DNA of 64,000 bases, taken from assembly GCA_023819145.1 (NCBI GenBank), contig JAMWCW010000008.1, positions 5,584 through 69,583 of the forward strand. The letters run 5' to 3'. Made by a program: the position numbers and the translations under genes. The notes under the pieces are model-generated. The model was not told where the DNA came from. It worked only from the letters and a program-made list of their open reading frames with translations, and did not search any database. This DNA comes from Candidatus Omnitrophota bacterium. Lineage in GTDB: Bacteria > Omnitrophota > Gorgyraeia > DTHP01. Positions 1-64,000 of this stretch are shown here, in pieces (the stretch's first letter is position 1; the number at the start of each line of letters is the position of its first letter).

Positions 1-169
1 TTCTTTACTCTGGTGGAGTCAATTATTCTCAAGAGATGGGTTAGTTATTTTTCACGAACATATCCTGACCCAGAATGTTACTTCCCAGTTTGTAGGAAAT
101 AATTTTTTATCTCGCCTCACATTTTATCTTAAAGGAATTTGCTTAAACATCTCTCCTCTTTTTACAGTT

Positions 170-403
170 ATGTTTTTGCTAGGTCTATTTTTTTGTTTTA
201 GAGCAATAAAAAAAGAGAATTTTAAATTTATTGTTTTTTGGTTTCTTATAACATATTTTATTTTTTCTTTAATCATAACCAAACACCGGAGGTATTTATT
301 TCCTCTATTGGGATCAATCGTATTAATTTCAGTATTTGGATTATTAGATTCTCCTCTTAAAAAGATTGTAAAAAAATTCTTATTTTATCTTTTCTCTTTT
401 TAG
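170..403 (+). CDS. hypothetical small hydrophobic protein; possibly a fragment of a membrane protein gene
   Basis: ORF track only; hydrophobic low-complexity sequence with no recognisable motif. Confidence 0.2.
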   Translation: MFLLGLFFCFRAIKKENFKFIVFWFLITYFIFSLIITKHRRYLFPLLGSIVLISVFGLLDSPLKKIVKKFLFYLFSF

Positions 404-501
404 GAATCTTACAATTTTTTTTAATCAGTTATTATAAGTATCTTCCTTTTGTTGATACTGAATGGGCTCATCCACCAGAAAGGAATAATTACTACATAGT
501 A

Positions 502-906
502 ATGCAAAAATTTAATAATAAAATAATTCAATTCTCTAAATCTGAAAATAAAATAGGGATTATAGAAGAAGAATTTTTTAAAGGTGATGATTGCGTAATG
601 CTGAGTAATTATCTTAAGGCATTTAATATTGAAAATAAGATTTTTCTAAGTTGTGACGGCTGCTATCCTCATAAGGTCAATAAACATTTCTTATTTAATA
701 TAGAGGAATTTGATTTCTTAATTGGGTTTTCTTCGAAATTATTAGAAAGGCCTGATTTTGCAGGTTTATTTATGTTATCCAGAGATATTCCCAAAGGAAT
801 TGCAGTCGAGAAAATAGAATATTTGAGAAATTTTATAGTTATTCAAAAAGGCATATTATTTCCTGAAAATATTACAAATCTTCTTCTTAAAAACCCTAAT
901 ATGTAA
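502..906 (+). CDS. hypothetical protein
   Basis: 134-aa ORF directly upstream of a GT2 gene on the same strand; no recognisable motif. Confidence 0.3.
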   Translation: MQKFNNKIIQFSKSENKIGIIEEEFFKGDDCVMLSNYLKAFNIENKIFLSCDGCYPHKVNKHFLFNIEEFDFLIGFSSKLLERPDFAGLFMLSRDIPKGIAVEKIEYLRNFIVIQKGILFPENITNLLLKNPNM

Positions 907-920
907 ATAAGAGTTGAGGA

Positions 921-1649
921 ATGGAAAGAAATTTTACCTTAATTTTGCCGGTGAGAGATGAAGAAGAAAATATAAAAATCTTAATTGAGAAATTAAAAAA
1001 AACCCTTAAAGATACAATTGTAATTTTTGTTGATGATAGTTCTACAGATGAAACAGAAAAAATAGTAAAATTATTTATGGCGAAAGACAATGATATCATC
1101 TTGATTGAAAATAAAGGAAGCCGATTAGCTTCGGCAATTAGAACAGGGATAGAAAATGCTTCTACCGAAATTGTGGGCTGGATGGATGCAGATTTATCTA
1201 TGCCCGTAGAGATTATTCCACAGATGGTTGATTTTTTGTCTGAGTATGATATAGTTTTAGGTTCGCGTTATATTGAAGGAGGAAAAGATTTAAGAGAAAG
1301 TAGAATGCGTATTCTTACATCAAGACTATTTAATTTATTGAGTAAAAAAATATTAAATACAAAAACTAACGATCTCACATCGGGCTTTGTTATTACAAAA
1401 AAAGAGTTCTTAGAGGAATTAAAAATAGAAGGTAAATATGGTGAATATTGTCTAAGCCTCATTTATCAGGCAGAGAGGAAAGGATTTAAAATAAAAGAAG
1501 CTCCTTATATATTTCGGGAAAGAAAGAAGGGGAAAAGCAAAATTGGTTCCAATTTATTCATTTTATTTAAGAACTCTCTCTTCTATTTTCTGATGGTAAT
1601 AAGGCTTAAATTTAGAGATTTATTCTTTTATAGAGATAATAAATTTTAG
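921..1649 (+). CDS. GT2 family glycosyltransferase, polyprenol-phosphate sugar synthase (Dpm1/ArnC-like)
   Basis: N-terminal LILPVRDEEENI, central DxD-like VDDSS, and a GT2-A fold pattern (IVGWMDADL, VLGSRY, SGF..T) typical of dolichol-phosphate mannosyltransferase-like enzymes. Confidence 0.75.
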   Translation: MERNFTLILPVRDEEENIKILIEKLKKTLKDTIVIFVDDSSTDETEKIVKLFMAKDNDIILIENKGSRLASAIRTGIENASTEIVGWMDADLSMPVEIIPQMVDFLSEYDIVLGSRYIEGGKDLRESRMRILTSRLFNLLSKKILNTKTNDLTSGFVITKKEFLEELKIEGKYGEYCLSLIYQAERKGFKIKEAPYIFRERKKGKSKIGSNLFILFKNSLFYFLMVIRLKFRDLFFYRDNKF

Positions 1650-3417
1650 GATAAGGGTTTTTAAAAATAGATTTTGGTAGTTCAATTTTTTTTAATAGTT
1701 GATAATTGTATTGATTATTTTGTATCTCAAGAAAGAGTTCAAAAAATAACTTTTCTGCTTCAGAATACGAAATTTTAATATTGTAGTTCTTCTCTATAAC
1801 TTCATGTAAAAAAGTGTATAATTTATGTCTAAACAGAGGATTTCTTAATTCTCTTAAAGAATAAAAAGCATCGCTGTATTTTTCAATTGGCTCAGTAATT
1901 AAAATATAATCAAAATTATATGGCTGAAAAATTATTTTTGGACTTCCGTGACAATCTTTCTCTAAATTAAATAGGAATAATAATACTCGGGGGGTAAGCA
2001 TTTTGTCTTTAATTTTATGGGATATTTTTTCAAGTGTTGTTTCAAAAACATAAGGAATTCTCCATCGTTGTATAATTTTAAATCGCAATATATCTTCGAA
2101 TAAATCATCTGTAGCTAATCCGATAATGAATATCATTTTTTCATTATTTAGTTTCATGTCTTTTATAACTAAGTCTATAATATTATCTATATCCTCGTAA
2201 TCAAAACTAACGGCGTAAAGCATTCCCTCTCTGTGTGTTCTTTTATCAAAATCAATACTTGTAAAGATATATTTATCCTTTTTATAATTGATAATAAAAA
2301 ATTGAACCAGACAAAATAAAAAAAGACATAGAAATATTTTATGTTTATATAAGTTTAAGATTTTTCCCTTATAAATTTTTATGTATTGAGGAAGATTATT
2401 TAAAACATAAGCAATAACTATTCCTGAGGCAGGTAGTGACGGAAGAGTGTGTCTAGGAAAATCTTCGTAAGTGAAAAAAAGAAAATAAAAAAGAGGCGTG
2501 CATAACCAACTTAGAATAAATATCTTGTGTTTAGATTTTGTAATAGAATATAAAAAAAGACAGAAAAATAAAAGAATAGTTAATAGAGGATAAAGCTGAT
2601 ATTTCCAGAGGTTTAGACAAGAGAATTTGTATATATTATTTAACCTATTGATCGTAAATGATGTGTTTGCCGCATTCAACAGATAGAGTTGGCCAGGCAT
2701 ATGTTGGAGATACCACGGTAAAACAATAAGTAAGGGTAAGACAAAAAACAAAATACTAATTATTTTTATCTTCCCAAATTTATAAATAGCGTGAGAAGAA
2801 TATATTAAGAATGGGATAAAAAAATAAATAAGAAACGTTTGTTTATGAAGTAATCCAATTATAATGGTTAGGCTCGAAAAAAAAGAGTATATTTTTTTCT
2901 GAAAATATTCGGATTCAAGCAAAAAATAAAAAAATAAAGCTACTAAAGCTGTAATAGAAAAATCTAACATATACACACGGGAAAATCCAAAGATTCCCGG
3001 GTAAAAACTCACCAATAGAGCAGTGCCCATTCCGGTATATTCATTATCTAAGATTCCTCCAATTTTATATAACGCATAGATTAAGATAAAAAGATATAAG
3101 AGATTTGATAGAAGAGCTGTTTTAAGAGAAGGTCCTAAAAGGATAAAAAATGGTAAAGTAGCCATATGCCTCAAAAAAGGGTAAATCGAGTTAGTATCAA
3201 AAATTAAACATATTCTTTCTTTAAAAGACAATGACGGATTTCTTATAGCTTCGTATACTCTAAGCGAAGAAGAGTAGTATCCTAATTGATCCTCTACGAA
3301 AGGGGCATTGTCTTGAGAGATAATTATAAAATTGTTTATTGTATGGAAAATAAAAATGAGAATTAAGAAAAATTTAGTTCTATTTTTTTGCCAGAAAGAT
3401 AATATGGAAGTCATCAT
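1612..3417 (-). CDS. polytopic membrane glycosyltransferase, GT-C fold (PMT_2/ArnT-like) with C-terminal soluble domain
   Basis: About 12 predicted TM helices in the N-terminal 400 aa. First-loop acidic motif FVEDQLGYY resembles the catalytic DE/DD loop of ArnT/PMT/STT3. Confidence 0.5.
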   Translation of the reverse strand: MMTSILSFWQKNRTKFFLILIFIFHTINNFIIISQDNAPFVEDQLGYYSSSLRVYEAIRNPSLSFKERICLIFDTNSIYPFLRHMATLPFFILLGPSLKTALLSNLLYLFILIYALYKIGGILDNEYTGMGTALLVSFYPGIFGFSRVYMLDFSITALVALFFYFLLESEYFQKKIYSFFSSLTIIIGLLHKQTFLIYFFIPFLIYSSHAIYKFGKIKIISILFFVLPLLIVLPWYLQHMPGQLYLLNAANTSFTINRLNNIYKFSCLNLWKYQLYPLLTILLFFCLFLYSITKSKHKIFILSWLCTPLFYFLFFTYEDFPRHTLPSLPASGIVIAYVLNNLPQYIKIYKGKILNLYKHKIFLCLFLFCLVQFFIINYKKDKYIFTSIDFDKRTHREGMLYAVSFDYEDIDNIIDLVIKDMKLNNEKMIFIIGLATDDLFEDILRFKIIQRWRIPYVFETTLEKISHKIKDKMLTPRVLLFLFNLEKDCHGSPKIIFQPYNFDYILITEPIEKYSDAFYSLRELRNPLFRHKLYTFLHEVIEKNYNIKISYSEAEKLFFELFLEIQNNQYNYQLLKKIELPKSIFKNPYPKIYYLYKRINL

Positions 3418-4180
3418 TTTTTATTCTTATAAATTCAAATGAGGGATAGATATTTATTAGTTTTAAATCTGCTAAGTTGAGATACCTTTCTAATTCATAA
3501 GGAGAGTAAATTCTTAAAATATGTGTCTCTTTGTAGTTTTTAAGAAGTCCATCATTTTTGAATAATTTTAAATTATAATCAATTCTGCAAACTTGTTTTA
3601 ATTCATCAATTTTTATTTTTCCCTCGCGGATCAGTTTACTATTATTAAATTTTATTTCCTTAAAACTTTTTGGAGAAAAAGAATCGGTTGATTTCAAAGC
3701 ATTCCAGACTTCAAAAACAAAAAGACCATTTCTTTTTAGACTTGCATAGACATTTTTAAATAATTGCCTTAGCGATTTTATCTCGGTAATATAATTTATC
3801 ACTGCAAACAAAGAAATTACCACATCAATTTTTTTTCTCGGTCTGTAGTTTGTAATATCTTTTACTAAAAATTTTCCTCTTAAACCTGCTTTGTTTAATT
3901 TTTCTTTGGCAATTTTAACCATATCTTTGGAAATATCTATCCCTGTAACCCGATATCCTCTTTTGATCAATTCTAGGCTATGGTTTCCTGTCCCGCAACC
4001 TAAATCTAAGATATCTTTAGGTTTTTTATTGAGAAATTTTTTAAACAATTTTTCTAAAAAACCAGTCTCTTTTCTATATTCTTTATCTTTATAGATTAAA
4101 TCGTAAAAATAGGCATAGTCAGAATTAAAGCATTTACTTTGCATATTACCTATAATATAGTAAAATATCTTTAACTTCAA
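3380..4180 (-). CDS. class I SAM-dependent methyltransferase
   Basis: Motif I LDLGCGTGNHSLEL and post-I acidic VTGIDIS. The start probably lies downstream of the 38-nt overlap with the preceding gene. Confidence 0.75.
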   Translation of the reverse strand: MKLKIFYYIIGNMQSKCFNSDYAYFYDLIYKDKEYRKETGFLEKLFKKFLNKKPKDILDLGCGTGNHSLELIKRGYRVTGIDISKDMVKIAKEKLNKAGLRGKFLVKDITNYRPRKKIDVVISLFAVINYITEIKSLRQLFKNVYASLKRNGLFVFEVWNALKSTDSFSPKSFKEIKFNNSKLIREGKIKIDELKQVCRIDYNLKLFKNDGLLKNYKETHILRIYSPYELERYLNLADLKLINIYPSFEFIRIKNDDFHIIFLAKK

Positions 4181-5283
4181 TGAAGAAAATAGTTTTTATA
4201 ACCCGTGAAAGTTATGATTTAGCGGGAGCAAGGATTCGATGCTATAATTTCGCAAAAGAATTAAAAAAATATGGCATGGATACCGAAGTTTTATCTTTCG
4301 CTGACCACTTAGGAGCTAAATCAGGGAAAGAAGAAAATAAGTTAAGATTAAGAGATAAAATAAGATATAACCTAAAAGCCATTAAAAAACTCAAAAAAGA
4401 GAAAGATACTATATTTTTTATTAACCGCTTCCATTACCATACTTTCGCCTCCTGGTTTTTATCAATTTTAAATAGAAATAAAATAATTTTTGATTTAGAT
4501 GATTGGGAGATAAGAGAAAATCCGAAATATTACTTTGGCATTTTACCAAGTTCCAAGGCAGAGTTTTTAACTCGCAGATTGGCAAAAACTGCTTCTCTTT
4601 GTATTGGGGCAAGCAGATTTTTAGTAAATTATCTAATTCAATTTAATAAAAAAACATATTACATTCCTTCAGGAGTAAATACGGAAAAATTTAAGCCTCA
4701 AGAAGTTAACAGAGACAATTCTAAGATTATTTTTTCCTGGATAGGAACAATGCACAGGAAACCTGATATAGAAAATATAAAATTTGTTATTGATTGTTTC
4801 TTAGAATTGAGAAAGAAATATGAAAATATTTTTTTGGAAATTGCAGGAGATGGAATTTATTTTGGTGAGTTAGAAAAAATGATTAATAAAGTTGGAGAGA
4901 AAAATATTTCTCTAAAAGGTTGGATTGAACCAGACAAAATGCCTGATTATCTTTCTATAATTGATATCGGTTTAGTTCCTCTAATTCAGAATACAAAATT
5001 CAATTTAGCCAAAAGCCCAACTAAACTTTTTGAATATATGGCGATGGCAAAACCAGTGGTTTGTAGTAATATTGGTGAGTGTAGCTGTATTATTAAAGAT
5101 GGAGAAAATGGCTTCTTAGCCACTGATAAAGAAGAATTTATTAAAAAATTAGAAACCTTAGTGATAAACTATCAGATTAGAAAAGAGATAGGTGAGCAGG
5201 CCTTAAAGACTGTAAAGGAGAATTATTCTTTAGAAATTATCGGCAAAAAACTTTTCAATTTGGCAAAACAGGACAGTCCTTGA
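4180..5283 (+). CDS. glycosyltransferase, GT-B fold (GT4/GT1 family)
   Basis: C-terminal E-x7-E-type motif FEYMAMAKPVVCSNIGECSCIIKDGENGFL, typical of retaining GT4 enzymes. Confidence 0.75.
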   Translation: MKKIVFITRESYDLAGARIRCYNFAKELKKYGMDTEVLSFADHLGAKSGKEENKLRLRDKIRYNLKAIKKLKKEKDTIFFINRFHYHTFASWFLSILNRNKIIFDLDDWEIRENPKYYFGILPSSKAEFLTRRLAKTASLCIGASRFLVNYLIQFNKKTYYIPSGVNTEKFKPQEVNRDNSKIIFSWIGTMHRKPDIENIKFVIDCFLELRKKYENIFLEIAGDGIYFGELEKMINKVGEKNISLKGWIEPDKMPDYLSIIDIGLVPLIQNTKFNLAKSPTKLFEYMAMAKPVVCSNIGECSCIIKDGENGFLATDKEEFIKKLETLVINYQIRKEIGEQALKTVKENYSLEIIGKKLFNLAKQDSP

Positions 5284-5293
5284 TTGTAAAATT

Positions 5294-6763
5294 ATGAAGG
5301 TAGTTTTGGCTAATTCTATCGGTAGAGATAAAAATGGTTTTTATATAATCCATTCTCCTTCGCGCTGGTCTGAAGGAGTAAGGTCTTTAAATAATTGGTT
5401 TGCCTATTATCCCTGGGAGTTAGCTTATACCTCTTCACTTCTAAAAAGAGAAACAGACCATAAAATTAAATTGGTAGATGGTTGCTTGGAAAGACTGGAT
5501 TTAGAAAATTATTATAAGAAGTTATTACAGGAAAAGCCAGATTGGTTAATTATGGAATCCGCTACAAGGATGATTGAAGAAAATTTAGAATTGGCTGTAA
5601 AGATTAAGGAAAATTTAGGGACAAAGATTATTTTTGTTGGACAACATGCATCAGCCTTTCCTGAAGAATTGCTAAATAGAGGAGTAGATTATGTCTGTAT
5701 TGGTGAATATGAGTTGACTGTTTTAGAGTTATTACAAGGAAAAGACCCAAAAAATATCTTAGGGCTCTATCCTAATCCACGGAGACCTCTTTTAGATGTT
5801 AATTTTCTTCCATTCCCTGAGGATGAAGATGTTAGGCGTATCGATTACGGTATGCCTGGAGAGCCATCTTCAGAATATATAGAGATTCAGATGTATGCCT
5901 CAAGGGGTTGTCCGAGAAATTGTAATTTTTGTGTAGCAAGGAATATTTATTATGCTCAAGCTAACTGGCGTCCCAGAAAAATTGAGAATATAATTTCTGA
6001 AATAAAATATTTAAAAAATAGATATCATCAAATGGAGGGAATATTTTTTGATGAAGAGGTGCACAATGTAAGAAAAGATTTTGTTTTGAATTTATGCCAG
6101 GCAATAAAAGAGAATGGTTTAAATAAACTTCATTATGAGGCGATGTGCGATATCTGGTTTATGGATGAGGAGGTGCTTGAGGCAATGCGTGAAGCGGGAT
6201 ATTATAAGATTAGATTTGGCATTGAAACTGCAAATCAAGGTGTAGCGAAATCAATAAACAAAGAACTTAATTTGGAGAAATTGTTTTCTATATTGAAAAT
6301 AGCCAAAGGCATTGGTTTAAAAACCTACGGAACATTTATGTTTGGTGCCTGGGGTTCAACAAAAGAGAGCGATTTAGAGACTATAGAACTAATGAAGAGA
6401 TTAATTATTAATGGTCTTCTTGATAATACCCAGATTTCTATCTGCACACCTCAACCCGGAACAGAATTCTATAGATTGGTAAAGGAAAAAGGTTATTTGG
6501 TAGAAAATGATTATTCTAAATTTGATGGAGGGAATTTCAGTGTAGTAAGTTATCCAAAATATAAAAAGGAAGAAATTGAAGAAATAAAAAATTTAGCTTT
6601 TAAGATAAGAGACCATTTATATTTTGTCTATCGCTTTAAAACTGGCTTATGGCTTAATTGGCTAATTTATGTATGGAAAAAATACGGATTTTGGAAAACA
6701 ACCAAGAAAATCTTTATCCGTTTTTTGAAGGAACTTAATTTCTTATGGCAAAGATTTCAATAA
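5294..6763 (+). CDS. B12-binding domain radical SAM protein (class B)
   Basis: N-terminal Rossmann-like cobalamin-binding region, then CPRNCNFC (CX3CX2C) radical SAM cluster motif and a TIM-barrel-like remainder. Confidence 0.8.
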   Translation: MKVVLANSIGRDKNGFYIIHSPSRWSEGVRSLNNWFAYYPWELAYTSSLLKRETDHKIKLVDGCLERLDLENYYKKLLQEKPDWLIMESATRMIEENLELAVKIKENLGTKIIFVGQHASAFPEELLNRGVDYVCIGEYELTVLELLQGKDPKNILGLYPNPRRPLLDVNFLPFPEDEDVRRIDYGMPGEPSSEYIEIQMYASRGCPRNCNFCVARNIYYAQANWRPRKIENIISEIKYLKNRYHQMEGIFFDEEVHNVRKDFVLNLCQAIKENGLNKLHYEAMCDIWFMDEEVLEAMREAGYYKIRFGIETANQGVAKSINKELNLEKLFSILKIAKGIGLKTYGTFMFGAWGSTKESDLETIELMKRLIINGLLDNTQISICTPQPGTEFYRLVKEKGYLVENDYSKFDGGNFSVVSYPKYKKEEIEEIKNLAFKIRDHLYFVYRFKTGLWLNWLIYVWKKYGFWKTTKKIFIRFLKELNFLWQRFQ

Positions 6764-7683
6764 TCATTGTAACCTGTAACGCAATAAAAATAATTAAAGA
6801 TTGCTTTATTTCAATTTTTAGACAGGATTTTAAGGATTTTGAGGTGATTGTAGTGGACAATAACTCTTTAGATAGGACAAAAGAATTTATAAAAGATAAT
6901 TTTCCTCAAGTAAAATTGATTGAAAATAAAAAAAATTTAGGATTTTGTCGGGCAAATAATCAGGGAATTGCGATTTCTCAAGGAGAATATATCCTTACTT
7001 TAAATAGTGATGTAATTCTGGAAAAAAATTTCTTACGAGAATTGATAAATCAGGCAGAGAATAGTTCATCAATTGTTGGGATGTTTAGTCCAAAGATTCT
7101 TAAGATGGATAAAAAAACTATTGATTCTACAGGAATTATTTTGACGCGCATAAGGAGATTTTATAATCGAGGGGAGGGCGAAATTGATTTTGGTCAATAT
7201 GATGATAAAAGAGATATTTTTGGCCCGTCTGCAGCCTGTGCTTTATATAAAAAAGAAATGTTTGAGAAAATAAAAATTGGTGATAATGAATATTTTGATA
7301 ACGATTTCTTTTTCTTAGTTGAGGATGTAGATTTGGCATGGCGAGCAAATTTAATGGGTTTTAAAGGATTATTCATACCAAATGCTTTATGCTATCATTT
7401 AGGAAATAGTTTTGGTTTAAGTAGAAAAATGCGTCAATATCTTTCTTTTCGTAATCGCTTTCTAACGATGCTAAAGAATGAAAGTTGGGGTTATTTTTTA
7501 AAAAATTTAGTATTTTTATTATTATATGATATCCCAAGGTTTTTATATCTAATATTCACTAATTTACTTGTCTTTAAAGCAACCTTTGAGATAATTTATC
7601 TTCTGCATAAAATACTTAATAAACGCAGGCGCATAACTTTATTTACTCGATTAGGGATAATAAGTTTATATGAGATATTTTAA
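6745..7683 (+). CDS. GT2 family glycosyltransferase
   Basis: IIIVTCNA...VIVVDNNS..D N-terminal GT-A signature and DxD-like region. Confidence 0.7.
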   Translation: MAKISIIIVTCNAIKIIKDCFISIFRQDFKDFEVIVVDNNSLDRTKEFIKDNFPQVKLIENKKNLGFCRANNQGIAISQGEYILTLNSDVILEKNFLRELINQAENSSSIVGMFSPKILKMDKKTIDSTGIILTRIRRFYNRGEGEIDFGQYDDKRDIFGPSAACALYKKEMFEKIKIGDNEYFDNDFFFLVEDVDLAWRANLMGFKGLFIPNALCYHLGNSFGLSRKMRQYLSFRNRFLTMLKNESWGYFLKNLVFLLLYDIPRFLYLIFTNLLVFKATFEIIYLLHKILNKRRRITLFTRLGIISLYEIF

Positions 7684-8872
7684 ATCTTCAGAATTGTATT
7701 TAATTCGAAATGTTTTTCAGGCCGTAATTAATGGTGGGCATAAAAACGAAATAAAGCGTATTTTAGAAAATAAGCATATAAATTGGGAAATATTGGATAA
7801 ATTAATTATATATCATGAGATAGCCCCTGCGTTTTACTTGGCTATATCCTCGCTGTTTCATTTAATTCCTCAAAAGACAAAAACTCTGCTTGAGTGGTTT
7901 TATTTTAATACAGGGTTTAAGAACCATATAATATTTGAAGAATTTATAAAATTATACGATAAATTTAAAGAAAAGGGAATAGAAATATTACCCATTAAAG
8001 GAGTTGCCTTTTTATTGGATTTATATGATAGTTTTTATGTTAGGTCTATTGCTGATATAGATATTTTAATACGTAGAGAATATTATAGTAAAGGAGAGAG
8101 TGTTTTAATGAACTTGGGTTTTCAAAAAGACTTGCATGGTTTAGAGGAAGCTTATTGGAAGTTATATCAATGTCACATTTCATTTAGAGATAAAGAAAAA
8201 AACAATGATTTACCCATTATGGTAGATCTTCATTGGGCGCTTGATTTTAAAAGGAAAGGTAGATATGTTTTGGCCAATCTGTGGAAAAGGCTAAGAACAA
8301 TTAGGATCAAAAATAATAACAATATAAATTTATTATCTCCTGAGGATAATTTATTTTCTCTGGCTTTACATTTGAGAAGATTTGGTAATCCCTTTTCTTT
8401 TAAATATGTTATTGATACGGCCCTTTTATTTAGGAAATACGGTTCGGATTTTGATTGGGATTATTTTTTAAAAGAAGCTAAAAAAGAAGGTTTATGGTCG
8501 TGTAGTTATTTTCTAATTTTCTTAGCCAATTCTATTATTGAAATTCCTGAGCTTAAATATTCTGCAAAAAAAATTCCATTATCTAATTATAAGAGGAAAA
8601 TTATCGAAAAACTAATACTCAAAAAATTATGCTTTCTTAATGACTTGCTCGCACAAAATCTGAGAAAAAATTACCTTCAGAGCCATTTTTTATTTTATGA
8701 TGGTTTCTTTGAACCAATTTATTATATTTTAAACATTCCCTTAGAACAATTTGCAAAATTTTATAATTTAAAACCTTATAATCAAAAAACAAGAATCAAA
8801 TATAGCTTTCGTTTTCTATATATACCTACTAAATTATTATTTTTTAATTTTAATAATATCCCATTTGCATAA
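7670..8872 (+). CDS. nucleotidyltransferase-fold protein (PF14907-like, RiPP-associated)
   Basis: PIKGVAFLLDLYDSFYVRSIADIDILIRRE resembles the G..x..D.D NTase motif. It sits convergent to and 36 nt overlapping the PqqD-like gene. Confidence 0.45.
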   Translation: MRYFKSSELYLIRNVFQAVINGGHKNEIKRILENKHINWEILDKLIIYHEIAPAFYLAISSLFHLIPQKTKTLLEWFYFNTGFKNHIIFEEFIKLYDKFKEKGIEILPIKGVAFLLDLYDSFYVRSIADIDILIRREYYSKGESVLMNLGFQKDLHGLEEAYWKLYQCHISFRDKEKNNDLPIMVDLHWALDFKRKGRYVLANLWKRLRTIRIKNNNNINLLSPEDNLFSLALHLRRFGNPFSFKYVIDTALLFRKYGSDFDWDYFLKEAKKEGLWSCSYFLIFLANSIIEIPELKYSAKKIPLSNYKRKIIEKLILKKLCFLNDLLAQNLRKNYLQSHFLFYDGFFEPIYYILNIPLEQFAKFYNLKPYNQKTRIKYSFRFLYIPTKLLFFNFNNIPFA

Positions 8873-9139
8873 TTTTTCTATAAATTTTATTATATCTCTT
8901 TTCAAATTTTGAGTATAATTTATATTGAATTTCGTGCACATTTCTACAATAATTTCTTTTATGTTTTTCTTACCATCTATCTTATCCCAAATATATGCTC
9001 CAGTGCGATTAAGTTCATATATTTCATTAGTAGGTATATATAAAAGAACTAAAGTATCTTCTATTTTTCTCCAGGCAAGTTTGTTTTTATTCTTTTTAAA
9101 TATAAATTCAGGTTTAATTACTTTTTTGTTTTTTTCCAT
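8837..9139 (-). CDS. PqqD-family protein (RiPP recognition element / peptide chaperone)
   Basis: About 100 aa with LNRTGAYIWDKIDGKKNIKEIIVEMCTKF...IKFIEKL, a PqqD-like winged-helix pattern. The ORF track starts at GTG 9148 but ATG 9139 (MEKNKK) is the more likely start. It lies 1 nt after the precursor ORF stop. Confidence 0.7.
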   Translation of the reverse strand: MEKNKKVIKPEFIFKKNKNKLAWRKIEDTLVLLYIPTNEIYELNRTGAYIWDKIDGKKNIKEIIVEMCTKFNINYTQNLKRDIIKFIEKLCKWDIIKIKK

Positions 9140-9140
9140 G

Positions 9141-9290
9141 CTACTCACACACTATTATGTCAACACATTGCGGTGGAGAATATATACATTGAGTGTTTAC
9201 AATGCCTTTGGGAAATTTATTCATTTTTTTTATTGTGGGTTTCTCATATTTTCTTTTTTCTTGATTTTTAATTATGTTTTTCTTATCCAT
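9141..9290 (-). CDS. putative RiPP precursor peptide (49 aa, 3 Cys), not in the ORF track
   Basis: Hand translation of the minus strand gives MDKKNIIKNQEKRKYEKPTIKKMNKFPKGIVNTQCIYSPPQCVDIIVCE. The ATG is 4 nt after the rSAM/SPASM stop and a GGAGG lies 8 nt upstream. The stop is 1 nt before the PqqD ATG. Confidence 0.5.
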   Translation of the reverse strand: MDKKNIIKNQEKRKYEKPTIKKMNKFPKGIVNTQCIYSPPQCVDIIVCE

Positions 9291-9294
9291 TATT

Positions 9295-10308
9295 CTAACC
9301 TCCTTTTGCTAATAAATTTGTTAGTCTCTTTGCCTTTGAGAATATTTTATCGGGGCATTTTGTGGGATTACCGCTATAGAATTCAAAAACTGCAGGGCAC
9401 TTGAATATACAGATATTTCTATAATAGCATGTTTGACAATCTTTAAAGTCAGAAAATTTCAACTCTCGTAGTCTTGTGAATAAAGGAGAATTATACCATA
9501 TATCTGTAAGGGATTGCTTTTGGATATTCCCCGCTTCTTTATAATAAACTGCGCATGGAAAGACCCGTCCTTCTGCAGAGATATAACACCTTGTTATACC
9601 TGCTCCACAAGGAATAGGATTATTTTTAAAACGGATTAAGTGAGAACGGTCTAATTTGTATAATTTGATCTTCCAGCGATTGACTAAGGTAATTAAACCA
9701 TCGGGAGGGAGTTCGTATTCTAAAGTTTTCAAAGAAAATCTTCGGGTAGGAGCAATTGTAGAAGAGAATTTAAGATTTATATTTTTTCTATTTTTTTTTA
9801 ATTTATTATATATTTTTTTTATTTCTGGGATGCCTTTATAAGTGAGAGTATTAATAGGATAAATTAAGCCTATATTTGCTCCAATGTTAAGAAGATTTTC
9901 AATCCCCTTTAGAGCATTTTTAAATTTTCTCTTTCCAGTAAAATTCTCATAGGTTTCTTCATTGGCACCGTAAAGAGTAACTTTAAAATCAAATACACCG
10001 TGTTTAAATAGACGATGGGCAGTTGATTTATCAATTAAAGTTCCATTGGTAAGAAGCCCTACTTTAAATCCTTTTTTTCTTGCCTTTTGGATAAGATAGA
10101 ATATATCTTTTCTAATTAAAGGTTCTCCTCCGGTAAGGGTAATAGTCAGGGTTCCAAGATTAGTTAACTCGTCCAATAGGCAAAGATAGATTTGTTTGTC
10201 TAGTTCGATATTATCTTTTTCCAAAAAACAATATTTGCATTTTAAATTGCAGGAACGCGTTATTTCTATATGTATTGTTTCAATATAATTTCTTCTATTT
10301 TCTGCCAT
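9295..10308 (-). CDS. radical SAM/SPASM-domain peptide maturase
   Basis: N-terminal CNLKCKYC (CX3CX2C). C-terminal SPASM pattern PCGAG...C...C then CQTCYYRNICIFKC (CX2CX5CX3C), then KCP. Confidence 0.85.
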   Translation of the reverse strand: MAENRRNYIETIHIEITRSCNLKCKYCFLEKDNIELDKQIYLCLLDELTNLGTLTITLTGGEPLIRKDIFYLIQKARKKGFKVGLLTNGTLIDKSTAHRLFKHGVFDFKVTLYGANEETYENFTGKRKFKNALKGIENLLNIGANIGLIYPINTLTYKGIPEIKKIYNKLKKNRKNINLKFSSTIAPTRRFSLKTLEYELPPDGLITLVNRWKIKLYKLDRSHLIRFKNNPIPCGAGITRCYISAEGRVFPCAVYYKEAGNIQKQSLTDIWYNSPLFTRLRELKFSDFKDCQTCYYRNICIFKCPAVFEFYSGNPTKCPDKIFSKAKRLTNLLAKGG

Positions 10309-11201
10309 AGGTTTATTTGTTTTAAATTTGCTTTTTTTAATAATAAGGGATTGATTTTTAATATAACACTTTTTGCCTGAAGTGTCAATGTATATAAAAG
10401 TGCAATCACTCTTTTAGTCAAAAAGACCTTATTTACGGCTGCAAATCGTAGGGGAAAAATTTCACAAAGAAGTTTCAGCAAAGTTTCTTTTAGAGAAGGA
10501 ATAACAATTTGGAAATGGCAGATATCATCAGCTTTTTCCAAAAAAAGGATATGCGTTGGTTTTGAATTATTAATCCAATTACTAATTGCTAAATCCAACT
10601 TGAAATTTTGTTTTTTAAATCCACCTATGTAAGGTAATCCCGCAGTTATGATATGTTCTTTTTTAGCGATAAAAATAGAATCATCTCCTACTATTTTATA
10701 TCCCTTCTGAATAGCATTAATTAATAAAGTAGATTTACCAGCCCCACTTTTGCCGGTAGCAAGTACGGAAATTCTATCATTTGTCCAACTGGAGGCATGG
10801 ATTGAAAAGAATCCTTCTGCTTGAAGCAATGTTTTAAGCGTATTTTGGAAAATTGCATAATATCCGATAGGATTATTGAGATATTTGTGCATAGTTATAA
10901 ATGCTGAAAGATTTTCAAAATCTAAGAAATATTCATAAAATGGGGTATGATTAAAATGCATTTTTCGTGGAGAAAATTTACACTTTATTGATTTACTTGT
11001 TTTTGGTTTTCTTAGAAATATAATCTCTATCTCTTTTTGAGGGGTAGTTTTTGGTAAGTTAAGGTAGTTTTTTTTTAGATAGTTAATAAGTAAGGGGATG
11101 TCAGAGAGTAATTTAATTTTATAATTATAAAACTGTAAGGAGAAATTTTTAAGGCCTTCTTTTTTAATAAAAAAAATACTTCCCATTTTTTTTGAACACA
11201 A
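10266..11201 (-). CDS. HPr kinase-related (HprK C-terminal domain-like) P-loop kinase
   Basis: VLATGKSGAGKSTLLINAIQKGYKIVGDDSIF matches the HprK P-loop (G.SG.GKSE...rG..LV.DD). It overlaps the rSAM start by 43 nt. Confidence 0.65.
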   Translation of the reverse strand: MCSKKMGSIFFIKKEGLKNFSLQFYNYKIKLLSDIPLLINYLKKNYLNLPKTTPQKEIEIIFLRKPKTSKSIKCKFSPRKMHFNHTPFYEYFLDFENLSAFITMHKYLNNPIGYYAIFQNTLKTLLQAEGFFSIHASSWTNDRISVLATGKSGAGKSTLLINAIQKGYKIVGDDSIFIAKKEHIITAGLPYIGGFKKQNFKLDLAISNWINNSKPTHILFLEKADDICHFQIVIPSLKETLLKLLCEIFPLRFAAVNKVFLTKRVIALLYTLTLQAKSVILKINPLLLKKANLKQINLWQKIEEIILKQYI

Positions 11202-11309
11202 ACTGTATTGCAGATTTTAATATTTGTTAGTAGAATATTATATAATAGATTTTAAAATAATTACATCGATTTTAGAAAATTTAAATATGTAAAAACAAAA
11301 TAAAAAATA

Positions 11310-12782
11310 ATGAGAATTAAGGTTATTCTTCTAATAGTTTTATTATTAGCTTTGGGGATAAGGATTTACTGTTTAGGAAAGTGGGAACTCTGGTATGATG
11401 AGATTTTAGCGATTAAGACTGCGCAGAATTTTAGATTAGCGAATAATTCTTATCTGTATTATACTCTTCTTTATTATTGGATAAAATTTTTTAAATTCTC
11501 TGAATCCACTGTTCGTATTCCGTCTTTAATTTTCAGTATGTTATCTATAGCCTCACTTTATTTGTTGGGAAAAAATTTATTTAATGAGAAAATCGCTTTG
11601 TTCTCTACCGGGTTATTGGCTTTTAATCCATTTCATATCTGGTATTCTCAGGAGGCAAGACCTTATAGTGCATTGGTTTTGTGTGGTATTTTGTCATCAT
11701 ATTTTTTATTTAGAGGGTTAAAGGAAAAAAAGATTTTATTTTTATTTCCCTTCACTTTTTTATCTGTTGTTGGAATATATCTCCACTATTTTTATATTAC
11801 CTTTTTGCTAGTATGTTTATTTATTGTTTTATTATTTTTGTTTGTTAAAAAACAAAAATATTATGTTTATTGGCTTACAATAAGTATATTAATTATTTTT
11901 TTGTTCCTTTCTCCTTGGCTACCGCGGTTTCTATTAAATCTGTGCTGTATTATAGATGGATTTTGGATACCTGTGCCTAGTTTTAAATCTTTGTTTATAA
12001 CTTTAGAAAATTTTAATTTAGGTTATAATGCTCCTAATTGGGCGTATAAATATTCATTATTTTTGACTCTTATTTTATTTCTCTCCGCCATAAATTTTCT
12101 TAGAGAAAAAAAAGAATTACAGAGCAACTTTTGGTTATGTTTGATGTTATTTATTTTACCCATTTTATTTGCCTTTTTCTTTTCTAAATTTTTATTTTCC
12201 ATCTATCTTGATCGTGCCTTAATGATTTCTTCTCCTTATTATTATTTAATCTTAGGGATAGGTTTAGAGTCCATAGGGAGGAAGAAGTTAAAATATTTTG
12301 TAAAATTATCTATATTTTTTTTGTTAGTTCAGAGTCTATCTTTTTATTACCAAGGTATCACACATTCGTCTCTTACACACCATACAGGTGCTTACGTTAA
12401 AAAGCCTATAAGGCCTGTAATTAATTATTTAGAAAGAAGAGTGAATAAAAATGATATAATATGTATTATAAATACCCATGTATTTCTACAATTTAATTTT
12501 TATAAACAAAATAAAGGGATATTATGTTTTTATGTTTTTTCTCCAGAAATATGGGATACTAATTGGAACAGACCTCATTCTGAAGGAAATAACTGGATTC
12601 CTGTAAATAGATTAATAGGATTTGATAGTGATAGAATATGGATGCTTTTTTCTGATTGTCCGAGAAGCGGCAAGTTAGATGAAAATTCCCAAAAAGTTAA
12701 GTCATGGATGGATAAAAACTACCTGACTATATTCGAACAGTGGCTAGATGGGATTTTGCTAAAATTATATGAAAAAAAGTAG
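11310..12782 (+). CDS. GT-C fold membrane glycosyltransferase (PMT_2/ArnT family)
   Basis: Polytopic membrane protein. First-loop motif LWYDEILAIK and FNPFHIWYSQEARPYS resemble ArnT/PMT_2. Confidence 0.65.
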   Translation: MRIKVILLIVLLLALGIRIYCLGKWELWYDEILAIKTAQNFRLANNSYLYYTLLYYWIKFFKFSESTVRIPSLIFSMLSIASLYLLGKNLFNEKIALFSTGLLAFNPFHIWYSQEARPYSALVLCGILSSYFLFRGLKEKKILFLFPFTFLSVVGIYLHYFYITFLLVCLFIVLLFLFVKKQKYYVYWLTISILIIFLFLSPWLPRFLLNLCCIIDGFWIPVPSFKSLFITLENFNLGYNAPNWAYKYSLFLTLILFLSAINFLREKKELQSNFWLCLMLFILPILFAFFFSKFLFSIYLDRALMISSPYYYLILGIGLESIGRKKLKYFVKLSIFFLLVQSLSFYYQGITHSSLTHHTGAYVKKPIRPVINYLERRVNKNDIICIINTHVFLQFNFYKQNKGILCFYVFSPEIWDTNWNRPHSEGNNWIPVNRLIGFDSDRIWMLFSDCPRSGKLDENSQKVKSWMDKNYLTIFEQWLDGILLKLYEKK

Positions 12783-13872
12783 GTTATTATTTATAGTCAT
12801 TTTGTTGGCTTCGTCTCTTTGGTTTTCTTCTCCAAAGTGTATGGTAGACAACTTAGATTTGTTTAACAGAGAAGAGATCTCTACAGCCAAGATTTATTAT
12901 TTTGTAGAAATACCGAGGACAAAATATGGCAGATACTCAGGGAAAGGAGAGATTATTTTTAAAAGAGATTTCGGGGTTATAAATAATATGGTCAATAATT
13001 ATTCTGAGAAAAAAGATGAAGAAAGAATAAAAATAATTGAAAATTTTATTACAGGAATTAATTTAAATTATAACTATTTAACTAATAAAGTAGAAAAAAG
13101 AGACTACCATAATTGGTTTGGAATAAAATGGTATTTCGGTAAGGATTTACATTTTAATATTTGGGACATTTTTGCTATTTCAAGAAGCAATTTATTATCT
13201 GTTTATAACCACGAAGGGATAGAGAAAAAAGGTAATAAAGAGATCTCTATAATTTCTGGGATTTTGGCTAAATATCCTTTTTGGGGGAATAAATGCAAAA
13301 TCTGGATAGATAAAGAGTATAATTTTATTCATAAATTTATTATTTATAGTGAAAAAGATGAGCCGATTTTTACCTTAGAGGTTACGGAGGTGGAAGTAAA
13401 TCCGGAAATAGACGATAAAGAATTTAGCACAGAGATTCCTCCGGATTTTACTGTGGTAGATATAACCGAACAATTTGCCCAGCAATATCGGATTCTTGTG
13501 CAATTGTATGATTTTTATAATCGGATTAAGGAATTAGAAAAAAAGTTAGAAGTTTTACGAAAAGAAAATGAGGAATTAAAAGAGATGTCTAAGGAAAAGG
13601 AAGTTGAGAAGAGAATTGCTATAACCAAGGAGCCAGTTGTTCTATTCATAGATAGAGAAAATAAATTTGTGGTTATGGGAGGAAGAGAAGATGATTTAGT
13701 GGTGGGAGAAATATTTGAGGTTTATCGGGGAAGTAAACTGTTGGGTAAGCTTGAGATTACGCGGGTTTATCAAGATTTGGCAGTGGCAGAGCCAGTTATG
13801 GAGGGGCTAATGGATGTTATTAAAGAGGGCGATAGTTTGGTAAGAGCGAGTTCAGAAAGTTTTTTCCCTTGA
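12769..13872 (+). CDS. hypothetical secreted protein with coiled-coil segment
   Basis: N-terminal signal-like hydrophobic segment and a KE-rich coiled-coil (LEKKLEVLRKENEELKEMSKEKEVEKR). Confidence 0.4.
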   Translation: MKKSRLLFIVILLASSLWFSSPKCMVDNLDLFNREEISTAKIYYFVEIPRTKYGRYSGKGEIIFKRDFGVINNMVNNYSEKKDEERIKIIENFITGINLNYNYLTNKVEKRDYHNWFGIKWYFGKDLHFNIWDIFAISRSNLLSVYNHEGIEKKGNKEISIISGILAKYPFWGNKCKIWIDKEYNFIHKFIIYSEKDEPIFTLEVTEVEVNPEIDDKEFSTEIPPDFTVVDITEQFAQQYRILVQLYDFYNRIKELEKKLEVLRKENEELKEMSKEKEVEKRIAITKEPVVLFIDRENKFVVMGGREDDLVVGEIFEVYRGSKLLGKLEITRVYQDLAVAEPVMEGLMDVIKEGDSLVRASSESFFP

Positions 13873-13950
13873 CAAATAATTATAATGTGATATAGTGAGT
13901 GTGTAAAGGTTGAAAGTAGGAGGAAATTGGAAGTAGTTGGACATCTTTAA

Positions 13951-13989
13951 ATCGTAAGGTTTTTTTATTTTCACCTTACGATTTTTTTA
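13951..13989 (+). terminator. rho-independent terminator
   Basis: ATCGTAAGGT / ACCTTACGAT 10-bp stem, 12-nt loop, followed by TTTTTTT. Confidence 0.55.
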
Positions 13990-14027
13990 TAGATGTAATT
14001 TAAATAGAAAGGAGGTGAATAAAGTTG

Positions 14028-14225
14028 ATGAAAGGTAAAGTGAAGTGGTTTTCTAATCAGAAGGGTTATGGATTTATTACCCTTGACAGCGGTGAAGATG
14101 TGTTTGTGCATCACAGCGCCATCAAAGGAGAAGGTTACAAAACTTTGAATGAAGGACAAGAAGTACAGTTAGAGGTAATCCAAGGACCCAAAGGGAAACA
14201 AGCTGCTAATGTAGTGAAGTTATAG
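14028..14225 (+). CDS. cspA: cold-shock protein (CspA family)
   Basis: [16 protein letters not shown]...[12 protein letters not shown]1/RNP2 motifs; GGAGGTG RBS. The track's TTG at 14025 is an alternative start. Confidence 0.9.
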
Positions 14226-14291
14226 AATTAGCAGTGGAATAGAGTTTTTCTTAAAGGAAGAGTCTATTTCCCTAAAAGTAGAAAACCGATA

Positions 14292-14337
14292 AAAGGGACA
14301 ATTATTAGATTTGTTCTAAAGTTGTCCCTTTTTTTAT
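14292..14337 (+). terminator. rho-independent terminator
   Basis: AAAGGGACAA...TTGTCCCTTT stem followed by a T-run. Confidence 0.5.
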
Positions 14338-14379
14338 TATATTATTCCCATATATTTCTGGAAATCGAGAGATTAATCT

Positions 14380-14388
14380 GGTATAATG
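14380..14388 (+). promoter_or_regulatory. extended -10 promoter (TGgTATAAT)
   Basis: TG-n-TATAAT located 75 nt upstream of the CBS gene. Confidence 0.35.
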
Positions 14389-14462
14389 TTATTACTTATA
14401 TTTAAATTCGTAGTTATCGGCGCAATTTTAACTTAAGAATTTACTTTTATAAAAGGAGAGTA

Positions 14463-14906
14463 GTGATGAAAGTAAAAGAGGTAATGTCGAAAGAGGTAAA
14501 GAGTCTTTCTCCGGAGATGAGTATCAGGGAGGCTTTAAATCTCCTTCTTCAGATGGGAATTAGTGGGTTGCCGGTAATTGATGCAGAGGAAAAACTTGTG
14601 GGGATGTTTACTGAGAAAGAGGTTTTAAAGGTAGTTTTACCGAGTTATTGGGAGAGAGTGGGAAAATTTGTTTATGATGACAACCCAAAAGTGATAAGAA
14701 AAAAGATAGAGGAACTAAAAAATCATAAAGTTGCAGAAGTTATGCGTAGAGAAGTTATTTCCGTGAATGAAGATACCGCCTTATGTGAAGTTGCCCGTAT
14801 CATGCTTACCGAGAAGGTAAGACGCATCCCTGTTTTGGACAAAGATAAAAAAGTGGTGGGAATAATTGCCAGAGAGGATATAGTAAAAGCGTTTGTTAAT
14901 GAGTAA
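14463..14906 (+). CDS. CBS-domain pair protein
   Basis: Two CBS repeats (VKEVMSKEVKSLSPEMSIREAL..., VAEVMRREVISVNEDTALCEVARIM...RRIPVLD). Confidence 0.8.
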   Translation: MMKVKEVMSKEVKSLSPEMSIREALNLLLQMGISGLPVIDAEEKLVGMFTEKEVLKVVLPSYWERVGKFVYDDNPKVIRKKIEELKNHKVAEVMRREVISVNEDTALCEVARIMLTEKVRRIPVLDKDKKVVGIIAREDIVKAFVNE

Positions 14907-16284
14907 TAAAATTTTCTTAAAATTTCTGATTCTTTTTATTACAGCTATCGCTTGTGGGTTCTTATCCATAAGTATAGGAATGAATACCCATCAGGCTTTA
15001 AGCGTTTCTATTTTTTCGGCTTCGGTTATGGGAACATTATTGTTCTGGGATTTTCGTTTAGCCATCGCTTTCTTAGGTATCGCTATTCTCCTCATGACGA
15101 GAACCGTGGATTTAGAAAATGTTATAAAATTTGCTTCTTTAGAAGTGATACTCTTTTTAGTAGGAATGATGGTTTTAATTGGGTTATTGAAAGAAGTTGG
15201 ATTTTTTGCTTGGTTGATAGGTTTAATTATCCGCATAAAAAAACTTACAGCGAAGAAATTTGTGGTTGTACTGTGTTTAATGTCAGCGATTTTAGCCTGT
15301 GCAGTGGATGAGGTTACCTCTATTATTTTTATGAGTGCTCTTGTTTTAGAGATTTGTGATTATTTTGAAGTTTTAGCTACCCCCTATATCATTATGTGTG
15401 TTCTGGCTACGAATATTGGTTCTTCAGGAACTGTTCTGGGTAATCCCATTGGAATTTTAATTGCAGCAAAGGGCGGTCTTACTTTTGAGGATTTTATTTT
15501 TAGAGCATTTCCTTTGATGTTCTTTTGTCTGCTTCTAACCATCTCTATATTCTTTGTTATTTTTAAAAAACCGATTAAGGAATTGGATAAGAAAATAAAA
15601 GAATTTGGATACAATGAGATACTCATTAAGCTTATTTCTGTTCCTCCGGAAAAACAATTAAGACTAGGTTTGGGTATATTTGGGGTTACTCTTTTTTTTA
15701 TTGGTTTACATCACCGTTTAGAATTATTATGGAATTTAGAAACAAATACCATACTTTTGGTGATTCCTTTGATTTCTGCTGGTTTTGTAATGGTTTGGAA
15801 ACACAGAAAGGCTAAAGAATATATTGAGAAAGAAGTGGATTGGTGGACTCTTTTGTTTTTCATGCTTTTATTTGCTAAAGCAGGAACATTAAAATATACG
15901 GGAGCAACGGATGTTTTGGCAAAATATCTTGTGCAGTTTGCAGGTAAAAATCCTAAAGTTTTGGTTACAAATTTACTTTGGACCTCCTGTATTGGTTCAA
16001 GTATTTTGGACAATGTTGTTTTGGTAGCGGCATTTATTCCCATTGTGCAGAGTTTCCATTCTTTTGGCTTTGTAACGAATTCTTTCTGGTGGGCACTACT
16101 TTTTGGAGGTTGTTTTGGAGGAAATATTACGATGATTGGCTCAACTGCAAATATTGTTGCCTTGGGACTTTTGGAGAAAGAGAAAGGGATAAAGATAAAA
16201 TTCTTCCGCTGGTTAGGGATAGGTTTAATAATTGGTGTAATAACAACTCTTTTTGCTTGGCTTTATCTGATAATAACAAGTTAA
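14893..16284 (+). CDS. anion/cation permease, ArsB/NhaD superfamily (CitMHS/SLC13-like)
   Basis: About 12 TM helices in an internally duplicated architecture; it overlaps the upstream CBS gene. Confidence 0.5.
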   Translation: MLMSNKIFLKFLILFITAIACGFLSISIGMNTHQALSVSIFSASVMGTLLFWDFRLAIAFLGIAILLMTRTVDLENVIKFASLEVILFLVGMMVLIGLLKEVGFFAWLIGLIIRIKKLTAKKFVVVLCLMSAILACAVDEVTSIIFMSALVLEICDYFEVLATPYIIMCVLATNIGSSGTVLGNPIGILIAAKGGLTFEDFIFRAFPLMFFCLLLTISIFFVIFKKPIKELDKKIKEFGYNEILIKLISVPPEKQLRLGLGIFGVTLFFIGLHHRLELLWNLETNTILLVIPLISAGFVMVWKHRKAKEYIEKEVDWWTLLFFMLLFAKAGTLKYTGATDVLAKYLVQFAGKNPKVLVTNLLWTSCIGSSILDNVVLVAAFIPIVQSFHSFGFVTNSFWWALLFGGCFGGNITMIGSTANIVALGLLEKEKGIKIKFFRWLGIGLIIGVITTLFAWLYLIITS

Positions 16285-16300
16285 CTTAAGAAGATGCAAT

Positions 16301-16329
16301 TTGACAAAGACATTGCGTATATCTATAAT
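16301..16329 (+). promoter_or_regulatory. sigma70-type promoter for bcd-etfBA
   Basis: TTGACA, 17 nt spacer, TATAAT. Confidence 0.5.
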
Positions 16330-16372
16330 ATCTAAAATAATGTTAAATTAAAAGTAAGGGAAAGGAGAAAAG

Positions 16373-17527
16373 ATGCTAAATTATCTTTTAACAGAAGAAC
16401 AGGTGATGATTCGTGATTTAGCAAGGAAGATTGCGGAAGAAAAGATAAAACCAGTAGCGGCAAAATATGATGAGAGCGAAGAATTCCCTTGGGAAATAAT
16501 GAAAATTTTAGCCTCAAGTGATTTGTTTGGAGTTTATATTCCCCAGGAGTATGGAGGTTTAGGAGGAGGGGTTATGGAATTGGCCATTGTTACTGAAGAG
16601 CTCTCACGTGCCTGCGGGGGAATTGCGGTTTGTTTTGCAGCTACGGGGTTAGGAACTTATCCCATAATTTTATTTGGTAATGACCAGCAGAAGAAGAAAT
16701 ATCTTCCGGACATTGCCAGCGGTAAGAAGTTGGCGGCTTTTGCGCTCACCGAAGCAAATGCCGGCTCAGATGCTTCAGCAATTCAGACTACTGCAGAGAA
16801 AAAAGGAGATTATTATATTTTAAACGGAACAAAGCAATGGATTACCAACGGAGGAGAAGCGGAGGTTTATACGGTGATAGCGATGACCGATAGAAGCAAA
16901 GGGGCAAGGGGTGCTACTGCCTTTATCTTAGAAAAAGGGATGGAAGGATTTAGTTTTGGAAAAAAGGAAAAAAAGATGGGGATTCGCGCTTCCGCAACAA
17001 GAGAACTTGTTTTTAATAACTGTAAGGTGCCTAAAGAAAATGTCTTAGGTAAGGAGGGGATGGGTTTTATTGTGGCTATGAAAACATTTGATATGTCCAG
17101 GCCGGGGGTAGCAGCACAGGCAGTGGGTATTGCCCAAGGAGCATTAGATTTGACCATAGAATATGCCAAGCAGAGAAAACAATTTGGACAGACAATATCC
17201 AGTTTTCAGGGAATTCAATTTATGCTTGCAGAAATGGCTACTTATGTTGAGGCAGCACGCGCCTTGATTTATGCGGTTTGCCGGGCAGTGGATAAAGGAG
17301 AAAAAAACATTGCCAAAGAGTCCGCCATGGCAAAATTATTTGCTTCAGATGTATGTATGAAAGTTACTACCGATTGTGTGCAGATTTTTGGTGGGTATGG
17401 CTATATGCGCGACTACCCCATAGAAAAATATATGCGCGATGCCAAAATTACCCAGATTTACGAAGGAACAAACCAGATTATGCGTAATGTTATTGCTTTG
17501 AACCTCATTAAGGAAACGCTAAAATAA
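16373..17527 (+). CDS. bcd: acyl-CoA dehydrogenase (butyryl-CoA dehydrogenase-like)
   Basis: Full-length ACAD pattern (EEQ..IRD..R, GGLG, catalytic C-terminal YEGT...IMR). Confidence 0.9.
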   Translation: MLNYLLTEEQVMIRDLARKIAEEKIKPVAAKYDESEEFPWEIMKILASSDLFGVYIPQEYGGLGGGVMELAIVTEELSRACGGIAVCFAATGLGTYPIILFGNDQQKKKYLPDIASGKKLAAFALTEANAGSDASAIQTTAEKKGDYYILNGTKQWITNGGEAEVYTVIAMTDRSKGARGATAFILEKGMEGFSFGKKEKKMGIRASATRELVFNNCKVPKENVLGKEGMGFIVAMKTFDMSRPGVAAQAVGIAQGALDLTIEYAKQRKQFGQTISSFQGIQFMLAEMATYVEAARALIYAVCRAVDKGEKNIAKESAMAKLFASDVCMKVTTDCVQIFGGYGYMRDYPIEKYMRDAKITQIYEGTNQIMRNVIALNLIKETLK

Positions 17528-17570
17528 TTAGTCAAATTGTTAAATTGGCTAAAGAACGAAGTTCCATTAC

Positions 17571-17604
17571 ATTTAACCTTTTTAACCAATTACCATTTAA
17601 CCAA
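17571..17604 (+). repeat. recurrent intergenic motif TTTAACC...TTACCATTTAACCAA (copy 1 of 3)
   Basis: Near-identical approximately 34-nt motif immediately upstream of the etfB, etfA and gspE start codons. Confidence 0.5.
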
Positions 17605-17606
17605 CA

Positions 17607-18467
17607 ATGAATATAATTGTTTGTATCAAGCAGGTTCCAGATACAACTGAGGTTAAAATTGATCCCCAGACAAACACTTTAATTCGGGAAGGTGTAGCGT
17701 CGATTATTAATCCCTTTGATATGTATGCTATAGAGGAGGGGATTCGTTTAAAGGAAAAATACGGTGGTAAAGTCACGGTGATAAGCATGGGCCCTCCTCA
17801 GGCAGAAGAGGCATTGCGTGAAGCTATATCCATGGGGTGCGATGAAGCAATTTTGATTACCGATAGAGCCTTTGCCGGTTCTGATACTTGGGCAACCAGT
17901 TATACTTTGGCAAAAGCGATTGAGAAAATTGGCGATTTTGACCTGATTATTTGCGGTAAGCAGGCAATAGACGGAGACACCGCTCAAGTTGGCCCGGGAA
18001 TTTCTGCCCATTTAGATCTACCGCAGGTAACCTATGTGAAGAAGATTGAGGAGATAAAAATATCAGAACGCCAGCCACAGAAGGCGAGCCTTATCCATAC
18101 GGAAGAGATTAGAACACCAGAGCACCAGTTACCCATTGCCGATGTGGCGAGGGTTGAGCGGATGATGGAGGAAGGTTATGAGGTAGTTGAGGTTCCGCTT
18201 CCCTGTTTGATTACCGTCGTAAAAGAAATAAATGAACCGCGTCTACCTTCATTAAAAGGAAAACTTCGGGCAAGATGTGCAGAAATTAAAAAATGGGGAA
18301 TCCAAGATTTAGGTTTGGATAAAAAAGATGTGGGATTGGAAGGTTCTCCGACGCGGGTGGTAAAAATATTTACGCCTCCACCACGCAAAGGCGGACAAAT
18401 TTTAGAAGGTGAGACAAAAGAAGTGGTGGAAAAGTTGGTGGAACTACTTAAATCAGAAATTATTTAG
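17607..18467 (+). CDS. etfB: electron transfer flavoprotein beta subunit
   Basis: MNIIVCIKQVPDT...VISMGP N-terminal signature. Confidence 0.9.
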   Translation: MNIIVCIKQVPDTTEVKIDPQTNTLIREGVASIINPFDMYAIEEGIRLKEKYGGKVTVISMGPPQAEEALREAISMGCDEAILITDRAFAGSDTWATSYTLAKAIEKIGDFDLIICGKQAIDGDTAQVGPGISAHLDLPQVTYVKKIEEIKISERQPQKASLIHTEEIRTPEHQLPIADVARVERMMEEGYEVVEVPLPCLITVVKEINEPRLPSLKGKLRARCAEIKKWGIQDLGLDKKDVGLEGSPTRVVKIFTPPPRKGGQILEGETKEVVEKLVELLKSEII

Positions 18468-18545
18468 TAAATAGTTAAATAGTTGATTAGTTAAATAGAA
18501 AGGATTCTGTTATTTAACCTTTTAACAATTTACCATTTAACCAAA
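18466..18545 (+). repeat. intergenic motifs: TAGTAAATAGTTAAATAG... stop-rich block plus TTTAACC...ACCATTTAACCAA (copy 2)
   Basis: Same motifs recur at 19754-19827 and 31535-31578. Confidence 0.5.
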
Positions 18546-18553
18546 ATAAAAAG

Positions 18554-19756
18554 ATGGGGATAGTGGTTATTAAAGAAAAATGTACGGGATGTAAACTCTG
18601 CGTTAAGGCTTGTCCTTTTGGGGCAATAAGAATAGAGCAGAGGTTAGCGGTTATTGACCTTGATAAATGTAATCTCTGTGGTGCCTGTGTTTCCGTTTGT
18701 AAATTTTCTGCTATTGTTTTAGAGAAATCAGTTACCGATTACCGAGCACCGGTTACCGATTACCAGGGAATTTGGGTTTTTGGGGAACAAAAAAAAGGAA
18801 TAATACAACCGGTAGTTTTTGAACTCTTGGGAGAAGCGAGGCGCTTGGCAGAAGATTTAAAAACCGATGTTTCTTGCGTGGTTTTGGGATATAAGATAGA
18901 GAACAAGCGGATAGAAGAGCTTTTTTGGAGAGGAGCAGATAAGGTTTATTTAGTGGAAGCAGAAGAACTTTATCACTACCAGGATGAGCCCTATACTAAT
19001 GTTATTACAGAATTGATTAAAAAATACAAACCAGAGATTTTTCTCTGTGGAGCAACAGCCATTGGCCGGTCATTGATTGCTCGCGTCGCCATAAATGTGA
19101 AAACTGGTTTAACCGCGGATTGCACCGGTTTGGCGATTGACCCCGAGAAAAAACTTCTTTTACAGACCCGTCCCGCTTTTGGAGGAAATATCATGGCAAC
19201 GATAATTTGTCCTGATTATCGACCGCAGATGGCCACGGTAAGACATAAGGTAATGAAAGAATTGGCTATAGATAAGACAAGAAAAGGGACAATTATTCGG
19301 GGTAATTATGACGGGAAATTACTCTTGTCGCGCACAAAGTTGTTGGATATTGTAGAGGAAATAGAAGCAACCGTTAACCTTGCCGAGGCAGACATAATTG
19401 TTTCTGGTGGAAGAGGGTTGGGAAAACAGGAGAATTTCAATTTGATTGCAGATTTAGCAAAAGTTTTGGGTGGAGCGGTCGGTGCTTCACGAGCAGCGGT
19501 AGATAGCGGATGGATTTCTTATTCACATCAGGTAGGCCAGACAGGAAGAACAGTTTGCCCGAAGATTTATATTGCCTGCGGGATTTCCGGTCAAATCCAG
19601 CATTTAATTGGCATGCAATCTTCAAAGATAATTGTGGCCATAAATAAAGATTCCCATGCTCCGATATTTAATGTGGCTACGTATGGAATTGTAGGGGATT
19701 TGTTTGAAATAGTTCCTGCGTTGACAGAGAAATTTAAGGAAGTACTGAGGAAATAG
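18554..19756 (+). CDS. etfA: electron transfer flavoprotein alpha subunit with N-terminal 2x[4Fe-4S] ferredoxin domain
   Basis: [12 protein letters not shown] and [11 protein letters not shown] motifs, then an EtfA FAD-binding fold. Confidence 0.9.
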
Positions 19757-19827
19757 TTAAAAATAGTTTAATAGTTAAATGGAAAAATCTATTTAATTTG
19801 TCATTTTAACAAATTACCTTTTAACCC
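19754..19827 (+). repeat. intergenic motifs (copy 3): TAGTTAAAAATAGTTTAATAGTTAAATGG and TTTTAACAAATTACCTTTTAACCC
   Basis: See copies 1 and 2. Confidence 0.45.
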
Positions 19828-19847
19828 GTACTGACGAAGGAGAGATA

Positions 19848-21554
19848 ATGGCAATAAGAGAAACTTTAAAATTAGGAGAGATGTTAATTGAGGCAGGGGT
19901 AATTACTCCTGAACAACTAGATGCGGGGCTAAAAGAACACAAAAGAACCAAGGAATTTTTAGGGATTACTTTAGTGAAAATGGGGTTTGTAAGCGAAGAG
20001 GTTCTTTTCCCTATTCTTTCCAAACAATTAGGCATTCCTTTTGTGCGCATAAGAGAAACCAAGATAGAGCCAGAGATTATCAAAAAGGTTCCCGCAAAAT
20101 TTGCTTCTTACTATAAACTTATGCCCGTTAAGATGGAAAATGGAATACTGGTGGTTGCGGTGACTGATCCTTTGGATATTCATACCATTGACGATATAAG
20201 ACTACTTTTAGGCTACGAGGTAAAACCGGTTTTAGCAGGAGAAAAAGATATCATTGAGGGGATAAAAAAATATTATGGCGTAGGCGCGGGAACAGTAGAG
20301 AAAATGATGGAGAAGACAGTAGTTGAGGAGACAGAGAAAGTTACGGAAGTAGTAACTGAAGAAGTAGAGGAGTTGGCGGAAGACGCTTCGGTAATAAAAT
20401 TTGTTAATCAATTGCTTACTCAAGCAGTAGAAGAGCGGGCTACCGATGTGCATATTGAACCCTACGAAGATGAGCTTAAAGTGCGTTTTCGTATAGACGG
20501 GGTTTTAAACGACATCTCTGTCCCGGCGGGAATTCGCCATTTTGCTTCGGCAATTGTTTCCCGCATCAAAATTATGTCTAATTTGAATATTGCTGAACGC
20601 CGACTTCCTCAGGATGGAAGAATAATTATTAAGATTAAAGGAAAAGATTACGACCTGCGTATTTCTATTATTCCCTGTGTTTTTGGAGAAAGTGTAGTGA
20701 TAAGAATCTTAAGCCCGGGGATGCTTTATAGCCTGGAAGAGCTTGGTCTTTCGGAGCGAGATTTAAAAATCCTTGAAGAAATGATTGCTAAGCCGCATGG
20801 GATTATCTTTAATACCGGACCCACCGGAAGCGGAAAGACCACTACTCTCTATGCCTGTCTAAATAAGATAAATAAACCCGGGATAAAGATTATTACCATT
20901 GAAGACCCTGTAGAATACCAACTAAAAGGGATAGTGCAACTGCAGGTTCATCCCAAGATTGGCTTTACCTTTGCAGCAGGGTTGCGTTCGATATTAAGAC
21001 ATGACCCCGATGTAATCATGGTGGGAGAAGTGCGTGATTTAGAAACTGCGGAGACCGCTATTCGCGTGGCTTTGACCGGGCATCTTGTGTTTTCTACCTT
21101 ACATACCAATGACGCGAGTGGAGGAGTTACCCGCTTAATTGATATGGGCATTGAACCATTTTTGGTCGCTTCTTCTGTAGAATGTATTATTGCTCAGCGC
21201 TTAGTAAGACTAATTTGTCCTGATTGTAAAAAAGCGATAAAGCCCAGTAAAGATGTATTGGAGGAATTAGAAGTAATGGAGAATGTAGATATTGACAAAA
21301 TAACCATCTTTGAAGGTAAGGGATGTGAAAAATGCAAGTTTACCGGCTATCGGGGAAGAACGGGAATCTATGAATTTTTAGTTATCAATAATGAAATAAG
21401 AAAAATGATTATGGAGCGACTTTCCAGCGACCAGATTAAGAAAAAGGCAATGGAGATGGGAATGCGTACTCTGCGTCAGGATGGCTGGGAAAAAGTGCTT
21501 AAGGGTCTCACTACCCCGGCAGAAGTAATGCGTGTCACTCAGCGCGAGGAGTAA
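19848..21554 (+). CDS. gspE: type II secretion / type IV pilus assembly ATPase (GspE/PilB family)
   Basis: N-terminal GSPII_E_N-like domain, Walker A GPTGSGKTTT, Asp/His boxes, and a C-terminal tetracysteine CPDC...CEKC. Confidence 0.9.
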   Translation: MAIRETLKLGEMLIEAGVITPEQLDAGLKEHKRTKEFLGITLVKMGFVSEEVLFPILSKQLGIPFVRIRETKIEPEIIKKVPAKFASYYKLMPVKMENGILVVAVTDPLDIHTIDDIRLLLGYEVKPVLAGEKDIIEGIKKYYGVGAGTVEKMMEKTVVEETEKVTEVVTEEVEELAEDASVIKFVNQLLTQAVEERATDVHIEPYEDELKVRFRIDGVLNDISVPAGIRHFASAIVSRIKIMSNLNIAERRLPQDGRIIIKIKGKDYDLRISIIPCVFGESVVIRILSPGMLYSLEELGLSERDLKILEEMIAKPHGIIFNTGPTGSGKTTTLYACLNKINKPGIKIITIEDPVEYQLKGIVQLQVHPKIGFTFAAGLRSILRHDPDVIMVGEVRDLETAETAIRVALTGHLVFSTLHTNDASGGVTRLIDMGIEPFLVASSVECIIAQRLVRLICPDCKKAIKPSKDVLEELEVMENVDIDKITIFEGKGCEKCKFTGYRGRTGIYEFLVINNEIRKMIMERLSSDQIKKKAMEMGMRTLRQDGWEKVLKGLTTPAEVMRVTQREE

Positions 21555-21789
21555 CACCTGCAACAAAAGTTCCACCCCGTAACTATAGTTACCTGTCATA
21601 ACTTCAATCATATTAGTGATTTACATTCATAATTCTTATTCTGCAACAAAAGTTTACAACTTTTTAAAATTTTTTTATTTCGGAAAATAAAATTTACGAA
21701 CATAACTAAAATTTACATATTTATGTAACATCTTGGTGAACATCAACTTAGGAATGGTTATTTCATCAGGCTAAAGTTCATTTCTTATC

Positions 21790-21805
21790 TGGCACAGAAA
21801 TTGCT
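21790..21805 (+). promoter_or_regulatory. sigma54 (RpoN) -24/-12 promoter
   Basis: TGGCAC-agaaa-TTGC matches TGGCAC-N5-TTGC(A/T) exactly, about 155 nt upstream of the subtilase start. Confidence 0.45.
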
Positions 21806-21958
21806 TATTTTCAGGTGAGGCTCAAATAAAGGAGGCGTAAAATGAAGGGGTGGAGGAAAGAAAGAAGGGGAAAGAAAGGAAAGAAACTCTTTGAGCCTTA
21901 AAAAAATTCTCCCCCCCCGGCCCTTTGGGGCCGGAGGGATAAACAAAAAGGGGGTAAA

Positions 21959-24745
21959 ATGGATAAGAAAAGTAGGGGAAGAAAGCGTGGGGGGATAAAA
22001 TTTTTAAAGGGGGCGATTGAGATGAAAAAGAGAATTTATAACAAAAGAGGAGAAATTTTAAATCGCCTGTTTTTAGGATTAGGAGTGGTAATTTTGGGGT
22101 TAGCTTTAGCCATTGGGATAAAGGCTCTATTCTTTAAAGGAGTTTCTCCACTACAAGAGATGGCAAAAATTGAAGAGCCGGAAAAGGAGGAAACTCGGGA
22201 GATTGCCAAGGAAGAGCTTGCTTTAGAGGAGAATTCTTTTGAAATTCCTAAGCCGGCAATTACTAAATTAGAAAAACCTGTCAAAATGATAACTGAAAAG
22301 GTAGATGTTGTAGCATATTTAAAGGAAAGAGGTTTAGAGATTAAAGAAGTAAAGCCTAAAGAAACCTTAAACAGACTTCTTGCCCAACATCCGGAAATTA
22401 CCCAGAAGGCAAGAGAATATCTAGATAAAACTGATTTACTTCTTACTAAACCTGGTTCTTATGTTCCTGGCGAAATAATGATAAGGCAAGTTTTGCCCGA
22501 GGGGAAAATAGAATATACAAAACTTAAAGTAGAGGAAGGAAGGGAGCGGGAAGCAATCAAAGAGGCTAATAATATTGAAGGAGTAGAAGCCTATTTAAAT
22601 AGAATAATTCCTATCACTTTATTAAAACGTTATAATCTTCCTTCTCTGCCCAAACCACCTGTGGTTAAACCAGTGGTTAGTGATTATTGGCCTAATGACC
22701 CGGATTATTTGGAAGGAAAACAATGGGCGCTAGAGGTATTGGAGATAGCCGATGCGTGGGAAGTGGTAAAGGAGTATTATGAAAAAAGTTGCGAACAACT
22801 TCATACTGCTACAAGTTCCGATAGTAGAGGAGTTAAGACATTAGTAATCAGAACCAATTCAACACCACCTCCTCCTGAGCCAATTCCTATTTGCGAAGCT
22901 AACTATCCGGAAATAAAAATAGCCATTATTGATACGGGTTGTGACCTTAACCATCCGGATTTAGCGGAAAACATTGATAAAGATTTAGATTACGATTTTG
23001 TAAATGACGACCAAGAAGCAGATGATGATAATGGCCATGGCACACATTTAACAGGAATCATTGGTGCGGTAATAAATAATGGAATTGGCATTGCGGGAAT
23101 TGTCCCTACCCCAAAACTCATTATTATCAAAGCACTGGATGCTGAAGGAGAGCAGGTAGAGGCTGATGTGTTAGCTGAGGCTATAGCTTATGCGATTGAA
23201 AAAGAAGCGAGAATTATCAACATGTCGTGGGGAACTTGGGAGGATTTGATGGAAGAGCCAGTTTTAGAAGATGCTTTTGAACTTGCCTTTTCCAGTGATA
23301 TTTTATTAGTAGCCGCAGCGGGAAATCATGCCGGTAAAGGAAGAAATGGAGAAGATTGTGTTTTATATCCGGCAAGATATAGAAAGGTTTTGGGTGTAGG
23401 AGGGACCGATTTTGTGGATGAACGCTGGGAAACTGCAGAACGAGATTATGGAGGAACGGCTACTGATAATCCTTGGTATGGAAAACCATTCGAGAGTGCT
23501 TATGGAGAAGGGGTAGATATTTTTGCACCGGCAGGGGATAAATTAGAGGGAGACATTTATAGTACACTACCTGACGATACTTACGGTTATTTAGCAGGGA
23601 CATCTATGTCCAGTGCTTTTGTTACAGGGATTGCGGGTTTGATTTTAACCTTAAATCCTGAACTTGACAAAGATACGCTACGAGAGTTAATCCTTGCTAC
23701 TGCTGAAGAAATAGAAATTGAGGGAACACTAGCAAAAAGAATCAATGCTTACAATGCGGTAGAAGAAGCATTTTCTTTCTCTATAAAGGAAGAAGATAAC
23801 GAAGATGAAGAAGAAGATAATGAAGAAGCTGAAGAAGAAGATAATGAAGAAGCTGAAGGAACTGTTCCTGAAGATGAAATTTGGATTAAGGGTAAAGTAA
23901 CGGAAGATGGAGAAGCTAAAGAAGGAATTACTGTTAAACTTATGTTAAAAGACAAAAATGATGAAAACAGGCAAACCCAGGAAGCCAAGACCGATAAAGA
24001 TGGGAAATACTTGATAAAATTCACTAAACTGGATAAAACTAAAAAATATAATTTAGACCGCCTTGAGCCTAAAAAACAAACTAATGTTCTAAGAAATTTA
24101 GAGCCAGGAAAGGAGTATACGCATGATATTACGTTTGATATTATAGGATATGGAGGAGGAGGTGAAGAATGTGATAAGGCAAGCTGCAGCAAGTCCATTA
24201 CTGGTCAGGGAATGAGTTGCAGATGTACAATAAGAGGTTGTGAATGTAAAACTTCAAATGAGTGGGAGGAATATTGTAGAGGAACATGTTCAGACTGGGT
24301 TGCGGTAACATGTGGAGATGGTAAAACAAAATGGGTAAGATGGTGTGCTCCTGGTTGTGAAGGAAGCTACTCAGGAGGAGATCCCTACGAATATAGTAGT
24401 GAAGGAGAACCAGGAAGAGATTCTTATACTGCAGAATGTAAAAATGGAGAGAGAGATGAAGTGGGCAACGTATGCATGTTCGGTAAGTGGTGTGGTCCTG
24501 GTTCAAATATATTGGAAGGATGTACCCCCAAAAAACCGACACCTACGCCGACACCGACGCCGACACCTACGCCGACACCTACGCCGACACCTACGCCTAC
24601 GCCGACACCTACGCCGACGCCGACACCTACACCGACACCGACGCCGACACCGACACCGACACCAGAAGGAACACCGACACCGACGCCAGAAGGAACAACC
24701 GACGCCGACACCGACGCCGACACCGACACAACGCTATGCGAGTGA
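21959..24745 (+). CDS. membrane-anchored/secreted subtilisin-like serine protease (S8) with acidic repeat, Cys-rich domain and (PT)n linker
   Basis: N-terminal TM/signal anchor. S8 triad motifs ([33 protein letters not shown]). (EEDNEEA)x2. An approximately 110-aa domain with 18 Cys. About 40 PT dipeptides at the C-terminus. Confidence 0.8.
24541..24720 (+). repeat. tandem 12-nt repeat (CCGACACCTACG-like) encoding the (PT)n linker
   Basis: Visible periodicity; the alternative-frame ORFs in the track here are artefacts of the repeat. Confidence 0.85.
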
Positions 24746-24749
24746 AACA

Positions 24750-24780
24750 AAAAGGGGTCAGACCCCTTTTGGCAATTTTT
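24750..24780 (+). terminator. rho-independent terminator after the subtilase gene
   Basis: AAAAGGGGTC-A-GACCCCTTTT palindrome followed by a T-run. Confidence 0.55.
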
Positions 24781-24864
24781 TTCAAAAAAGTGCCTGACCC
24801 CATATCTTGCTGACCCCATATCTATATCTTTACTTTTTGCTTTTACACCCCTTAAAATTTACAC

Positions 24865-24892
24865 TTGACAATTCTTATGATTGTGTTATACT
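24865..24892 (+). promoter_or_regulatory. orphan strong sigma70 promoter with extended -10 (TTGACA, 16 nt spacer, TGtTATACT)
   Basis: Near-consensus elements with no CDS downstream before terminator-like hairpins. Confidence 0.45.
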
Positions 24893-24908
24893 TTATTAAA
24901 AAGGGCCT

Positions 24909-24935
24909 AAAAAAGGGGCCTGACCCCTTTTTGAC
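24909..24935 (+). terminator. terminator-like hairpin AAAAAGGGG-cctga-CCCCTTTTT
   Basis: GC stem flanked by A and T runs; it could terminate either strand. Confidence 0.45.
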
Positions 24936-24968
24936 ATAAGAATCCTGACCCCTTTTTGACATAAGAAT
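24919..24968 (+). repeat. perfect 25-bp tandem duplication (CCTGACCCCTTTTTGACATAAGAAT x2)
   Basis: Direct reading of the sequence. Confidence 0.85.
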
Positions 24969-25014
24969 CTTCCTTCAAAATTTAAGTTTAGATTTTCTCC
25001 TGCCACGTAGTCTG
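24961..25014 (-). pseudogene. remnant copy of the 3' end of the OMP gene at 25504..26313
   Basis: Approximately 54 nt about 87% identical to 25545-25598. It would encode DYVAGENLNLNFEGRFL but an in-frame TAA lies upstream and homology is lost downstream. Confidence 0.45.
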
Positions 25015-25189
25015 ACAAATGTTAGATAAAGAGGTTTTTTAGTTAAATGGTGAGCTTTAAAATTTTAATTTTTTAATTAGGCGTGTTTATGACGCTTTTC
25101 TGAAATATATTCAGTAATTTTGGCAAAGAGGAAGAGAATTAACATTATTATTCCCACACCTAATAACGCAATTTCTGTGATAGCCATTA

Positions 25190-25381
25190 TTAATCCTCCT
25201 TCAATGGAAGGGTTAGGAATCCGATAATTCCCATAGCTAAAGCTAAACAAATTCCTAACACTAAGATACGCAAATTAATCTTTTCCGAGAATAAAGTACC
25301 AATAACTATGATTGTAACAATATACTTTGCTACATCAATAAACATTTTTCCTAATTCTATTCTTCGAAAATAATATTTCAT
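25190..25381 (-). CDS. hypothetical small membrane protein
   Basis: 63-aa ORF with two hydrophobic helices. Confidence 0.3.
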   Translation of the reverse strand: MKYYFRRIELGKMFIDVAKYIVTIIVIGTLFSEKINLRILVLGICLALAMGIIGFLTLPLKED

Positions 25382-25503
25382 TCTTTTATCAAAGTTAGTT
25401 TAACAAAACAATAAAAATATGTCAAGAAATTTAAAACTCTCTTTGTAAAGTTTTAAGAATCGCAGAGTATCTTTTTAGCAATTAAGAAATTGAGAATAGT
25501 TTT

Positions 25504-26313
25504 TTAAAACACCCAATTTACGGCAAAGCTTCCCGCAGTTTCATCTAAGAATCTCCCTTCAAAGTTTAAGTTTATGCTTTCTCCTGCCAAGTAGTCTGTT
25601 CCCAAGAAGATGCCAAAGTTTTTATCTGCTTCGTATTTGTTATTATCTGCCCAGCCTGAGTCTTTGGGTTCTTTTATGGTGGTGCGCATATCAGAGTATC
25701 TTATGCCAAAATAAGGAGTAAAATTATTAATTTTTTTAGCCAGATAAGGAGCAATATGCCATTCTTGGACCACAAAAGATTTATACTTTGTAGAATTGCC
25801 CTCTTCATTTAATTTTGCTTTACTTTGCGATCTTAAATACTGCAAATCACAGCCCACCATCCAGTCGTTTAACCAGTCGCTCTTAAACCAATATCCTCGA
25901 TAATTATTTTTGTTAAAACGATAGACTCCTTTTAGCCCTAATCCATAAGTAACTCCCAAGTCAGTATTAAATTTATCGGTAGCAGTTTTTACACCGCCGT
26001 TGTAGATTTCGTCTTTTAAAGTATAATCCGCTACGCCTAATTTTAGATAAGCCTCCAGATTATCTAAAAGCCCATAAGAAGCTTTTACTGTAGCTTGGTA
26101 AGTTTTATTTATTTTTGCATTTTTTATCTCATCTCCTACGAGAAGGCCCGAGGAACTTTTAAAATTCAATTTCCTCTCAAAAATGAATGAAGAATCCACC
26201 CCCACCCCTAACCTACCTTGTCCCTGCGTTTCTGCACCTCCAATGCTTGCGCCATGAGCAAGAGTAGGAAGAAAAATTAAAACCACCATACTTAAGAAAA
26301 ATATTTTTTTCAT
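25504..26313 (-). CDS. outer-membrane beta-barrel protein (porin/OmpA-barrel-like)
   Basis: Signal peptide MKKIFFLSMVVLIFLPTLAHGA, alternating amphipathic strands, aromatic-rich, C-terminal ...AVNWVF ending in Phe. Confidence 0.55.
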   Translation of the reverse strand: MKKIFFLSMVVLIFLPTLAHGASIGGAETQGQGRLGVGVDSSFIFERKLNFKSSSGLLVGDEIKNAKINKTYQATVKASYGLLDNLEAYLKLGVADYTLKDEIYNGGVKTATDKFNTDLGVTYGLGLKGVYRFNKNNYRGYWFKSDWLNDWMVGCDLQYLRSQSKAKLNEEGNSTKYKSFVVQEWHIAPYLAKKINNFTPYFGIRYSDMRTTIKEPKDSGWADNNKYEADKNFGIFLGTDYLAGESINLNFEGRFLDETAGSFAVNWVF

Positions 26314-26502
26314 TCTTCTTCCTCCTTTTTTATAGGATTTTATAGGAAAGTTAAGGAGTTAAATTGAAATTTAATAGAGTTCTTTCTCCATCACCTCCTT
26401 TTTTAGGATAAATATAAATTTAGAAATAACTTGCATAAAATTTGAAATTATTATAAAGCAAAATAAATTGTTTTGTCAAGAAAAAAATTACCTTAAACCC
26501 CC

Positions 26503-26546
26503 TGCCCACCTCGTAGGTGGACTTTCTTCCCACCTACGAGGTGGGC
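26503..26546 (+). repeat. GC-rich inverted repeat (GCCCACCTCGTAGGTGG ... CCACCTACGAGGTGGGC)
   Basis: 17-bp arms with a 9-nt loop in an otherwise AT-rich divergent intergenic region. Confidence 0.6.
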
Positions 26547-26553
26547 TATATGG

Positions 26554-27357
26554 GTGTTTAATTTCTTGTTAGCTTTCTTATTTTCTGTTATAATTTTTCC
26601 CATGAGTTTTGTGGTCGTTATCCCTATTTACAATGAAAAAGAACACATAAAGCCTCTGATTAAAGAGATTTTAGCAGTGGAAAATGTTTCTAAAATTATT
26701 GTCATTGACGATAATTCTTCCGATGGGACGGGAGGAGTTTTAGATGAACTCAAAGAGGAAGTTTGGCAATTAAAAGTTATACATCGTCCTCAAAAATTGG
26801 GTTTAGGAACCGCTTATATTGAAGGATTTAGACTTGCTTTAAAAGAAGATTGTAATTTTATTCTTCAGATGGATGGAGATTTTTCTCATGACCCAAAATA
26901 CATTCCTCAAATGCTTGAAGCTATAAAGACTTGCGATTTGGTGATTGGTTCACGCTATATTTCGCAAGGAGGAATTAAAAATTGGAGCCTTTGGCGGAGA
27001 TTATTAAGTAAAGTAGCAAGTATTTATGTCCGCATCATCACAAAAATGCCTCTTAATGATCCCACTAGTGGTTTTAAATGTTTTAGGAGAAAAGTTCTGG
27101 AAAAAATTACTTTGGATAAAATACACTCGCAGGGTTATGCTTTTCAAATCGAAATGAATTATTTAGTCTGGGGAAATAATTTTCGCATTAAAGAAATTCC
27201 CATTGTTTTTTACGAACGAAAAAGAGGAAAATCAAAACTTAACCTGAGAATAATTCTTGAAGCCATGTGGCGTGTCTGGGAACTACGTTTTGGAAACGAA
27301 ATGATTCGAAGAATAACGAATCGTACAATGATATTTGGATTATTCGTTGTCATTTGA
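26554..27357 (+). CDS. GT2 polyprenol-phosphate mannosyl/glycosyltransferase (Dpm1/Ppm1-like)
   Basis: VVVIPIYNEKEHI, VIDDNSSDGT, LQMDGDFSHDP, VIGSRY, DPTSGFKCFRR. The start is GTG at 26554 or ATG at 26602. Confidence 0.8.
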   Translation: MFNFLLAFLFSVIIFPMSFVVVIPIYNEKEHIKPLIKEILAVENVSKIIVIDDNSSDGTGGVLDELKEEVWQLKVIHRPQKLGLGTAYIEGFRLALKEDCNFILQMDGDFSHDPKYIPQMLEAIKTCDLVIGSRYISQGGIKNWSLWRRLLSKVASIYVRIITKMPLNDPTSGFKCFRRKVLEKITLDKIHSQGYAFQIEMNYLVWGNNFRIKEIPIVFYERKRGKSKLNLRIILEAMWRVWELRFGNEMIRRITNRTMIFGLFVVI

Positions 27358-27369
27358 TACTCTCGTTGA

Positions 27370-29226
27370 TTAATAATTTACCTCAAATATACGAAAAAAT
27401 CCCGATTCCATTTCTGTTTTATAGATTTCTTTAAAGCGGTTCGATTTAAGAAAAGTCCGCAGATTGGGTTTAAGTTCTTTTTCATAAGGACTGATGACAA
27501 TATGAGTGATTTTATATTTCTTGATGAAGGTTAAATCTGCGATACGATAAATCTCTTGTATATCTTTTTCTATCTCATCATATTTATATCCATGAGACCA
27601 GAGCCATCCCCGATAGCCCAAGATAATACTCCTTCCACTTAACATAGAAACAGGATGATTATGAGTATCTGAGGTTAAAATTAAAGCAGAAGGTGTTATG
27701 TTTTTTCTTACCCAAGAGGCAATCGCTTGTTCTTTCTTATTTGCCATTACAAAACTTATACGATTAAGGTAAATGTAGTCAATTACTCCAGAAAATACTG
27801 AAAAAAATAACAGGATAATTACTAAAAATAATCGGTCAGGTTTTTTCCAACGCGAGGTTTCTAAAATCTTTATCGGAGTAAAACTGGCAATAACACAACT
27901 TATGAAAAACCAATGCAGGAAATATTTAGCGTTGTCCCAGTCCAAGGGATGAACCATGATAAAGTTGGCCAAAAGAAAGATTATAAGAAAAGGTAGATAA
28001 AAAATAATCTCTTTTTTTCTTACCAGAAATAAACCTTTGATGAGTAGAAAGAAAATAAATCCGAAGTTATAAATCCAAAAAAGAAAAATGAGTATAGGAT
28101 TAGGTGAATTTAGCATCCAGCCCGGTTTGAGCCAAAAAGATTTATGTAAGGTGTTGCTAATGAGATAAAATACTTGAGGTAGACTTACGATAATCGCCGG
28201 AACGATAAAATAAATCCATTCTTTTCGGAGACGAAAGATGAAAAGAATTAAAGAAACAAAAATTAAAACTATAAAAGAAGAAGTATGGATCAATGGGAGA
28301 CAACCTAAAAGAAATCCTCCGAGGATAAGATTCTGTACGGAAATTCGCGGTTCGTTATTTTTAAAAAATTCTTTTAGAAGAATAAGATAGATAAATACGG
28401 AAATAGCCATTCCCCAGATAATTGTTCTCTGTGAAAGGAAAAGGACTGAAAGTGCATTTCCCCAGACAAGCCCTTTGGAATCAATTTTAGTATAGAAAGA
28501 TTGGGCAAAGAATATTTCTTTTGGCTCTTTTCCTAAAGCAAAGAGAAAACCAAAATTTCCATTAAGGAAGAGAAGAAGCAGACAAAATAACGCCGCAATT
28601 TCTGAATGGCTAAATTCTTTAGTAAAAAGAAAAATTATAGAAATAAGCCCAATTCCTAAGATTAGGTTAATAAAAACAATAGAATTTACATAACTTAAAC
28701 CCCCCTTATACATAATTGCTGAAAGAAAATCAGTGAGGAAGGGATAGATAAGTTTATGTTTTACGAGGAGAGGGTGGTTTAAGGTTAAAGGGGTTTTTTC
28801 CGAAAAATGCATCATATAAGTAAGATGGAGGGCATAATCTCCCCAGGCGGTAGACATTGCTCTTAAATTTCCTTGCGTATCAAACTTAAAGGTATTGAAA
28901 TTAACTAAAGAAAAGATTAAGCTGAAGAGGATAATGGTTAAAAGATAAGTTTTAGAGGGAAGAATTATTGAAGGAAATTTTTTCTTTTGAGCATATTTTA
29001 AAAGAGCCAGAGAGAAGAATACAGAAATTATAGTTACTACCAAAATTAATTTTATATTCAGTGAGCCAATAATCAGGGACAATATAAAGGTTATCCAAGT
29101 GGTAAGCGTAAAACCCAGAATTATCCCTAAAGTAAATTTTTCCTCAATCCGTGGGAATCCCCGAAAATATAAAGCAATACTTGTTCCTAAGAGAAAACTT
29201 GCTAAACAAAAAATTATCCCTATCAT
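27370..29226 (-). CDS. polytopic membrane protein, possible GT-C glycosyltransferase partner
   Basis: Approximately 14 TM helices. It abuts and is transcribed with the PMT-like gene at 29227..30726. Confidence 0.35.
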   Translation of the reverse strand: MIGIIFCLASFLLGTSIALYFRGFPRIEEKFTLGIILGFTLTTWITFILSLIIGSLNIKLILVVTIISVFFSLALLKYAQKKKFPSIILPSKTYLLTIILFSLIFSLVNFNTFKFDTQGNLRAMSTAWGDYALHLTYMMHFSEKTPLTLNHPLLVKHKLIYPFLTDFLSAIMYKGGLSYVNSIVFINLILGIGLISIIFLFTKEFSHSEIAALFCLLLLFLNGNFGFLFALGKEPKEIFFAQSFYTKIDSKGLVWGNALSVLFLSQRTIIWGMAISVFIYLILLKEFFKNNEPRISVQNLILGGFLLGCLPLIHTSSFIVLIFVSLILFIFRLRKEWIYFIVPAIIVSLPQVFYLISNTLHKSFWLKPGWMLNSPNPILIFLFWIYNFGFIFFLLIKGLFLVRKKEIIFYLPFLIIFLLANFIMVHPLDWDNAKYFLHWFFISCVIASFTPIKILETSRWKKPDRLFLVIILLFFSVFSGVIDYIYLNRISFVMANKKEQAIASWVRKNITPSALILTSDTHNHPVSMLSGRSIILGYRGWLWSHGYKYDEIEKDIQEIYRIADLTFIKKYKITHIVISPYEKELKPNLRTFLKSNRFKEIYKTEMESGFFRIFEVNY

Positions 29227-30726
29227 TTATATCCAACTCTTTATCCACATATAAAAATCAAATGTCTTCTGGCTTATGGGCAGACCATAGCTTAAAGGTG
29301 AAAAGATTAAGAAACAGCCAATTAATGTGAAAAATAGGGCTATTAACCAGTAGTGAGGAATTTTATAAATATTTCTTTTGGTTATAAAATAAAGATAAAT
29401 ACTGAATAAACTCCCCAGAATAATAAAAAAGCTTCCTAATAAAAAAGGAGTCTCTTGGGGAATATACCATAAATAAACGGCGCGGGAGATTAAAATAAGT
29501 AAAGGAAGCGCGGTAATTAAGGTAAATATACTTGGAAGTGGAGAGGGTATTTCTTCTATTGCTAGAAATTTATCTAAAATAACTGCGGTAGCAATTAACG
29601 CAAAGATAAGCGCCGTAAGATAATGATATAAAAATAAACAACGGGAAATAGACATAAAAGGGAGGAAGGAAATGATATAACCGCTTAAAATAATCTCTTT
29701 ACCTCTAAATTCAGCTAAATTCCTGAAAGGAAAGAATTTCTTAAGGAAGGTCAGAATAATAAGAGTAATTATCCCCAGTGTGGATAACCACCAGACAAAA
29801 GGGTTTCCTAAAAAGGTAATATTTTGCACGTGGTTACTTCCCAGAGAAGAATGCAAATAACTCACCGACCTTGCCATAAAAGGCCAGGTAAACCATTTGC
29901 TGGAATAGTGATGAGTTAGAGGGCGTGAATGGCTATAAAACATGCTTTTGTTTAATCCCATAACTTCTTTAAATCCTCCCGCATGATTTAATGTTTTGAA
30001 ATGGATGGAAATTGTAAAATAGTAAATGATTAAAGGAATAATTACAAAAGTAAGAAAATACATAATTATTTTTTTTGGTTTTTTCATTATTTTTAGACGC
30101 TCGGTGTAAAGAATTTCTATCAAAACTATCCCCAGACCAATTAAACCAATCCATTTAGTAGATATCGTAAAACCTCCACTCATCCCAGCGATAAAAAGCC
30201 AGCGTTTTCTTTTTCCATTTTCGCTTTTTAGAAAAGTATATATGGTAAAGATAATAAAAAAGATTAAAAATGGGTCAGGAGTAATAAACCGTGAATGGGT
30301 CAAAAAGGCGTTGTCAAAAAGAATAAATAAAGAAGCCAATAATCCTGCACGCGGAGATTGGGTAATTTTTTGTGTAAAAAGAAAAATAAGCGGTATTAAT
30401 AAAGCACCAAACAATGCAGGAACAAGTCTTAAAACAAAAAGAGGGGTCTCTTTGGGATATGCTGAACCAATATGCTCAAAACTTGTTTTTGGATCTAAAC
30501 TAAATAATTTTGCTAAACCTGCCATAAAGAGTTTAGCCAAAGGAGGATGGTCATCAAAAAAATATTCCCGCTTTAGATAACTTGAGATATATTTCCCATA
30601 GTGCACTTCATCAAAGACGACTTTATTGACAGAACTTAAATTAATTAAGCGGGTGAGTAAAGAGAGTAGGGTAAGAAAGAGGAGAATCTTAGAACGGTGC
30701 TGCTTAAATAAATTATTGTTTTGCAT
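29227..30726 (-). CDS. protein O-mannosyltransferase-like GT-C glycosyltransferase (GT39/PMT family)
   Basis: VVFDEVHYGKYIS first-loop motif closely matches the Pmt1 VVFDEVHFG signature; multipass membrane topology. Confidence 0.7.
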   Translation of the reverse strand: MQNNNLFKQHRSKILLFLTLLSLLTRLINLSSVNKVVFDEVHYGKYISSYLKREYFFDDHPPLAKLFMAGLAKLFSLDPKTSFEHIGSAYPKETPLFVLRLVPALFGALLIPLIFLFTQKITQSPRAGLLASLFILFDNAFLTHSRFITPDPFLIFFIIFTIYTFLKSENGKRKRWLFIAGMSGGFTISTKWIGLIGLGIVLIEILYTERLKIMKKPKKIIMYFLTFVIIPLIIYYFTISIHFKTLNHAGGFKEVMGLNKSMFYSHSRPLTHHYSSKWFTWPFMARSVSYLHSSLGSNHVQNITFLGNPFVWWLSTLGIITLIILTFLKKFFPFRNLAEFRGKEIILSGYIISFLPFMSISRCLFLYHYLTALIFALIATAVILDKFLAIEEIPSPLPSIFTLITALPLLILISRAVYLWYIPQETPFLLGSFFIILGSLFSIYLYFITKRNIYKIPHYWLIALFFTLIGCFLIFSPLSYGLPISQKTFDFYMWIKSWI

Positions 30727-30844
30727 TCGTTTTTAATATAAAATAAAGAACATAAAATGTCAATTTTATTTTAAATGATAAACAATGTTCTAATTTTTTA
30801 GAACACTTGTTTTAAACAGTTTTAAATTAGTTAAGATTTATTAA

Positions 30845-31540
30845 ATGATAAGAAACATTTCGGTTTTTTTCCCTGCTTATAATGAAGAAAAAAATATCGA
30901 AAAGGTAGTTTTATCTACTTTAGATTTTTTAAAAGAAATTACTTCCGATTATGAGATAATTATTGTTAACGATGGGAGCAAAGATAGAACAGGAGAAATT
31001 GCAGAAGATTTATCTAAAAAAAATCCACAGGTTAAAGTGGTCCATCACTCTAAAAATTTAGGTTATGGCTCGGCACTTACTTCTGGATTTAGAAATTCTA
31101 CCAAAGATTTGGTTTTCTTCATGGATAGTGATAACCAATTTGATATCAAAGAAATAAGAAATTTATTGCCTCTTTTAGAGAGCTTTGATGTAGTGGTGGG
31201 TTATCGGCTAAGAAGAAAGGACTCTTTTCATCGTAAATTGAATGCCTGGCTTTTTAATCTATTGGTAAATATCTTGTTTTGTTTAGGAATAGAAGATGTG
31301 GATTGCGGGTTTAAGTTATTTAAAAAAGAAGCAGTAGAAAATATAAAATTGGAATCAAAAGGAGCTTTAATCTCAACAGAATTATTGGTGAAAATTAAAA
31401 AAAGGGGTTTTAGAATAAAGCAAGTAGGAGTGCACCATTATCCACGGATGCACGGGAAACAAACCGGTACAAACTTTAAGGTGATTTTAAGGTTTTTTAA
31501 GGAATTGATTAAGATGGGATGGAAACTAAGATTTAGTTAA
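30845..31540 (+). CDS. GT2 polyprenol-phosphate glycosyltransferase (ArnC/GtrB-like)
   Basis: ISVFFPAYNEEKNI, IIIVNDGSKDRT, FFMDSDNQFD, VVGYR. Confidence 0.8.
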   Translation: MIRNISVFFPAYNEEKNIEKVVLSTLDFLKEITSDYEIIIVNDGSKDRTGEIAEDLSKKNPQVKVVHHSKNLGYGSALTSGFRNSTKDLVFFMDSDNQFDIKEIRNLLPLLESFDVVVGYRLRRKDSFHRKLNAWLFNLLVNILFCLGIEDVDCGFKLFKKEAVENIKLESKGALISTELLVKIKKRGFRIKQVGVHHYPRMHGKQTGTNFKVILRFFKELIKMGWKLRFS

Positions 31541-31578
31541 ATAGTTAAGTTGAATAGTTAAATGGTTAAATGAAGGGA
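31535..31578 (+). repeat. TAGTTAAATAGTTAAGTTGAATAGTTAAATGGTTAAATG stop-rich intergenic motif
   Basis: Same family as the repeats after etfB and etfA. Confidence 0.45.
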
Positions 31579-31585
31579 GAGGGGT

Positions 31586-31930
31586 ATGAAGCCATTCTTT
31601 CTTATTTTAATATCGGTGATTTTAGGAGTAATTGGGCAAGTATTCTTGAAAAAAGGAATGATTGGATTTAAGGGAGAATTTTCTACGCTATTAATTCATA
31701 TTATGCAGAATCCTTTTATTATTCTTGGCTTTTTCTTTTATCTTTTAAGCAGTCTTATCTGGTTAGTGATTCTTTCTAGGGTCGATTTAAGTTACGCATA
31801 TCCTATGTTAAGCTTGGGTTACATTGTGATTGTTTTTCTCTCCTGGTTAATTTTTAAGGAAAATATTACCTTTTGGCGCTGGGCGGGGGTAGTTTTAATT
31901 TCTTTTGGCATAGGTTTATTGCAGAAATAA
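31586..31930 (+). CDS. small 4-TM EamA/SMR-like protein (ArnE/ArnF-like polyprenyl-phosphate-sugar flippase subunit)
   Basis: 114 aa with 4 TM helices and SYAYPMLSLGYIVIVFLSWLIFKE. It sits next to an ArnC-like GT2 and is divergent to a PMT-like GT-C gene. Confidence 0.5.
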   Translation: MKPFFLILISVILGVIGQVFLKKGMIGFKGEFSTLLIHIMQNPFIILGFFFYLLSSLIWLVILSRVDLSYAYPMLSLGYIVIVFLSWLIFKENITFWRWAGVVLISFGIGLLQK

Positions 31931-31975
31931 GTTTAATTAGCTTCTATATCTTAGGTATGGTATAATAACTTTGCT

Positions 31976-33943
31976 ATGAAAAAATTTATAATCTTTAGCA
32001 TCTTTCTCCTGATTATTAATTTAAATCTCCTCTTTGCTGAAGGAGAAGTTTCTTCTTTACTTATAGCCCGTGAAAAAGATTATCAAGTAGAGAGATTAAG
32101 AAAATGGCTCGGAAATAACTTCCCTGAAATAGAAATAAAGCTACTTGATTTTGATGCAAAAGAAGCAAAGGAAATTTTATCCTTTTTAAAATTAGATTTT
32201 ATTCCTGCAGTAGTTTTTGAAAATCCTTCTTTATCCGAGGAGACGATAAAGAAGTTTCGAATTATCACCGAGGAAAACTATGCATACATTCCTCGCGAAG
32301 TCCTTAGGAGAATAGTAAGTTTGGAATTATATAAGCGGGAACTTATTCCCAATAGGTTAGAGATTTTCAGTATGAGTTTCTGCCCTTACAGTAATAGGGC
32401 AGAGAAGCGTTTAATTAATTATTTAAAAATCAGTAAATTAAATAATATAGATTTTAAAATTCACTATCTGGTGAATCTTAAAGAAGGTAAATTGGATGCT
32501 CTTCATGGTTTGAGAGAATTGAATGAGAACCGGAGAAGAGTAGTCATACAAAAATACTGGCCGAATAAGCTCTTTGATTATCTTTTATTACGTGATAAAT
32601 ATTCTTATCGACAAGCAATTAGAACCTTGGGAATAGGTTACGCTGAGCTAAAGGAAAAGTTGGTTGAGGCAGATAAGCTTTTACTCCAAGATTATCAATA
32701 CGCAAAGGAGTTAAATATTCATGCTTCTCCCACTTTTTTATGGCAGAATAAGTTTTTAATTTCCAGCCTTGAACAACTGACGATGTTCTCTCCTTTTGAC
32801 AAAGAGCACAAAATAGAAGAGCCAAACGCGGTGGTTGAAAAGAACATAAAAATACTTATGTTTTTTTCTCCCAAATGTCATGCCTGCCATAAGGTAAAGG
32901 AGGAATTTCTACCGGAAATTATCACCAAATACAAAAATTTGGTGGAAATAGTTTATTATAATATAGAAGAACCACAGAATTTTAGTTATTTAATGGAATT
33001 AGAAGAAAAATACGGTATTCTTGAGTCGGGGTCTATTCCCAAGATTTTTGTTGGTAATAACGTTCTAGTTGGAGCAGGTCAGATAAGGGAAAGTTTAGAA
33101 AAGATTATTCTCAAAGTTTCTGGAGAAAAGATGGTTTCTGTAACCAAGGAAAAGACAGATGAGAAAATTCCTGAAAGAATTATTAATCTCTTTAAAACCT
33201 TTACCTTTGGGACAATCATTTGGGCAGGATTAATTGACGGGATTAATCCTTGTGCCTTTACTACTTTAGTCTTTTTTCTATCATTCTTAAGTTTTGCGGG
33301 TTATCGTAAAAGAGAAGTTTTTTATCTGGGAACATTCTTTATTTTAAGCATCTTCTTAACTTATTTTTTTCTGGGCTTAGGAATTTTTAAATTCATTACG
33401 CAACTAAAAATATATCATACCTTAGTAGAAATCTTCTATATGCTAGTAGGCATCTTGGTAATCATCCTTGCTTTGATTAATTTCCTTGAATTCTTCCGTT
33501 ATAGAAAGACAAAAAATCTTGAAGATATAAAATTGAAACTTCCTCACGCTATTAAATGGCGAATTCAATCAATTATTGGAAGAGGATATAGAAAAGAAAA
33601 AGGCACAGAAGAAAAACCAATAGGTATATTGAGACTTGTCTTATTAAGTTTAGTGATTGGTTTTATCGTCTCTATTCTGGAATCAGTTTGCACGGGGCAA
33701 GTGTATTTGCCGACGATAACTTTTATTACTAAAGTTTCTGAGTTTAGAGTAAGAGCAATGCTTTATCTCTTTATTTATAATCTAATGTTTATTTTGCCGC
33801 TGGTAGTTATCTTTGTATTAGTGCTCTATGGACTGACTTCGGAGCGTTTTGCTAAGTTTGCTCAGCGGCATTTGGCAAAGATAAAATTACTTACAGCAAT
33901 ATTTTTCCTTGGTCTGTTTGTTTTACTCTGGAAATTGAGGTAA
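31976..33943 (+). CDS. thiol:disulfide interchange protein, DsbD/CcdA-type membrane domain fused to N-terminal thioredoxin-like domains
   Basis: Signal peptide, CPYS and CHAC thioredoxin-fold motifs, then a TM core with NPC and VCTGQ cysteines. Confidence 0.6.
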   Translation: MKKFIIFSIFLLIINLNLLFAEGEVSSLLIAREKDYQVERLRKWLGNNFPEIEIKLLDFDAKEAKEILSFLKLDFIPAVVFENPSLSEETIKKFRIITEENYAYIPREVLRRIVSLELYKRELIPNRLEIFSMSFCPYSNRAEKRLINYLKISKLNNIDFKIHYLVNLKEGKLDALHGLRELNENRRRVVIQKYWPNKLFDYLLLRDKYSYRQAIRTLGIGYAELKEKLVEADKLLLQDYQYAKELNIHASPTFLWQNKFLISSLEQLTMFSPFDKEHKIEEPNAVVEKNIKILMFFSPKCHACHKVKEEFLPEIITKYKNLVEIVYYNIEEPQNFSYLMELEEKYGILESGSIPKIFVGNNVLVGAGQIRESLEKIILKVSGEKMVSVTKEKTDEKIPERIINLFKTFTFGTIIWAGLIDGINPCAFTTLVFFLSFLSFAGYRKREVFYLGTFFILSIFLTYFFLGLGIFKFITQLKIYHTLVEIFYMLVGILVIILALINFLEFFRYRKTKNLEDIKLKLPHAIKWRIQSIIGRGYRKEKGTEEKPIGILRLVLLSLVIGFIVSILESVCTGQVYLPTITFITKVSEFRVRAMLYLFIYNLMFILPLVVIFVLVLYGLTSERFAKFAQRHLAKIKLLTAIFFLGLFVLLWKLR

Positions 33944-33946
33944 GCT

Positions 33947-35164
33947 ATGCCTAAATTTGTTTATAAAGCAAAAGAAGAACCAGAGAAAATAGTGGAAGGG
34001 ACAATAGAGGCAGAGAGTCGTGAACAGGTGATAGACCGTCTTCAGACAATGGGCTATTATCCCCTAAGCATCGTCGAAGATAGTGTTTTGAAAGAGGGAG
34101 AAAAATTTTCTTTACTCCGTGAAGAAGGGAAAGTGAAGCGTAGCGAATTAACTTTATTTACCCGTCAACTTTCCGACCTTATTGATTCGGGTATTACGCT
34201 AATCAGAGCTTTAAATCTTATTGAAGAACAGACTCCGGGTGTGATGATGCGCCAGTTAATTTCTTCCCTTGCAAAAGAGATAAAAGATGGTAAAAGACTT
34301 TCCGAATCACTTACAAAGTTTCCGCAGGTTTTCTCTCGGCTCTATGTGGCTTTAGTAAAGGCAGGAGAAGTGGGGGGTATGTTGGATGACGTTCTTTTGG
34401 GTTTAGCGGAATATTTAGAGAAAGAAGAAGAATTAAAAGCAAAGGTGCGGAGTGCACTTGCCTATCCTATACTCATGGCATGTGTGGGAGTGGCAACAGT
34501 TTTTATTCTCATGAGTTTTGTTATTCCTCGGCTTGCGGGGATGTTTAAAGATTTAGGACAAAGTCTACCGCTTCCTACTTTAATGCTGATTAGAATGAGT
34601 GATTTTTTGAAAGATTTCTGGTGGCTTATTCTATCCTTTCTTGCCTTTTTATATTTTGTTGTTCAACGGCGTGCACATACTCCGGAAGGAGGAATTATCC
34701 TTGACCGGTTAAAATTAAAAATTCCTCTTTTTGGAGAATTAATCAAGAAGTCGGAAGTTGCGCGCTTCTGTCGCACCCTTTCTACACTTCTAAAGAACGG
34801 TGTTCCTATTCTGGGAGCTTTGGATACTGTTATCCCCGTAATTGGGAACAGGGTAATTAAGAAAGAGATTGAGAAGATGTATAACGATGTGCGCGATGGG
34901 ATTAGCCTTTCTAAAACGATAACCAAGAGTCCATATTTTCCTCCTTTGGTTTCTAATATGATTGCGGTGGGCGAGGAAGGTGGCGTGTTAGAGAATTCGC
35001 TGATGAAAGTGGCAGAGTCCTTTGAGCGAGAAGTAGAGAGAGTGGTTAAGGTGATTACTTCTTTAATTGAACCGGCGTTAATTTTGGTAATGGGAACCGT
35101 TGTGGGCTTTATTGTAATTTCTATGCTTTTACCGATATTTCAGTTAAATCTTGTGTCATGGTAA
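33947..35164 (+). CDS. gspF: type II secretion / T4P platform protein (GspF/PilC)
   Basis: Two T2SSF repeats and 3 TM helices; located 4 nt after the preceding gene. Confidence 0.85.
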   Translation: MPKFVYKAKEEPEKIVEGTIEAESREQVIDRLQTMGYYPLSIVEDSVLKEGEKFSLLREEGKVKRSELTLFTRQLSDLIDSGITLIRALNLIEEQTPGVMMRQLISSLAKEIKDGKRLSESLTKFPQVFSRLYVALVKAGEVGGMLDDVLLGLAEYLEKEEELKAKVRSALAYPILMACVGVATVFILMSFVIPRLAGMFKDLGQSLPLPTLMLIRMSDFLKDFWWLILSFLAFLYFVVQRRAHTPEGGIILDRLKLKIPLFGELIKKSEVARFCRTLSTLLKNGVPILGALDTVIPVIGNRVIKKEIEKMYNDVRDGISLSKTITKSPYFPPLVSNMIAVGEEGGVLENSLMKVAESFEREVERVVKVITSLIEPALILVMGTVVGFIVISMLLPIFQLNLVSW

Positions 35165-35181
35165 AAGGGAGGTGATTTGGA

Positions 35182-35640
35182 ATGAGGAAAGGATTTACTT
35201 TGGTGGAATTGATGTTGGTAGTGATTATTTTGGGTATTTTGGTAGGGATGGTGGTGCCGCGTTTAGTGGGGCGCTCTGAAGAGGCAAGGAAGGCGGCAGC
35301 AAGAGCAGACATCCATGGAAGCATTGCCACCGCCTTAGATATGTTTGAGATGGATGTGGGAAGTTATCCTCAAAGCATTGACGAATTGTGCAAGATGCCC
35401 ACTGATGAAATAAGAGGAAAACGTTGGAAAGGGCCTTATCTTAAGAAGTGCGTTGAGGAGGAAGGTGGCGAATTAATTATCCGTGACCCATGGGGCAATC
35501 CTTATCAATACGCACCCCCTAGTCAGCAGGAGAAAAGAGAAATTTATAAACTATGGTCATGGGGTCCCGACGGTAATGATGAGCAAGGCGAAGGCGATGA
35601 TATTGCGAGTTGGAAGGAAAAAGAGAAAGGGCTTGAATAA
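35182..35640 (+). CDS. gspG: major pseudopilin GspG
   Basis: Prepilin leader MRKG|FTLVELMLVVIILGIL and ARADIHGSIATALDMFEMDVGSYP, matching the GspG core. Confidence 0.85.
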   Translation: MRKGFTLVELMLVVIILGILVGMVVPRLVGRSEEARKAAARADIHGSIATALDMFEMDVGSYPQSIDELCKMPTDEIRGKRWKGPYLKKCVEEEGGELIIRDPWGNPYQYAPPSQQEKREIYKLWSWGPDGNDEQGEGDDIASWKEKEKGLE

Positions 35641-35690
35641 GCAGAGAAAAAATTTTTTACACGAGGTAAGTCTAACTTAATTTATCAATT

Positions 35691-36200
35691 TTGGTGAAAA
35701 ATTTTATAAAGAGAGAGGGTTTTACCTTTATAGAATTATTCTCAATAATTTTGTTAATTACGTTTTTGGTAACGATTGCTATTCCCCGCTTTCGTTCCAC
35801 TTTTAGCACTTTAGAATTGGCCAATTTTTCTAAAAAAATCTCGACATTGTTGCGTTTTGCTCAGAGTAAAGCGATTGCCGAAGGAGTAGAAATTTATTTT
35901 TTAAAAGAGAAAAATTTATTATTTCTTACTAAAGATCCACCGCAAAATACCTCAGGAGGAAGAGAAATTTTAGAGGGAAGGTTTTCTTTGACTATTCCCC
36001 AAGCTATAAAAGTTATTTTTTCAGGAGCAAGAGAATTTGTTTTTCGTCATGATGGCAGTATCGATTTTATTGAACGCGACAAAGAATCCTCACAGTCACC
36101 CAAAATAATTGTTTCTAACGAAAGAACTAAATTCCAAATTATTCCCCAAGGAGTTATTGGAAGGATAACTTTAGAAGAAGTGTATGAAGTGTATGAATAG
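35691..36200 (+). CDS. minor pseudopilin (GspH-like)
   Basis: Prepilin-type N-terminus KREG|FTFIELFSIILLI. Confidence 0.55.
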   Translation: MVKNFIKREGFTFIELFSIILLITFLVTIAIPRFRSTFSTLELANFSKKISTLLRFAQSKAIAEGVEIYFLKEKNLLFLTKDPPQNTSGGREILEGRFSLTIPQAIKVIFSGAREFVFRHDGSIDFIERDKESSQSPKIIVSNERTKFQIIPQGVIGRITLEEVYEVYE

Positions 36201-36594
36201 ACTAGGTTATATATTAGTGGAGACATTAATTACGGTAGTTGTTCTTGCGGTGGGTTTGACTTTGGCGATGAATGCTTTGGGTTCAGAAATTCATGCCCTG
36301 CGTATTTCCAAGAATTACACCCATGCCAGTTTCCTTTTAGAAGAAAAGCTTGCGGAGATAGAGAAAAAGGGTGAAATTGATATAGTTAACGAATGGAAAG
36401 AGGGCGAGGTTTCTGGCGGATTCAGTGGGGATTATGAAAATTTTAGATGGATAGCAAAAGTTGAGGTTATATATGATAAAGAAGGTAAACCTACCAATTT
36501 AGTACAGGTAGCGGTTACTGTAATCTGGAGGGAGGTTTTTAGAGAACGGGAGCTGACTGTAGTAACCATTATGCCAAAGAAAATTACTTCTTGA
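36184..36594 (+). CDS. minor pseudopilin (GspI-like)
   Basis: G|YILVETLITVVVLAV prepilin N-terminus; approximately 130 aa. Confidence 0.5.
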   Translation: MKCMNRLGYILVETLITVVVLAVGLTLAMNALGSEIHALRISKNYTHASFLLEEKLAEIEKKGEIDIVNEWKEGEVSGGFSGDYENFRWIAKVEVIYDKEGKPTNLVQVAVTVIWREVFRERELTVVTIMPKKITS

Positions 36595-36598
36595 TTCC

Positions 36599-37267
36599 AT
36601 GAGAAAAGGTTTTACTTTTATAGAATTACTTTTAGCAATAAGTATTTTTGCTGTAGTTAGTGTTATGCTTTATTCGGTTTTTAATATGGGCATTACTGCC
36701 TGGAGGAAGATGGAGGCAATTTTAGAACGCTATCAGGAGTTAAGATTGCTTACGGACAGAATGGGACAAGAGTTGCGCAACGCTTTGGATTTAGATTTAA
36801 AAGAATCTTTTGATACAAGTGTAGAAACTTATGATTTCCAAGGGGTGTCCAATAAAATTATTTTTTACACACTGAAGAATGGAGAGATAAGACGTCTAAT
36901 TTATAGCATAGAACAAGACACAGAAAAGAGCAAGGAGTTAGAAAGAGATATTTTTTTAATTAAACGTGATGAAAAACCGTTCATTCCCTTACCTTTTAAA
37001 GAAGATGATTTTCAGGGAGAGGTTGTATTTGATTTAGTTAAAGAGTTAACGTTTTCTTATTTGGAAAGGAAAAGCGATACTGAAGAAAACTGGTTCAGTA
37101 ATTGGGGTGAGACTGACTTGCAAAAGAATAATTTACCTACTCAGGTAAAGATAAAAATTGTGTTTTTTATTCCTCAATTGGTCCCCATAAGTAGAAAAGT
37201 TGACTATCAGGAGATTAGCATAGAAAAATATGTGGATATCGTTAGCGCAAAAAGAGTGTTGCCGTAA
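36599..37267 (+). CDS. minor pseudopilin (GspJ-like)
   Basis: MRKG|FTFIELLLAISIFAVV prepilin N-terminus. Confidence 0.55.
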   Translation: MRKGFTFIELLLAISIFAVVSVMLYSVFNMGITAWRKMEAILERYQELRLLTDRMGQELRNALDLDLKESFDTSVETYDFQGVSNKIIFYTLKNGEIRRLIYSIEQDTEKSKELERDIFLIKRDEKPFIPLPFKEDDFQGEVVFDLVKELTFSYLERKSDTEENWFSNWGETDLQKNNLPTQVKIKIVFFIPQLVPISRKVDYQEISIEKYVDIVSAKRVLP

Positions 37268-38276
37268 AAAAGGAACAATTCTTATAAATGCTTTTTGGAT
37301 TCTCTTTATTTTATTATTGGTGGTTTCTGCCTTTGCTTGGAGAATTTCTTTAGAATTGAAAATATCAAAGATATTTACTTCTCGCCTAAAAGCACTTTCT
37401 TCAGCAAAAGCAGGCGTATATTGGGCAGGATATGTAAAGAAAAATCTTGATAATAGCCCTGCTTATGATTCCTTGAATGACACCTGGGCAGGTAAAGAGA
37501 ACAATGATGTATTTAAAGATAAGGAGGTTGAAGAAACAATAGTAAATATAAGATATTTAAACCACTATGATACTGAGGGAAACCCCGTTTATTATTATGG
37601 GTTGATTGATGAAGAAAGGAAGATTAACTTAAATACAAAGGACTTAAATGCATTAAGAATGTTTGTGGTTAATTTGATGGATATTATAAATAGAGGTGGT
37701 CAGACTATTCTTACCTCTGATATAATTGAAGCAATAATTGACTGGCGCGATAAAGATGAAATAACTCCTGAAGGAGAAACTGAAAATGATTACTATGGAT
37801 ATATTAACCGTAATGGTGAATTTAAAATTTTGGAAGAATTGTTATTATTAAAGGGAATGGATAAAGAAAAGTTTAATATTTTACAAAAATATTTTACCAT
37901 CTATGGTAATGGCAAGATAAATATAAATACTGCCGAGGAAAAAGTTTTAAGCGCAATTGTTTCTGTTTTTCATTCTGTTCCTCAAATAGCACCTTATTTA
38001 GATAGAGTGGTTGAGGAGATAATTGCATTTCGCCCTTTTTCTTCTGCACAAGGGTTATTTAATTTACCTGTAATCCGGGAGATAGTGAGTACTTTGCCTG
38101 AAGAAATAAAAGATGCACTTTTTTCTTCCCTAAGCGTAATAATTGGGGATTGGATTACTTTTACTTCCACTGTATTTCAGGTAAATATAGAGGCAAAAAC
38201 AGAAAGGGTTAGAAAAACAGTTAGAACGTTCTTTAGTTCTCCTGAAGGAAAAATAATTTACTGGAATGAAAATTAA
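37230..38276 (+). CDS. GspK-like minor pseudopilin
   Basis: N-terminal TM and two NLNT/ININTAEE helix-hairpin-helix-like motifs typical of GspK. Confidence 0.55.
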   Translation: MWISLAQKECCRKKGTILINAFWILFILLLVVSAFAWRISLELKISKIFTSRLKALSSAKAGVYWAGYVKKNLDNSPAYDSLNDTWAGKENNDVFKDKEVEETIVNIRYLNHYDTEGNPVYYYGLIDEERKINLNTKDLNALRMFVVNLMDIINRGGQTILTSDIIEAIIDWRDKDEITPEGETENDYYGYINRNGEFKILEELLLLKGMDKEKFNILQKYFTIYGNGKININTAEEKVLSAIVSVFHSVPQIAPYLDRVVEEIIAFRPFSSAQGLFNLPVIREIVSTLPEEIKDALFSSLSVIIGDWITFTSTVFQVNIEAKTERVRKTVRTFFSSPEGKIIYWNEN

Positions 38277-39759
38277 TTTTTTTTCAAAATTAGAAGAATG
38301 GTATCAAAATTTAAAAGAGATATTTTCTTCGGCAAATTACTTTACCTGTTTAGAAATATCCGATACGCATCTGAAATTGGCACAGTTTGAGCGAAAAAAG
38401 GGAACGACGAATCTCGTTTATTTATTTACGCGGAATATTCCTCATCCAGATGACGAAACGATAGTTAAAACTTTGGAAACGGTGCTTTCGGAGATAAAAG
38501 TAAGAGGTTTGGTTTTAACCTGTCTTCCCCGTCATCAGACAACCGTGCGGTATATAAAACTTCCCTCAAGTAAACCTGAGGAACTAGCAGCGATGCTTGA
38601 TTTTCAGATAACTAAACAGATTCCTTATCCCAAGGAAGAAATTGTATATTCTTGTATTAAATTAGGAATAGATTCTACTGGCTATACCGATATACTCTTA
38701 GCCATTGTCCATCAGGAAACAGTTTCTAAACATTTGAAATTATTGAAAGGTTGTAACATTGAACCTGAGAGAATAAGTTTTAGGACACTGAATACCTGTG
38801 AATGGTTTTATGCTAGCTATCCTGATTGTAAAGAAACAGTTTTCCTTATTGATGTAGATACAATTTATACCGAGGTAAGCATAATTGTTCCTTCGGGTAA
38901 ACTCCTCTTTAGTCGCGCTATCAAAATAGGGGTAGAGGATTTAGAAAATGATGAAGATCTTAGAGTATTCAGGAATTTTAGAGATGAAATAAAACTTTCT
39001 CTTTCTACTTTTATGAAAGAGTATGCTGATTTAAAGGTGGATAAGATAATTCTTACAGGAGCCCTTGCTATATTGGACAGAATTAGGAATTATTTTAAGG
39101 ATGAGTTTGAGATAGAAATTGAGATAAAGATGCCTTTGGAAAAGATTGGATTTAAAAGAGATGTTTTGGAAGAGAACTGGTTTGATATACATCGGGTATC
39201 ACTCAATTCAGTATTAGGTTTGGGGCTGGGGAGAGATATTTTAGATAAGTTTAATCTTCTGCCCCTTCCGGAGATAAAGAGAAGGGATGAGGAGAAAAAG
39301 AAATACCAATTTATCTTTGGTATTATACTTATTGCTCTGATTATTTTGACTTTCGTAGGAATTATTTACAGGAAGTTTTACGAAAAGGCGTCTCTGGTGC
39401 GTTATTTGAATGATGAGTTGAAAAAAATAAATATAAGAGCACAGGGTTTGGAGGAGAAGAAGAGGAATTTAGAGTTAATAAAGGACCTTTTTTCAGATAG
39501 AAGCATAAGTTTAGATATCCTTGTTGAACTTTATAAGACAGTTCCTGCAGAAATAAATTTGGTAAATTTTGATTTTGAAGATGGTAAAGGACTTACTTTG
39601 AGAGGAACTTCTACGGAGATGGCAAGTGTGTTTAGATTTGTGGCTACGTTGGATAAATCTCCATACTTTTCTAATTCTCAGGTAAAATTTGTAAGGAAAC
39701 GAGTTGGCTCAGAAGGCTTAACCGATTTTGAAATATTTTCTCCTTTAAAAGGCAAATGA
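38266..39759 (+). CDS. PilM-PilN-like (GspL-like) assembly protein: cytoplasmic actin-like domain, TM, periplasmic domain
   Basis: Actin-fold PilM-like N-terminus, single TM (YQFIFGIILIALIILTFVGIIY), coiled C-terminus. Confidence 0.55.
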   Translation: MKINFFSKLEEWYQNLKEIFSSANYFTCLEISDTHLKLAQFERKKGTTNLVYLFTRNIPHPDDETIVKTLETVLSEIKVRGLVLTCLPRHQTTVRYIKLPSSKPEELAAMLDFQITKQIPYPKEEIVYSCIKLGIDSTGYTDILLAIVHQETVSKHLKLLKGCNIEPERISFRTLNTCEWFYASYPDCKETVFLIDVDTIYTEVSIIVPSGKLLFSRAIKIGVEDLENDEDLRVFRNFRDEIKLSLSTFMKEYADLKVDKIILTGALAILDRIRNYFKDEFEIEIEIKMPLEKIGFKRDVLEENWFDIHRVSLNSVLGLGLGRDILDKFNLLPLPEIKRRDEEKKKYQFIFGIILIALIILTFVGIIYRKFYEKASLVRYLNDELKKINIRAQGLEEKKRNLELIKDLFSDRSISLDILVELYKTVPAEINLVNFDFEDGKGLTLRGTSTEMASVFRFVATLDKSPYFSNSQVKFVRKRVGSEGLTDFEIFSPLKGK

Positions 39760-40289
39760 AGTTAATTAGTCAATTTTCAAAACGTGAAAAGTTTCTTTTA
39801 TTTGCTACGGTAGCAGTAATTGTTATAGCAGTTTCAATCAATTTTTTTGTGACTCCTGTGGCAAAAAGATGGCGCCGTATGAACAATCAGATTTCTAATC
39901 TCTATAATAAACTTTCTCGGTATACAAATATATTGACTCTGGAGAAAGAGATTGAAACAAAATATAAGACTTATGCAGATTACCTTAAGGTAAAAGGCTC
40001 AAGCGAAGAGGCATTGGCTTCAGTATTGCAGGAGATAGAGAAACTTGCCAGAACTTCGGGGGTGGCAATTACTAACATCGTGCCTTCAGGAATGGAGACC
40101 AAAGATTTTTATAATAAATTTGAGGTGAGAATGGATGTTGAGTCCGAGATTAACTCACTGGTGCGCTTTCTCTATGAGCTTCAAAGTTCAAAACACCTCT
40201 TTAGAGTTGTGCGTCTAAACATCAATACCAAAGCAGGAACCCAAGATGTTTTACGCTCTTCTATACAACTGATTAAAATATTTATTTGA
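39756..40289 (+). CDS. PilO/GspM-like bitopic protein
   Basis: N-terminal TM plus coiled-coil/ferredoxin-like domain; its position in the operon supports the call. Confidence 0.4.
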   Translation: MKLISQFSKREKFLLFATVAVIVIAVSINFFVTPVAKRWRRMNNQISNLYNKLSRYTNILTLEKEIETKYKTYADYLKVKGSSEEALASVLQEIEKLARTSGVAITNIVPSGMETKDFYNKFEVRMDVESEINSLVRFLYELQSSKHLFRVVRLNINTKAGTQDVLRSSIQLIKIFI

Positions 40290-40588
40290 ATATGCCATTT
40301 TATGAATATCGTTGTCTAAATTGTGGCAAGATAACTACACTCTATAAAAAATCTGCATTTGAAAAAGAAGGATTCTTTTTGTGGTGGAAAACATACCGCT
40401 GTAATTTTTGTAGAAGTAGAAAATTGGAGAAAGTGTATTCAAGTTTTTCGGTATCTAAAAGAGAATCCACCATGGAGGTGCTTAATGAATTGCAGCGTAT
40501 GGGCCCGATCAACTTTGTTCCTGACTATAGCCCCAAAGGTCCTCCGCCGGGAGGATGCCCTTATACTCAAGAAGGGGATAGAAAATAA
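40286..40588 (+). CDS. FmdB-family zinc-ribbon protein
   Basis: YEYRCLNCGK ... CNFCRS (CxxC...CxxC). Confidence 0.5.
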   Translation: MNMPFYEYRCLNCGKITTLYKKSAFEKEGFFLWWKTYRCNFCRSRKLEKVYSSFSVSKRESTMEVLNELQRMGPINFVPDYSPKGPPPGGCPYTQEGDRK

Positions 40589-40675
40589 GTCTTGCCCGAT
40601 AAGGAATTTTGTGTTATATTTTTTAAAGGATGGGCGATGGTGTGAGGGCCCTTTTATTTTCCTTCCCAAAAGCCA

Positions 40676-43150
40676 ATGATTTCTTTAAAAGAAGAAATAA
40701 AACAGAGCATCATTTCCTTTGTAGCTTCCTTGGACAAAGAAGGTAGAATATTGACTTTTTCCTGCCATATCCCCGAACTCAATGTTTACGTGGAAGAAGA
40801 AATAAAAAATGAATATTGGGTGGAGCTCTTTGTCCCTACTTCTTACAAAGAAAAGATACGTTATGTTTTACAGGAGATGCAAGAAAAGAATCTTTCTAAT
40901 TTTTGTATTCAGCTTAATCTTATTTGTCGGGCAAAGGAAGAAGTTCCTTTCTTAGTAAATATTTCATTTCTCAAAGAAATCGAAGTTTTCTTGGTTACCG
41001 GGAAGAAAATGGTTGCCCAAAAAGAAGACATTGTTTACTATAAACGATTGGAATCAATTGTGATGGATATTGCTACCATGTTTGTCGGTGTCCGGCTGAG
41101 TGAAATGGATAAGTTAATCGATGAGGCACTCCGGGTAATTGGGGAGTTTACGGAAGCTGATCGCGCGTATGTTTTTTGCGTGAGCGAAGACCGCACAAAA
41201 GTTTATTATGCATATGAATGGTGCAAGGAAGGAATTACTCCTCAAAAGGAAAGGGTTAGAGAATTGATGGTTGAAGATTTTCCCTGGTTGAGGGAAAGGT
41301 TAGAGAAAAGAAAAGAAGTGGTTTATATTCCTTCAGTAGAGAAATTGCCTCCCGAGGCTTTGAGAGAACAACAGGAGTTTAGGGAAGAACAGACAAAATC
41401 GGCTTTACTTGTTCCGATGCTCTTAAATGGCGTAGTGACCGGATTTTTGGGTTTTGATTCGGTGTTTAAAGAAAGAGAATGGGATGATGATTGTGTTTTT
41501 TTATTGAAAATAGTAGGGGAAATTCTAGCGAATGCTTTAGCTCGGAAACAGACAGATTTTGCAATAGAAGAAGGACGGCGTTTTGTTTATAGCGTGTTTG
41601 AGAGCATTCAGGATGGAATAAGTATTTTAGACAAAGAACTGAATATTATCAGTGTCAACCACACTATGGAAAAATGGTATGCTTATAGTATGCCACTAGT
41701 GGGAAAGAAATGTTATTTTGCTTACCATAAGAGAAAAGAACCCTGCACTATCTGTCCTACCCAGAAGACGCTCAAAACTCAGAAACAGGCATATGAAGTG
41801 GTCGCGAAGTGTGGACCAGAAGGAGAAACTGTGGGGTGGGTTGATTTATATTCTTTTCCGCTCTTTGATTCTCTGACGGGAGAGATGAAAGGAGTAATTG
41901 AATATGTAAGAGATGCTACGGAACGGAAAAAAGCAGAAGATTTATTACATAACCTAACTCTTAACCTTAGAAGGACAAATAAAAAATTGAAGCTGCTTTC
42001 ACTAAAAGATAGTCATACGGGATTGTATAATTATCGTTATCTTACGGAAGTTATAGAGTCAGAGTTTCAGAGGAGTAATAGATATGGACTGTCTCTTTCT
42101 GTGATTATGCTGGACATAGATTATTTTAAATCAATAAATGAAGTATATGGACATAATTTTGGAGATATGATTCTGAAACAATTGGCTAACCTTTGTAAGA
42201 AAATGGTGCGTATATACGATACAGTTATTCGTTTTGGAGGAGAAGAGTTTATTTTTATTCTTCCGGATACGGACCATTTGGGAGCAGTAAATCTTGCGCG
42301 ACGTCTTTTGGAAAAGATAAACAGTTTTAACTTTGGTAGTGCCCAACAAAGGGTCCATCTTAAAGTGAGTATGGGGATTGCTTCTTATCCCTATGATCGA
42401 GTGTCTAGTGGTATGGAATTGGTAAATCTAGCCGATAGACTTTTAGGAAAGATAAAAGACCACGGAGGAAACAACATTTTTTCCAGTGAAATTTACCATA
42501 AAGATAAGCAGGTATTTAGCGAAGAGGATAGTGCTAAAGATACCAAAATGTTGAAAGAAAAGATAGATAAACTCACCAAACGTGCTAATCAAAGTATAAG
42601 GGAAGCAATTTATGCTTTTGCCCGCACAATCAAGTTGAAAGATGATTATACCGGAGAACATGTGGAGAAGACCGTGATTTACGCAGTAGAGACAGCCAAG
42701 GCTTTGGGGCTTTCTCCGGGGGAGATAGAAAAAGTTAGCGATGCTGCTATGCTTCATGACTTAGGGAAGATCGGGATAAGCGAGAAAATTTTGTTAAAAA
42801 AGTCAAAACTTACCTCGAAAGAGTTTGATGAACTAAAAAAACATCCGCAGATTGGAGCAGATATTTTGCGTTCCATTCATTTTCTTAAAGAGATAATTCC
42901 TTTTGTGCTCTATCATCATGAGCGTTATGATGGACGAGGGTATCCTTTTGGTTTAAAGGGAGAGGAAATTCCTTTAGGAGCAAGAATAGTGGCTGTTGCA
43001 GATGTGTATCAGGCATTAATTTCTAACCGTCCTTACCGCAAAGCCTATGCCAAAAGAGAGGCAATGCGGATTATCAAAAAAGGAGCAGGAACGCAGTTCG
43101 ACTCCCGTATTGTAGAAGCTTTCTTAGAGGTTGTTCAAAAAGTCCATTAA
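40676..43150 (+). CDS. c-di-GMP signalling protein: GAF-PAS-GGDEF-HD-GYP
   Basis: GGDEF domain with RFGGEEF. HD-GYP with HDLGKIG and HHERYDGRGYP. Upstream GAF and PAS regions. Confidence 0.8.
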   Translation: MISLKEEIKQSIISFVASLDKEGRILTFSCHIPELNVYVEEEIKNEYWVELFVPTSYKEKIRYVLQEMQEKNLSNFCIQLNLICRAKEEVPFLVNISFLKEIEVFLVTGKKMVAQKEDIVYYKRLESIVMDIATMFVGVRLSEMDKLIDEALRVIGEFTEADRAYVFCVSEDRTKVYYAYEWCKEGITPQKERVRELMVEDFPWLRERLEKRKEVVYIPSVEKLPPEALREQQEFREEQTKSALLVPMLLNGVVTGFLGFDSVFKEREWDDDCVFLLKIVGEILANALARKQTDFAIEEGRRFVYSVFESIQDGISILDKELNIISVNHTMEKWYAYSMPLVGKKCYFAYHKRKEPCTICPTQKTLKTQKQAYEVVAKCGPEGETVGWVDLYSFPLFDSLTGEMKGVIEYVRDATERKKAEDLLHNLTLNLRRTNKKLKLLSLKDSHTGLYNYRYLTEVIESEFQRSNRYGLSLSVIMLDIDYFKSINEVYGHNFGDMILKQLANLCKKMVRIYDTVIRFGGEEFIFILPDTDHLGAVNLARRLLEKINSFNFGSAQQRVHLKVSMGIASYPYDRVSSGMELVNLADRLLGKIKDHGGNNIFSSEIYHKDKQVFSEEDSAKDTKMLKEKIDKLTKRANQSIREAIYAFARTIKLKDDYTGEHVEKTVIYAVETAKALGLSPGEIEKVSDAAMLHDLGKIGISEKILLKKSKLTSKEFDELKKHPQIGADILRSIHFLKEIIPFVLYHHERYDGRGYPFGLKGEEIPLGARIVAVADVYQALISNRPYRKAYAKREAMRIIKKGAGTQFDSRIVEAFLEVVQKVH

Positions 43151-43182
43151 TAATTTCCCTCTCTTTTCTATAACGATTTTTC

Positions 43183-43212
43183 TTGACAAAAATTTTAAAC
43201 GTAATGTATAAT
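43183..43212 (+). promoter_or_regulatory. sigma70 promoter of the hrcA operon (TTGACA, 18 nt spacer, TATAAT)
   Basis: Consensus hexamers directly upstream of CIRCE. Confidence 0.7.
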
Positions 43213-43216
43213 CATT

Positions 43217-43242
43217 TTAGCACTCTCATTACGAGAGTGCTA
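43217..43242 (+). promoter_or_regulatory. CIRCE operator (HrcA binding site)
   Basis: TTAGCACTC-N9-GAGTGCTAA, a perfect match to the CIRCE consensus. Confidence 0.9.
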
Positions 43243-43258
43243 AAATGGAGGAGCCGAG

Positions 43259-44302
43259 ATGCAGGTTGTAGATTTACGTTCAAGAAAAGAAAAAATCTTA
43301 GGTACAATTGTAGAAACCTATATTGAAGAAGCAAAGCCGGTGGGGTCGCGGACCATTGCGAGGAAGTTACGTTTTAAATTTTCACCTGCTACCATCAGGA
43401 ATATTATGGCGGATTTGGAAGAAGAAGGTTATATTATGCATCCTTATACTTCCGCAGGCAGGATTCCTACGGATAAGGGATATCGCTATTATGTAGACAA
43501 TTTAATGCCTTTAGAGGAACTTACTCCTCAGGAGAAAAAGGAAATTATGCGGGAATATTCTACCTCTAAGGGAGATATATCTACTTTCATGGATAAAACC
43601 AGTCGCCTTTTAGCTCGTTTATCAGAAGAGGCGGGGATTGTGGTTTATCCCTGTCTGAGCAAAAGTAGATTAAAACATATTGAATTGATTGATATTGGCA
43701 ATAATTCCGTTTTGATGGTATTGGTTACCAATGCTGGTTTGATTAAGAATCTAATTCTGCGTTTTCCTCAGGTTTATTCACGGAGTCAGCTAGAGAAAAT
43801 TAGTAATCTTTTTAATGCAGAATTGGAAGGAATTTATTTGAGTGAAGTATGGAAATATCTTCTGCAGAAGAGATTGAGTGAAGATTTTTCTATCTATAAT
43901 CTCTTCAAAGACGCTTTTTCTCTTTTGGAAGAAGCGTTTAAAAAACTGGAGGAGGAAAAATTTTGTTTTGAGGGAACAACTCAAATTATTTCTCAACCTG
44001 AATTTGAAGACAGGGTTGCTTTGACTAAATTACTGCACCTTATAGAAGAGAAGAGATTGTTTCTGGATATCATTGCGCGCGATATGGAAGAAGATGGTGT
44101 AAAAATTCATATTGGAGAAGAGAATATTTTTGAGGAGGTAAAATCTTTGAGCCTAATTACTGCAAATTACCATCTGGAAGGAAAAGTGGTTGGTGCGTTG
44201 GGAGTAGTTGGTCCCACACGGATGGCCTATGCCCATGTTTTGAGCATTGTAAAGTATGTATCCCAAATTTTAGAGCATATTTTGCAGGATAGAGGAATAT
44301 GA
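43259..44302 (+). CDS. hrcA: heat-inducible transcription repressor HrcA
   Basis: HrcA winged-helix N-terminus (ILGTIVETYIEEAKPVGSRTIA); first gene in the operon order hrcA-grpE-dnaK-dnaJ. Confidence 0.9.
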   Translation: MQVVDLRSRKEKILGTIVETYIEEAKPVGSRTIARKLRFKFSPATIRNIMADLEEEGYIMHPYTSAGRIPTDKGYRYYVDNLMPLEELTPQEKKEIMREYSTSKGDISTFMDKTSRLLARLSEEAGIVVYPCLSKSRLKHIELIDIGNNSVLMVLVTNAGLIKNLILRFPQVYSRSQLEKISNLFNAELEGIYLSEVWKYLLQKRLSEDFSIYNLFKDAFSLLEEAFKKLEEEKFCFEGTTQIISQPEFEDRVALTKLLHLIEEKRLFLDIIARDMEEDGVKIHIGEENIFEEVKSLSLITANYHLEGKVVGALGVVGPTRMAYAHVLSIVKYVSQILEHILQDRGI

Positions 44303-44892
44303 AGAAAGATTCGGAAGATAAAAAAGAGGTTAAAGATATTTCTGCGACGGAAAAAAAGAATCATAAAGATTCTTCTGGAGAGCAGCCAGTTTCCTCTGAG
44401 TGGGAAGAACTGCGGAGAAAAGCTAATCTTGCGGAAGAATACTATGATAAACTTTTGCGTTTAGGAGCGGAGTTTGAGAATGCTCGAAGGAGAATGCAGA
44501 AGGAAAAGGAAGATTTTATTTTTTTTGCTAATCAGAAGCTCTTATCTGAGTTATTACCTATCGCGGATGATTTTGAGCGTCTATTGGAAGGTTTAGAAAA
44601 AAATCATATTGATGAAGGGCTTTCTACAGGGATAAAGATAATACATAAAAGATTGCAAGAGGTTTTGGAAAAGAATGGATTGGTGCGGATGAAGGTAATA
44701 GGAGAAAAATTTGACCCGACAAGACACGAGGCTTTAATGATTGTGGACACTACAGAACATCCTGAGGATACTATTGTAGAAGAAATTCGCAGTGGATATC
44801 TTTTGTACAATAAAGTGTTAAGACCTGCAGTGGTTAAAGTAGCCAAGAGGAAAGAAAAAAGTAGTGCACCCGAACAACAGAGTACAAATTAA
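44299..44892 (+). CDS. grpE: nucleotide exchange factor GrpE
   Basis: GrpE coiled-coil and C-terminal beta domain motifs (RRRMQKEKED, KFDPTRHEA). Confidence 0.9.
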   Translation: MKKDSEDKKEVKDISATEKKNHKDSSGEQPVSSEWEELRRKANLAEEYYDKLLRLGAEFENARRRMQKEKEDFIFFANQKLLSELLPIADDFERLLEGLEKNHIDEGLSTGIKIIHKRLQEVLEKNGLVRMKVIGEKFDPTRHEALMIVDTTEHPEDTIVEEIRSGYLLYNKVLRPAVVKVAKRKEKSSAPEQQSTN

Positions 44893-44911
44893 AAGGGAGG
44901 TGAAATAAAAA

Positions 44912-46789
44912 ATGGCTAAAGCAATCGGTATTGATTTAGGAACATCCAATTCTGCGGCTGCGGTAGTAGAAGGAGGAAGACCTACGATTATTCCTTCTGC
45001 CGAAGGGGCTGGAGTGGCTTCGGGGAAGGCTTTTCCTTCGTATGTCGCTTTTACTAAAGATGGACAACGACTAGTGGGAGAGCCTGCAAGAAGACAAGCA
45101 GCAATTAATCCCGAGGGGACGATTTTTGCTGCCAAACGCAAGATGGGGACAGATTACAAATTTAGAGTCTATGGTAAAGAGTATACTCCACAACAAATTT
45201 CTGCGTTTATTTTACAAAAAATCAAAAGTGATGCAGAAGCATTTTTAGGAGATAAAGTTGAAGAGGTGGTAATTACTTGCCCTGCTTATTTCGATGACAA
45301 TCAGCGAACCGCTACCAAAGACGCAGGAGAAATTGCGGGATTGAAGGTTTTACGCATTATCAATGAACCTACTGCTGCCTGTCTTGCCTATGGTTTGGAT
45401 AAATTAGGTAAGCGCTTAAAAATTATGGTTTTTGATCTGGGTGGAGGAACACTGGATGTTACCATTATGGAGATGGGCGAAGAAGGAGGTTTTATGGTTC
45501 TTTCTACCAGTGGCGATACTCAGTTGGGTGGAACGGATATGGATAATGCACTTATTGAGTATGTGGTTGAGCAGTTTAAACGTGAGACAGGGATAGACCT
45601 GCATAATGATAAAATGGCTATGCAGAGAGTCCGTGAAGCTTCTGAGAAGGCAAAGATTGAACTTTCCAGTACGCTCACTACGGACATAAATCTTCCTTTT
45701 ATTACCGCGGATGCAACAGGGCCTAAACATCTTACAATAAACATTACCCGCGCTAAGTTAGAGGAATTAGTCTCACCTATCATTGAACGATGCCGGCACC
45801 CCATAGAACAGGCGTTAGCGGATGCACAACTTAAGGCTGGGGATATTGACAGGATAATACTGGTGGGAGGGCCTACCCGGATGCCCTCGGTACAGAAATT
45901 TGTGGAGGAAGTGGTGGGGAAGAAGATTGAACGTGGAATAGACCCGATGGAATGCGTCGCTATGGGAGCAGCGGTTCAGGCAGCAATTATTAAAGGAGAG
46001 ATGAAGGAAGTATTACTCGTAGATGTTACTCCTTTATCTTTAGGAATTGAAACATTAGGAGGGGTTTTTACAAAATTGATTGAGAGAAATACAGCAATTC
46101 CTACCCGTAAATCTGAAATATTTTCTACCGCGGCCGACAACCAGACTGCAGTTACTATCCGTGTGCTTCAAGGTGAACGGCCGATGGCAGATGATAATGT
46201 AGAATTAGGAAGATTTGATTTGATTGGTATTCCTCCAGCACCACGGGGAATTCCTAAAATTGAAGTTACTTTCGATATCGACGCCAATGGTATTGTTCAT
46301 GTTTCGGCAAAGGATTTAGGGACCGGTAAGGAACAATCAATGAAAATTACTGCTCCTAAGAAGTTATCGAAAGAGGATATTGAAAAGATGGTTAAAGAGG
46401 CGGAGAAATTTGCAGAACAGGATAAGAAGAGAAAAGAGGAGGTAGAATTAATAAATCAAGCAGATACTTTGATTTACACTACAGAAAAATCCTTAAAAGA
46501 ATTTGGTGATAAGATCAGCCAGAGTGAGCGGGCAGAGATTGAGGCAAAACTTAATGACTTAAAAACCGCGGTTAAGGACAAGAATATAGAAAGAATCAAA
46601 AAGAATATGGAGGAATTGACCCGTGCTTCCCACAAACTGGCAGAAGAGGTTTATAAACAAGCGGGAGCTACTGGTCAGAAAACAGAAACCCACCGTGAAC
46701 AAAAAGCAGAGAAAACGGAAAATAAAGAAGAAAAGAAAGAAGACATTATTGATGCGGAATATAAAGTAGATGATGAGGATAAGAAATAA
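44912..46789 (+). CDS. dnaK: chaperone DnaK (Hsp70)
   Basis: [18 protein letters not shown], and a full Hsp70 architecture. Confidence 0.97.
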
Positions 46790-46874
46790 AACTCTAAATC
46801 CAAAATTCAAAGCTCTAAGCAATTTCAAATAAATTTTAGAATTGAGGGTTTAGAGTTTATGGTTTTTTACTAAA

Positions 46875-48020
46875 ATGGCGAAACGTGATTATTACGAAAT
46901 ACTGGGTGTAGATAAGAGAGCCTCCAAAGAGGAGATAAGAGCTGCTTTTCGTAAGTTGGCAATGCAATACCATCCTGACCGCGCACCGCAGGATAAGAAA
47001 AAAGAGGCAGAGGAGAAATTTAAAGAAATTTCTGAAGCTTATGCAGTTTTGTCTGATGATCAGAAACGTGCTCAGTACGACCAATTTGGACATGCGGGAA
47101 TTGATTCAAGATATAGTTACGAGGATATTTTCCGGGGAGCAGACTTTGGAAGCATCTTTGAGGATTTAGGTTTTGGAGGTAGCATCTTTGAAGAACTTTT
47201 TAGTGACTTTGGTTTATTTGGAAGTGGGCGAAGAACTTCTCGTAAGACAGGAAGAGGGAGGGACTTACAGTTTGATTTGGAAATCTCTTTTGAAGAGGCT
47301 GCGCGCGGGACTACAAGAACCATAGAGGTTTCGCGGTATGAAATTTGTTCTGCTTGTCGAGGGGAAGGGGCTAAACCGGGGACAAAAAAAGTCGAATGTT
47401 CGCGTTGTCACGGAACAGGGCAATCAAGGGTTTCCCAAGGGTTTTTTACTTTAACTACTACCTGTTCTGCCTGTCAAGGCGAAGGGTATAAAGTTCAGGT
47501 TCCCTGTCCTAACTGTCGTGGACAGGGGCGGGAGAAGGTGGAGCGAAAAATTGAAGTTAAAATTCCTCCCGGCGTAGATACAGGGTCGCATCTGCGTCTT
47601 ACTGGAGAAGGCGAGGCGGGTGTTTCTGGTGTAAGGGGAGATTTGTATGTAGTAATCTATGTTAAACCTCATCCGCTCTTTGAAAGACATGAGGATGACA
47701 TCTATTTAGAACTTCCCATAAGTTTTGCTACTGCCTGTTTAGGAGGAGAGGTGGATGTTCCTACTTTAAATGGTGGTGTAAAAATGAAGATCCCTGCAGG
47801 AACACAGTCGGGTAAAGTTTTTCGTATCCGAGGCAAAGGTTTTCCCAGATTACATAACCAAGGACAGGGAGATGAATTGGTGAGGGTAGTGGTAGAGGTT
47901 CCGACAGAATTAACCCCTGAACAAAAGAAACTTTTGCGTGATTTTGCTGCTGCATTAAGAGAAGATTCCCTCCCTTTAACCCGCTCCTTCCGCGAAAAAT
48001 TACGCCATATATTTAAATAA
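46875..48020 (+). CDS. dnaJ: chaperone DnaJ
   Basis: J-domain with HPD, G/F region, and four CxxCxGxG zinc-finger repeats. Confidence 0.95.
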   Translation: MAKRDYYEILGVDKRASKEEIRAAFRKLAMQYHPDRAPQDKKKEAEEKFKEISEAYAVLSDDQKRAQYDQFGHAGIDSRYSYEDIFRGADFGSIFEDLGFGGSIFEELFSDFGLFGSGRRTSRKTGRGRDLQFDLEISFEEAARGTTRTIEVSRYEICSACRGEGAKPGTKKVECSRCHGTGQSRVSQGFFTLTTTCSACQGEGYKVQVPCPNCRGQGREKVERKIEVKIPPGVDTGSHLRLTGEGEAGVSGVRGDLYVVIYVKPHPLFERHEDDIYLELPISFATACLGGEVDVPTLNGGVKMKIPAGTQSGKVFRIRGKGFPRLHNQGQGDELVRVVVEVPTELTPEQKKLLRDFAAALREDSLPLTRSFREKLRHIFK

Positions 48021-48266
48021 ATAAGGGTGCCTAAATTTCTTAAATACTGGTTAACGCTCATGTTTTATGGTTATTTTCAGGGGGTCTTTTTTAGAGAAAT
48101 TTCTTTCGGATAAGATTCTGTACTTATTATATGTTTTTAGAAGGGTAATTTTTCTACCTTGGTGTTAACAGGATTATTTTTTGAAATATTTTCTTTGATG
48201 TTCGGAGCATTCATTTAGGAATGAGGATTTATGGAATTAACAAGATGGAGAAATTTAATTTTCTTG

Positions 48267-48296
48267 TTGACAGAAATGGGTTGATGGTTGTAAAAT
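48267..48296 (+). promoter_or_regulatory. putative sigma70 promoter for rplM-rpsI
   Basis: TTGACA, 18 nt spacer, TAAAAT. Confidence 0.35.
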
Positions 48297-48332
48297 TCTA
48301 CGCTATTATTCTAATTTGGAAAAGGAGTAAAA

Positions 48333-48746
48333 ATGGCAGTTAGAGATAAGGAAGATATAAAGTGGTATTTAATAGATGCAAAAAAAGAGGTGTTAGGGAA
48401 ATTAGCAGTTAAAGCGGCAAGGATTCTCATGGGAAAGCATAAGCCGGCGTATGTGCCCTATCTGGCTGATGGCGATGGTGTTATTGTTATTAATGCTCGT
48501 CAAATTAATATCACTGGCGATAAGCTTTCCCATAAATTTTATAAACGCTATTCGGGATATCCGGATGGTTTAAAGAAAATACCTCTTTCGGAGATGTTGT
48601 ATCGTAAGCCTGAAGAGGTGATTAGACACGCTGTAGCAGGTATGCTTCCTAAGAATAAACTAACGAAGATTCTACTAAAGAGATTAAAAGTTTATGCTGA
48701 TGATAAACATCCCCATTTGGCACAGAAACCCGTAATGGTTAAATAA
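48333..48746 (+). CDS. rplM: 50S ribosomal protein L13
   Basis: WYLIDAK..LGKLA...L.GKHKP.Y signature. Confidence 0.9.
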   Translation: MAVRDKEDIKWYLIDAKKEVLGKLAVKAARILMGKHKPAYVPYLADGDGVIVINARQINITGDKLSHKFYKRYSGYPDGLKKIPLSEMLYRKPEEVIRHAVAGMLPKNKLTKILLKRLKVYADDKHPHLAQKPVMVK

Positions 48747-48763
48747 GGAAAAGAGGAAAGACG

Positions 48764-49195
48764 ATGGTAGATGACAAAAATGACAATGTGGTAAATCAGG
48801 AAAATCAAACAACGAAAATTCTTGCTACAGGACGTAGGAAAACCGCAGTGGCGAGAGTATGGCTTTTTCAGGGAACGGGGAAAATTCAAGTAAATAAAAA
48901 ACCATATAATCTTTATTTTCACCGTTCGCTTTATGAAAAACTAATCCTCGAACCATTTCGCGCAACTGACACCTTAGGGAAATTTGATGTGGTTGCTAAA
49001 TTGGAAGGAGGTGGTTTGACTGGTCAAGCGGATGCTCTACGTTTAGGTATCTCCCGTGCCCTTACCCTCATTAATCCTACTTTTAGACCTCTTCTGAAAA
49101 GACGCGGTCTCTTAACTCGCGATCCCAGAGAAAAAGAACGTAAAAAATATGGGCAGAAAGGTGCGAGAAAGAGATTCCAGTGGACGAAGCGTTAG
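48764..49195 (+). CDS. rpsI: 30S ribosomal protein S9
   Basis: GRRKTAVARV...GGG.TGQA.A.R.GI.RAL signature and a C-terminal KR-rich tail. Confidence 0.9.
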   Translation: MVDDKNDNVVNQENQTTKILATGRRKTAVARVWLFQGTGKIQVNKKPYNLYFHRSLYEKLILEPFRATDTLGKFDVVAKLEGGGLTGQADALRLGISRALTLINPTFRPLLKRRGLLTRDPREKERKKYGQKGARKRFQWTKR

Positions 49196-49266
49196 GTAAA
49201 AATACTTCTGATATTCAAAAAATCTAAAGCAATATATAATAAACTAAGCCTCCGACGAAAAATTTC

Positions 49267-49295
49267 TTGACTATTTTAAATTTTTAGCATAGAAT
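49267..49295 (+). promoter_or_regulatory. putative sigma70 promoter for the arg operon (TTGACT, 17 nt spacer, TAGAAT)
   Basis: Hexamers with correct spacing 33 nt upstream of argC. Confidence 0.35.
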
Positions 49296-49327
49296 TTTCC
49301 TATCTTATTTTAATTTTAAGGTGAGAA

Positions 49328-50356
49328 ATGGATAAGGTTAAAGTTGGGGTTGTGGGAGCAACGGGTTATGCGGGAGAGGAATTAATCCGCATCTTACTTA
49401 ATCATCCTCAAGTAGAGATAAATTATTTATCCGCAAAAATAGATAAACCTACGGATATAATTGAGATCTTTCCTCAATTTAAAAAGAAAATTAGTCTTAT
49501 TTGTGAGGAACTGGATATAGAAAAGTTGGCTAAAAAATCAGAGGTAGTATTTCTTGCGACTCCCCATGGTTATGCCCATACCATCGTTCCCGAATTAAGG
49601 AAAAGGGATAAAATAGTAATTGATTTAAGTGCAGATTTTCGTCTTAAGGATGAAAAGCTCTATAAAAAATGGTATAACTTTGAACATAGCAATAAGAAAT
49701 TTTTAGAAGATGCAGTCTATGGTTTGCCTGAGGTTTATCGAGAAGAGATTAAGAAAAATAAACTTATAGCTAATCCCGGATGTTATCCTACAGGAGTGAT
49801 TTTAGGAAGCTTACCTTTGGTAAAGAATAGTTTTTTAAAAGAGAATACGATTATTGTAGATACAAAATCGGGAGCAACCGGGGCAGGGAGGACATTAAAA
49901 ACTGATTTACTTTTTAATGAAGTTAATGAAACAATTCGTGTCTATAAAATAAATGCTCATCAACATATCCCGGAAATTGAACAGGAACTTTCTTTGATAG
50001 GAAATAAAGATATAAAAACTATATTTGTCCCCCATCTTTTACCATTAAGTCGAGGCATTCTGAGTTGTATTTATATAAAATTGAATAAAAAATTTTCTAC
50101 GAAAGATCTCCTTGAATTTTACAATAGTTTTTATAAAAATGAACCCTTTGTGCGTGTTTTGAAAGAGGGTAATTTACCACAATTGAAATCAGTGCAATTC
50201 AGTAATTATTGTGATATTGGTATTAGCGTAGATCAAGAGAGTGATTTGGCCATTGTGATATCTGCTATTGACAATTTAGGTAAAGGAGCCAGTGGACAGG
50301 CGGTACAGAATTTAAATATTATTATGGGATGGGAAGAAACCGTCGGGCTTAAATAA
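49328..50356 (+). CDS. argC: N-acetyl-gamma-glutamyl-phosphate reductase
   Basis: VGVVGATGYAGEELIR N-terminus and the active-site region NPGCYPTG. Confidence 0.9.
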   Translation: MDKVKVGVVGATGYAGEELIRILLNHPQVEINYLSAKIDKPTDIIEIFPQFKKKISLICEELDIEKLAKKSEVVFLATPHGYAHTIVPELRKRDKIVIDLSADFRLKDEKLYKKWYNFEHSNKKFLEDAVYGLPEVYREEIKKNKLIANPGCYPTGVILGSLPLVKNSFLKENTIIVDTKSGATGAGRTLKTDLLFNEVNETIRVYKINAHQHIPEIEQELSLIGNKDIKTIFVPHLLPLSRGILSCIYIKLNKKFSTKDLLEFYNSFYKNEPFVRVLKEGNLPQLKSVQFSNYCDIGISVDQESDLAIVISAIDNLGKGASGQAVQNLNIIMGWEETVGLK

Positions 50357-50373
50357 GTTGCTAAACTAAAAGC

Positions 50374-51579
50374 ATGAAGATAATTAGAGGGGGGATTACT
50401 GCCCCCCATGGTTTTGAAGCAAGCGGTATTTCTTGTGGTATAAAAAAGGGAAATGCATTAGATTTAGCGCTTATTTACTCCCAACAACCCGCTTTGGCAG
50501 TGGGATTATTTACCTCTTCACATTTCCCCGCAAACCATGTAGTTCTGGATAGAACACGGCTGAATAGGTATGGGCGAGCTCAGGCAATTATTGTTAATAG
50601 CGGAAATGCTAATTGTGCAGTAGGAGAGAAGGGTTTATCGGATGCAGAGAGGGTAACAGATAAAGTAGCAAAAGTTTTGGGTATTAATTCATTTCTTGTG
50701 TTGATGGCTTCTACAGGAATTATTGGTAAGAGATTACCCGTAGAGAAGATAGAAAGAGCGATTCCTCTTTTGATAAATACTAAAAGGAAAGATAGATACC
50801 GCTTGGCAAGTCGAGCCATAATGACCACCGATAAAAAACCCAAAGATATAGCTTTGGAATTGAAAATAAAGGGTAAGAAGATAAGGATTGGAGCCATGGC
50901 AAAGGGAGCGGGGATGATTAACCCTCGTTTGGCAACTATGCTCTGTTTTATAACCACAGATTTGAGTATAAACTCCAAACTGTTAAAGAAGGCGCTTAAA
51001 GAGGCCGTAGATAATTCATTTAATCGCATTAGCATCGATGGAGAGATGAGTACCAACGATAGCGTGATTATTATGGCCAATGGCTTGGCGGGAAATAGAA
51101 GGATAGATAATTTAGAAGAGAGTGATTTTCTTGTTTTCTCAGAAGGATTACGTTTTGGATGTGAGTATTTAGCGCGTCAAATTGTTTTAGATGGTGAAGG
51201 AGCGACTAAATTTATTTCTATAAAAGTTAAAGGAGCAAAGAACAGATTTGAGGCGGAGAGAGTATCCCGAACCATCGCAAATTCTCCTTTGTTTAAGACT
51301 GCGATGTATGGTCAGAACCCTAACTGGGGAAGGATTATTTCTGCTTGTGGAGCGTCAGAGGCTAGACTCAATCCGGAAAAGTTAGATATTAGTTTAGGAG
51401 GGCAATTTGTTTTCAGATGCGGTAAGCCTGTAGGAAAAGATTTCCAGCATTTTAAGAAGATTTTAGAAAAGAGAGAAATAAAAGTAGAAATAGATTTAAA
51501 TCTGGGTAAAGGAGAATATTCTCTCTGGACAATCGATTTGTCAGAGGATTATGTACGCATAAACGCAGGATACGAATAG
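50374..51579 (+). CDS. argJ: bifunctional glutamate N-acetyltransferase / amino-acid acetyltransferase ArgJ
   Basis: Self-cleavage site region ATMLCFITTD and an ArgJ-length protein. Confidence 0.9.
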   Translation: MKIIRGGITAPHGFEASGISCGIKKGNALDLALIYSQQPALAVGLFTSSHFPANHVVLDRTRLNRYGRAQAIIVNSGNANCAVGEKGLSDAERVTDKVAKVLGINSFLVLMASTGIIGKRLPVEKIERAIPLLINTKRKDRYRLASRAIMTTDKKPKDIALELKIKGKKIRIGAMAKGAGMINPRLATMLCFITTDLSINSKLLKKALKEAVDNSFNRISIDGEMSTNDSVIIMANGLAGNRRIDNLEESDFLVFSEGLRFGCEYLARQIVLDGEGATKFISIKVKGAKNRFEAERVSRTIANSPLFKTAMYGQNPNWGRIISACGASEARLNPEKLDISLGGQFVFRCGKPVGKDFQHFKKILEKREIKVEIDLNLGKGEYSLWTIDLSEDYVRINAGYE

Positions 51580-51585
51580 CCTATA

Positions 51586-52440
51586 ATGGAAGAAGTAATT
51601 AAAAAAGCGGATGTTTTGATTGAGGCAATGCCTTATATTAGGGCTTTCCGTAACAAAATTTTTGTAATTAAATACGGCGGTAAAATAATTCTTAATGAGA
51701 ATGCCCAGAGGCGTCTTTTAGAAGACCTAAATTTTTTATATTTTGTAGGTATCAAACCTGTGCTTGTGCATGGGGGTGGACCTTCGATTACCCAGAAAGC
51801 AGCACAGTTAGGTAAAATGGTAAAGTTTGTTGAGGGCAGGAGAGTAACCGATGAAGCAATGATAAAAATAGTGGAAGAGACCCTTACCGACATAAATCAG
51901 AAACTGATAAAAATGGTGAAACTTTTAGGAGTAGAAGCTAAAGGGTTGGATGGGAAAAAGGACGATATAATCAGAGTTAAAAAGATAGAAGATGAGATTG
52001 ATTTGGGATTTGTAGGTGAAATTACAGAGGTAAATTCTGAACCGATAAAGGCAGTTTTGAAAGAGAAAGCAATTCCTATAGTTATTCCTTTAGGACGGGG
52101 AAAGGATAGACTTACCTATAATGTAAATGCAGATGATGCTGCTTCGGCTATCGCGGTTAGTCTTAAGGCAGAAAAATTTATTCTCCTTACTGATACAAGG
52201 GGGATTTTGCGCAATCCAGAAGATGAGAGTTCTTTGATTTCAACACTTACCCAGAAAGAATCTCTGGAGTTAATTGAGCGTAAAGTAATACAGACAGGAA
52301 TGATTCCTAAGGTTAAAGCGTGTATAAATGCTCTGCAAGGAGGGGTCAAGAAGACACATATTATTGATGGAAGAATAAATCATGTTGTACTGCTGGAGAT
52401 TTTTACTGACCAGGGTATAGGGACAGAAATTGTAAAGTAA
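51586..52440 (+). CDS. argB: acetylglutamate kinase
   Basis: VIKYGG...LVHGGGP amino-acid kinase motifs. Confidence 0.9.
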   Translation: MEEVIKKADVLIEAMPYIRAFRNKIFVIKYGGKIILNENAQRRLLEDLNFLYFVGIKPVLVHGGGPSITQKAAQLGKMVKFVEGRRVTDEAMIKIVEETLTDINQKLIKMVKLLGVEAKGLDGKKDDIIRVKKIEDEIDLGFVGEITEVNSEPIKAVLKEKAIPIVIPLGRGKDRLTYNVNADDAASAIAVSLKAEKFILLTDTRGILRNPEDESSLISTLTQKESLELIERKVIQTGMIPKVKACINALQGGVKKTHIIDGRINHVVLLEIFTDQGIGTEIVK

Positions 52441-52441
52441 A

Positions 52442-53650
52442 TTGCAAATGGTTATGAAGACAGAAGAAGTTATAAAGTTATATGAAGATTACGTGATGAA
52501 TACCTACACCCGCATGCCAATTTCTTTAGCCAAAGGGAAAGGTTCGCGGGTTTGGGATTTAGAACAGAGAGAATATCTTGACTTTTTCCCAGGATGGGGA
52601 GTGAGTGGTTTAGGACATGTCCATCCCAAGATTACCTCTGCCATAAAAGAGCAAGCAAAGAAGCTAATTCATGTTTCTAACAATTACTATCATCATCTTC
52701 AGGCACGTTTGGCAAAAAAGATAATCGATTTGTCCTTCCCCGGTAAAATCTTCTTTTGTAATTCTGGTGCAGAGGCAAACGAGGCTGCTTTTAAATTGGC
52801 AAGAATTTACGGACAGGGTAAACGTTTTGAAATCATCGCTTTTGAAAATTCTTTTCATGGAAGGACCATTGCGGCTATTGCTGCTACAGGACAGAAAAAG
52901 TATCAAGAAGGATTTGAACCCTTGCCTTCTGGTTTTATTCATGTTCCTTATAATAATATTAAAGCAGTGAGAAATGCATTGAGTGAGAGGACAATCGCAG
53001 TTATTTTAGAATTGATTCAAGGCGAAGGTGGTATAAAAGTAGCGGATTTTGAATTTGTTAATGAACTATACCGCTTATGTAAAGAAAAAGATGTTCTTTT
53101 AATTGTAGATGAAGTTCAGACAGGGATGGGAAGGACAGGGGAATTTTTTTGTTTTCAAAACTATGGAATAATTCCTGATATCATGACTTTGGCAAAAGCT
53201 TTAGGAGGAGGTTTGCCGATTGGAGCAATGGTGGCAAGGTCAGGGGTTGCGGAGTGTTTCAGACCCGGAATGCATGCTTCTACTTTTGGAGGAAGCCCAC
53301 TCGTATGCAAAGCAGCTTTAACAGTTATTGAAACGATTCAGAAAGATAGATTGTTAAATAATTGTAGAAGGTTGGGAAATTACCTTAAAGAAAAACTTTC
53401 TGTTTTTAAAGAAAAATTTAGTTTTGTGCGTGAGGTGCGGGGAATGGGATTAATGTTGGCGTTGGAATTAGATATTTCGGGTAAAACGGTAGTAGATCAA
53501 TGTAGAAAACGTGGACTTTTGATAAATTGCACCCAGGAGCGTATTTTGCGGATTATGCCAGCAATAAATGTGAGTAAAAAAGATATTGACAAAGCAGTTG
53601 GTATCTTAGAGGATGTGCTTAAAGAACACCAAAATACCTTACCCTACTAA
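52442..53650 (+). CDS. argD: acetylornithine aminotransferase
   Basis: Class-III PLP aminotransferase fold with DEVQTGMGRTG and a TLAKALGGG-type Lys region. Confidence 0.85.
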   Translation: MQMVMKTEEVIKLYEDYVMNTYTRMPISLAKGKGSRVWDLEQREYLDFFPGWGVSGLGHVHPKITSAIKEQAKKLIHVSNNYYHHLQARLAKKIIDLSFPGKIFFCNSGAEANEAAFKLARIYGQGKRFEIIAFENSFHGRTIAAIAATGQKKYQEGFEPLPSGFIHVPYNNIKAVRNALSERTIAVILELIQGEGGIKVADFEFVNELYRLCKEKDVLLIVDEVQTGMGRTGEFFCFQNYGIIPDIMTLAKALGGGLPIGAMVARSGVAECFRPGMHASTFGGSPLVCKAALTVIETIQKDRLLNNCRRLGNYLKEKLSVFKEKFSFVREVRGMGLMLALELDISGKTVVDQCRKRGLLINCTQERILRIMPAINVSKKDIDKAVGILEDVLKEHQNTLPY

Positions 53651-53659
53651 TTTAATGTA

Positions 53660-54574
53660 ATGAAAAGAGATTTCATTTGTATAAGAGATTGGTCAGTAAA
53701 GGAGATAGAAGAGATTTTTTCTCTTACTGAGAAATTAAAAAAAGATCCCCTAGGATTTTTCTCTTCCTTGGAAGGGAAAACGCTTGCTTTAATTTTTGAG
53801 AAACCTTCTACGCGAACCCACGTTTCCTTTATGGTGGGGATGTATCAGTTAGGAGGCAATGCCCTCTATTTGGGACCAGAACAAGTAAAATTAGGAGTGA
53901 GGGAGCCGATTAAAGATATTGCCCGAACTCTCAGTAGATATGTTGACGGAATTGTTATACGCACTTTTTCTCATGAGAATGTGTTAGAAATGGCAAGGTA
54001 TGCGAGCATTCCGGTGATTAATGGTTTGTCTGATTTGCTTCATCCTTGCCAGGCATTGGCGGATATATTTACGATTAGGGAAAAAAAAGGCAAGGTGAGA
54101 AAAGTTAAACTTGGCTTTATTGGGGATGGCAACAATGTTCTTCATTCTCTTCTTTACGGTTGTAGTAAGTTAGGAATAGACCTTTATATTGCCACACCTA
54201 AAGGTTATGAACCCAAAGAAATTATTTTTAGAGAAGCGAAGATGTTGGCGAAAAAAAGCGGTGCTGAGATTAGAATGAGTACTTCTCCTTATACTGTGGT
54301 AAAGGAATGTGAATTTCTTTACACGGATGTGTGGGTAAGCATGGGGCAGGAGAAAGAGAAGAGAAAACGACTGAGAGACTTTAAGGGGTTTCAGCTGAAT
54401 AGAAAACTTTTTTCTGAGGCAGGTAATATGCCTTATATTTTACACTGTCTTCCTTGTCACCGAGGAGAAGAGATTACCGATGAAGTTATCGAGGGAAAGA
54501 ATTCCCTTGTTTTTGAACAGGCAGAAAATAGGTTGCATGTGCAGAAGGCGATTTTAATTAAACTCTTAAGTTGA
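53660..54574 (+). CDS. argF: ornithine carbamoyltransferase
   Basis: STRTH carbamoyl-phosphate motif, DVWVSMGQE, HCLP. Confidence 0.85.
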   Translation: MKRDFICIRDWSVKEIEEIFSLTEKLKKDPLGFFSSLEGKTLALIFEKPSTRTHVSFMVGMYQLGGNALYLGPEQVKLGVREPIKDIARTLSRYVDGIVIRTFSHENVLEMARYASIPVINGLSDLLHPCQALADIFTIREKKGKVRKVKLGFIGDGNNVLHSLLYGCSKLGIDLYIATPKGYEPKEIIFREAKMLAKKSGAEIRMSTSPYTVVKECEFLYTDVWVSMGQEKEKRKRLRDFKGFQLNRKLFSEAGNMPYILHCLPCHRGEEITDEVIEGKNSLVFEQAENRLHVQKAILIKLLS

Positions 54575-54590
54575 GAAAAGAGGGTAGATT

Positions 54591-55769
54591 ATGAAAAAGA
54601 TAATCTTGGCTTATTCCGGAGGTTTGGATACATCGGTTGCCCTTCACTGGTTGAAGAAAAAAGGTTTTAAAGTAATTGCTTTTTTGGCGGATATAGGACA
54701 GCAGGCAGAATTTAAAAAGCTATCGGAAAGAGCAAAGAAGATAGGTGCAGATAATATTTATGTCAAAGATTTGAGAAGAGAATTCTTAGAAGAGTATTGT
54801 TGGCGGGCGCTTAAAGCTGGGGCAGTTTATGAAGGAAAATATTTGTTGTCTACTGCTTTAAGTAGGCCTTTAATTGCTAAGTACTTAGTAGGGATAGCCA
54901 AAAAGGAAAAAGCGGAGTTTATTGCTCATGGTTGCACAGGTAAGGGAAATGACCAGGTTCGCTTTGAGGTTTCGGTCTCTATCCTGGCACCGGAATTAAA
55001 AATCATTGCTCCTTTGCGAGTCTGGGATTTGAAATCAAGGGAAGAAGAAATTGCCTATGCGAAAAAAAATGCTATACCCATCGATGTTACTAAGAAAAGC
55101 CCTTATTCTATAGACCATAACCTTTGGGGAGTGAGTATTGAATGTGGAGCCTTGGAAGATCCCCGGGTTGAACCCCCAGAAGATGCTTATCAGATAACCA
55201 GTCCTATTTCTGCTACGCCGGATAAACCTTTGTATCTGGAGATTTATTTTGAAAAAGGAGTGCCTACCGGAATAAAAGGAGAGCGTGGGGGAGCTTTAGA
55301 TTTAGTAAGGGAGTTGAATAGATTAGGTGGAGAGCATGGAATAGGACGCACAGATTTGGTAGAAAATCGTCTTATAGGAATAAAGAGCAGAGAGATTTAT
55401 GAAGCCCCCGCCGCTTCAATACTCTATACTGCGCACCGGGAGTTAGAGGCGATGAATCTTGACCGTGAGACTCTCCATTTTAAACCGATTATTTCTGCTA
55501 AATATGCAGAGTTAATTTATTATGGGCTGTGGTTTACTCCTCTCAGGTCTGCTTTAGATAGTTTTCTGGAGAAGATTCAAGAGACCATTACGGGATGCGT
55601 GCGTTTGAAACTTTTTAAAGGAAATTGCATTCCTGTAGGAAGGAAATCTTCTTATTCTTTATACAAGAAAGAAATTGCTACTTATAGTAGCAAAAGTCAA
55701 TTTGACCAAAAGTTAGCCGAAGGTTTTATTAAGATTTGGGCTACGCCATACATTAATCAGCGAATTTAA
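54591..55769 (+). CDS. argG: argininosuccinate synthase
   Basis: AYSGGLDTSV P-loop-like N-terminus and the GCTGKGNDQVRFE motif. Confidence 0.92.
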   Translation: MKKIILAYSGGLDTSVALHWLKKKGFKVIAFLADIGQQAEFKKLSERAKKIGADNIYVKDLRREFLEEYCWRALKAGAVYEGKYLLSTALSRPLIAKYLVGIAKKEKAEFIAHGCTGKGNDQVRFEVSVSILAPELKIIAPLRVWDLKSREEEIAYAKKNAIPIDVTKKSPYSIDHNLWGVSIECGALEDPRVEPPEDAYQITSPISATPDKPLYLEIYFEKGVPTGIKGERGGALDLVRELNRLGGEHGIGRTDLVENRLIGIKSREIYEAPAASILYTAHRELEAMNLDRETLHFKPIISAKYAELIYYGLWFTPLRSALDSFLEKIQETITGCVRLKLFKGNCIPVGRKSSYSLYKKEIATYSSKSQFDQKLAEGFIKIWATPYINQRI

Positions 55770-55801
55770 TATCAAAAAATCAGGCAAAAGAAGAGGTAAA
55801 T

Positions 55802-57178
55802 ATGACTAATAATAAATTATGGGGGGGGAGGTTTAAGAAAGATTTAGATAGAGATGTTTTTGATTTTACTAAGAGCATCGCTTTCGATAAACGTTTGGCT
55901 ATTTATGATATAGAAGGAAGCATTGCCCATGCCGAGATGTTGGGAAAGTGTAAGGTTATTTCTCAGAAAGAAAAAGCGCTTTTAATAAAAGGTTTAAAGA
56001 GTTTAAAGAATAAATTAACATTATTTAACTTAGATAAACATGAAGATATCCATACTGCGGTAGTTAACTTGTTACGTAGAGAGATAGGGAAAATTGCAGA
56101 CAAACTGCATATTGGGAGGTCGCGTAATGACCAGGTTGTTTTAGATTTGCGCCTTTGTTGTAAAGAAGAAATTAAGGAAATTGTTAAGGGAATTAAGAAT
56201 TTACAGACCTGTTTTTTGAAAGGAGTAAAGAAGTTTAGTGATAAAGTTACCATCCCTTCCTATACTCATCTTAAGAACGCCCAGTGTATCTTATTCTCAC
56301 AGCAGTTGCTTGCTTATCTTCAGATGTTAGAACGAGATAAAGAGAGGCTTTACGATGCGTTGAAGAGGGTAGATGTAATGCCCTTAGGCAGTGGTGCAGG
56401 AAGAGGGGTTAGTTTTTCTATCGATAGATTTTATGTAGCAAAAAGATTGGGTTTTTCTCGTGTTTCAGAAAATAGTATCGATAGCGTGAGTGACCGAGAT
56501 TTTGTCATTGAGGTACTTTCCTGTTTGGCTATTTTAATGATGCATCTTTCGCGAATTGCGGAAGATTTTATTCTTTTCTCAAGTGATGAATTTGGTTTCG
56601 TTGAGGGAGATGACCGTCACTATACGGGTTCGAGCATGTTACCACACAAGAAAAATCCCGACCCCTTAGAGCTTATTCGAGGTTATAGTGGGCGAGTTTA
56701 TGGCAACCTGGTTTCGGTTTTGGTAATGATGAAGGGGCTTCCTTTGACTTACAATCGAGATATGCAGTTAGATAAGCCTCCTTTTTTTGATTCGGTTGAT
56801 ATCGTAAAAAGTTCAATTTATATTTTAGAGAAAGTTCTCTATGGGATAAAAGTAAAGATAGAAAAATTAAAAAAAGCATCTATGAATGAATTCATTTTTG
56901 CTTCAGACATTGCGGAGTTCTTAGTGACTAAGGGATACTCCTGGCAGGAAGCACATGATGCAACAGGAAGATTGATCCTTGAGTCCATAGAGAAGAAAAA
57001 GCCTCTAAAAGAAATGTCGGAAAAAGAACTTAAGAAGATAATACCTCAATTAAATAGAAATTTGATTTCCGAACTACTTCACCCCTTAAAATCAGTTAGA
57101 CGCATAAGGTCCTATGGAGGCTCAAGCCCCGCGAGCATAAAAGTTCAGATTAGAGACTGGGAGAAGAGATTGAGATAG
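55802..57178 (+). CDS. argH: argininosuccinate lyase
   Basis: LWGGRF N-terminus and the fumarate-lyase signature GSSMLPHKKNPD. Confidence 0.92.
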   Translation: MTNNKLWGGRFKKDLDRDVFDFTKSIAFDKRLAIYDIEGSIAHAEMLGKCKVISQKEKALLIKGLKSLKNKLTLFNLDKHEDIHTAVVNLLRREIGKIADKLHIGRSRNDQVVLDLRLCCKEEIKEIVKGIKNLQTCFLKGVKKFSDKVTIPSYTHLKNAQCILFSQQLLAYLQMLERDKERLYDALKRVDVMPLGSGAGRGVSFSIDRFYVAKRLGFSRVSENSIDSVSDRDFVIEVLSCLAILMMHLSRIAEDFILFSSDEFGFVEGDDRHYTGSSMLPHKKNPDPLELIRGYSGRVYGNLVSVLVMMKGLPLTYNRDMQLDKPPFFDSVDIVKSSIYILEKVLYGIKVKIEKLKKASMNEFIFASDIAEFLVTKGYSWQEAHDATGRLILESIEKKKPLKEMSEKELKKIIPQLNRNLISELLHPLKSVRRIRSYGGSSPASIKVQIRDWEKRLR

Positions 57179-58477
57179 ATGCATGAATTTAGATATGTGA
57201 AGGACAGTTTCTATTGTGAGGAAGTTAAGGTAGAGGTTTTAGCAAAGCATTTCGGAACGCCCCTCTATGTCTATAGCTATAACACCCTTATTGATCACTA
57301 TCTAAAATTAAAGCATGCCTTTCAAGAGAAAAAACCACTTATTTGCTATTCTGTGAAAGCCAATTCCAATCTTTCTATACTTAAAATCCTCGTCGATAAA
57401 GGAGCAGGATTAGACATTGTTTCCGGGGGAGAGCTTTTCCGTGCCTTAAAAGTAAAATGCCCTCCGCAAAGAATTGTTTATGCTTCCGTGGGGAAAACCG
57501 ATAGAGAAATTGAAGAAGCAATTAAGAAAGGGATTTTGTTCTTTAATATAGAGTCGCCCCCAGAGTTAGAAAATATAAATGATATTGCTAAAAAAATAAA
57601 GAAGAAAGCTGGTGTGGCTATTCGTATTAATCCCGATGTGGAACCAAAGACTCATAAATTCATTACTACAGGGAAACTAACCAATAAATTTGGTTTAGAT
57701 TTTAAGACCGCAGAGGAAATTTTAAAAAATAAGGCAAAATATCCTTGGGTAAGGATAAAAGGGTTACATATCCATATTGGTTCTCAGATTACCGAAAGTT
57801 CACCTTTTGTTTCAGCAATTAAAAAGTTGGTTGATTTTTATAACCAAATAAAAACAGAGAATGAAGATTTGGAATACCTCAATATCGGGGGTGGATTAGG
57901 TATTGTTTATCACAAAGAAAAGCCCCAGACGGCGGAAGAGTTTGCTTTGCAGGTGTTACCTATTTTGAGAAAAACAGGATTAAAAATTATTCTTGAACCA
58001 GGCAGATTTATCGCTGGGCCAAGTGGAATACTGGTGGTTAAGGTTTTATATATTAAGAATACTCCCTTAAAAAAATTTATTATTGTTGATGGAGGGATGA
58101 ATGATTTAATACGTCCAGCGCTATACGGTGCTTATCATGAGATAATACCACTGTGCCAGAACACCAGCGCCCCAACTACCAGTAAATATGATGTTGTGGG
58201 TCCGATTTGTGAAAGTGGAGATTTCTTTGCCAAAGACAGAGAATTGCCTCCTCTAAAAGGAGGGGATTATTTAGCAATAATGGGAACCGGTGCTTATGGG
58301 TTTAGTATGGCAAGTAATTATAACTCCCGACCAAGGCCTGCAGAAGTCTTAGTTAAGGAAGATAAGGCGTATCTTATTAGAAAAAGAGAAACCTATCAAG
58401 ACCTGATTGGGAATGAAATAGTTATGCATAAGCTCAAAGCTCAAAGCTCAAAACTAAAAACTAAAAACAAAAACTAA
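57179..58477 (+). CDS. lysA: diaminopimelate decarboxylase (with low-complexity C-terminal tail)
   Basis: Fold-III PLP decarboxylase pattern (YSVKAN, HIHIGSQ, CESGD). Confidence 0.9.
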   Translation: MHEFRYVKDSFYCEEVKVEVLAKHFGTPLYVYSYNTLIDHYLKLKHAFQEKKPLICYSVKANSNLSILKILVDKGAGLDIVSGGELFRALKVKCPPQRIVYASVGKTDREIEEAIKKGILFFNIESPPELENINDIAKKIKKKAGVAIRINPDVEPKTHKFITTGKLTNKFGLDFKTAEEILKNKAKYPWVRIKGLHIHIGSQITESSPFVSAIKKLVDFYNQIKTENEDLEYLNIGGGLGIVYHKEKPQTAEEFALQVLPILRKTGLKIILEPGRFIAGPSGILVVKVLYIKNTPLKKFIIVDGGMNDLIRPALYGAYHEIIPLCQNTSAPTTSKYDVVGPICESGDFFAKDRELPPLKGGDYLAIMGTGAYGFSMASNYNSRPRPAEVLVKEDKAYLIRKRETYQDLIGNEIVMHKLKAQSSKLKTKNKN

Positions 58478-58491
58478 AAACGCTAACTTCT

Positions 58492-59346
58492 ATGGATAAA
58501 GTTGATTTTGTAAAGATGGTGGCATCGGGTAATGATTTTGTGCTCATTGAAGGAAAGAGAAAAAAGCAACAATTAGCAAACTATAGCGATTTGGCAAAGA
58601 AAATCTGTGAGAGAAAATTCGGTGTGGGCGCAGATGGAATTTTGATAGTAGATAAATCAACTGTTGCCGATTTTAAGATGCGTATTTTTAATCCCGATGG
58701 TTCAGAGGCAGAGATGTGTGGAAATGGATTGCGTTGTGTTGCCCTTTTTGCAAAATCAAAAATAAAAAATTATGCCACAAAAATTAGTAGAGAAAAATCA
58801 AAAAATTTCAGAATAGAGACTGAAGCAGGAATCTTAGAGGCAACTGTTGAGGGAGATAAAGTGAAGATAAAAATGATTGAGCCTAAGGATTTAAAGATGG
58901 ATATAAGCCTCTATATCGGTGGAGAGAAATATATAGTTCATTATATCAACACGGGAGTTCCTCATGCTATTCTATTTGTAAATGACTTGAAAAACACCAA
59001 TGTCAAAGGATTGGGGAAGATTATTCGTTTTCATCCGCGGTTTTTGCCGCAAGGGACCAACGTTGATTTTGTGGAGGTAAAGGATAGGAGGAATATTTTG
59101 TTACGTACTTATGAGAGGGGAGTGGAAGACGAGACACTTGCCTGTGGAACCGGAGCTGTGGCTTCGGCAATAATTTCAAATTTAAAATTAAAAAAATCAA
59201 GAATGGAGAAAAATTGTGAAATAAAAGTACTTACCCAAGGTGGAGAAATATTAAAAGTTTTTTTTGAAAGAAAAGATGATAATTTCAAGAATGTTTGGTT
59301 AGAAGGCAATGCAAAAATAGTTTTTAAGGGGGTGTATTATGGATAA
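58492..59346 (+). CDS. dapF: diaminopimelate epimerase
   Basis: F.KM...GNDF N-terminus, and two catalytic Cys motifs (MCGNG, ACGTG). Confidence 0.85.
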   Translation: MDKVDFVKMVASGNDFVLIEGKRKKQQLANYSDLAKKICERKFGVGADGILIVDKSTVADFKMRIFNPDGSEAEMCGNGLRCVALFAKSKIKNYATKISREKSKNFRIETEAGILEATVEGDKVKIKMIEPKDLKMDISLYIGGEKYIVHYINTGVPHAILFVNDLKNTNVKGLGKIIRFHPRFLPQGTNVDFVEVKDRRNILLRTYERGVEDETLACGTGAVASAIISNLKLKKSRMEKNCEIKVLTQGGEILKVFFERKDDNFKNVWLEGNAKIVFKGVYYG

Positions 59347-60229
59347 GAATAAGTTTAAAGGCTCGATTGTAGCAATTGTTACGCCATTTAAAGAGGAGAA
59401 GGTTGATGAAAAAAGTTTTAAGAAATTATTAAATTTTCATGTTAAAGAAGGAACCGATGGCATAGTGCCTTGCGGGACAACGGGAGAATCTGCTACACTT
59501 TCTTTTGAGGAACACGAAAGGGTCATAGAACTTACTATAGAGAATGTAGGAGGAAGGATACCCGTAATTGCGGGGACAGGTTCCAATTCTACCACCGAAG
59601 CCATCATGCTTACCAAACATGCTAAAAAGGCAGGAGCCGATGCTTCTTTACAGGTTTCTCCTTATTATAACCGTCCCACTCAGAGAGGACTCTATGAACA
59701 TTTTAAGGCGATTGCAGAAGCGGTAGATATTCCTATCATTCTTTATAACATTGCCTCTCGAACAGGTGTGAATATTGAACCGGAAACGATGGCAAAACTT
59801 GCTCATGATTGTAGGAATATCATCGGAGTGAAAGAAGCCTCCGGTTCACTTGACCAGATGTCGCGGATTAAATCTCTTTGTCCTCCTAATTTTTTACTTA
59901 TTTCTGGAGACGATAGCCTTACTTTACCTATTCTTGCTATTGGAGGAGTAGGGGTTATTTCAGTAGTTGCCAATATTGTTCCACGGGAGGTTAAGAAGAT
60001 GATTTCTTCATTTGATAAAGGGGATATAGAAGAGGCAAGAGATATGCATTATAAATTACTTCCTTTGATAAAGGCGATGTTTATCGAGACAAATCCGATA
60101 CCCGTAAAAACTGCAATGGGACTTTTAGGTATGTGTAAAGCGGATATACGTCTTCCCTTATGTCCGATGAGCGTGGAAAACCTGGGAAAATTAAAGAATG
60201 CTCTTAAGGAGTACGGTTTACTTAAATAA
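59339..60229 (+). CDS. dapA: 4-hydroxy-tetrahydrodipicolinate synthase
   Basis: GSIVAIVTPF...VPCGTTGES and a Schiff-base Lys region. Confidence 0.9.
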   Translation: MDKNKFKGSIVAIVTPFKEEKVDEKSFKKLLNFHVKEGTDGIVPCGTTGESATLSFEEHERVIELTIENVGGRIPVIAGTGSNSTTEAIMLTKHAKKAGADASLQVSPYYNRPTQRGLYEHFKAIAEAVDIPIILYNIASRTGVNIEPETMAKLAHDCRNIIGVKEASGSLDQMSRIKSLCPPNFLLISGDDSLTLPILAIGGVGVISVVANIVPREVKKMISSFDKGDIEEARDMHYKLLPLIKAMFIETNPIPVKTAMGLLGMCKADIRLPLCPMSVENLGKLKNALKEYGLLK

Positions 60230-60245
60230 ACTTATGGAGGGATAA

Positions 60246-60956
60246 ATGATTAGACTGGCAGTAAGTGGTGCGTGTGGGAAAATGGGGACGAAGATTATCG
60301 AACTGGCAAGTAAAGATAAAGAGTTTCAATTAGTAGTTGCTTTAGAAGCGAAGGGGCATCCGAAGATAGGGGATGTTGTCCAGGGGTTTAAAATCAGCGA
60401 CAATCCCGAAGAAATTAAAAATACAGACTGTCTTGTTGAGTTTACTAATCCTTCTGCTACCATAGAGCATCTGAACATCGCCGTTAAATATAATAAAGCA
60501 ATGGTGATTGGAACCACGGGATTGAATGAAGAAGAGAAGTTAAAAATAAAAGATGCCTCACGTTATATTCCTATTGTTTCTTCTCCTAATATGTCGGTAG
60601 GTGTAAATCTCCTTTTTCGTTTGACACGTGAAGCTGCGAGCACGCTTACTTCCGAATATAAGGTAAAAATAATTGAAGCACATCACATTCATAAGAAAGA
60701 TGCCCCTTCTGGTACCGCAAAAGTGTTAGCGGAGATTATTAAGAAACATACAGGAAAAGAAGTTACCGATATAAAATCCATTCGTGAAGGAGAAATTGTG
60801 GGAGACCATCGTGTTATTTTTGATAGCCCTTTTGATACGATAGAATTGTTTCATTCTGCTAAGACACGCGATATTTTTGCTAAAGGCGCTCTGGTAGCAG
60901 CAAAGTTTGTGGTGAAACAGAGGCCCGGACTTTTTGATATGCAGGTGGTAAAATGA
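60246..60956 (+). CDS. dapB: 4-hydroxy-tetrahydrodipicolinate reductase
   Basis: GACGKMG N-terminal NAD(P) motif and E(A)HH.HK.DAPSGTA. Confidence 0.9.
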   Translation: MIRLAVSGACGKMGTKIIELASKDKEFQLVVALEAKGHPKIGDVVQGFKISDNPEEIKNTDCLVEFTNPSATIEHLNIAVKYNKAMVIGTTGLNEEEKLKIKDASRYIPIVSSPNMSVGVNLLFRLTREAASTLTSEYKVKIIEAHHIHKKDAPSGTAKVLAEIIKKHTGKEVTDIKSIREGEIVGDHRVIFDSPFDTIELFHSAKTRDIFAKGALVAAKFVVKQRPGLFDMQVVK

Positions 60957-62116
60957 TGAAAATAACCAAACGTCTTAAGCAACTACCTCCTTATCTCTTT
61001 GCTGAAATAGACCGCATAAAAAGGAGTATGCGTGAGAAAGGCATAGACCTTATTGATTTAGGAATAGGAGACCCCGACCAACCTACACCTGCTCATATTG
61101 TGGACAGTCTTTGCCGGGCTGCACACGTTCCAGCCAACCATCGTTACGCTCTTGACCAAGGATTATTAGAATTTAGAACAGCAGTTAGTAGATGGTACAA
61201 GAAGAGATTTAATGTAGAACTTGACCCTCACCATGAAATTTATCCTCTTATTGGCTCCAAAGAAGGGATTGCACATTTACCCCTTGCTTTTATCGATCCT
61301 CAAGAGATTGCCTTAATTCCCGATCCTTGTTATCCCCCTTACAAAAGCGGGGCTATCCTCGCTGGCGGTAAACCCTATCTTTTGCCTCTTCGTCCCAAGA
61401 ATAATTTTTTACCGGATTTTAAAAAAATCAGTAGTTCTATTCTTAAAAAAGCGCGCATATTTTTCTTAAATTATCCTAATAATCCCACCGCAAGTATATG
61501 CCCAGAAGAGTTCTATAAAGATGTAATTCGCTTTGCACAGAGAAACAAAATCCTTATCTGTCATGATGCGGCTTATTCCGAGATAAGCTTTGATACCTAT
61601 CGTGCCCCCAGCTTCCTTGAATTTCCTGGAGCAAAAGAGGTAGGGATTGAATTCCATTCACTTTCTAAAACCTATAATATGACAGGTTGGCGCATTGGAT
61701 GGGTTTGTGGAAATAGGGAAGCGGTTGGTGCGCTGGGTAAAGTAAAGACAAACATTGATTCGGGAATATTCCAAGCAATTCAAATTGCAGGGATATCGGC
61801 TTTGGAAGGCGACCAGTCGCATATAGAGCAGATGAATGCAATTTACAGAACAAGACGGGATTGTTTGATAGAAGGCTTAAGGAAAATTGGCTGGGAAATA
61901 AAAAAACCTTTAGCTACTTTTTATATCTGGGCTCCTTTACCTAAGCCTCATTATTCCTCTATAAAATTTGCCAAGCTTATTTTAGAAGAGGCAAATGTAG
62001 TAGTAACCCCGGGAGTAGGTTTTGGGAAAGCAGGGGAGGGTTTTGTCAGATTTAGTTTAACTAATTCTGTAGAGAGAATTAGCGAGGCGATAGAGAGAAT
62101 AAAGAAGGTATTGTAA
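60953..62116 (+). CDS. dapL: class I/II PLP aminotransferase, probable LL-diaminopimelate aminotransferase
   Basis: LPPYLFAEID...LIDLGIGDPD N-terminus typical of DapL. The dapF/A/B/lysA context has no dapD/dapE. Confidence 0.6.
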   Translation: MMKITKRLKQLPPYLFAEIDRIKRSMREKGIDLIDLGIGDPDQPTPAHIVDSLCRAAHVPANHRYALDQGLLEFRTAVSRWYKKRFNVELDPHHEIYPLIGSKEGIAHLPLAFIDPQEIALIPDPCYPPYKSGAILAGGKPYLLPLRPKNNFLPDFKKISSSILKKARIFFLNYPNNPTASICPEEFYKDVIRFAQRNKILICHDAAYSEISFDTYRAPSFLEFPGAKEVGIEFHSLSKTYNMTGWRIGWVCGNREAVGALGKVKTNIDSGIFQAIQIAGISALEGDQSHIEQMNAIYRTRRDCLIEGLRKIGWEIKKPLATFYIWAPLPKPHYSSIKFAKLILEEANVVVTPGVGFGKAGEGFVRFSLTNSVERISEAIERIKKVL

Positions 62117-62125
62117 TAGATTGAT

Positions 62126-62620
62126 TTGCACCTTACCTTATTCAGAGAAATGAAGGTTTGCTATATCGGTGTAGGTTCAAATCAGGGTAATCGTCTGAGG
62201 AATATAAATAAAGCAATTGTGTTCTTAAAACAAGATAAAAAAATTAGATTCTTAAGAAGGTCGCGTATTTATGAAACTGAGCCCCTTGGACCTCCACAGA
62301 GAAAATTTCTTAATGGTATTTGGAAAATTAAAACCGAATACTCGCCTTTTGAACTTTTGGAACGATTGAAAGAGATTGAATCTCTATTGGGAAGAAAGAG
62401 TTCTGTAAGATGGGGACCAAGGCCCATAGATTTGGACATTCTTTTTTATAATCGCTTAATTTTGAATAATAGAAGATTAATCATTCCTCATCCAGAAGTT
62501 GCAAAACGTATCTTTGTGCTTAAACCATTGAGTGAGATTTCTCCTTTTTTGAGACATCCGGTAATGAAGAGAACAATAAAAACTCTCTTGAAAAATTATG
62601 AAGATAGTAAGAAAAATTAA
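62126..62620 (+). CDS. folK: 2-amino-4-hydroxy-6-hydroxymethyldihydropteridine pyrophosphokinase
   Basis: IGVGSNQGN, ETEPLGP, RWGPRPIDLDIL HPPK motifs. Confidence 0.85.
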   Translation: MHLTLFREMKVCYIGVGSNQGNRLRNINKAIVFLKQDKKIRFLRRSRIYETEPLGPPQRKFLNGIWKIKTEYSPFELLERLKEIESLLGRKSSVRWGPRPIDLDILFYNRLILNNRRLIIPHPEVAKRIFVLKPLSEISPFLRHPVMKRTIKTLLKNYEDSKKN

Positions 62621-63443
62621 AAGGATGCAAAATTTGGTTAAAGATTTAAAACAAAAAGGAAAAACTATTGGTTTTGTCCCAACGATGGGATACCTTCATA
62701 ATGGGCATCTTTCTTTAGCGCGCCAGGCAAGAAAAGATAATGATTTTGTAGTACTAAGTATTTTTGTTAATCCTCTACAGTTTGGTCCAAAAGAGGATTT
62801 CAAACGTTATCCTCGCGATTTCAAAAGAGATATGAGATTAGCAAAAGAGGTGGGGGTGGATATAATCTTTATTCCTCAAGATAAGGAGATGTATCCTCAA
62901 GACTATGTTACCTATGTAGAAGTAGAACGACTTACAAAAAAACTCTGTGGTCGTTTTCGCCCGGGGCACTTTAAAGGAGTAACCACGGTAGTAATGAAAC
63001 TCTTTAACATTGTAAATCCCGATGTTGCTTACTTTGGTCAAAAAGATGCTCAGCAGGCAAGGATAATTGAAAAGATGGTAGAAGACCTTAATATGAATAT
63101 CAAGATTAAAATCTTGCCTATTGTCAGAGAAAAGGACGGACTGGCAATGAGTTCGCGCAATGTCTATTTGAGCCCTCAGGAACGAGAAAGAGCAGTTTGT
63201 CTCTATGAGGCATTGAAGAAAGCAGAAGAGATGGTTTCTCAGGGTATAAGAAATGCAGAAAAAATAAGAAGAGAGATAAAAAAAGTTCTTGCTAAAAAAA
63301 AGGTTTATCGTATAGACTATATAGAAGTAGTAGACGCCAAAACTCTTACACCACTTAATAAATTAGAAGGTAAGATATTGATTGCTTTAGCGGTTTGGAT
63401 TGGCAGGACTCGCTTGATTGACAATACAATATTAACTCTTTAA
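62598..63443 (+). CDS. panC: pantoate--beta-alanine ligase
   Basis: GFVPTMGYLHNGHLSL HIGH-type motif. Confidence 0.9.
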   Translation: MKIVRKIKRMQNLVKDLKQKGKTIGFVPTMGYLHNGHLSLARQARKDNDFVVLSIFVNPLQFGPKEDFKRYPRDFKRDMRLAKEVGVDIIFIPQDKEMYPQDYVTYVEVERLTKKLCGRFRPGHFKGVTTVVMKLFNIVNPDVAYFGQKDAQQARIIEKMVEDLNMNIKIKILPIVREKDGLAMSSRNVYLSPQERERAVCLYEALKKAEEMVSQGIRNAEKIRREIKKVLAKKKVYRIDYIEVVDAKTLTPLNKLEGKILIALAVWIGRTRLIDNTILTL

Positions 63444-63467
63444 GGCCGATTAATCTGAATAACTGAA

Positions 63468-63827
63468 ATGATGCGTATAATGTTTAAGTCCAAAATCCAC
63501 GGTGCAGTGGTAACTGATGCTAATCTGGAATATGAAGGAAGTATTACCATCGATAAGGAATTACTTGAGAAAGCAGATATTTTAGTGGGAGAAAGAGTCC
63601 AGATTCTTAATATTAATAACGGAATGCGTGTGGAAACTTATGTCATAGAGGGTAAACGCGGTTCAGGGACCATATGCATGAACGGTCCTGCTGCTCGCTG
63701 GGCAGAGATAGGAGATAAGATTATTATTATTTCTTATGTTTTGGTGGAGGAAGAAGAAATAAAGAAATTTAAGATAAGAAAAGTATTTGTGGACGATAAG
63801 AATAGACCAGTAAAAATAAAAGGATAG
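63468..63827 (+). CDS. panD: aspartate 1-decarboxylase
   Basis: [25 protein letters not shown], with the pyruvoyl-forming Gly-Ser self-cleavage site. Confidence 0.9.
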
Positions 63828-63830
63828 AAA

Positions 63831-64000
63831 ATGGTTTACACGGTAGATGATGAAAGAAAATATATCGAGCATCTCAAACAAAGGATATCTGAACTTAAGA
63901 AGGAACGCAAGGCAGTAATTGTTGTTCATAATTATCAACGTGAAGAAGTCCAGGACATTGCCGATTACATTGGAGATAGTTTGGAATTGGCGCGTTCTGT
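63831..64000 (+). CDS. nadA: quinolinate synthase A (partial; continues past the window end)
   Basis: N-terminal [26 protein letters not shown] matches the NadA signature. Confidence 0.7.

Follow-up and report, generated by a model that had tools for sequence, protein, structure and literature searches.

A 49-codon open reading frame between radical SAM and PqqD genes in an Omnitrophota genome is probably the precursor gene of a RiPP maturation operon

The genes for a radical SAM (rSAM) enzyme and a PqqD-family protein stand close together on the minus strand of the window (the whole 64,000-nucleotide stretch of Candidatus Omnitrophota DNA analysed here), raising the question of whether the short interval between them is a spacer or codes for a peptide on which its neighbours act. 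A preliminary description had placed in it an unannotated 49-aa precursor-like ORF. Translation agrees with the sequence and coordinates given there and supplies the strand, which had been left unstated: the minus-strand translation of 9141-9290 is exactly MDKKNIIKNQEKRKYEKPTIKKMNKFPKGIVNTQCIYSPPQCVDIIVCE*, the residue numbers assigned to Thr33, Cys35, Tyr37, Ser38, Cys42 and Cys48 are right, and the proposed GGAGG ribosome-binding site is present, running from 9303 to 9299 (Table 1). The reported gap of 146 nt presupposes that GTG 9148 is the PqqD start; the likelier ATG 9139 makes it 155 nt. The ORF fills this gap, starting 4 nt past the rSAM stop and ending 1 nt before the PqqD ATG. When the gap sequence was shuffled 20,000 times, only 4 of the products contained a complete ATG ORF of at least 49 aa (GC of the window, 35%). 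The preliminary description expected default annotation to miss the ORF; the exact peptide is absent from a 15-billion-protein collection in which the neighbouring rSAM (MCM8784130.1) is found. An Rfam scan of 8500-11500 returned zero matches, and RNA folding gave no improvement over shuffles (z = +0.83). Two other ORFs were rejected: a Phe/Leu/Ile-rich 159-aa plus-strand frame over the same region (8925-9404), which is an antisense artefact, and a small antisense ORF with a WxxPxF-like string (9514-9639), which sits within the rSAM gene. We regard the 49-codon ORF as real and most likely coding.

Table 1. Coordinates of the candidate precursor gene, its predicted parts and the neighbouring genes in the window
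Feature	Position	Strand	Remarks
Probable precursor peptide gene, 49 aa	9141..9290	minus	Stop codon 9141-9143; translation; L001 orthologue; absent from protein collection
GGAGG Shine-Dalgarno	9299..9303	minus	Within last rSAM codons (3' end), 8 nt 5' of ATG
Leader motif Y15-E-K-P18-T-I20	9231..9248	minus	Predicted RRE-binding knob; KYEKPxIKK invariant in L001
Predicted leader, residues 1-31	9198..9290	minus	Boundary from lasso register, Tyr at -17 (PMC10368454)
Predicted core NTQCIYSPPQCVDIIVCE	9144..9197	minus	Cys35 9186-9188, Cys42 9165-9167, Cys48 9147-9149
Radical SAM/SPASM enzyme, 337 aa	9295..10308	minus	Pfam Radical_SAM and SPASM; no fused RRE
Discrete PqqD-family RRE, 100 aa from ATG 9139	8837..9139	minus	Pfam PqqD 54.5 bits; alternative GTG 9148
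HprK-like P-loop kinase, 306 aa from NCBI start	10266..11186	minus	ORF reaches 11201
NTP_transf_5 nucleotidyltransferase	7670..8872	plus	Pfam 140 bits; convergent, 36-nt overlap with PqqD 3' end
PMT_2 (GT-C) glycosyltransferase and 367-aa protein of unknown function	11310..13872	plus	Divergent; Pfam

The orthologous locus L001 is syntenic with the window (PMT_2, kinase, rSAM, 50-aa ORF, PqqD); its rSAM is 69% identical to that of the window and its peptide 57% identical (49 versus 50 aa). The expectation that a genuine gene would persist at syntenic loci is borne out there: a single clean indel of 3 nt leaves the reading frame intact, and Shine-Dalgarno, leader motif and all three cysteines are kept. 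AAAGGAGGTGA also lies upstream of the L001 ORF, and the start codon is likewise conserved. Invariant in both peptides are the stretches M.KK...K.QEK.KYEKP.IKK.NK, IV.TQC..SPP.C and VC, including I30-V31; Tyr37 becomes Thr in L001, and the C-termini differ (VCE in the window, VCY in L001). At a dS of about 1.3, which is saturating, dN/dS is 0.21 for the peptide, next to 0.23 for the kinase, 0.12 for the rSAM and 0.24 for PqqD. The ORF is conserved and under purifying selection, as seen in one pairwise comparison because the databases searched hold only two orthologous loci. An exhaustive phmmer search of 1.84 billion representatives with the peptide retrieved the L001 peptide and a single chance eukaryotic repeat protein, a word-index search gave zero candidates, and a metagenome contig scan with the peptide alignment had no matches. 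Protein searches that included JGI data found no intermediate relatives of the rSAM or kinase, and a genome contig scan with the rSAM alignment (N-terminal patterns) recovered only an unrelated Patescibacteria rSAM (L003, 25% identity).

Two features expected of a RiPP precursor are seen in this pair. The ORF occupies the same slot next to the enzymes and the RRE in both loci, and the predicted RRE-recognition leader is more conserved than the core (20 of 31 versus 8 of 18 residues identical). The core residues left unchanged are the three cysteines, T33, Q34 and S38-P39-P40. We therefore read the ORF as probably the precursor gene of a four-gene RiPP maturation operon (kinase, rSAM, peptide, PqqD), most likely encoding a peptide that is modified by the neighbouring RRE, rSAM and HPr-kinase-like kinase.

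The YEKPTI string of the leader had been likened to the motif of PqqA, whose WKKPAF is a further instance of a [Y/W]xxPx motif. This analogy is valid and can be sharpened: Y15-x-x-P18-x-I20 fits the [Y/W]xxPx[L/V/I] motif of lasso-type RREs and of those of the linear polyphosphorylated peptides (LPPs; Popov et al. 2026, PMC13381572), and [Y/W]xxPx[L/V/I/F/A] is the leader motif recognised by the discrete RREs of both (PMC13381572, PMC10368454). The partner had been taken for a PqqD protein, which is right as to family; its nearest relatives, however, are lasso B1 RREs and not PqqD of PQQ systems. The closest solved structures are TbiB1 (E 5e-6) and PbaB1 (9x90, E 5e-3), and it is 25% identical to BsfB1 (pairwise E 2e-8). 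The pairing of a B1-type RRE with a YxxPxL-like leader known from lasso pathways is found here, with the motif at residues 15-20. The R-D-I-I-K-F of the window RRE aligns with R-D-L-R-D-F of TbiB1. In LppB, D70 hydrogen-bonds the leader Tyr and F74 packs on the leader Pro (PMC13381572); the D-x3-F of the window RRE has the same spacing, and by analogy these residues may play the same parts. We predict that Y15-x-x-P18-x-I20 in the lysine-rich leader docks in the hydrophobic cleft of the RRE, as in the lasso and LPP pathways, and that the RRE would then offer the rSAM and the kinase the C-terminal core, roughly residues 32-49.

Five distant cassettes (L002, L006, L008, L010 and L011) likewise combine a discrete PqqD, an rSAM and a small ORF with a Y-x-x-P-x-[I/L/M] motif. 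Four of these, the exception being L002, also have an HprK-like/ScmC-like gene, and their small ORF bears cysteines. The first Cys falls at Tyr+20 in the window, L001, L006, L010 and L011 and at Tyr+19 in L008; L011, taken as a test of the rule that joins Y-x-x-P to the Cys register, conformed. Those distant cassettes that are more complete also encode peptidases like SpI and exporters like MsbA. In our reading, the first Cys would sit at a constant distance (Tyr+20) from the predicted RRE-binding motif.

The rSAM enzyme has a CX3CX2C motif at residues 20-27 and a complete 7-Cys SPASM pattern, both conserved in L001, and so has the SPASM or twitch domain characteristic of sacti- and ranthipeptide maturases. 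We predict that it acts on the core and most probably forms intramolecular thioethers from Cys35, Cys42 and Cys48, as the preliminary description had suggested. The most serious alternative retains the precursor and gives the rSAM a different chemistry: it might form a C-C or C-O cross-link, epimerise a residue or modify a beta-carbon, with the cysteines serving as disulfides, metal ligands or features independent of the kinase and RRE. The enzyme scores far under every NCBIfam maturase cut-off, its top matches being the heme-pathway AhbD and NirJ2; it belongs to no known sacti- or ranthipeptide maturase family by this measure (PapB 82.1 versus 340, StsB 114.9 versus 625), and the 25 best families listed for it include neither AlbA nor SkfB. 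Since it falls below these cut-offs with such top matches, its sequence does not indicate its chemistry, and its best RiPP matches (WgkB, ScmE, StsB, MftC, PqqE and PapB) span very different ones. Moreover, the rSAM of L002, 30% identical to that of the window, adjoins a candidate peptide with YFKPHL and no Cys, so enzymes of this neighbourhood need not go with thioethers. Against this stand the invariance of all three cysteines in a core with 10 of its 18 positions altered and the recurrence of the first Cys at Tyr+19 or Tyr+20 in the window, L001 and the four distant Cys-bearing cassettes, a recurrence suggesting that Cys is what the enzyme is offered. It is also established that Cys-rich cores with SPASM maturases have mostly proved to be sactipeptides or ranthipeptides. 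We accordingly hold the non-thioether alternative to be unlikely, if with an appreciable chance of being right. Two further loci with homologues of the rSAM were discarded as peptide systems, L004 for its heme/siroheme context and L005 for its lack of PqqD.

The cassette lies among envelope glycosylation genes (PMT_2, GT2, GT4), and PMT_2 and the 367-aa protein show 68% and 56% tblastn identity to L001, in the same arrangement. The convergent NTP_transf_5 gene, whose Pfam family also includes the LppN of LPP clusters, is a possible accessory gene whose linkage is uncertain; no homologue was found in the 549 nt downstream of PqqD in L001, where the contig ends. Neither a leader peptidase (SpI, B2) nor an MsbA-type exporter was found by tblastn of the 64-kb window with the proteins of L006 and L008 or by Pfam across the larger ORFs to about 35 kb. 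The archaeal-type signal peptidase I of LPP clusters (TIGR02228) is missing by the same SpI-like tblastn and Pfam searches of the window, as is any match to their MsbA-like exporter. These observations lend something to a second alternative, in which the peptide would give rise to an intracellular cofactor or envelope-attached moiety, like PQQ or mycofactocin, and not to a released natural product: no leader peptidase or exporter was found in the window, genes for envelope glycosylation surround the cassette and share its synteny, and the PqqD plus rSAM/SPASM architecture is common to the PQQ and mycofactocin systems. We consider it improbable, for the C-terminal residue varies (E versus Y) where the reactive C-terminal residues of PqqA and MftA are fixed, PqqB/C or MftD/E-type partners are lacking, the PqqD, PqqE and MftC scores lie under their cut-offs, and the more complete distant cassettes do have the peptidases and exporters.

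The kinase idea has gained strength from closer comparison. The Hpr_kinase_C score of 27.6 bits lies under the Pfam gathering cut-off of 33.3; the motif H-x14-G-x2-G-x-G-K-S-x15-D-D, with spacing identical to that of the characterised lasso peptide kinase BsfK, contains all eight BsfK motif residues (H148, G163, G166, G168, K169, S170, D186 and D187). Six of these eight matter for catalysis in BsfK, G166A and G168A having near wild-type activity. The window kinase aligns with the ScmC-like proteins of the distant cassettes at an hhalign probability of 94%; an AlphaFold2 model from a two-sequence alignment had a pLDDT of about 34 and was unusable. The combination of discrete RRE and HprK-like kinase seen in LPP clusters is present, and BsfB1 speeds up BsfK, which is a precedent for RRE-assisted phosphorylation of a peptide. 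The kinase would phosphorylate a conserved hydroxyl of the core; Thr33 is the best candidate because its position, Tyr+18, is the register of phospho-Ser3 in LPP, and Ser38 comes second. Tyr37 had also been put forward; BsfK and LppK did not accept Tyr. The NTP_transf_5 protein and surrounding glycosyltransferases may further decorate the phosphate.

The intact kinase motif and a conserved hydroxyl that in several cassettes follows the first Cys by 2-3 positions (C-x-[Y/T]-S, CKT, CLKT) could also be read as a lanthipeptide-like route, in which Ser/Thr phosphorylated by the kinase would lose its phosphate to give a dehydro residue that Cys then attacks, leaving the rSAM a different role; with no lyase or cyclase domain in the operon, and with characterised HprK-like RiPP kinases leaving stable (poly)phosphate esters, this is highly improbable. 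That the ORF is open merely by chance, within a spacer that is not translated, as its shortness, its absence from the public protein collection and the single comparator locus might suggest, is barely credible given a dN/dS of 0.21 at saturating dS, an in-frame indel, a conserved Shine-Dalgarno sequence and start codon, the rarity of such ORFs in shuffles and the presence of like ORFs in five distant cassettes.

Returning to the precursor reading, a broader proposal can be made tentatively, as a possibility short of the probable: the window together with L006, L008, L010 and L011 may belong to a RiPP class that has yet to be characterised. In such a class a lasso-type RRE would read Y-x-x-P and set a Cys exactly 20 residues downstream for the rSAM/SPASM enzyme, the core would also be phosphorylated by an HprK-like kinase, and NTP_transf_5 might add groups; the peptide made would carry phosphate and thioether bridges and be linked to glycosylation of the cell envelope. 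If true, SynChlorMet-like cassettes would thereby gain candidate precursor genes. A Y-x-x-P leader with the first Cys at Tyr+19/+20 offers a mining rule for precursors of PqqD-rSAM-HprK-like cassettes, and a precursor gene missing from the public protein collection is added to a genome of the little-studied phylum Omnitrophota.

Among known systems, kinase, RRE and NTP_transf_5 within loci rich in glycosyltransferases make up the accessory set characterised for LPP/paeninodin. The window shares with LPP clusters the discrete lasso-type RRE, HprK-like kinase, YxxPx[V/I/L] leader and a glycosyltransferase/polysaccharide locus, and has an adjacent NTP_transf_5 gene as a possible further counterpart. 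It differs in having an rSAM/SPASM enzyme and a three-Cys core, neither of which is mentioned in the text or available supplements of PMC13381572, in its lack of the family-defining SpI peptidase and MsbA-like exporter, in sharing only Y-x-x-P-x-I with the consensus YxxPxVLxHQxIxFETxxS, and in its host (Omnitrophota versus Bacillota). With the phosphorylated lasso peptides (paeninodin, pseudomycoidin and Bsf; PMC8498205, PMC10368454) it has in common the YxxPx[L/I] leader, the B1-type RRE, a possible N-type nucleotidyltransferase, the identical H..G..G.GKS..DD kinase motif and, as in BsfA, Ile at the would-be -2 position. Unlike these, it has no Asn-synthetase-like cyclase (C) or transglutaminase-like B2 among the ORFs scanned (a 601-aa ORF at 1612-3417, considered as a cyclase, encodes a protein that crosses the membrane several times and lacks a Pfam match), its core lacks the Gly1/Asp-Glu macrolactam pattern, and an rSAM replaces the cyclase.

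The SynChlorMet cassettes (NCBIfam TIGR04248-04251; Pfam ScmC) resemble the window in their HprK-like/ScmC-like P-loop protein, PqqD and rSAM/SPASM enzyme. They differ in that the window proteins lie far under the ScmD (28.8 versus 100), ScmE (114.8 versus 400) and ScmF (79.6 versus 400) cut-offs, no ScmC match occurs at E <= 0.01, and there is one rSAM instead of two. A literature search on SynChlorMet returned no papers, and a characterised product was not found; searches for HPr kinase with radical SAM in a RiPP/PqqD context also returned no papers, one centred on precursor peptides turned up a single 2014 genome-mining paper (PMC4289311), and no listed title concerned a SPASM-kinase-lasso cassette. 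For the combination of chaperone, rSAM and HPr-kinase-like protein, too, we found no characterised product.

Sacti- and ranthipeptide systems have the same short Cys-containing core, rSAM/SPASM maturase and RRE-dependent leader; by contrast, the RRE of the window is discrete and lasso-like and not fused to the maturase, a peptide kinase is co-encoded, and the maturase falls under the PapB, StsB, AlbA, SkfB and CteB-type cut-offs, the thioether here being a prediction. The window is set apart from PQQ systems by its PqqD (41.2 versus 46) and PqqE (93.4 versus 381) scores, a peptide lacking E-x3-Y and the absence of PqqB/C nearby, and from mycofactocin by its MftC score (114.3 versus 265) and C-termini ending in VCE or VCY and not Gly-Val-Tyr. 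On this reading the operon would be known RiPP logic in a new variant, seen in only two loci, and it joins two enzyme sets not previously described together: the kinase/RRE/nucleotidyltransferase set of the lasso peptides and LPPs and the radical SAM/SPASM peptide maturases.

The 49-aa ORF in the spacer between the radical SAM (rSAM) and PqqD genes translates from the reverse complement as MDKKNIIKNQEKRKYEKPTIKKMNKFPKGIVNTQCIYSPPQCVDIIVCE, followed by a stop codon, which bears out the ORF and GGAGG ribosome-binding site of the preliminary description and places them on the minus strand. The GGAGG (9303-9299) is situated 8 nt 5' of the ATG, inside the final codons of the upstream rSAM gene, and a single nucleotide separates the end of the ORF from the PqqD ATG at 9139. 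With this ATG the spacer measures 155 nt; the 146-nt gap described earlier holds only for a PqqD start at GTG 9148. Stop codons are frequent in the window due to its GC content of 35%, and a complete ATG ORF of at least 49 aa arises in only 4 of 20,000 shuffles of the spacer. An Rfam search of 8500-11500 matched no family, and folding of the spacer RNA does not surpass that of shuffled sequences (z = +0.83). The exact peptide is absent from a 15-billion-protein collection in which the neighboring rSAM is present (MCM8784130.1, “Candidatus Omnitrophica bacterium”, 73-kb contig); hence, the gene appears to be unannotated, as had been anticipated of default annotation. The kinase is annotated as NC818_05115.

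Among 5.8 billion clusters, the rSAM has a single close homolog (P0002, 69% identity), the remaining matches being at most 31% identical over most of the protein, with a few short partial alignments reaching 44%; for the kinase, too, a single relative was found. P0002 is encoded on the 5.6-kb Logan contig L001, which preserves the gene order of the window: an unknown protein, PMT_2, then divergently the kinase, the rSAM, a called 50-aa ORF (MSKKKTVKKQEKMKYEKPIIKKINKLSNSIVSTQCFTSPPLCAPGFDVCY) and PqqD. No NTP_transf_5 homolog was found there in the 549 nt from PqqD to the contig end. The two peptides are 57% identical, their differences including one in-frame 3-nt indel, and L001 retains the Shine-Dalgarno sequence, start codon, KYEKPxIKK, IVxTQC, SPP and all three cysteines. 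In this comparison with one locus, dN/dS (Nei-Gojobori) is 0.21 at a dS of 1.29 for the small ORF and 0.23, 0.12 and 0.24 for the kinase, rSAM and PqqD: the small ORF is under protein-level purifying selection, as are its neighbors, and at the one syntenic locus found it is conserved in frame, leader motif and cysteines alike. When 1.84 billion representatives were searched exhaustively with phmmer, only the L001 ortholog was recovered, and a metagenome scan yielded no further one. The peptide family is real, with two members so far.

The Y15-E-K-P18-T-I20 segment of the peptide matches [Y/W]xxPx[L/V/I/F/A], the motif bound by the discrete leader-binding PqqD-type domains (RREs) of lasso peptides and linear polyphosphorylated peptides (LPPs), in which the Tyr and Pro enter a hydrophobic cleft (PMC13381572, PMC10368454). 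The best solved relatives of the window PqqD are the lasso RREs TbiB1 (5v1u, E 5e-6) and PbaB1 (9x90, E 5e-3); it aligns with the characterized BsfB1 (pairwise E 2e-8), and lasso_PqqD_Bac is among its best NCBIfam matches, all of them under cut-off. These relationships make the suggested analogy to the WKKP motif of PqqA reasonable, although the closer kinship is with the lasso/LPP RREs. In the TbiB1 alignment, R-D-I-I-K-F of the window PqqD is set against R-D-L-R-D-F, and its D-x3-F spacing equals that of LppB D70/F74, which fix the leader Tyr and Pro (PMC13381572); by analogy, the residues may correspond. The lasso register, in which the Tyr is at -17, puts the predicted leader/core junction at V31|N32; Ile would then occupy position -2, matching BsfA.

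The rSAM has the CX3CX2C motif at residues 20-27 and a full SPASM pattern (C234-x12-G-x4-C252, C291-x2-C-x5-C-x3-C304, C318), with all these residues conserved in L001. It lacks an N-terminal RRE domain and must, therefore, rely on the discrete PqqD. It falls far under every curated NCBIfam cut-off, with matches spread over AhbD/NirJ, WgkB, ScmE, StsB, MftC, PqqE and PapB; its chemistry is not revealed by sequence alone.

The kinase gives a sub-threshold match to Pfam Hpr_kinase_C (27.6 vs 33.3) and aligns over the catalytic region with BsfK, an experimentally characterized lasso precursor kinase, keeping all eight conserved motif residues at identical spacing (BsfK H148, G163, G166, G168, K169, S170, D186 and D187). 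Mutagenesis of BsfK shows that six of these matter, G166A and G168A having near wild-type activity. BsfK phosphorylates core Ser3, and much faster when the RRE BsfB1 is present; in LPPs, core Ser3 is polyphosphorylated by LppK (PMC13381572), and paeninodin-type kinases modify the C-terminal Ser. Of the candidate sites, Thr33 is invariant and lies at leader Tyr+18, the register of LPP Ser3; Ser38 is also invariant, and Tyr37 is replaced by Thr in L001. Tyr is rejected by both BsfK and LppK.

Features of the window and of loci with distant rSAM homologs or similar cassettes
Feature	Position	Strand	Evidence or content
HprK-like P-loop protein	window 10266-11186/11201	-	BsfK-type motif, sub-threshold Hpr_kinase_C
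Radical SAM/SPASM enzyme	window 9295-10308	-	Radical_SAM 77 bits, SPASM 47.7 bits (Pfam)
49-aa ORF	window 9141-9290	-	translation, Shine-Dalgarno, conservation in L001
PqqD-family protein	window 8837-9139	-	PqqD 54.5 bits (Pfam)
NTP_transf_5 nucleotidyltransferase	window 7670-8872	convergent with operon, overlaps its 3' end	140 bits
NTP_transf_5/PqqD overlap	window 8837-8872		36 nt
Sigma-70-like promoter	window 10360-10388	-	TTGACA, 17-nt spacer, TATATT, extended -10 TG; 11/12 matches
B12-binding rSAM	window 5294-6763	+	best match HpnJ-like, 163 bits, far under cut-off
~600-aa protein	window 1612-3417	-	multi-pass membrane protein
~600-aa protein	window 27370-29226	-	
PMT-family protein O-mannosyltransferase	window 29227-30726		
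L006/L007 small ORF	L006 6028-6222		YERPAI; Cys at Tyr+20, +34, +40; with SpI-like peptidase, ScmC-like
L010 small ORF	L010 4879-5064		YTKPRL; Cys at Tyr+20, +33, +42; with ScmC-like
L008/L009 small ORF	L008 4552-4722		YVKPDI; Cys at Tyr+19, +28; with second PqqD-rSAM pair, MsbA-like exporter, ScmC-like, SpI-like
L011 113-aa ORF	L011 6083-6424		YEEPKM; Cys at Tyr+6, Tyr+20, more downstream; with ABC exporter, ScmC-like
L002 51-aa ORF	L002 5244-5399		YFKPHL; no Cys; with three further rSAMs, two glycosyltransferases, no kinase
Surface protein	L006 1-4002; L010 2-3469		ends in Peptidase_C25 (gingipain-like)
CpsB/CapC-type (PHP) phosphatase	L012 1764-2495		right after PqqD

The four genes of the minus-strand operon have overlapping or abutting ends. 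Upstream of NTP_transf_5 are GT2, B12-rSAM and GT4 genes. The genes for a PMT_2 (GT-C) glycosyltransferase and for a 367-aa protein with no assigned function run divergently from the operon. Neither Pfam, applied to the larger ORFs to about 35 kb, nor tblastn of the whole 64 kb detected a lasso cyclase, B2 protease, signal-peptidase-like protein or MsbA-like exporter. No terminator-like site was detected between NTP_transf_5 and PqqD. The near-consensus promoter, roughly 50 nt 5' of the rSAM start and within the 3'-terminal part of the kinase gene, could allow the rSAM, peptide and PqqD genes to be transcribed without the kinase; the total promoter count of the region is not above shuffles. 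The B12-binding rSAM between GT4 and GT2, just upstream of NTP_transf_5, could function in the envelope glycan pathway or use the peptide as its substrate. The two ~600-aa proteins, both amid glycosyltransferases, have no Pfam match.

Several distant rSAM homologs (26-30% identity) occur in cassettes with a discrete PqqD and, L002 excepted, an HprK-like/ScmC-like protein. The small ORFs of L006, L010, L008 and L011 share Y-x-x-P-x-[I/L/M] and a Cys at Tyr+19/+20, a rule against which L011 was checked and to which it conforms; the first Cys is likewise at Tyr+20 in the window and L001. Three of the four also show a C-K-T or C-L-K-T motif. Judging from these sequences, they look like precursors of uncharacterized cassettes. 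The window kinase is homologous to the ScmC-like proteins (hhalign probability 94%, E 1.3e-7), those of L006 and L010 having the full H..G..G.GKS..DD motif; cassette and window proteins alike fall below the NCBIfam SynChlorMet cut-offs. In L006 and L010, a very large surface protein is encoded directly upstream of the cassette; its Peptidase_C25 domain could be a processing protease or a mere neighbor. L002, with four rSAM genes in total, probably specifies a different RiPP: its Cys-free ORF (…KEKYFKPHLYKY…APESGGG) has an rSAM/SPASM gene on one side and a lasso-like PqqD on the other, and implies that related rSAMs need not form thioethers. In L012, where the cassette comprises ScmC-like, rSAM and PqqD genes, the phosphatase suggests that this cassette class may cycle between phosphorylation and dephosphorylation.

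The analysis establishes that the small gene is conserved and under selection, that its three partners have intact catalytic motifs, and that independent cassettes share a leader motif and Cys register. We propose that the leader would bind the PqqD RRE via Y15, P18 and I20, and that the RRE would present the Cys-bearing core to the rSAM. Thioether cross-links would be the likeliest result, given that it is the cysteines that are invariant and fixed in register. The RRE would also present the core to the kinase for phosphorylation of Thr33 or Ser38. The phosphate may be extended by NTP_transf_5 and nearby glycosyltransferases, a step for which PsmN of pseudomycoidin is a precedent. A dedicated leader peptidase was sought in the window and none was found.

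A literature search returned no paper mentioning “SynChlorMet”, and related searches listed none describing such a cassette; the window combination corresponds to these uncharacterized SynChlorMet-like cassettes. It also follows the logic of LPP and paeninodin clusters, which pair a YxxP leader with a kinase, RRE and NTP_transf_5 kit in a polysaccharide locus; in the window, NTP_transf_5 is a possible accessory enzyme. However, the LPPs are reported from Bacillota, are defined by an SpI peptidase, and have no rSAM mentioned (PMC13381572), whereas the Omnitrophota window has an rSAM, and no SpI was found in it. The logic of rSAM, PqqD and Cys-bearing peptide is like that of the sactipeptides and ranthipeptides, but the rSAM is not placed in their known maturase families. 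On these comparisons, we regard it as a rare Omnitrophota version of known logic, with a newly recognized precursor.

Follow-up and report, generated by a model that had tools for sequence, protein, structure and literature searches.

At this locus gspE, the ATPase gene of a T2SS, stands apart from gspF and the genes that follow it, with a set of other genes in between, which raises the question of whether the two parts belong to one system and whether the intervening genes have a share in it. The window (the whole 64 kb stretch of DNA analysed) belongs to a MAG of Candidatus Omnitrophota, an uncultivated bacterium, and the Ca. Omnitrophota protein MCM8784150.1 is 100% identical to the window GspF.

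The divided T2SS locus

The split is an observation of gene order, so chance is not at issue. ORF calls backed by Pfam across the 64 kb leave 12.4 kb between gspE and gspF, in agreement with the earlier note (about 12 kb), and the separation on this contig is real. Downstream of gspF come G-H-I-J-K, a PilM-PilN fusion and GspM/PilO, while the left-hand neighbours of gspE are ancestral:

16373-17527: ACAD
17607-18467: ETFb
18554-19756: ETFa-Fer4
19848..21554, plus strand: gspE, T2SS ATPase with N-terminal MshEN (Pfam T2SSE 1.6e-137, MshEN 4e-21)
33947..35164, plus strand: gspF, inner-membrane platform protein (Pfam T2SSF 1.4e-66)
35182-35640, plus strand: gspG, pseudopilin
35691-36200, plus strand: gspH, pseudopilin (NCBIfam XpsH/GspH)
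36184-36594, plus strand: gspI, pseudopilin
36599-37267, plus strand: gspJ, pseudopilin
37230-38276, plus strand: gspK, pseudopilin (T2SSK_1st)
38266-39759, plus strand: PilM-PilN fusion, GspL-like (Pfam PilM_2 2e-13, PilN 1e-8)
39756-40289, plus strand: GspM/PilO (Pfam T2SSM_b 2e-7, PilO 2e-7)
40286..40588, plus strand: Zn-ribbon protein (Pfam Zn_ribbon_8), overlapping the gspM stop by 4 nt

The earlier note ran the region to 40588, which is a real ORF end, but that of the Zn-ribbon gene, PilO stopping at 40289. Just past the region, an 824-aa ORF encodes a GAF-PAS-GGDEF-HD-GYP protein. As had also been claimed, no secretin, GspC (T2SSC) or prepilin peptidase (Peptidase_A24) is found among essentially all ORFs of at least 100 aa scanned with Pfam in the window.

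The prepilin-peptidase site G|FT(L/F)(V/I)E is present in GspG, GspH and GspJ, and GspI carries the variant G|YILVE; no clear site was seen at the GspK N-terminus. GspG has two Cys (positions 70 and 90), GspH, GspJ and GspM have none, and no Ser/Thr/Pro-rich stretch was found in the pseudopilins. Purifying selection acts on the T2SS genes: dN/dS is 0.06-0.24 across gspF, G, H, I, K, L and M and the gene for a 655-aa membrane protein that precedes gspF.

Gene order in related genomes

The synteny check proposed in the earlier note finds gspE next to gspF in other Omnitrophota. In the nearest outgroup, L010, the order is ACAD-ETFb-ETFa-gspE-[627 bp]-gspF..M-GspC-like-Secretin, and in the more distant L007-L009 it is E-F..M-MerR-AAA-GspC-Secretin. 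Since gspE and gspF-M are contiguous in all of these, and with the same left flank in L010, they represent the halves of one ancestral operon; the ACAD-ETF flank of gspE is common to L010, L091, L092 and L094. GspE (72%) and GspF (61%) both rank L010 as the nearest outgroup, which argues that E and F-M share one history. Judged from these layouts, the split is a derived state. Read by eye, the L010 spacer seems to contain a hairpin with a T-run and a promoter-like site, and the gspE/gspF junction looks like an operon boundary already in this outgroup.

Comparison within the clade covers fairly close relatives (GspF 65-87%). In L095 (GspF 79%) all 17 genes of the stretch that runs from S8 to Zn-ribbon recur with order and strands kept, at 30-80% identity: S8, OMP, GT2, 618-aa, PMT, GT2, ArnE/F, 655-aa, gspF-M and Zn-ribbon. 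The last has a 77% orthologue in the same place, lies nearby in L003 and L005, and forms the right-hand limit of the conserved block. L095 has an additional 111-aa fragment ORF that is not in the window; its right flank differs (trpF/trpB), its gspE lies elsewhere, and the likely GspE of its species (P0125, 91%) is followed by rpsO-pnp-ftsK on all contigs shown. The conserved unit is now S8 to gspM plus Zn-ribbon rather than gspE to gspM, and the proposal that the intervening genes are not a random insertion holds.

Other members carry less. The closest relative, L002 (GspF 87%), has S8 placed differently and is missing PMT, the 618-aa protein and GT2b, which are therefore dispensable for the unit. 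L003 has S8 and the 655-aa gene alone, and in L005 the 655-aa gene is preceded only by a transposase-like fragment. In L092 and L093 what comes after the orthologous gspE (93% and 82%) is another S8, together with a paralogous F-G-K mini-cluster. The earlier note named two findings that would speak against it, unrelated genes inserted in the same order in relatives and a gspE paired with another pilus system; the inserted genes of L095 are the same block, but the arrangement in L092 and L093 does touch on this. GspC and GspD follow gspM in no clade member (window, L001/L002, L003, L005, L095). Of the 10 secretin matches checked out of 307, none bears an accession from the number block of the window MAG, which may be incomplete, and these checks yielded no secretin, GspC or prepilin peptidase assignable to the window genome.

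The genes between gspE and gspF

21790..21805, plus strand: sigma54 -24/-12 match TGGCAC-N5-TTGCT, the sole perfect one in the window (consensus match only)
21959..24745, plus strand: S8 subtilase, 928 aa (Pfam Peptidase_S8 6.7e-50)
24746..25503: 'scar' region, 758 bp, non-coding, between S8 and OMP, with two small membrane ORFs on the minus strand
24750..24770, plus strand: terminator-like hairpin and T-run directly 3' of S8
24865-24892: orphan sigma70-like promoter in the scar region
24919-24968: tandem 25-nt repeat in the scar region
24955-25014: 85% copy, in the scar region, of the OMP gene 3' end (25539-25598)
25504..26313, minus strand: OMP beta-barrel, 269 aa, signal peptide (weak Pfam OMP_b-brl match, 2.3e-4)
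26479-26450: perfect sigma70-like promoter next to OMP
26554..27357, plus strand: GT2a, polyprenyl-phosphate sugar synthase type, AglJ/PpgS/ArnC-like (Pfam Glycos_transf_2 4e-29; NCBIfam)
27370..29226, minus strand: 618-aa polytopic membrane protein, no family assigned, 0-nt gap to PMT
29227..30726, minus strand: PMT, GT39-type protein O-mannosyltransferase homologue (Pfam PMT 2.9e-55, PMT_4TMC 3.4e-31; no MIR domain)
30845..31540, plus strand: GT2b, second GT2 of polyprenyl-phosphate sugar synthase type (Pfam 5.6e-35; NCBIfam ArnC/PgfS-like)
31586..31930, plus strand: ArnE/ArnF-like small EamA/SMR-type membrane protein (NCBIfam ArnF 3.6e-12, ArnE 1.5e-10, both below cutoff)
31976..33943, plus strand: 655-aa exported thiol-redox membrane protein, stop 3 nt before the gspF ATG

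S8, OMP, GT2a and PMT/618-aa appear as separate transcription units on both strands. The sigma54-type match sits 154 nt 5' of the S8 start, and S8 looks monocistronic because of the terminator-like hairpin and T-run directly 3' of it. GT2b opens a co-directional run that closes with gspM and the Zn-ribbon gene, with intergenic gaps of -38 to +50 nt; on its strand, the only terminator-like match up to 36000, the limit of the scan, is weak and lies inside gspF, and the run may be co-transcribed.

The subtilase begins with a hydrophobic signal/anchor and a pro-region; the S8 domain comes next, then an acidic linker, a beta-sandwich and a Cys-rich domain, and the protein ends in a (PT)n tail. Its long hydrophobic N-terminal segment could be a membrane anchor rather than a cleaved signal peptide. 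It has 20 Cys, 15 of them within residues 738-855 (the Cys-rich domain), and is the sole protein with a PT run in the 64 kb. The L095 orthologue is 55% identical across residues 133-753. S8 genes whose products have a signal peptide and PT/SP linkers adjoin gspE or gspF at six loci (window, L095, L002, L003, L092, L093) in four or five clade species, a neighbourhood that makes the subtilase a plausible candidate cargo of the T2SS.

Among the envelope genes, OMP is matched by a 77% orthologue in L095 and by a partial copy in L002, and GT2a is kept in L001/L002 and L095 (62% in each case). The best solved relatives of PMT are Pmt1, Pmt2 and Pmt4 (E=2e-41 to 4e-32) and it has a 54% orthologue in L095; by these matches it is a genuine GT39-type enzyme. 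Unrelated to the block, a glycan cluster of low GC at 1-13 kb of the window contains a second PMT_2 gene. The 618-aa protein has a 65% orthologue in L095, and no match in Pfam, NCBIfam or PDB. The ArnE/F-like protein, with orthologues of 77-80% in L001/L002 and L095, is a candidate subunit of a lipid-linked sugar flippase.

The 655-aa protein, of thioredoxin fold, carries a signal peptide and two redox-type domains, one DsbA-like (CPYS) and the other Trx/Grx-like (CHAC); its 6-TM domain has invariant Cys in TM1 (NPC) and TM4 (VCTGQ). Its gene (dN/dS 0.11) lies ahead of gspF in each of the five clade species (window, L001/L002, L003, L005/L006, L095). The two genes tightly abut or overlap in the window, in L001/L002 and in L095, and the overlap in L001 is 4 nt. 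Short-form homologues gave several hundred candidate matches in Omnitrophota and allied MAGs, and lie near T2SS-type genes in 5 of the 80 loci examined. The label 'DsbD-like' is not supported, homology of the membrane domain to DsbD not being established by the comparisons run, and the idea of a DsbD serving an 18-Cys domain is weak: S8 has 6 Cys in L095, where the Cys-rich domain is missing, and 7 in L002, yet the 655-aa gene is retained.

What the remodelled locus may do

The reading that we favour, at roughly even odds, is that of one T2SS whose operon was remodelled within a small Omnitrophota clade, with S8 as plausible cargo accompanied by putative maturation genes. From an ancestral gspE-F-G-H-I-J-K-L(PilMN)-M followed by GspC and secretin, accessory genes would have been recruited before gspF at the existing boundary-like junction, gspC and gspD would have gone from the 3' end, and gspE would have stayed beside ACAD-ETF, its old left neighbours. 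The subtilase would be expressed from its own sigma54-type promoter, exported by Sec and then undergo maturation in the periplasm, the 655-aa protein providing thiol-disulfide chemistry. In PMT-carrying genomes its Pro/Thr linker may be O-glycosylated, the donor being a polyprenyl-phosphate sugar that the GT2 enzymes would make and the ArnE/F-like protein would flip. The GspE-powered pseudopilus would then push it out via a secretin encoded, as presumably is the prepilin peptidase, elsewhere. Gene neighbourhood among fairly close relatives is what makes these cargo, folding and glycosylation roles plausible. The coherent secretion, maturation and glycosylation island of the earlier note is partly supported, by the kept block, the 655-aa gene ahead of gspF, the PT-linker S8 and a genuine GT39-type PMT, and is weakened by the absence of PMT, the 618-aa protein and GT2b from L002.

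Less likely, though possible, is that envelope genes gathered by hitch-hiking at a permissive gspE/gspF boundary and have functions separate from the T2SS; the L095 order would then be simply inherited and as yet unscrambled. Consistent with this notion are the varying content in L002, L003 and L005, genes on both strands with own promoters and a terminator, the rearrangement footprints (OMP fragment, tandem repeats, a GT-C fragment in L095), the unrelated glycan cluster with its PMT_2, and the short-form 655-aa homologues, ordinary genes unlinked to T2SS. However, the block is intact in L095 though both flanks changed, the 655-aa gene keeps its place before gspF, and even L092 and L093, which are paralogous loci, have an S8 beside their T2SS genes.

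It is improbable that the glycosylation and thiol-redox genes act on the secretion apparatus, modifying or folding pseudopilins instead of cargo. In type IV pili, to which this idea has been likened, pilin glycosyltransferase genes adjoin pilin genes (TfpO/PilO and TfpW of Pseudomonas aeruginosa, PglL of Neisseria); here GT2b-ArnE-655aa is co-directional and contiguous with gspF-G-H-I-J-K, and GspG carries two Cys. Yet the pseudopilins are devoid of a Ser/Thr/Pro-rich stretch, H, J and M are devoid of Cys, the only PT run is in S8, and L002 is without PMT although its pseudopilins are 65-78% identical.

Less probable still is a T2SS left without secretin by loss of GspC/GspD, either re-purposed as a periplasmic/envelope pseudopilus with a non-secretory role or decaying. 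The missing GspC/GspD after gspM throughout the clade, and the secretin search, would fit it; but that search spanned only 10 of 307 matches in a possibly incomplete MAG, all genes are intact, and decay is disfavoured because of the dN/dS values. Scattered T2SS genes are also found in other bacteria, e.g., Legionella lsp and Acinetobacter. That the MAG contig has a chimeric gspE/S8 junction, gspE truly lying elsewhere as in the sister species, where it precedes housekeeping genes, is scarcely credible, given no repeat at the junction, similar composition on both sides, the same gspE-S8 adjacency in L092 and L093, and consecutive NCBI protein numbering on one 73-kb contig.

For the remodelled T2SS with its subtilase there is a precedent within Omnitrophota, where T2SS-like loci are conserved beside giant extracellular proteins (bioRxiv 10.1101/2023.11.21.568195). 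What the locus shows is the remodelling of a known kind of secretion system, plausibly with its cargo gene built in, and not a new kind of system.

Layout of the locus and its secretion genes

The gspE and gspF genes of this type II secretion system (T2SS) locus are indeed separated in the window, as the earlier note had claimed, by 12.4 kb, and the gene calls made there are borne out by an ORF listing together with Pfam and NCBIfam scans. The locus reads as follows:

19848-21554: gspE (T2SSE 1.6e-137, MshEN 4e-21)
21959-24745: S8 subtilase gene
24746-25503: 758-bp non-coding stretch, here called the scar
then: OMP gene (minus strand), GT2a, gene for a 618-aa polytopic protein (minus strand)
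29227-30726, minus strand: PMT
then: GT2b, ArnE/F-like gene, gene for a 655-aa thioredoxin (Trx)-fold membrane protein
33947-35164: gspF, followed by gspG, H, I, J, K and a PilM-PilN fusion (GspL-like)
end at 40289: GspM/PilO
end at 40588: Zn-ribbon ORF, after GspM/PilO

GspE and GspF of the window are 100% identical to MCM8784140.1 and MCM8784150.1, from the 73-kb contig of a Candidatus Omnitrophota MAG, so that nine NCBI-annotated genes lie between them: the eight described genes and one small ORF in the scar. No Rfam match and no tRNA were found anywhere in the window.

GspE is a secretion ATPase of its type (Pfam T2SSE 458 bits, plus MshEN) with a Walker A motif (GPTGSGKT) and a CxxC...CxxC motif, and GspF is a platform protein with two T2SSF repeats (222 bits). 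The pseudopilins comprise a major GspG (T2SSG 73 bits) and the minor H, I, J and K, with N_methyl matches in G, I and J (that in GspI below the curated cutoff), a T2SSK_1st match in GspK (27.8 bits vs a cutoff of 26.2) and XpsH/GspH matches below cutoff in GspH. Their prepilin N-termini are of the G|FTxxE type in G, H and J and of a variant form, G|YILVE, in I, none being evident in K. GspM/PilO matches T2SSM_b and PilO above cutoff, and the GspL position is occupied by a PilM_2+PilN fusion, which is not recognized by the T2SSL model but is architecturally equivalent to GspL. Within the MshEN domain of GspE (19848-20300), the second motif agrees with the pattern for c-di-GMP binding, xLGxxLVxxGFVxxxxLxxxLxxQ, and a GAF-PAS-GGDEF-HD-GYP gene lies directly 3′ of the block at 40676-43150, such a gene being found near the block also in the more distant clade loci L003 and L005. 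Together, motif and neighbour hint at c-di-GMP control of the ATPase.

The absence of a secretin, GspC and prepilin peptidase (GspO/PilD, Peptidase_A24) from the window, as previously proposed, has been confirmed, none being detected by Pfam among essentially all ORFs of at least 100 aa in the 64 kb. The 824-aa ORF directly after the region was considered as a missed secretin and rejected, since it encodes the GAF-PAS-GGDEF-HD-GYP protein. Nor was a secretin of the same MAG (accession block MCM8784xxx) present among the 10 NCBI-named matches checked, drawn from the best 120 listed of 307 matches with E≤1e-30. The split system is nevertheless maintained by selection and is not decaying, as judged from dN/dS values of 0.06-0.24 against the closest relative (L001) for gspF, G, H, I, K, L and M and the 655-aa gene, a set that leaves out gspJ; dS approaches saturation here, yet the direction is unambiguous.

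Ancestral order and remodelling among relatives

Outside the clade, gspE is contiguous with gspF. The nearest outgroup locus (L010; GspE 72%, GspF 61%) has the order ACAD-ETFb-ETFa-gspE, a 627-bp spacer, gspF-G-H-I-J-K-PilMN-M, a GspC-like gene (T2SSC 1.8e-4) and a secretin (5.7e-48), sharing its left flank, ACAD-ETFb-ETFa-gspE, with the window. In three more distant Omnitrophota loci (L007-L009; about 50% identity), only 15-88 bp separate the two genes, and the 3′ end consists of MerR, AAA ATPase, GspC and secretin genes. Since both GspE and GspF rank L010 as the nearest outgroup, the gspE and gspF-M of the window represent halves of one ancestral system, and the split is the derived state.

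The L010 spacer contains, as read by eye, a hairpin with a T-run and a promoter-like site, so the gspE-gspF junction already resembles an operon boundary there; it looks like a pre-existing boundary permissive for gene gain. The same spacer (7330-7956 of L010) carries a palindromic, MITE-like element of ~110 nt, CCCCGTTAGAAA...TTTCTAACGGGG, and a basic mini-ORF. Y1-transposase sequences also adjoin T2SS genes elsewhere, as a transposase-like fragment in L005 only and as Y1_Tnp genes near gspE in L007 and L008. These transposase sequences may have been agents of the rearrangements. The block itself lacks the marks of a mobile island, with no integrase or transposase domain, no tRNA and no flanking repeats. 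Its GC content is low (0.30-0.33 across 25-33.5 kb vs a background of about 0.40), but this is not decisive because gspH-M and the glycan cluster at 1-13 kb are equally AT-rich. An origin as a horizontally transferred island was considered and set aside, GC being non-decisive and mobility genes and tRNAs being missing.

The fate of the block within the clade can be followed in the sister species, where a 390,656-bp JGI contig (L095; GspF 79%) retains the gene order and strands of the window from S8 to the Zn-ribbon ORF. Identities to the window are 55% for S8, 77% for OMP (minus), 62% for GT2a, 65% for the 618-aa protein (minus), 54% for PMT (minus), 80% for ArnE, 70% for the 655-aa protein and 77% for the Zn-ribbon ORF, a GT2 gene being present before ArnE. 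The right flank consists of trpF/trpB, vs GGDEF-hrcA in the window. The likely GspE of this species (P0125, 91%) is encoded in the order ACAD-ETF-ETF-gspE and is followed by rpsO-pnp-ftsK on all five contigs shown, a context which argues that gspE is detached in the sister species and that the block travels without it; from the equal length of the longest P0125 contig and the L095 contig, we infer that this gspE and the L095 block lie on one contig. The inserted genes are thus not random, in agreement with the earlier note, block order and strands being the same in the sister species while both flanks have changed.

The other clade loci carry smaller sets. The closest relative (L001/L002, 87%) has OMP(-)-S8′-GT2a-ArnE-655aa-gspF...M, where S8′ denotes its subtilase gene, and its locus contains no PMT, 618-aa protein or GT2b gene; L003 (70%) has S8′-655aa-gspF...M, and L005 (65%) its transposase-like fragment followed by 655aa-gspF...M. 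In none of these loci, nor in L095, do GspC or GspD genes lie 3′ of gspM. Next after the gspE orthologues of L092 (93%) and L093 (82%) come another S8 subtilase gene, of FG-GAP type, and a paralogous mini-set (L092 9284-13152, L093 7103-10915). Its F is 40-41% identical to the window gspF, its G is a G-type pseudopilin in L092 (42%) with a 120-aa pseudopilin-like ORF without a match as the L093 counterpart, and the rest of it consists of other short ORFs resembling pseudopilins and of a K-like gene; L, M, C and D are missing. The mini-set may serve as a second pseudopilus set on the same ATPase. A shared metagenome and consistent identities suggest, and only suggest, that L003 and L093 derive from one organism.

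Traces of rearrangement are present on both sides of the comparison. Within the scar lie an exact tandem repeat of 25 nt at 24919-24968, two copies of CTGACCCCATATCT, an 85% copy of the OMP gene 3′ end at 24955-25014, an orphan sigma70-like promoter at 24865-24892 and two small minus-strand membrane ORFs, features that are probably footprints of past rearrangement or of duplication of the OMP gene. In L095, the sole extra ORF of the block, encoding 111 aa between PMT and GT2 (8529-8864), resembles an N-terminal fragment of an ArnT/PMT_2-type GT-C glycosyltransferase (YCDEF motif) and looks like a pseudogene remnant inside the conserved block. The main rival to a functional linkage, a neutral accumulation of envelope genes at the permissive gspE-gspF boundary, draws on exactly these footprints (the OMP fragment, the tandem repeats and the GT-C fragment) and on the variable gene content among relatives, but it accounts less well for a block that stayed intact although both of its flanks changed, and we consider it possible but rather unlikely.

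Accessory genes of the block

The 655-aa gene, whose stop codon lies 3 nt upstream of gspF, had been described as DsbD-like, a description that fits its cysteine motifs and thioredoxin fold and is unproven for the homology of its membrane domain to DsbD/CcdA. Like DsbD, CcdA and ScsB, the protein combines a domain of six predicted helices, with invariant Cys residues in helix 1 (C426, NPC) and helix 4 (C572, VCTGQ), with a periplasmic thioredoxin-fold domain bearing an invariant CxxC (CHAC). Both membrane cysteines are invariant in 47 sequences, and in a low-confidence AF2 single-sequence model (pLDDT 54) these residues coincide with breaks in helices 1 and 4. Many relatives have Pfam matches to the thioredoxin family, none of which reaches its curated cutoff (best E=3e-5), and weak Trx and DsbA matches exist in the PDB. 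On the other hand, the protein lacks the DsbD-alpha Ig-like domain, having instead an extra DsbA-like domain with an invariant CxxS, and its membrane domain has no Pfam match to DsbD_TM/CcdA, even in isolation (a DsbD_TM match in 1/47 relatives, E=0.002, is not significant), no PDB match with 4- and 47-sequence profiles and no internal repeat by hhalign. An NCBIfam ArsG-family transporter match (E=9e-8) falls below cutoff. A GTDB genome scan recovered only short-form homologues (35-45% identity) and no close relative. The short form, of ~370 aa, occurs broadly across Omnitrophota and allied MAGs but seldom near T2SS genes (5/80 copies within 10 kb of T2SS-type genes, that of L083 being near a 33%-identity gspE-family ATPase only); the long form beside gspF is thus clade-specific.

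The S8 subtilase consists of a hydrophobic N-terminus, pro-region, S8 domain, acidic linker, beta-sandwich, Cys-rich domain and (PT)n tail, with 20 Cys in all, and is the only window protein with a PT run. In its L095 orthologue a PT linker is retained, but the C-terminal domain differs and there are 6 Cys; S8′ of L003 has 29 Cys, and that of L002 has 7 Cys and a PKD domain. The C-terminal domains of clade subtilases thus vary, and, as S8 genes stand at T2SS genes in several clade loci, subtilases are recurrent T2SS neighbours throughout the clade. The idea that the DsbD-like protein serves the 18-Cys domain is weakened accordingly, because the 655-aa gene is kept beside subtilases with 6, 7, 20 or 29 Cys. 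The single perfect sigma54 -24/-12 match of the window (predicted) lies at 21790-21805, upstream of S8. Between it and S8 (21790-21958), a mini-ORF preceded by a Shine-Dalgarno sequence encodes a peptide of 19 aa, MKGWRKERRGKKGKKLFEP, that is very basic. Beyond it, immediately upstream of S8, lies a strong GC hairpin of 12 bp (21912-21939) without an Rfam match; the two could form a leader or attenuator. A terminator-like hairpin is predicted directly 3′ of S8 (24750-24770).

Further downstream, strong sigma70-like promoters are predicted facing the minus-strand OMP and PMT genes. All genes from GT2b to the Zn-ribbon ORF point the same way and are spaced by -38 to +50 nt, and from GT2b onward the only terminator-like match on this strand in a scan of 19500-36000 is a weak one inside gspF.

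PMT belongs to family GT39, possessing both the catalytic region (PF02366, 188 bits) and the C-terminal four-TM region (PF16192, PMT_4TMC, 109 bits) and standing closer to Pmt than to ArnT: its PDB matches are exclusively yeast Pmt1, Pmt2 and Pmt4 (E=2e-41 to 4e-32). The NCBIfam actinobacterial Pmt equivalog model scores 49 vs a cutoff of 800 bits. In its vicinity are GT2a and GT2b, which resemble polyprenyl-phosphate sugar synthases, a small ArnE/F-like protein and the PT-linker protein. From this context, PMT would be a candidate for mannosylating an exported protein on Ser/Thr, with polyprenyl-P-mannose as the donor. PMT lies 4.5 kb from S8, the sole (PT)n protein of the window. For the 618-aa protein, Pfam, NCBIfam and the PDB gave no match, and it shows no similarity to the PMT_2 protein of the window. 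That second, PMT_2-family GT-C (11310-12782) belongs to a low-GC (0.27-0.30) cluster of surface-glycan type at 1-13900, with a methyltransferase, GT1, B12-radical SAM, several GT2s and NTP_transf_5. A radical-SAM/SPASM gene (9295-10308, minus) overlaps an HPr-kinase-C-like gene (10266-11201, minus), a pairing that resembles peptide-maturase systems.

Functional reading and comparison with known systems

All functional statements made here are based on gene neighbourhood. There is roughly an even chance that the correct reading is a remodelled T2SS that still works, in which the F-M genes have become linked to those of a candidate cargo, the subtilase, and of periplasmic maturation, while the genes for the secretin and the prepilin peptidase lie at other sites. 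A stronger form of this reading is quite improbable: the clade T2SS would have shed its operon GspC and secretin genes and acquired, by genetic fusion, a maturation pathway reserved for PT-linker subtilases and formed by a new long-form Trx-fold/6-TM protein translationally coupled to gspF and by O-glycosylation through the GT39 PMT. If true, this would be the first PMT-type O-mannosylation feeding a T2SS in a diderm bacterium outside Actinobacteria. Modification of pseudopilins by the accessory genes, a secretin-less and re-purposed system, and an assembly chimera are minor alternatives.

Omnitrophota, nanobacteria that have not been cultivated, often depend on a host or live as predators, and their surface and secretion machines are considered the driving force of this lifestyle. 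The remodelled T2SS proposed here offers a reconstructable case of operon dismantling and re-equipping, in which the ATPase was left behind, pore genes disappeared and protease, thiol-redox and glycosylation genes were gained, and it supplies a concrete candidate cargo, the S8 subtilase. Should the linkage prove functional, a diderm phylum would join those with PMT-type O-glycosylation of secreted proteins, and the T2SS would gain a new accessory protein; if it does not, the locus still cleanly illustrates the gspE-gspF junction as a hotspot of gene gain. Either way, annotators should bear in mind that a T2SS locus found incomplete in a MAG can represent a conserved state under selection.

The E-to-M core set and order of the window are those of the canonical Gsp T2SS (proteobacterial gspC-O) and of its Omnitrophota form (L007, L009 and L010: gspE-F-G-H-I-J-K-PilMN-M-(MerR-AAA)-GspC-GspD). 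A tetra-Cys GspE ATPase, a GspF platform, a major GspG, minor H-I-J-K and a putative L/M-type pair are shared with the canonical system, from which the window differs by the 12.4-kb distance between gspE and gspF, the PilM-PilN fusion in place of GspL, the lack of GspC, GspD and prepilin peptidase at the locus, and the nine foreign genes inside it. T2SS loci carrying their own substrate are known from Klebsiella, where pulA adjoins pulC-O, and from E. coli T2SS-beta, yghJ(sslE)-pppA-yghG-gspC-M. As there, an exported hydrolase gene lies in or abuts the secretion genes and this adjacency is kept across relatives; in the window, however, the candidate cargo is a PT-linker S8 subtilase accompanied by thiol-redox and lipid-linked glycosylation genes, and the pilotin, peptidase and secretin included in those loci are missing. 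Scattered T2SS genes that build one system from separate sites are likewise known, in the lsp loci of Legionella pneumophila and the gsp loci of Acinetobacter. The complete detachment of gspE in the sister species (L091/L095) is comparable, but close relatives of the window allow the sequence of events to be retraced, and F-M travels with a conserved accessory block.

Protein O-mannosylation in Actinobacteria employs Pmt with Ppm1. The window resembles this arrangement in its MIR-less GT39 PMT, its GT2 polyprenyl-phosphate sugar synthase and the adjoining Sec-exported protein with a Pro/Thr-rich linker, and departs from it in the diderm Omnitrophota host, the additional ArnE/F-like gene and the 618-aa partner. 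Given a GT39 PMT near a (PT)n protein, O-mannosylation outside Actinobacteria becomes a matter of interest.

Within the same phylum, T2SS-like loci beside putative cargo have already been described (West-Roberts et al., bioRxiv 10.1101/2023.11.21.568195; also 10.64898/2026.06.07.730766), where they precede giant genes. In both cases a T2SS/T4P-type locus is conserved beside a large exported protein proposed as cargo; the giant-gene locus, which has a rotamase gene as well as gspD and rcpC-type genes, stands beside giant proteins, whereas the window locus is without gspD and has as neighbours a subtilase of 0.9 kaa, PMT and the Trx-fold membrane protein. Substrate embedding and the scattering of T2SS genes being both already known, the locus is probably best regarded as a variation on known themes.
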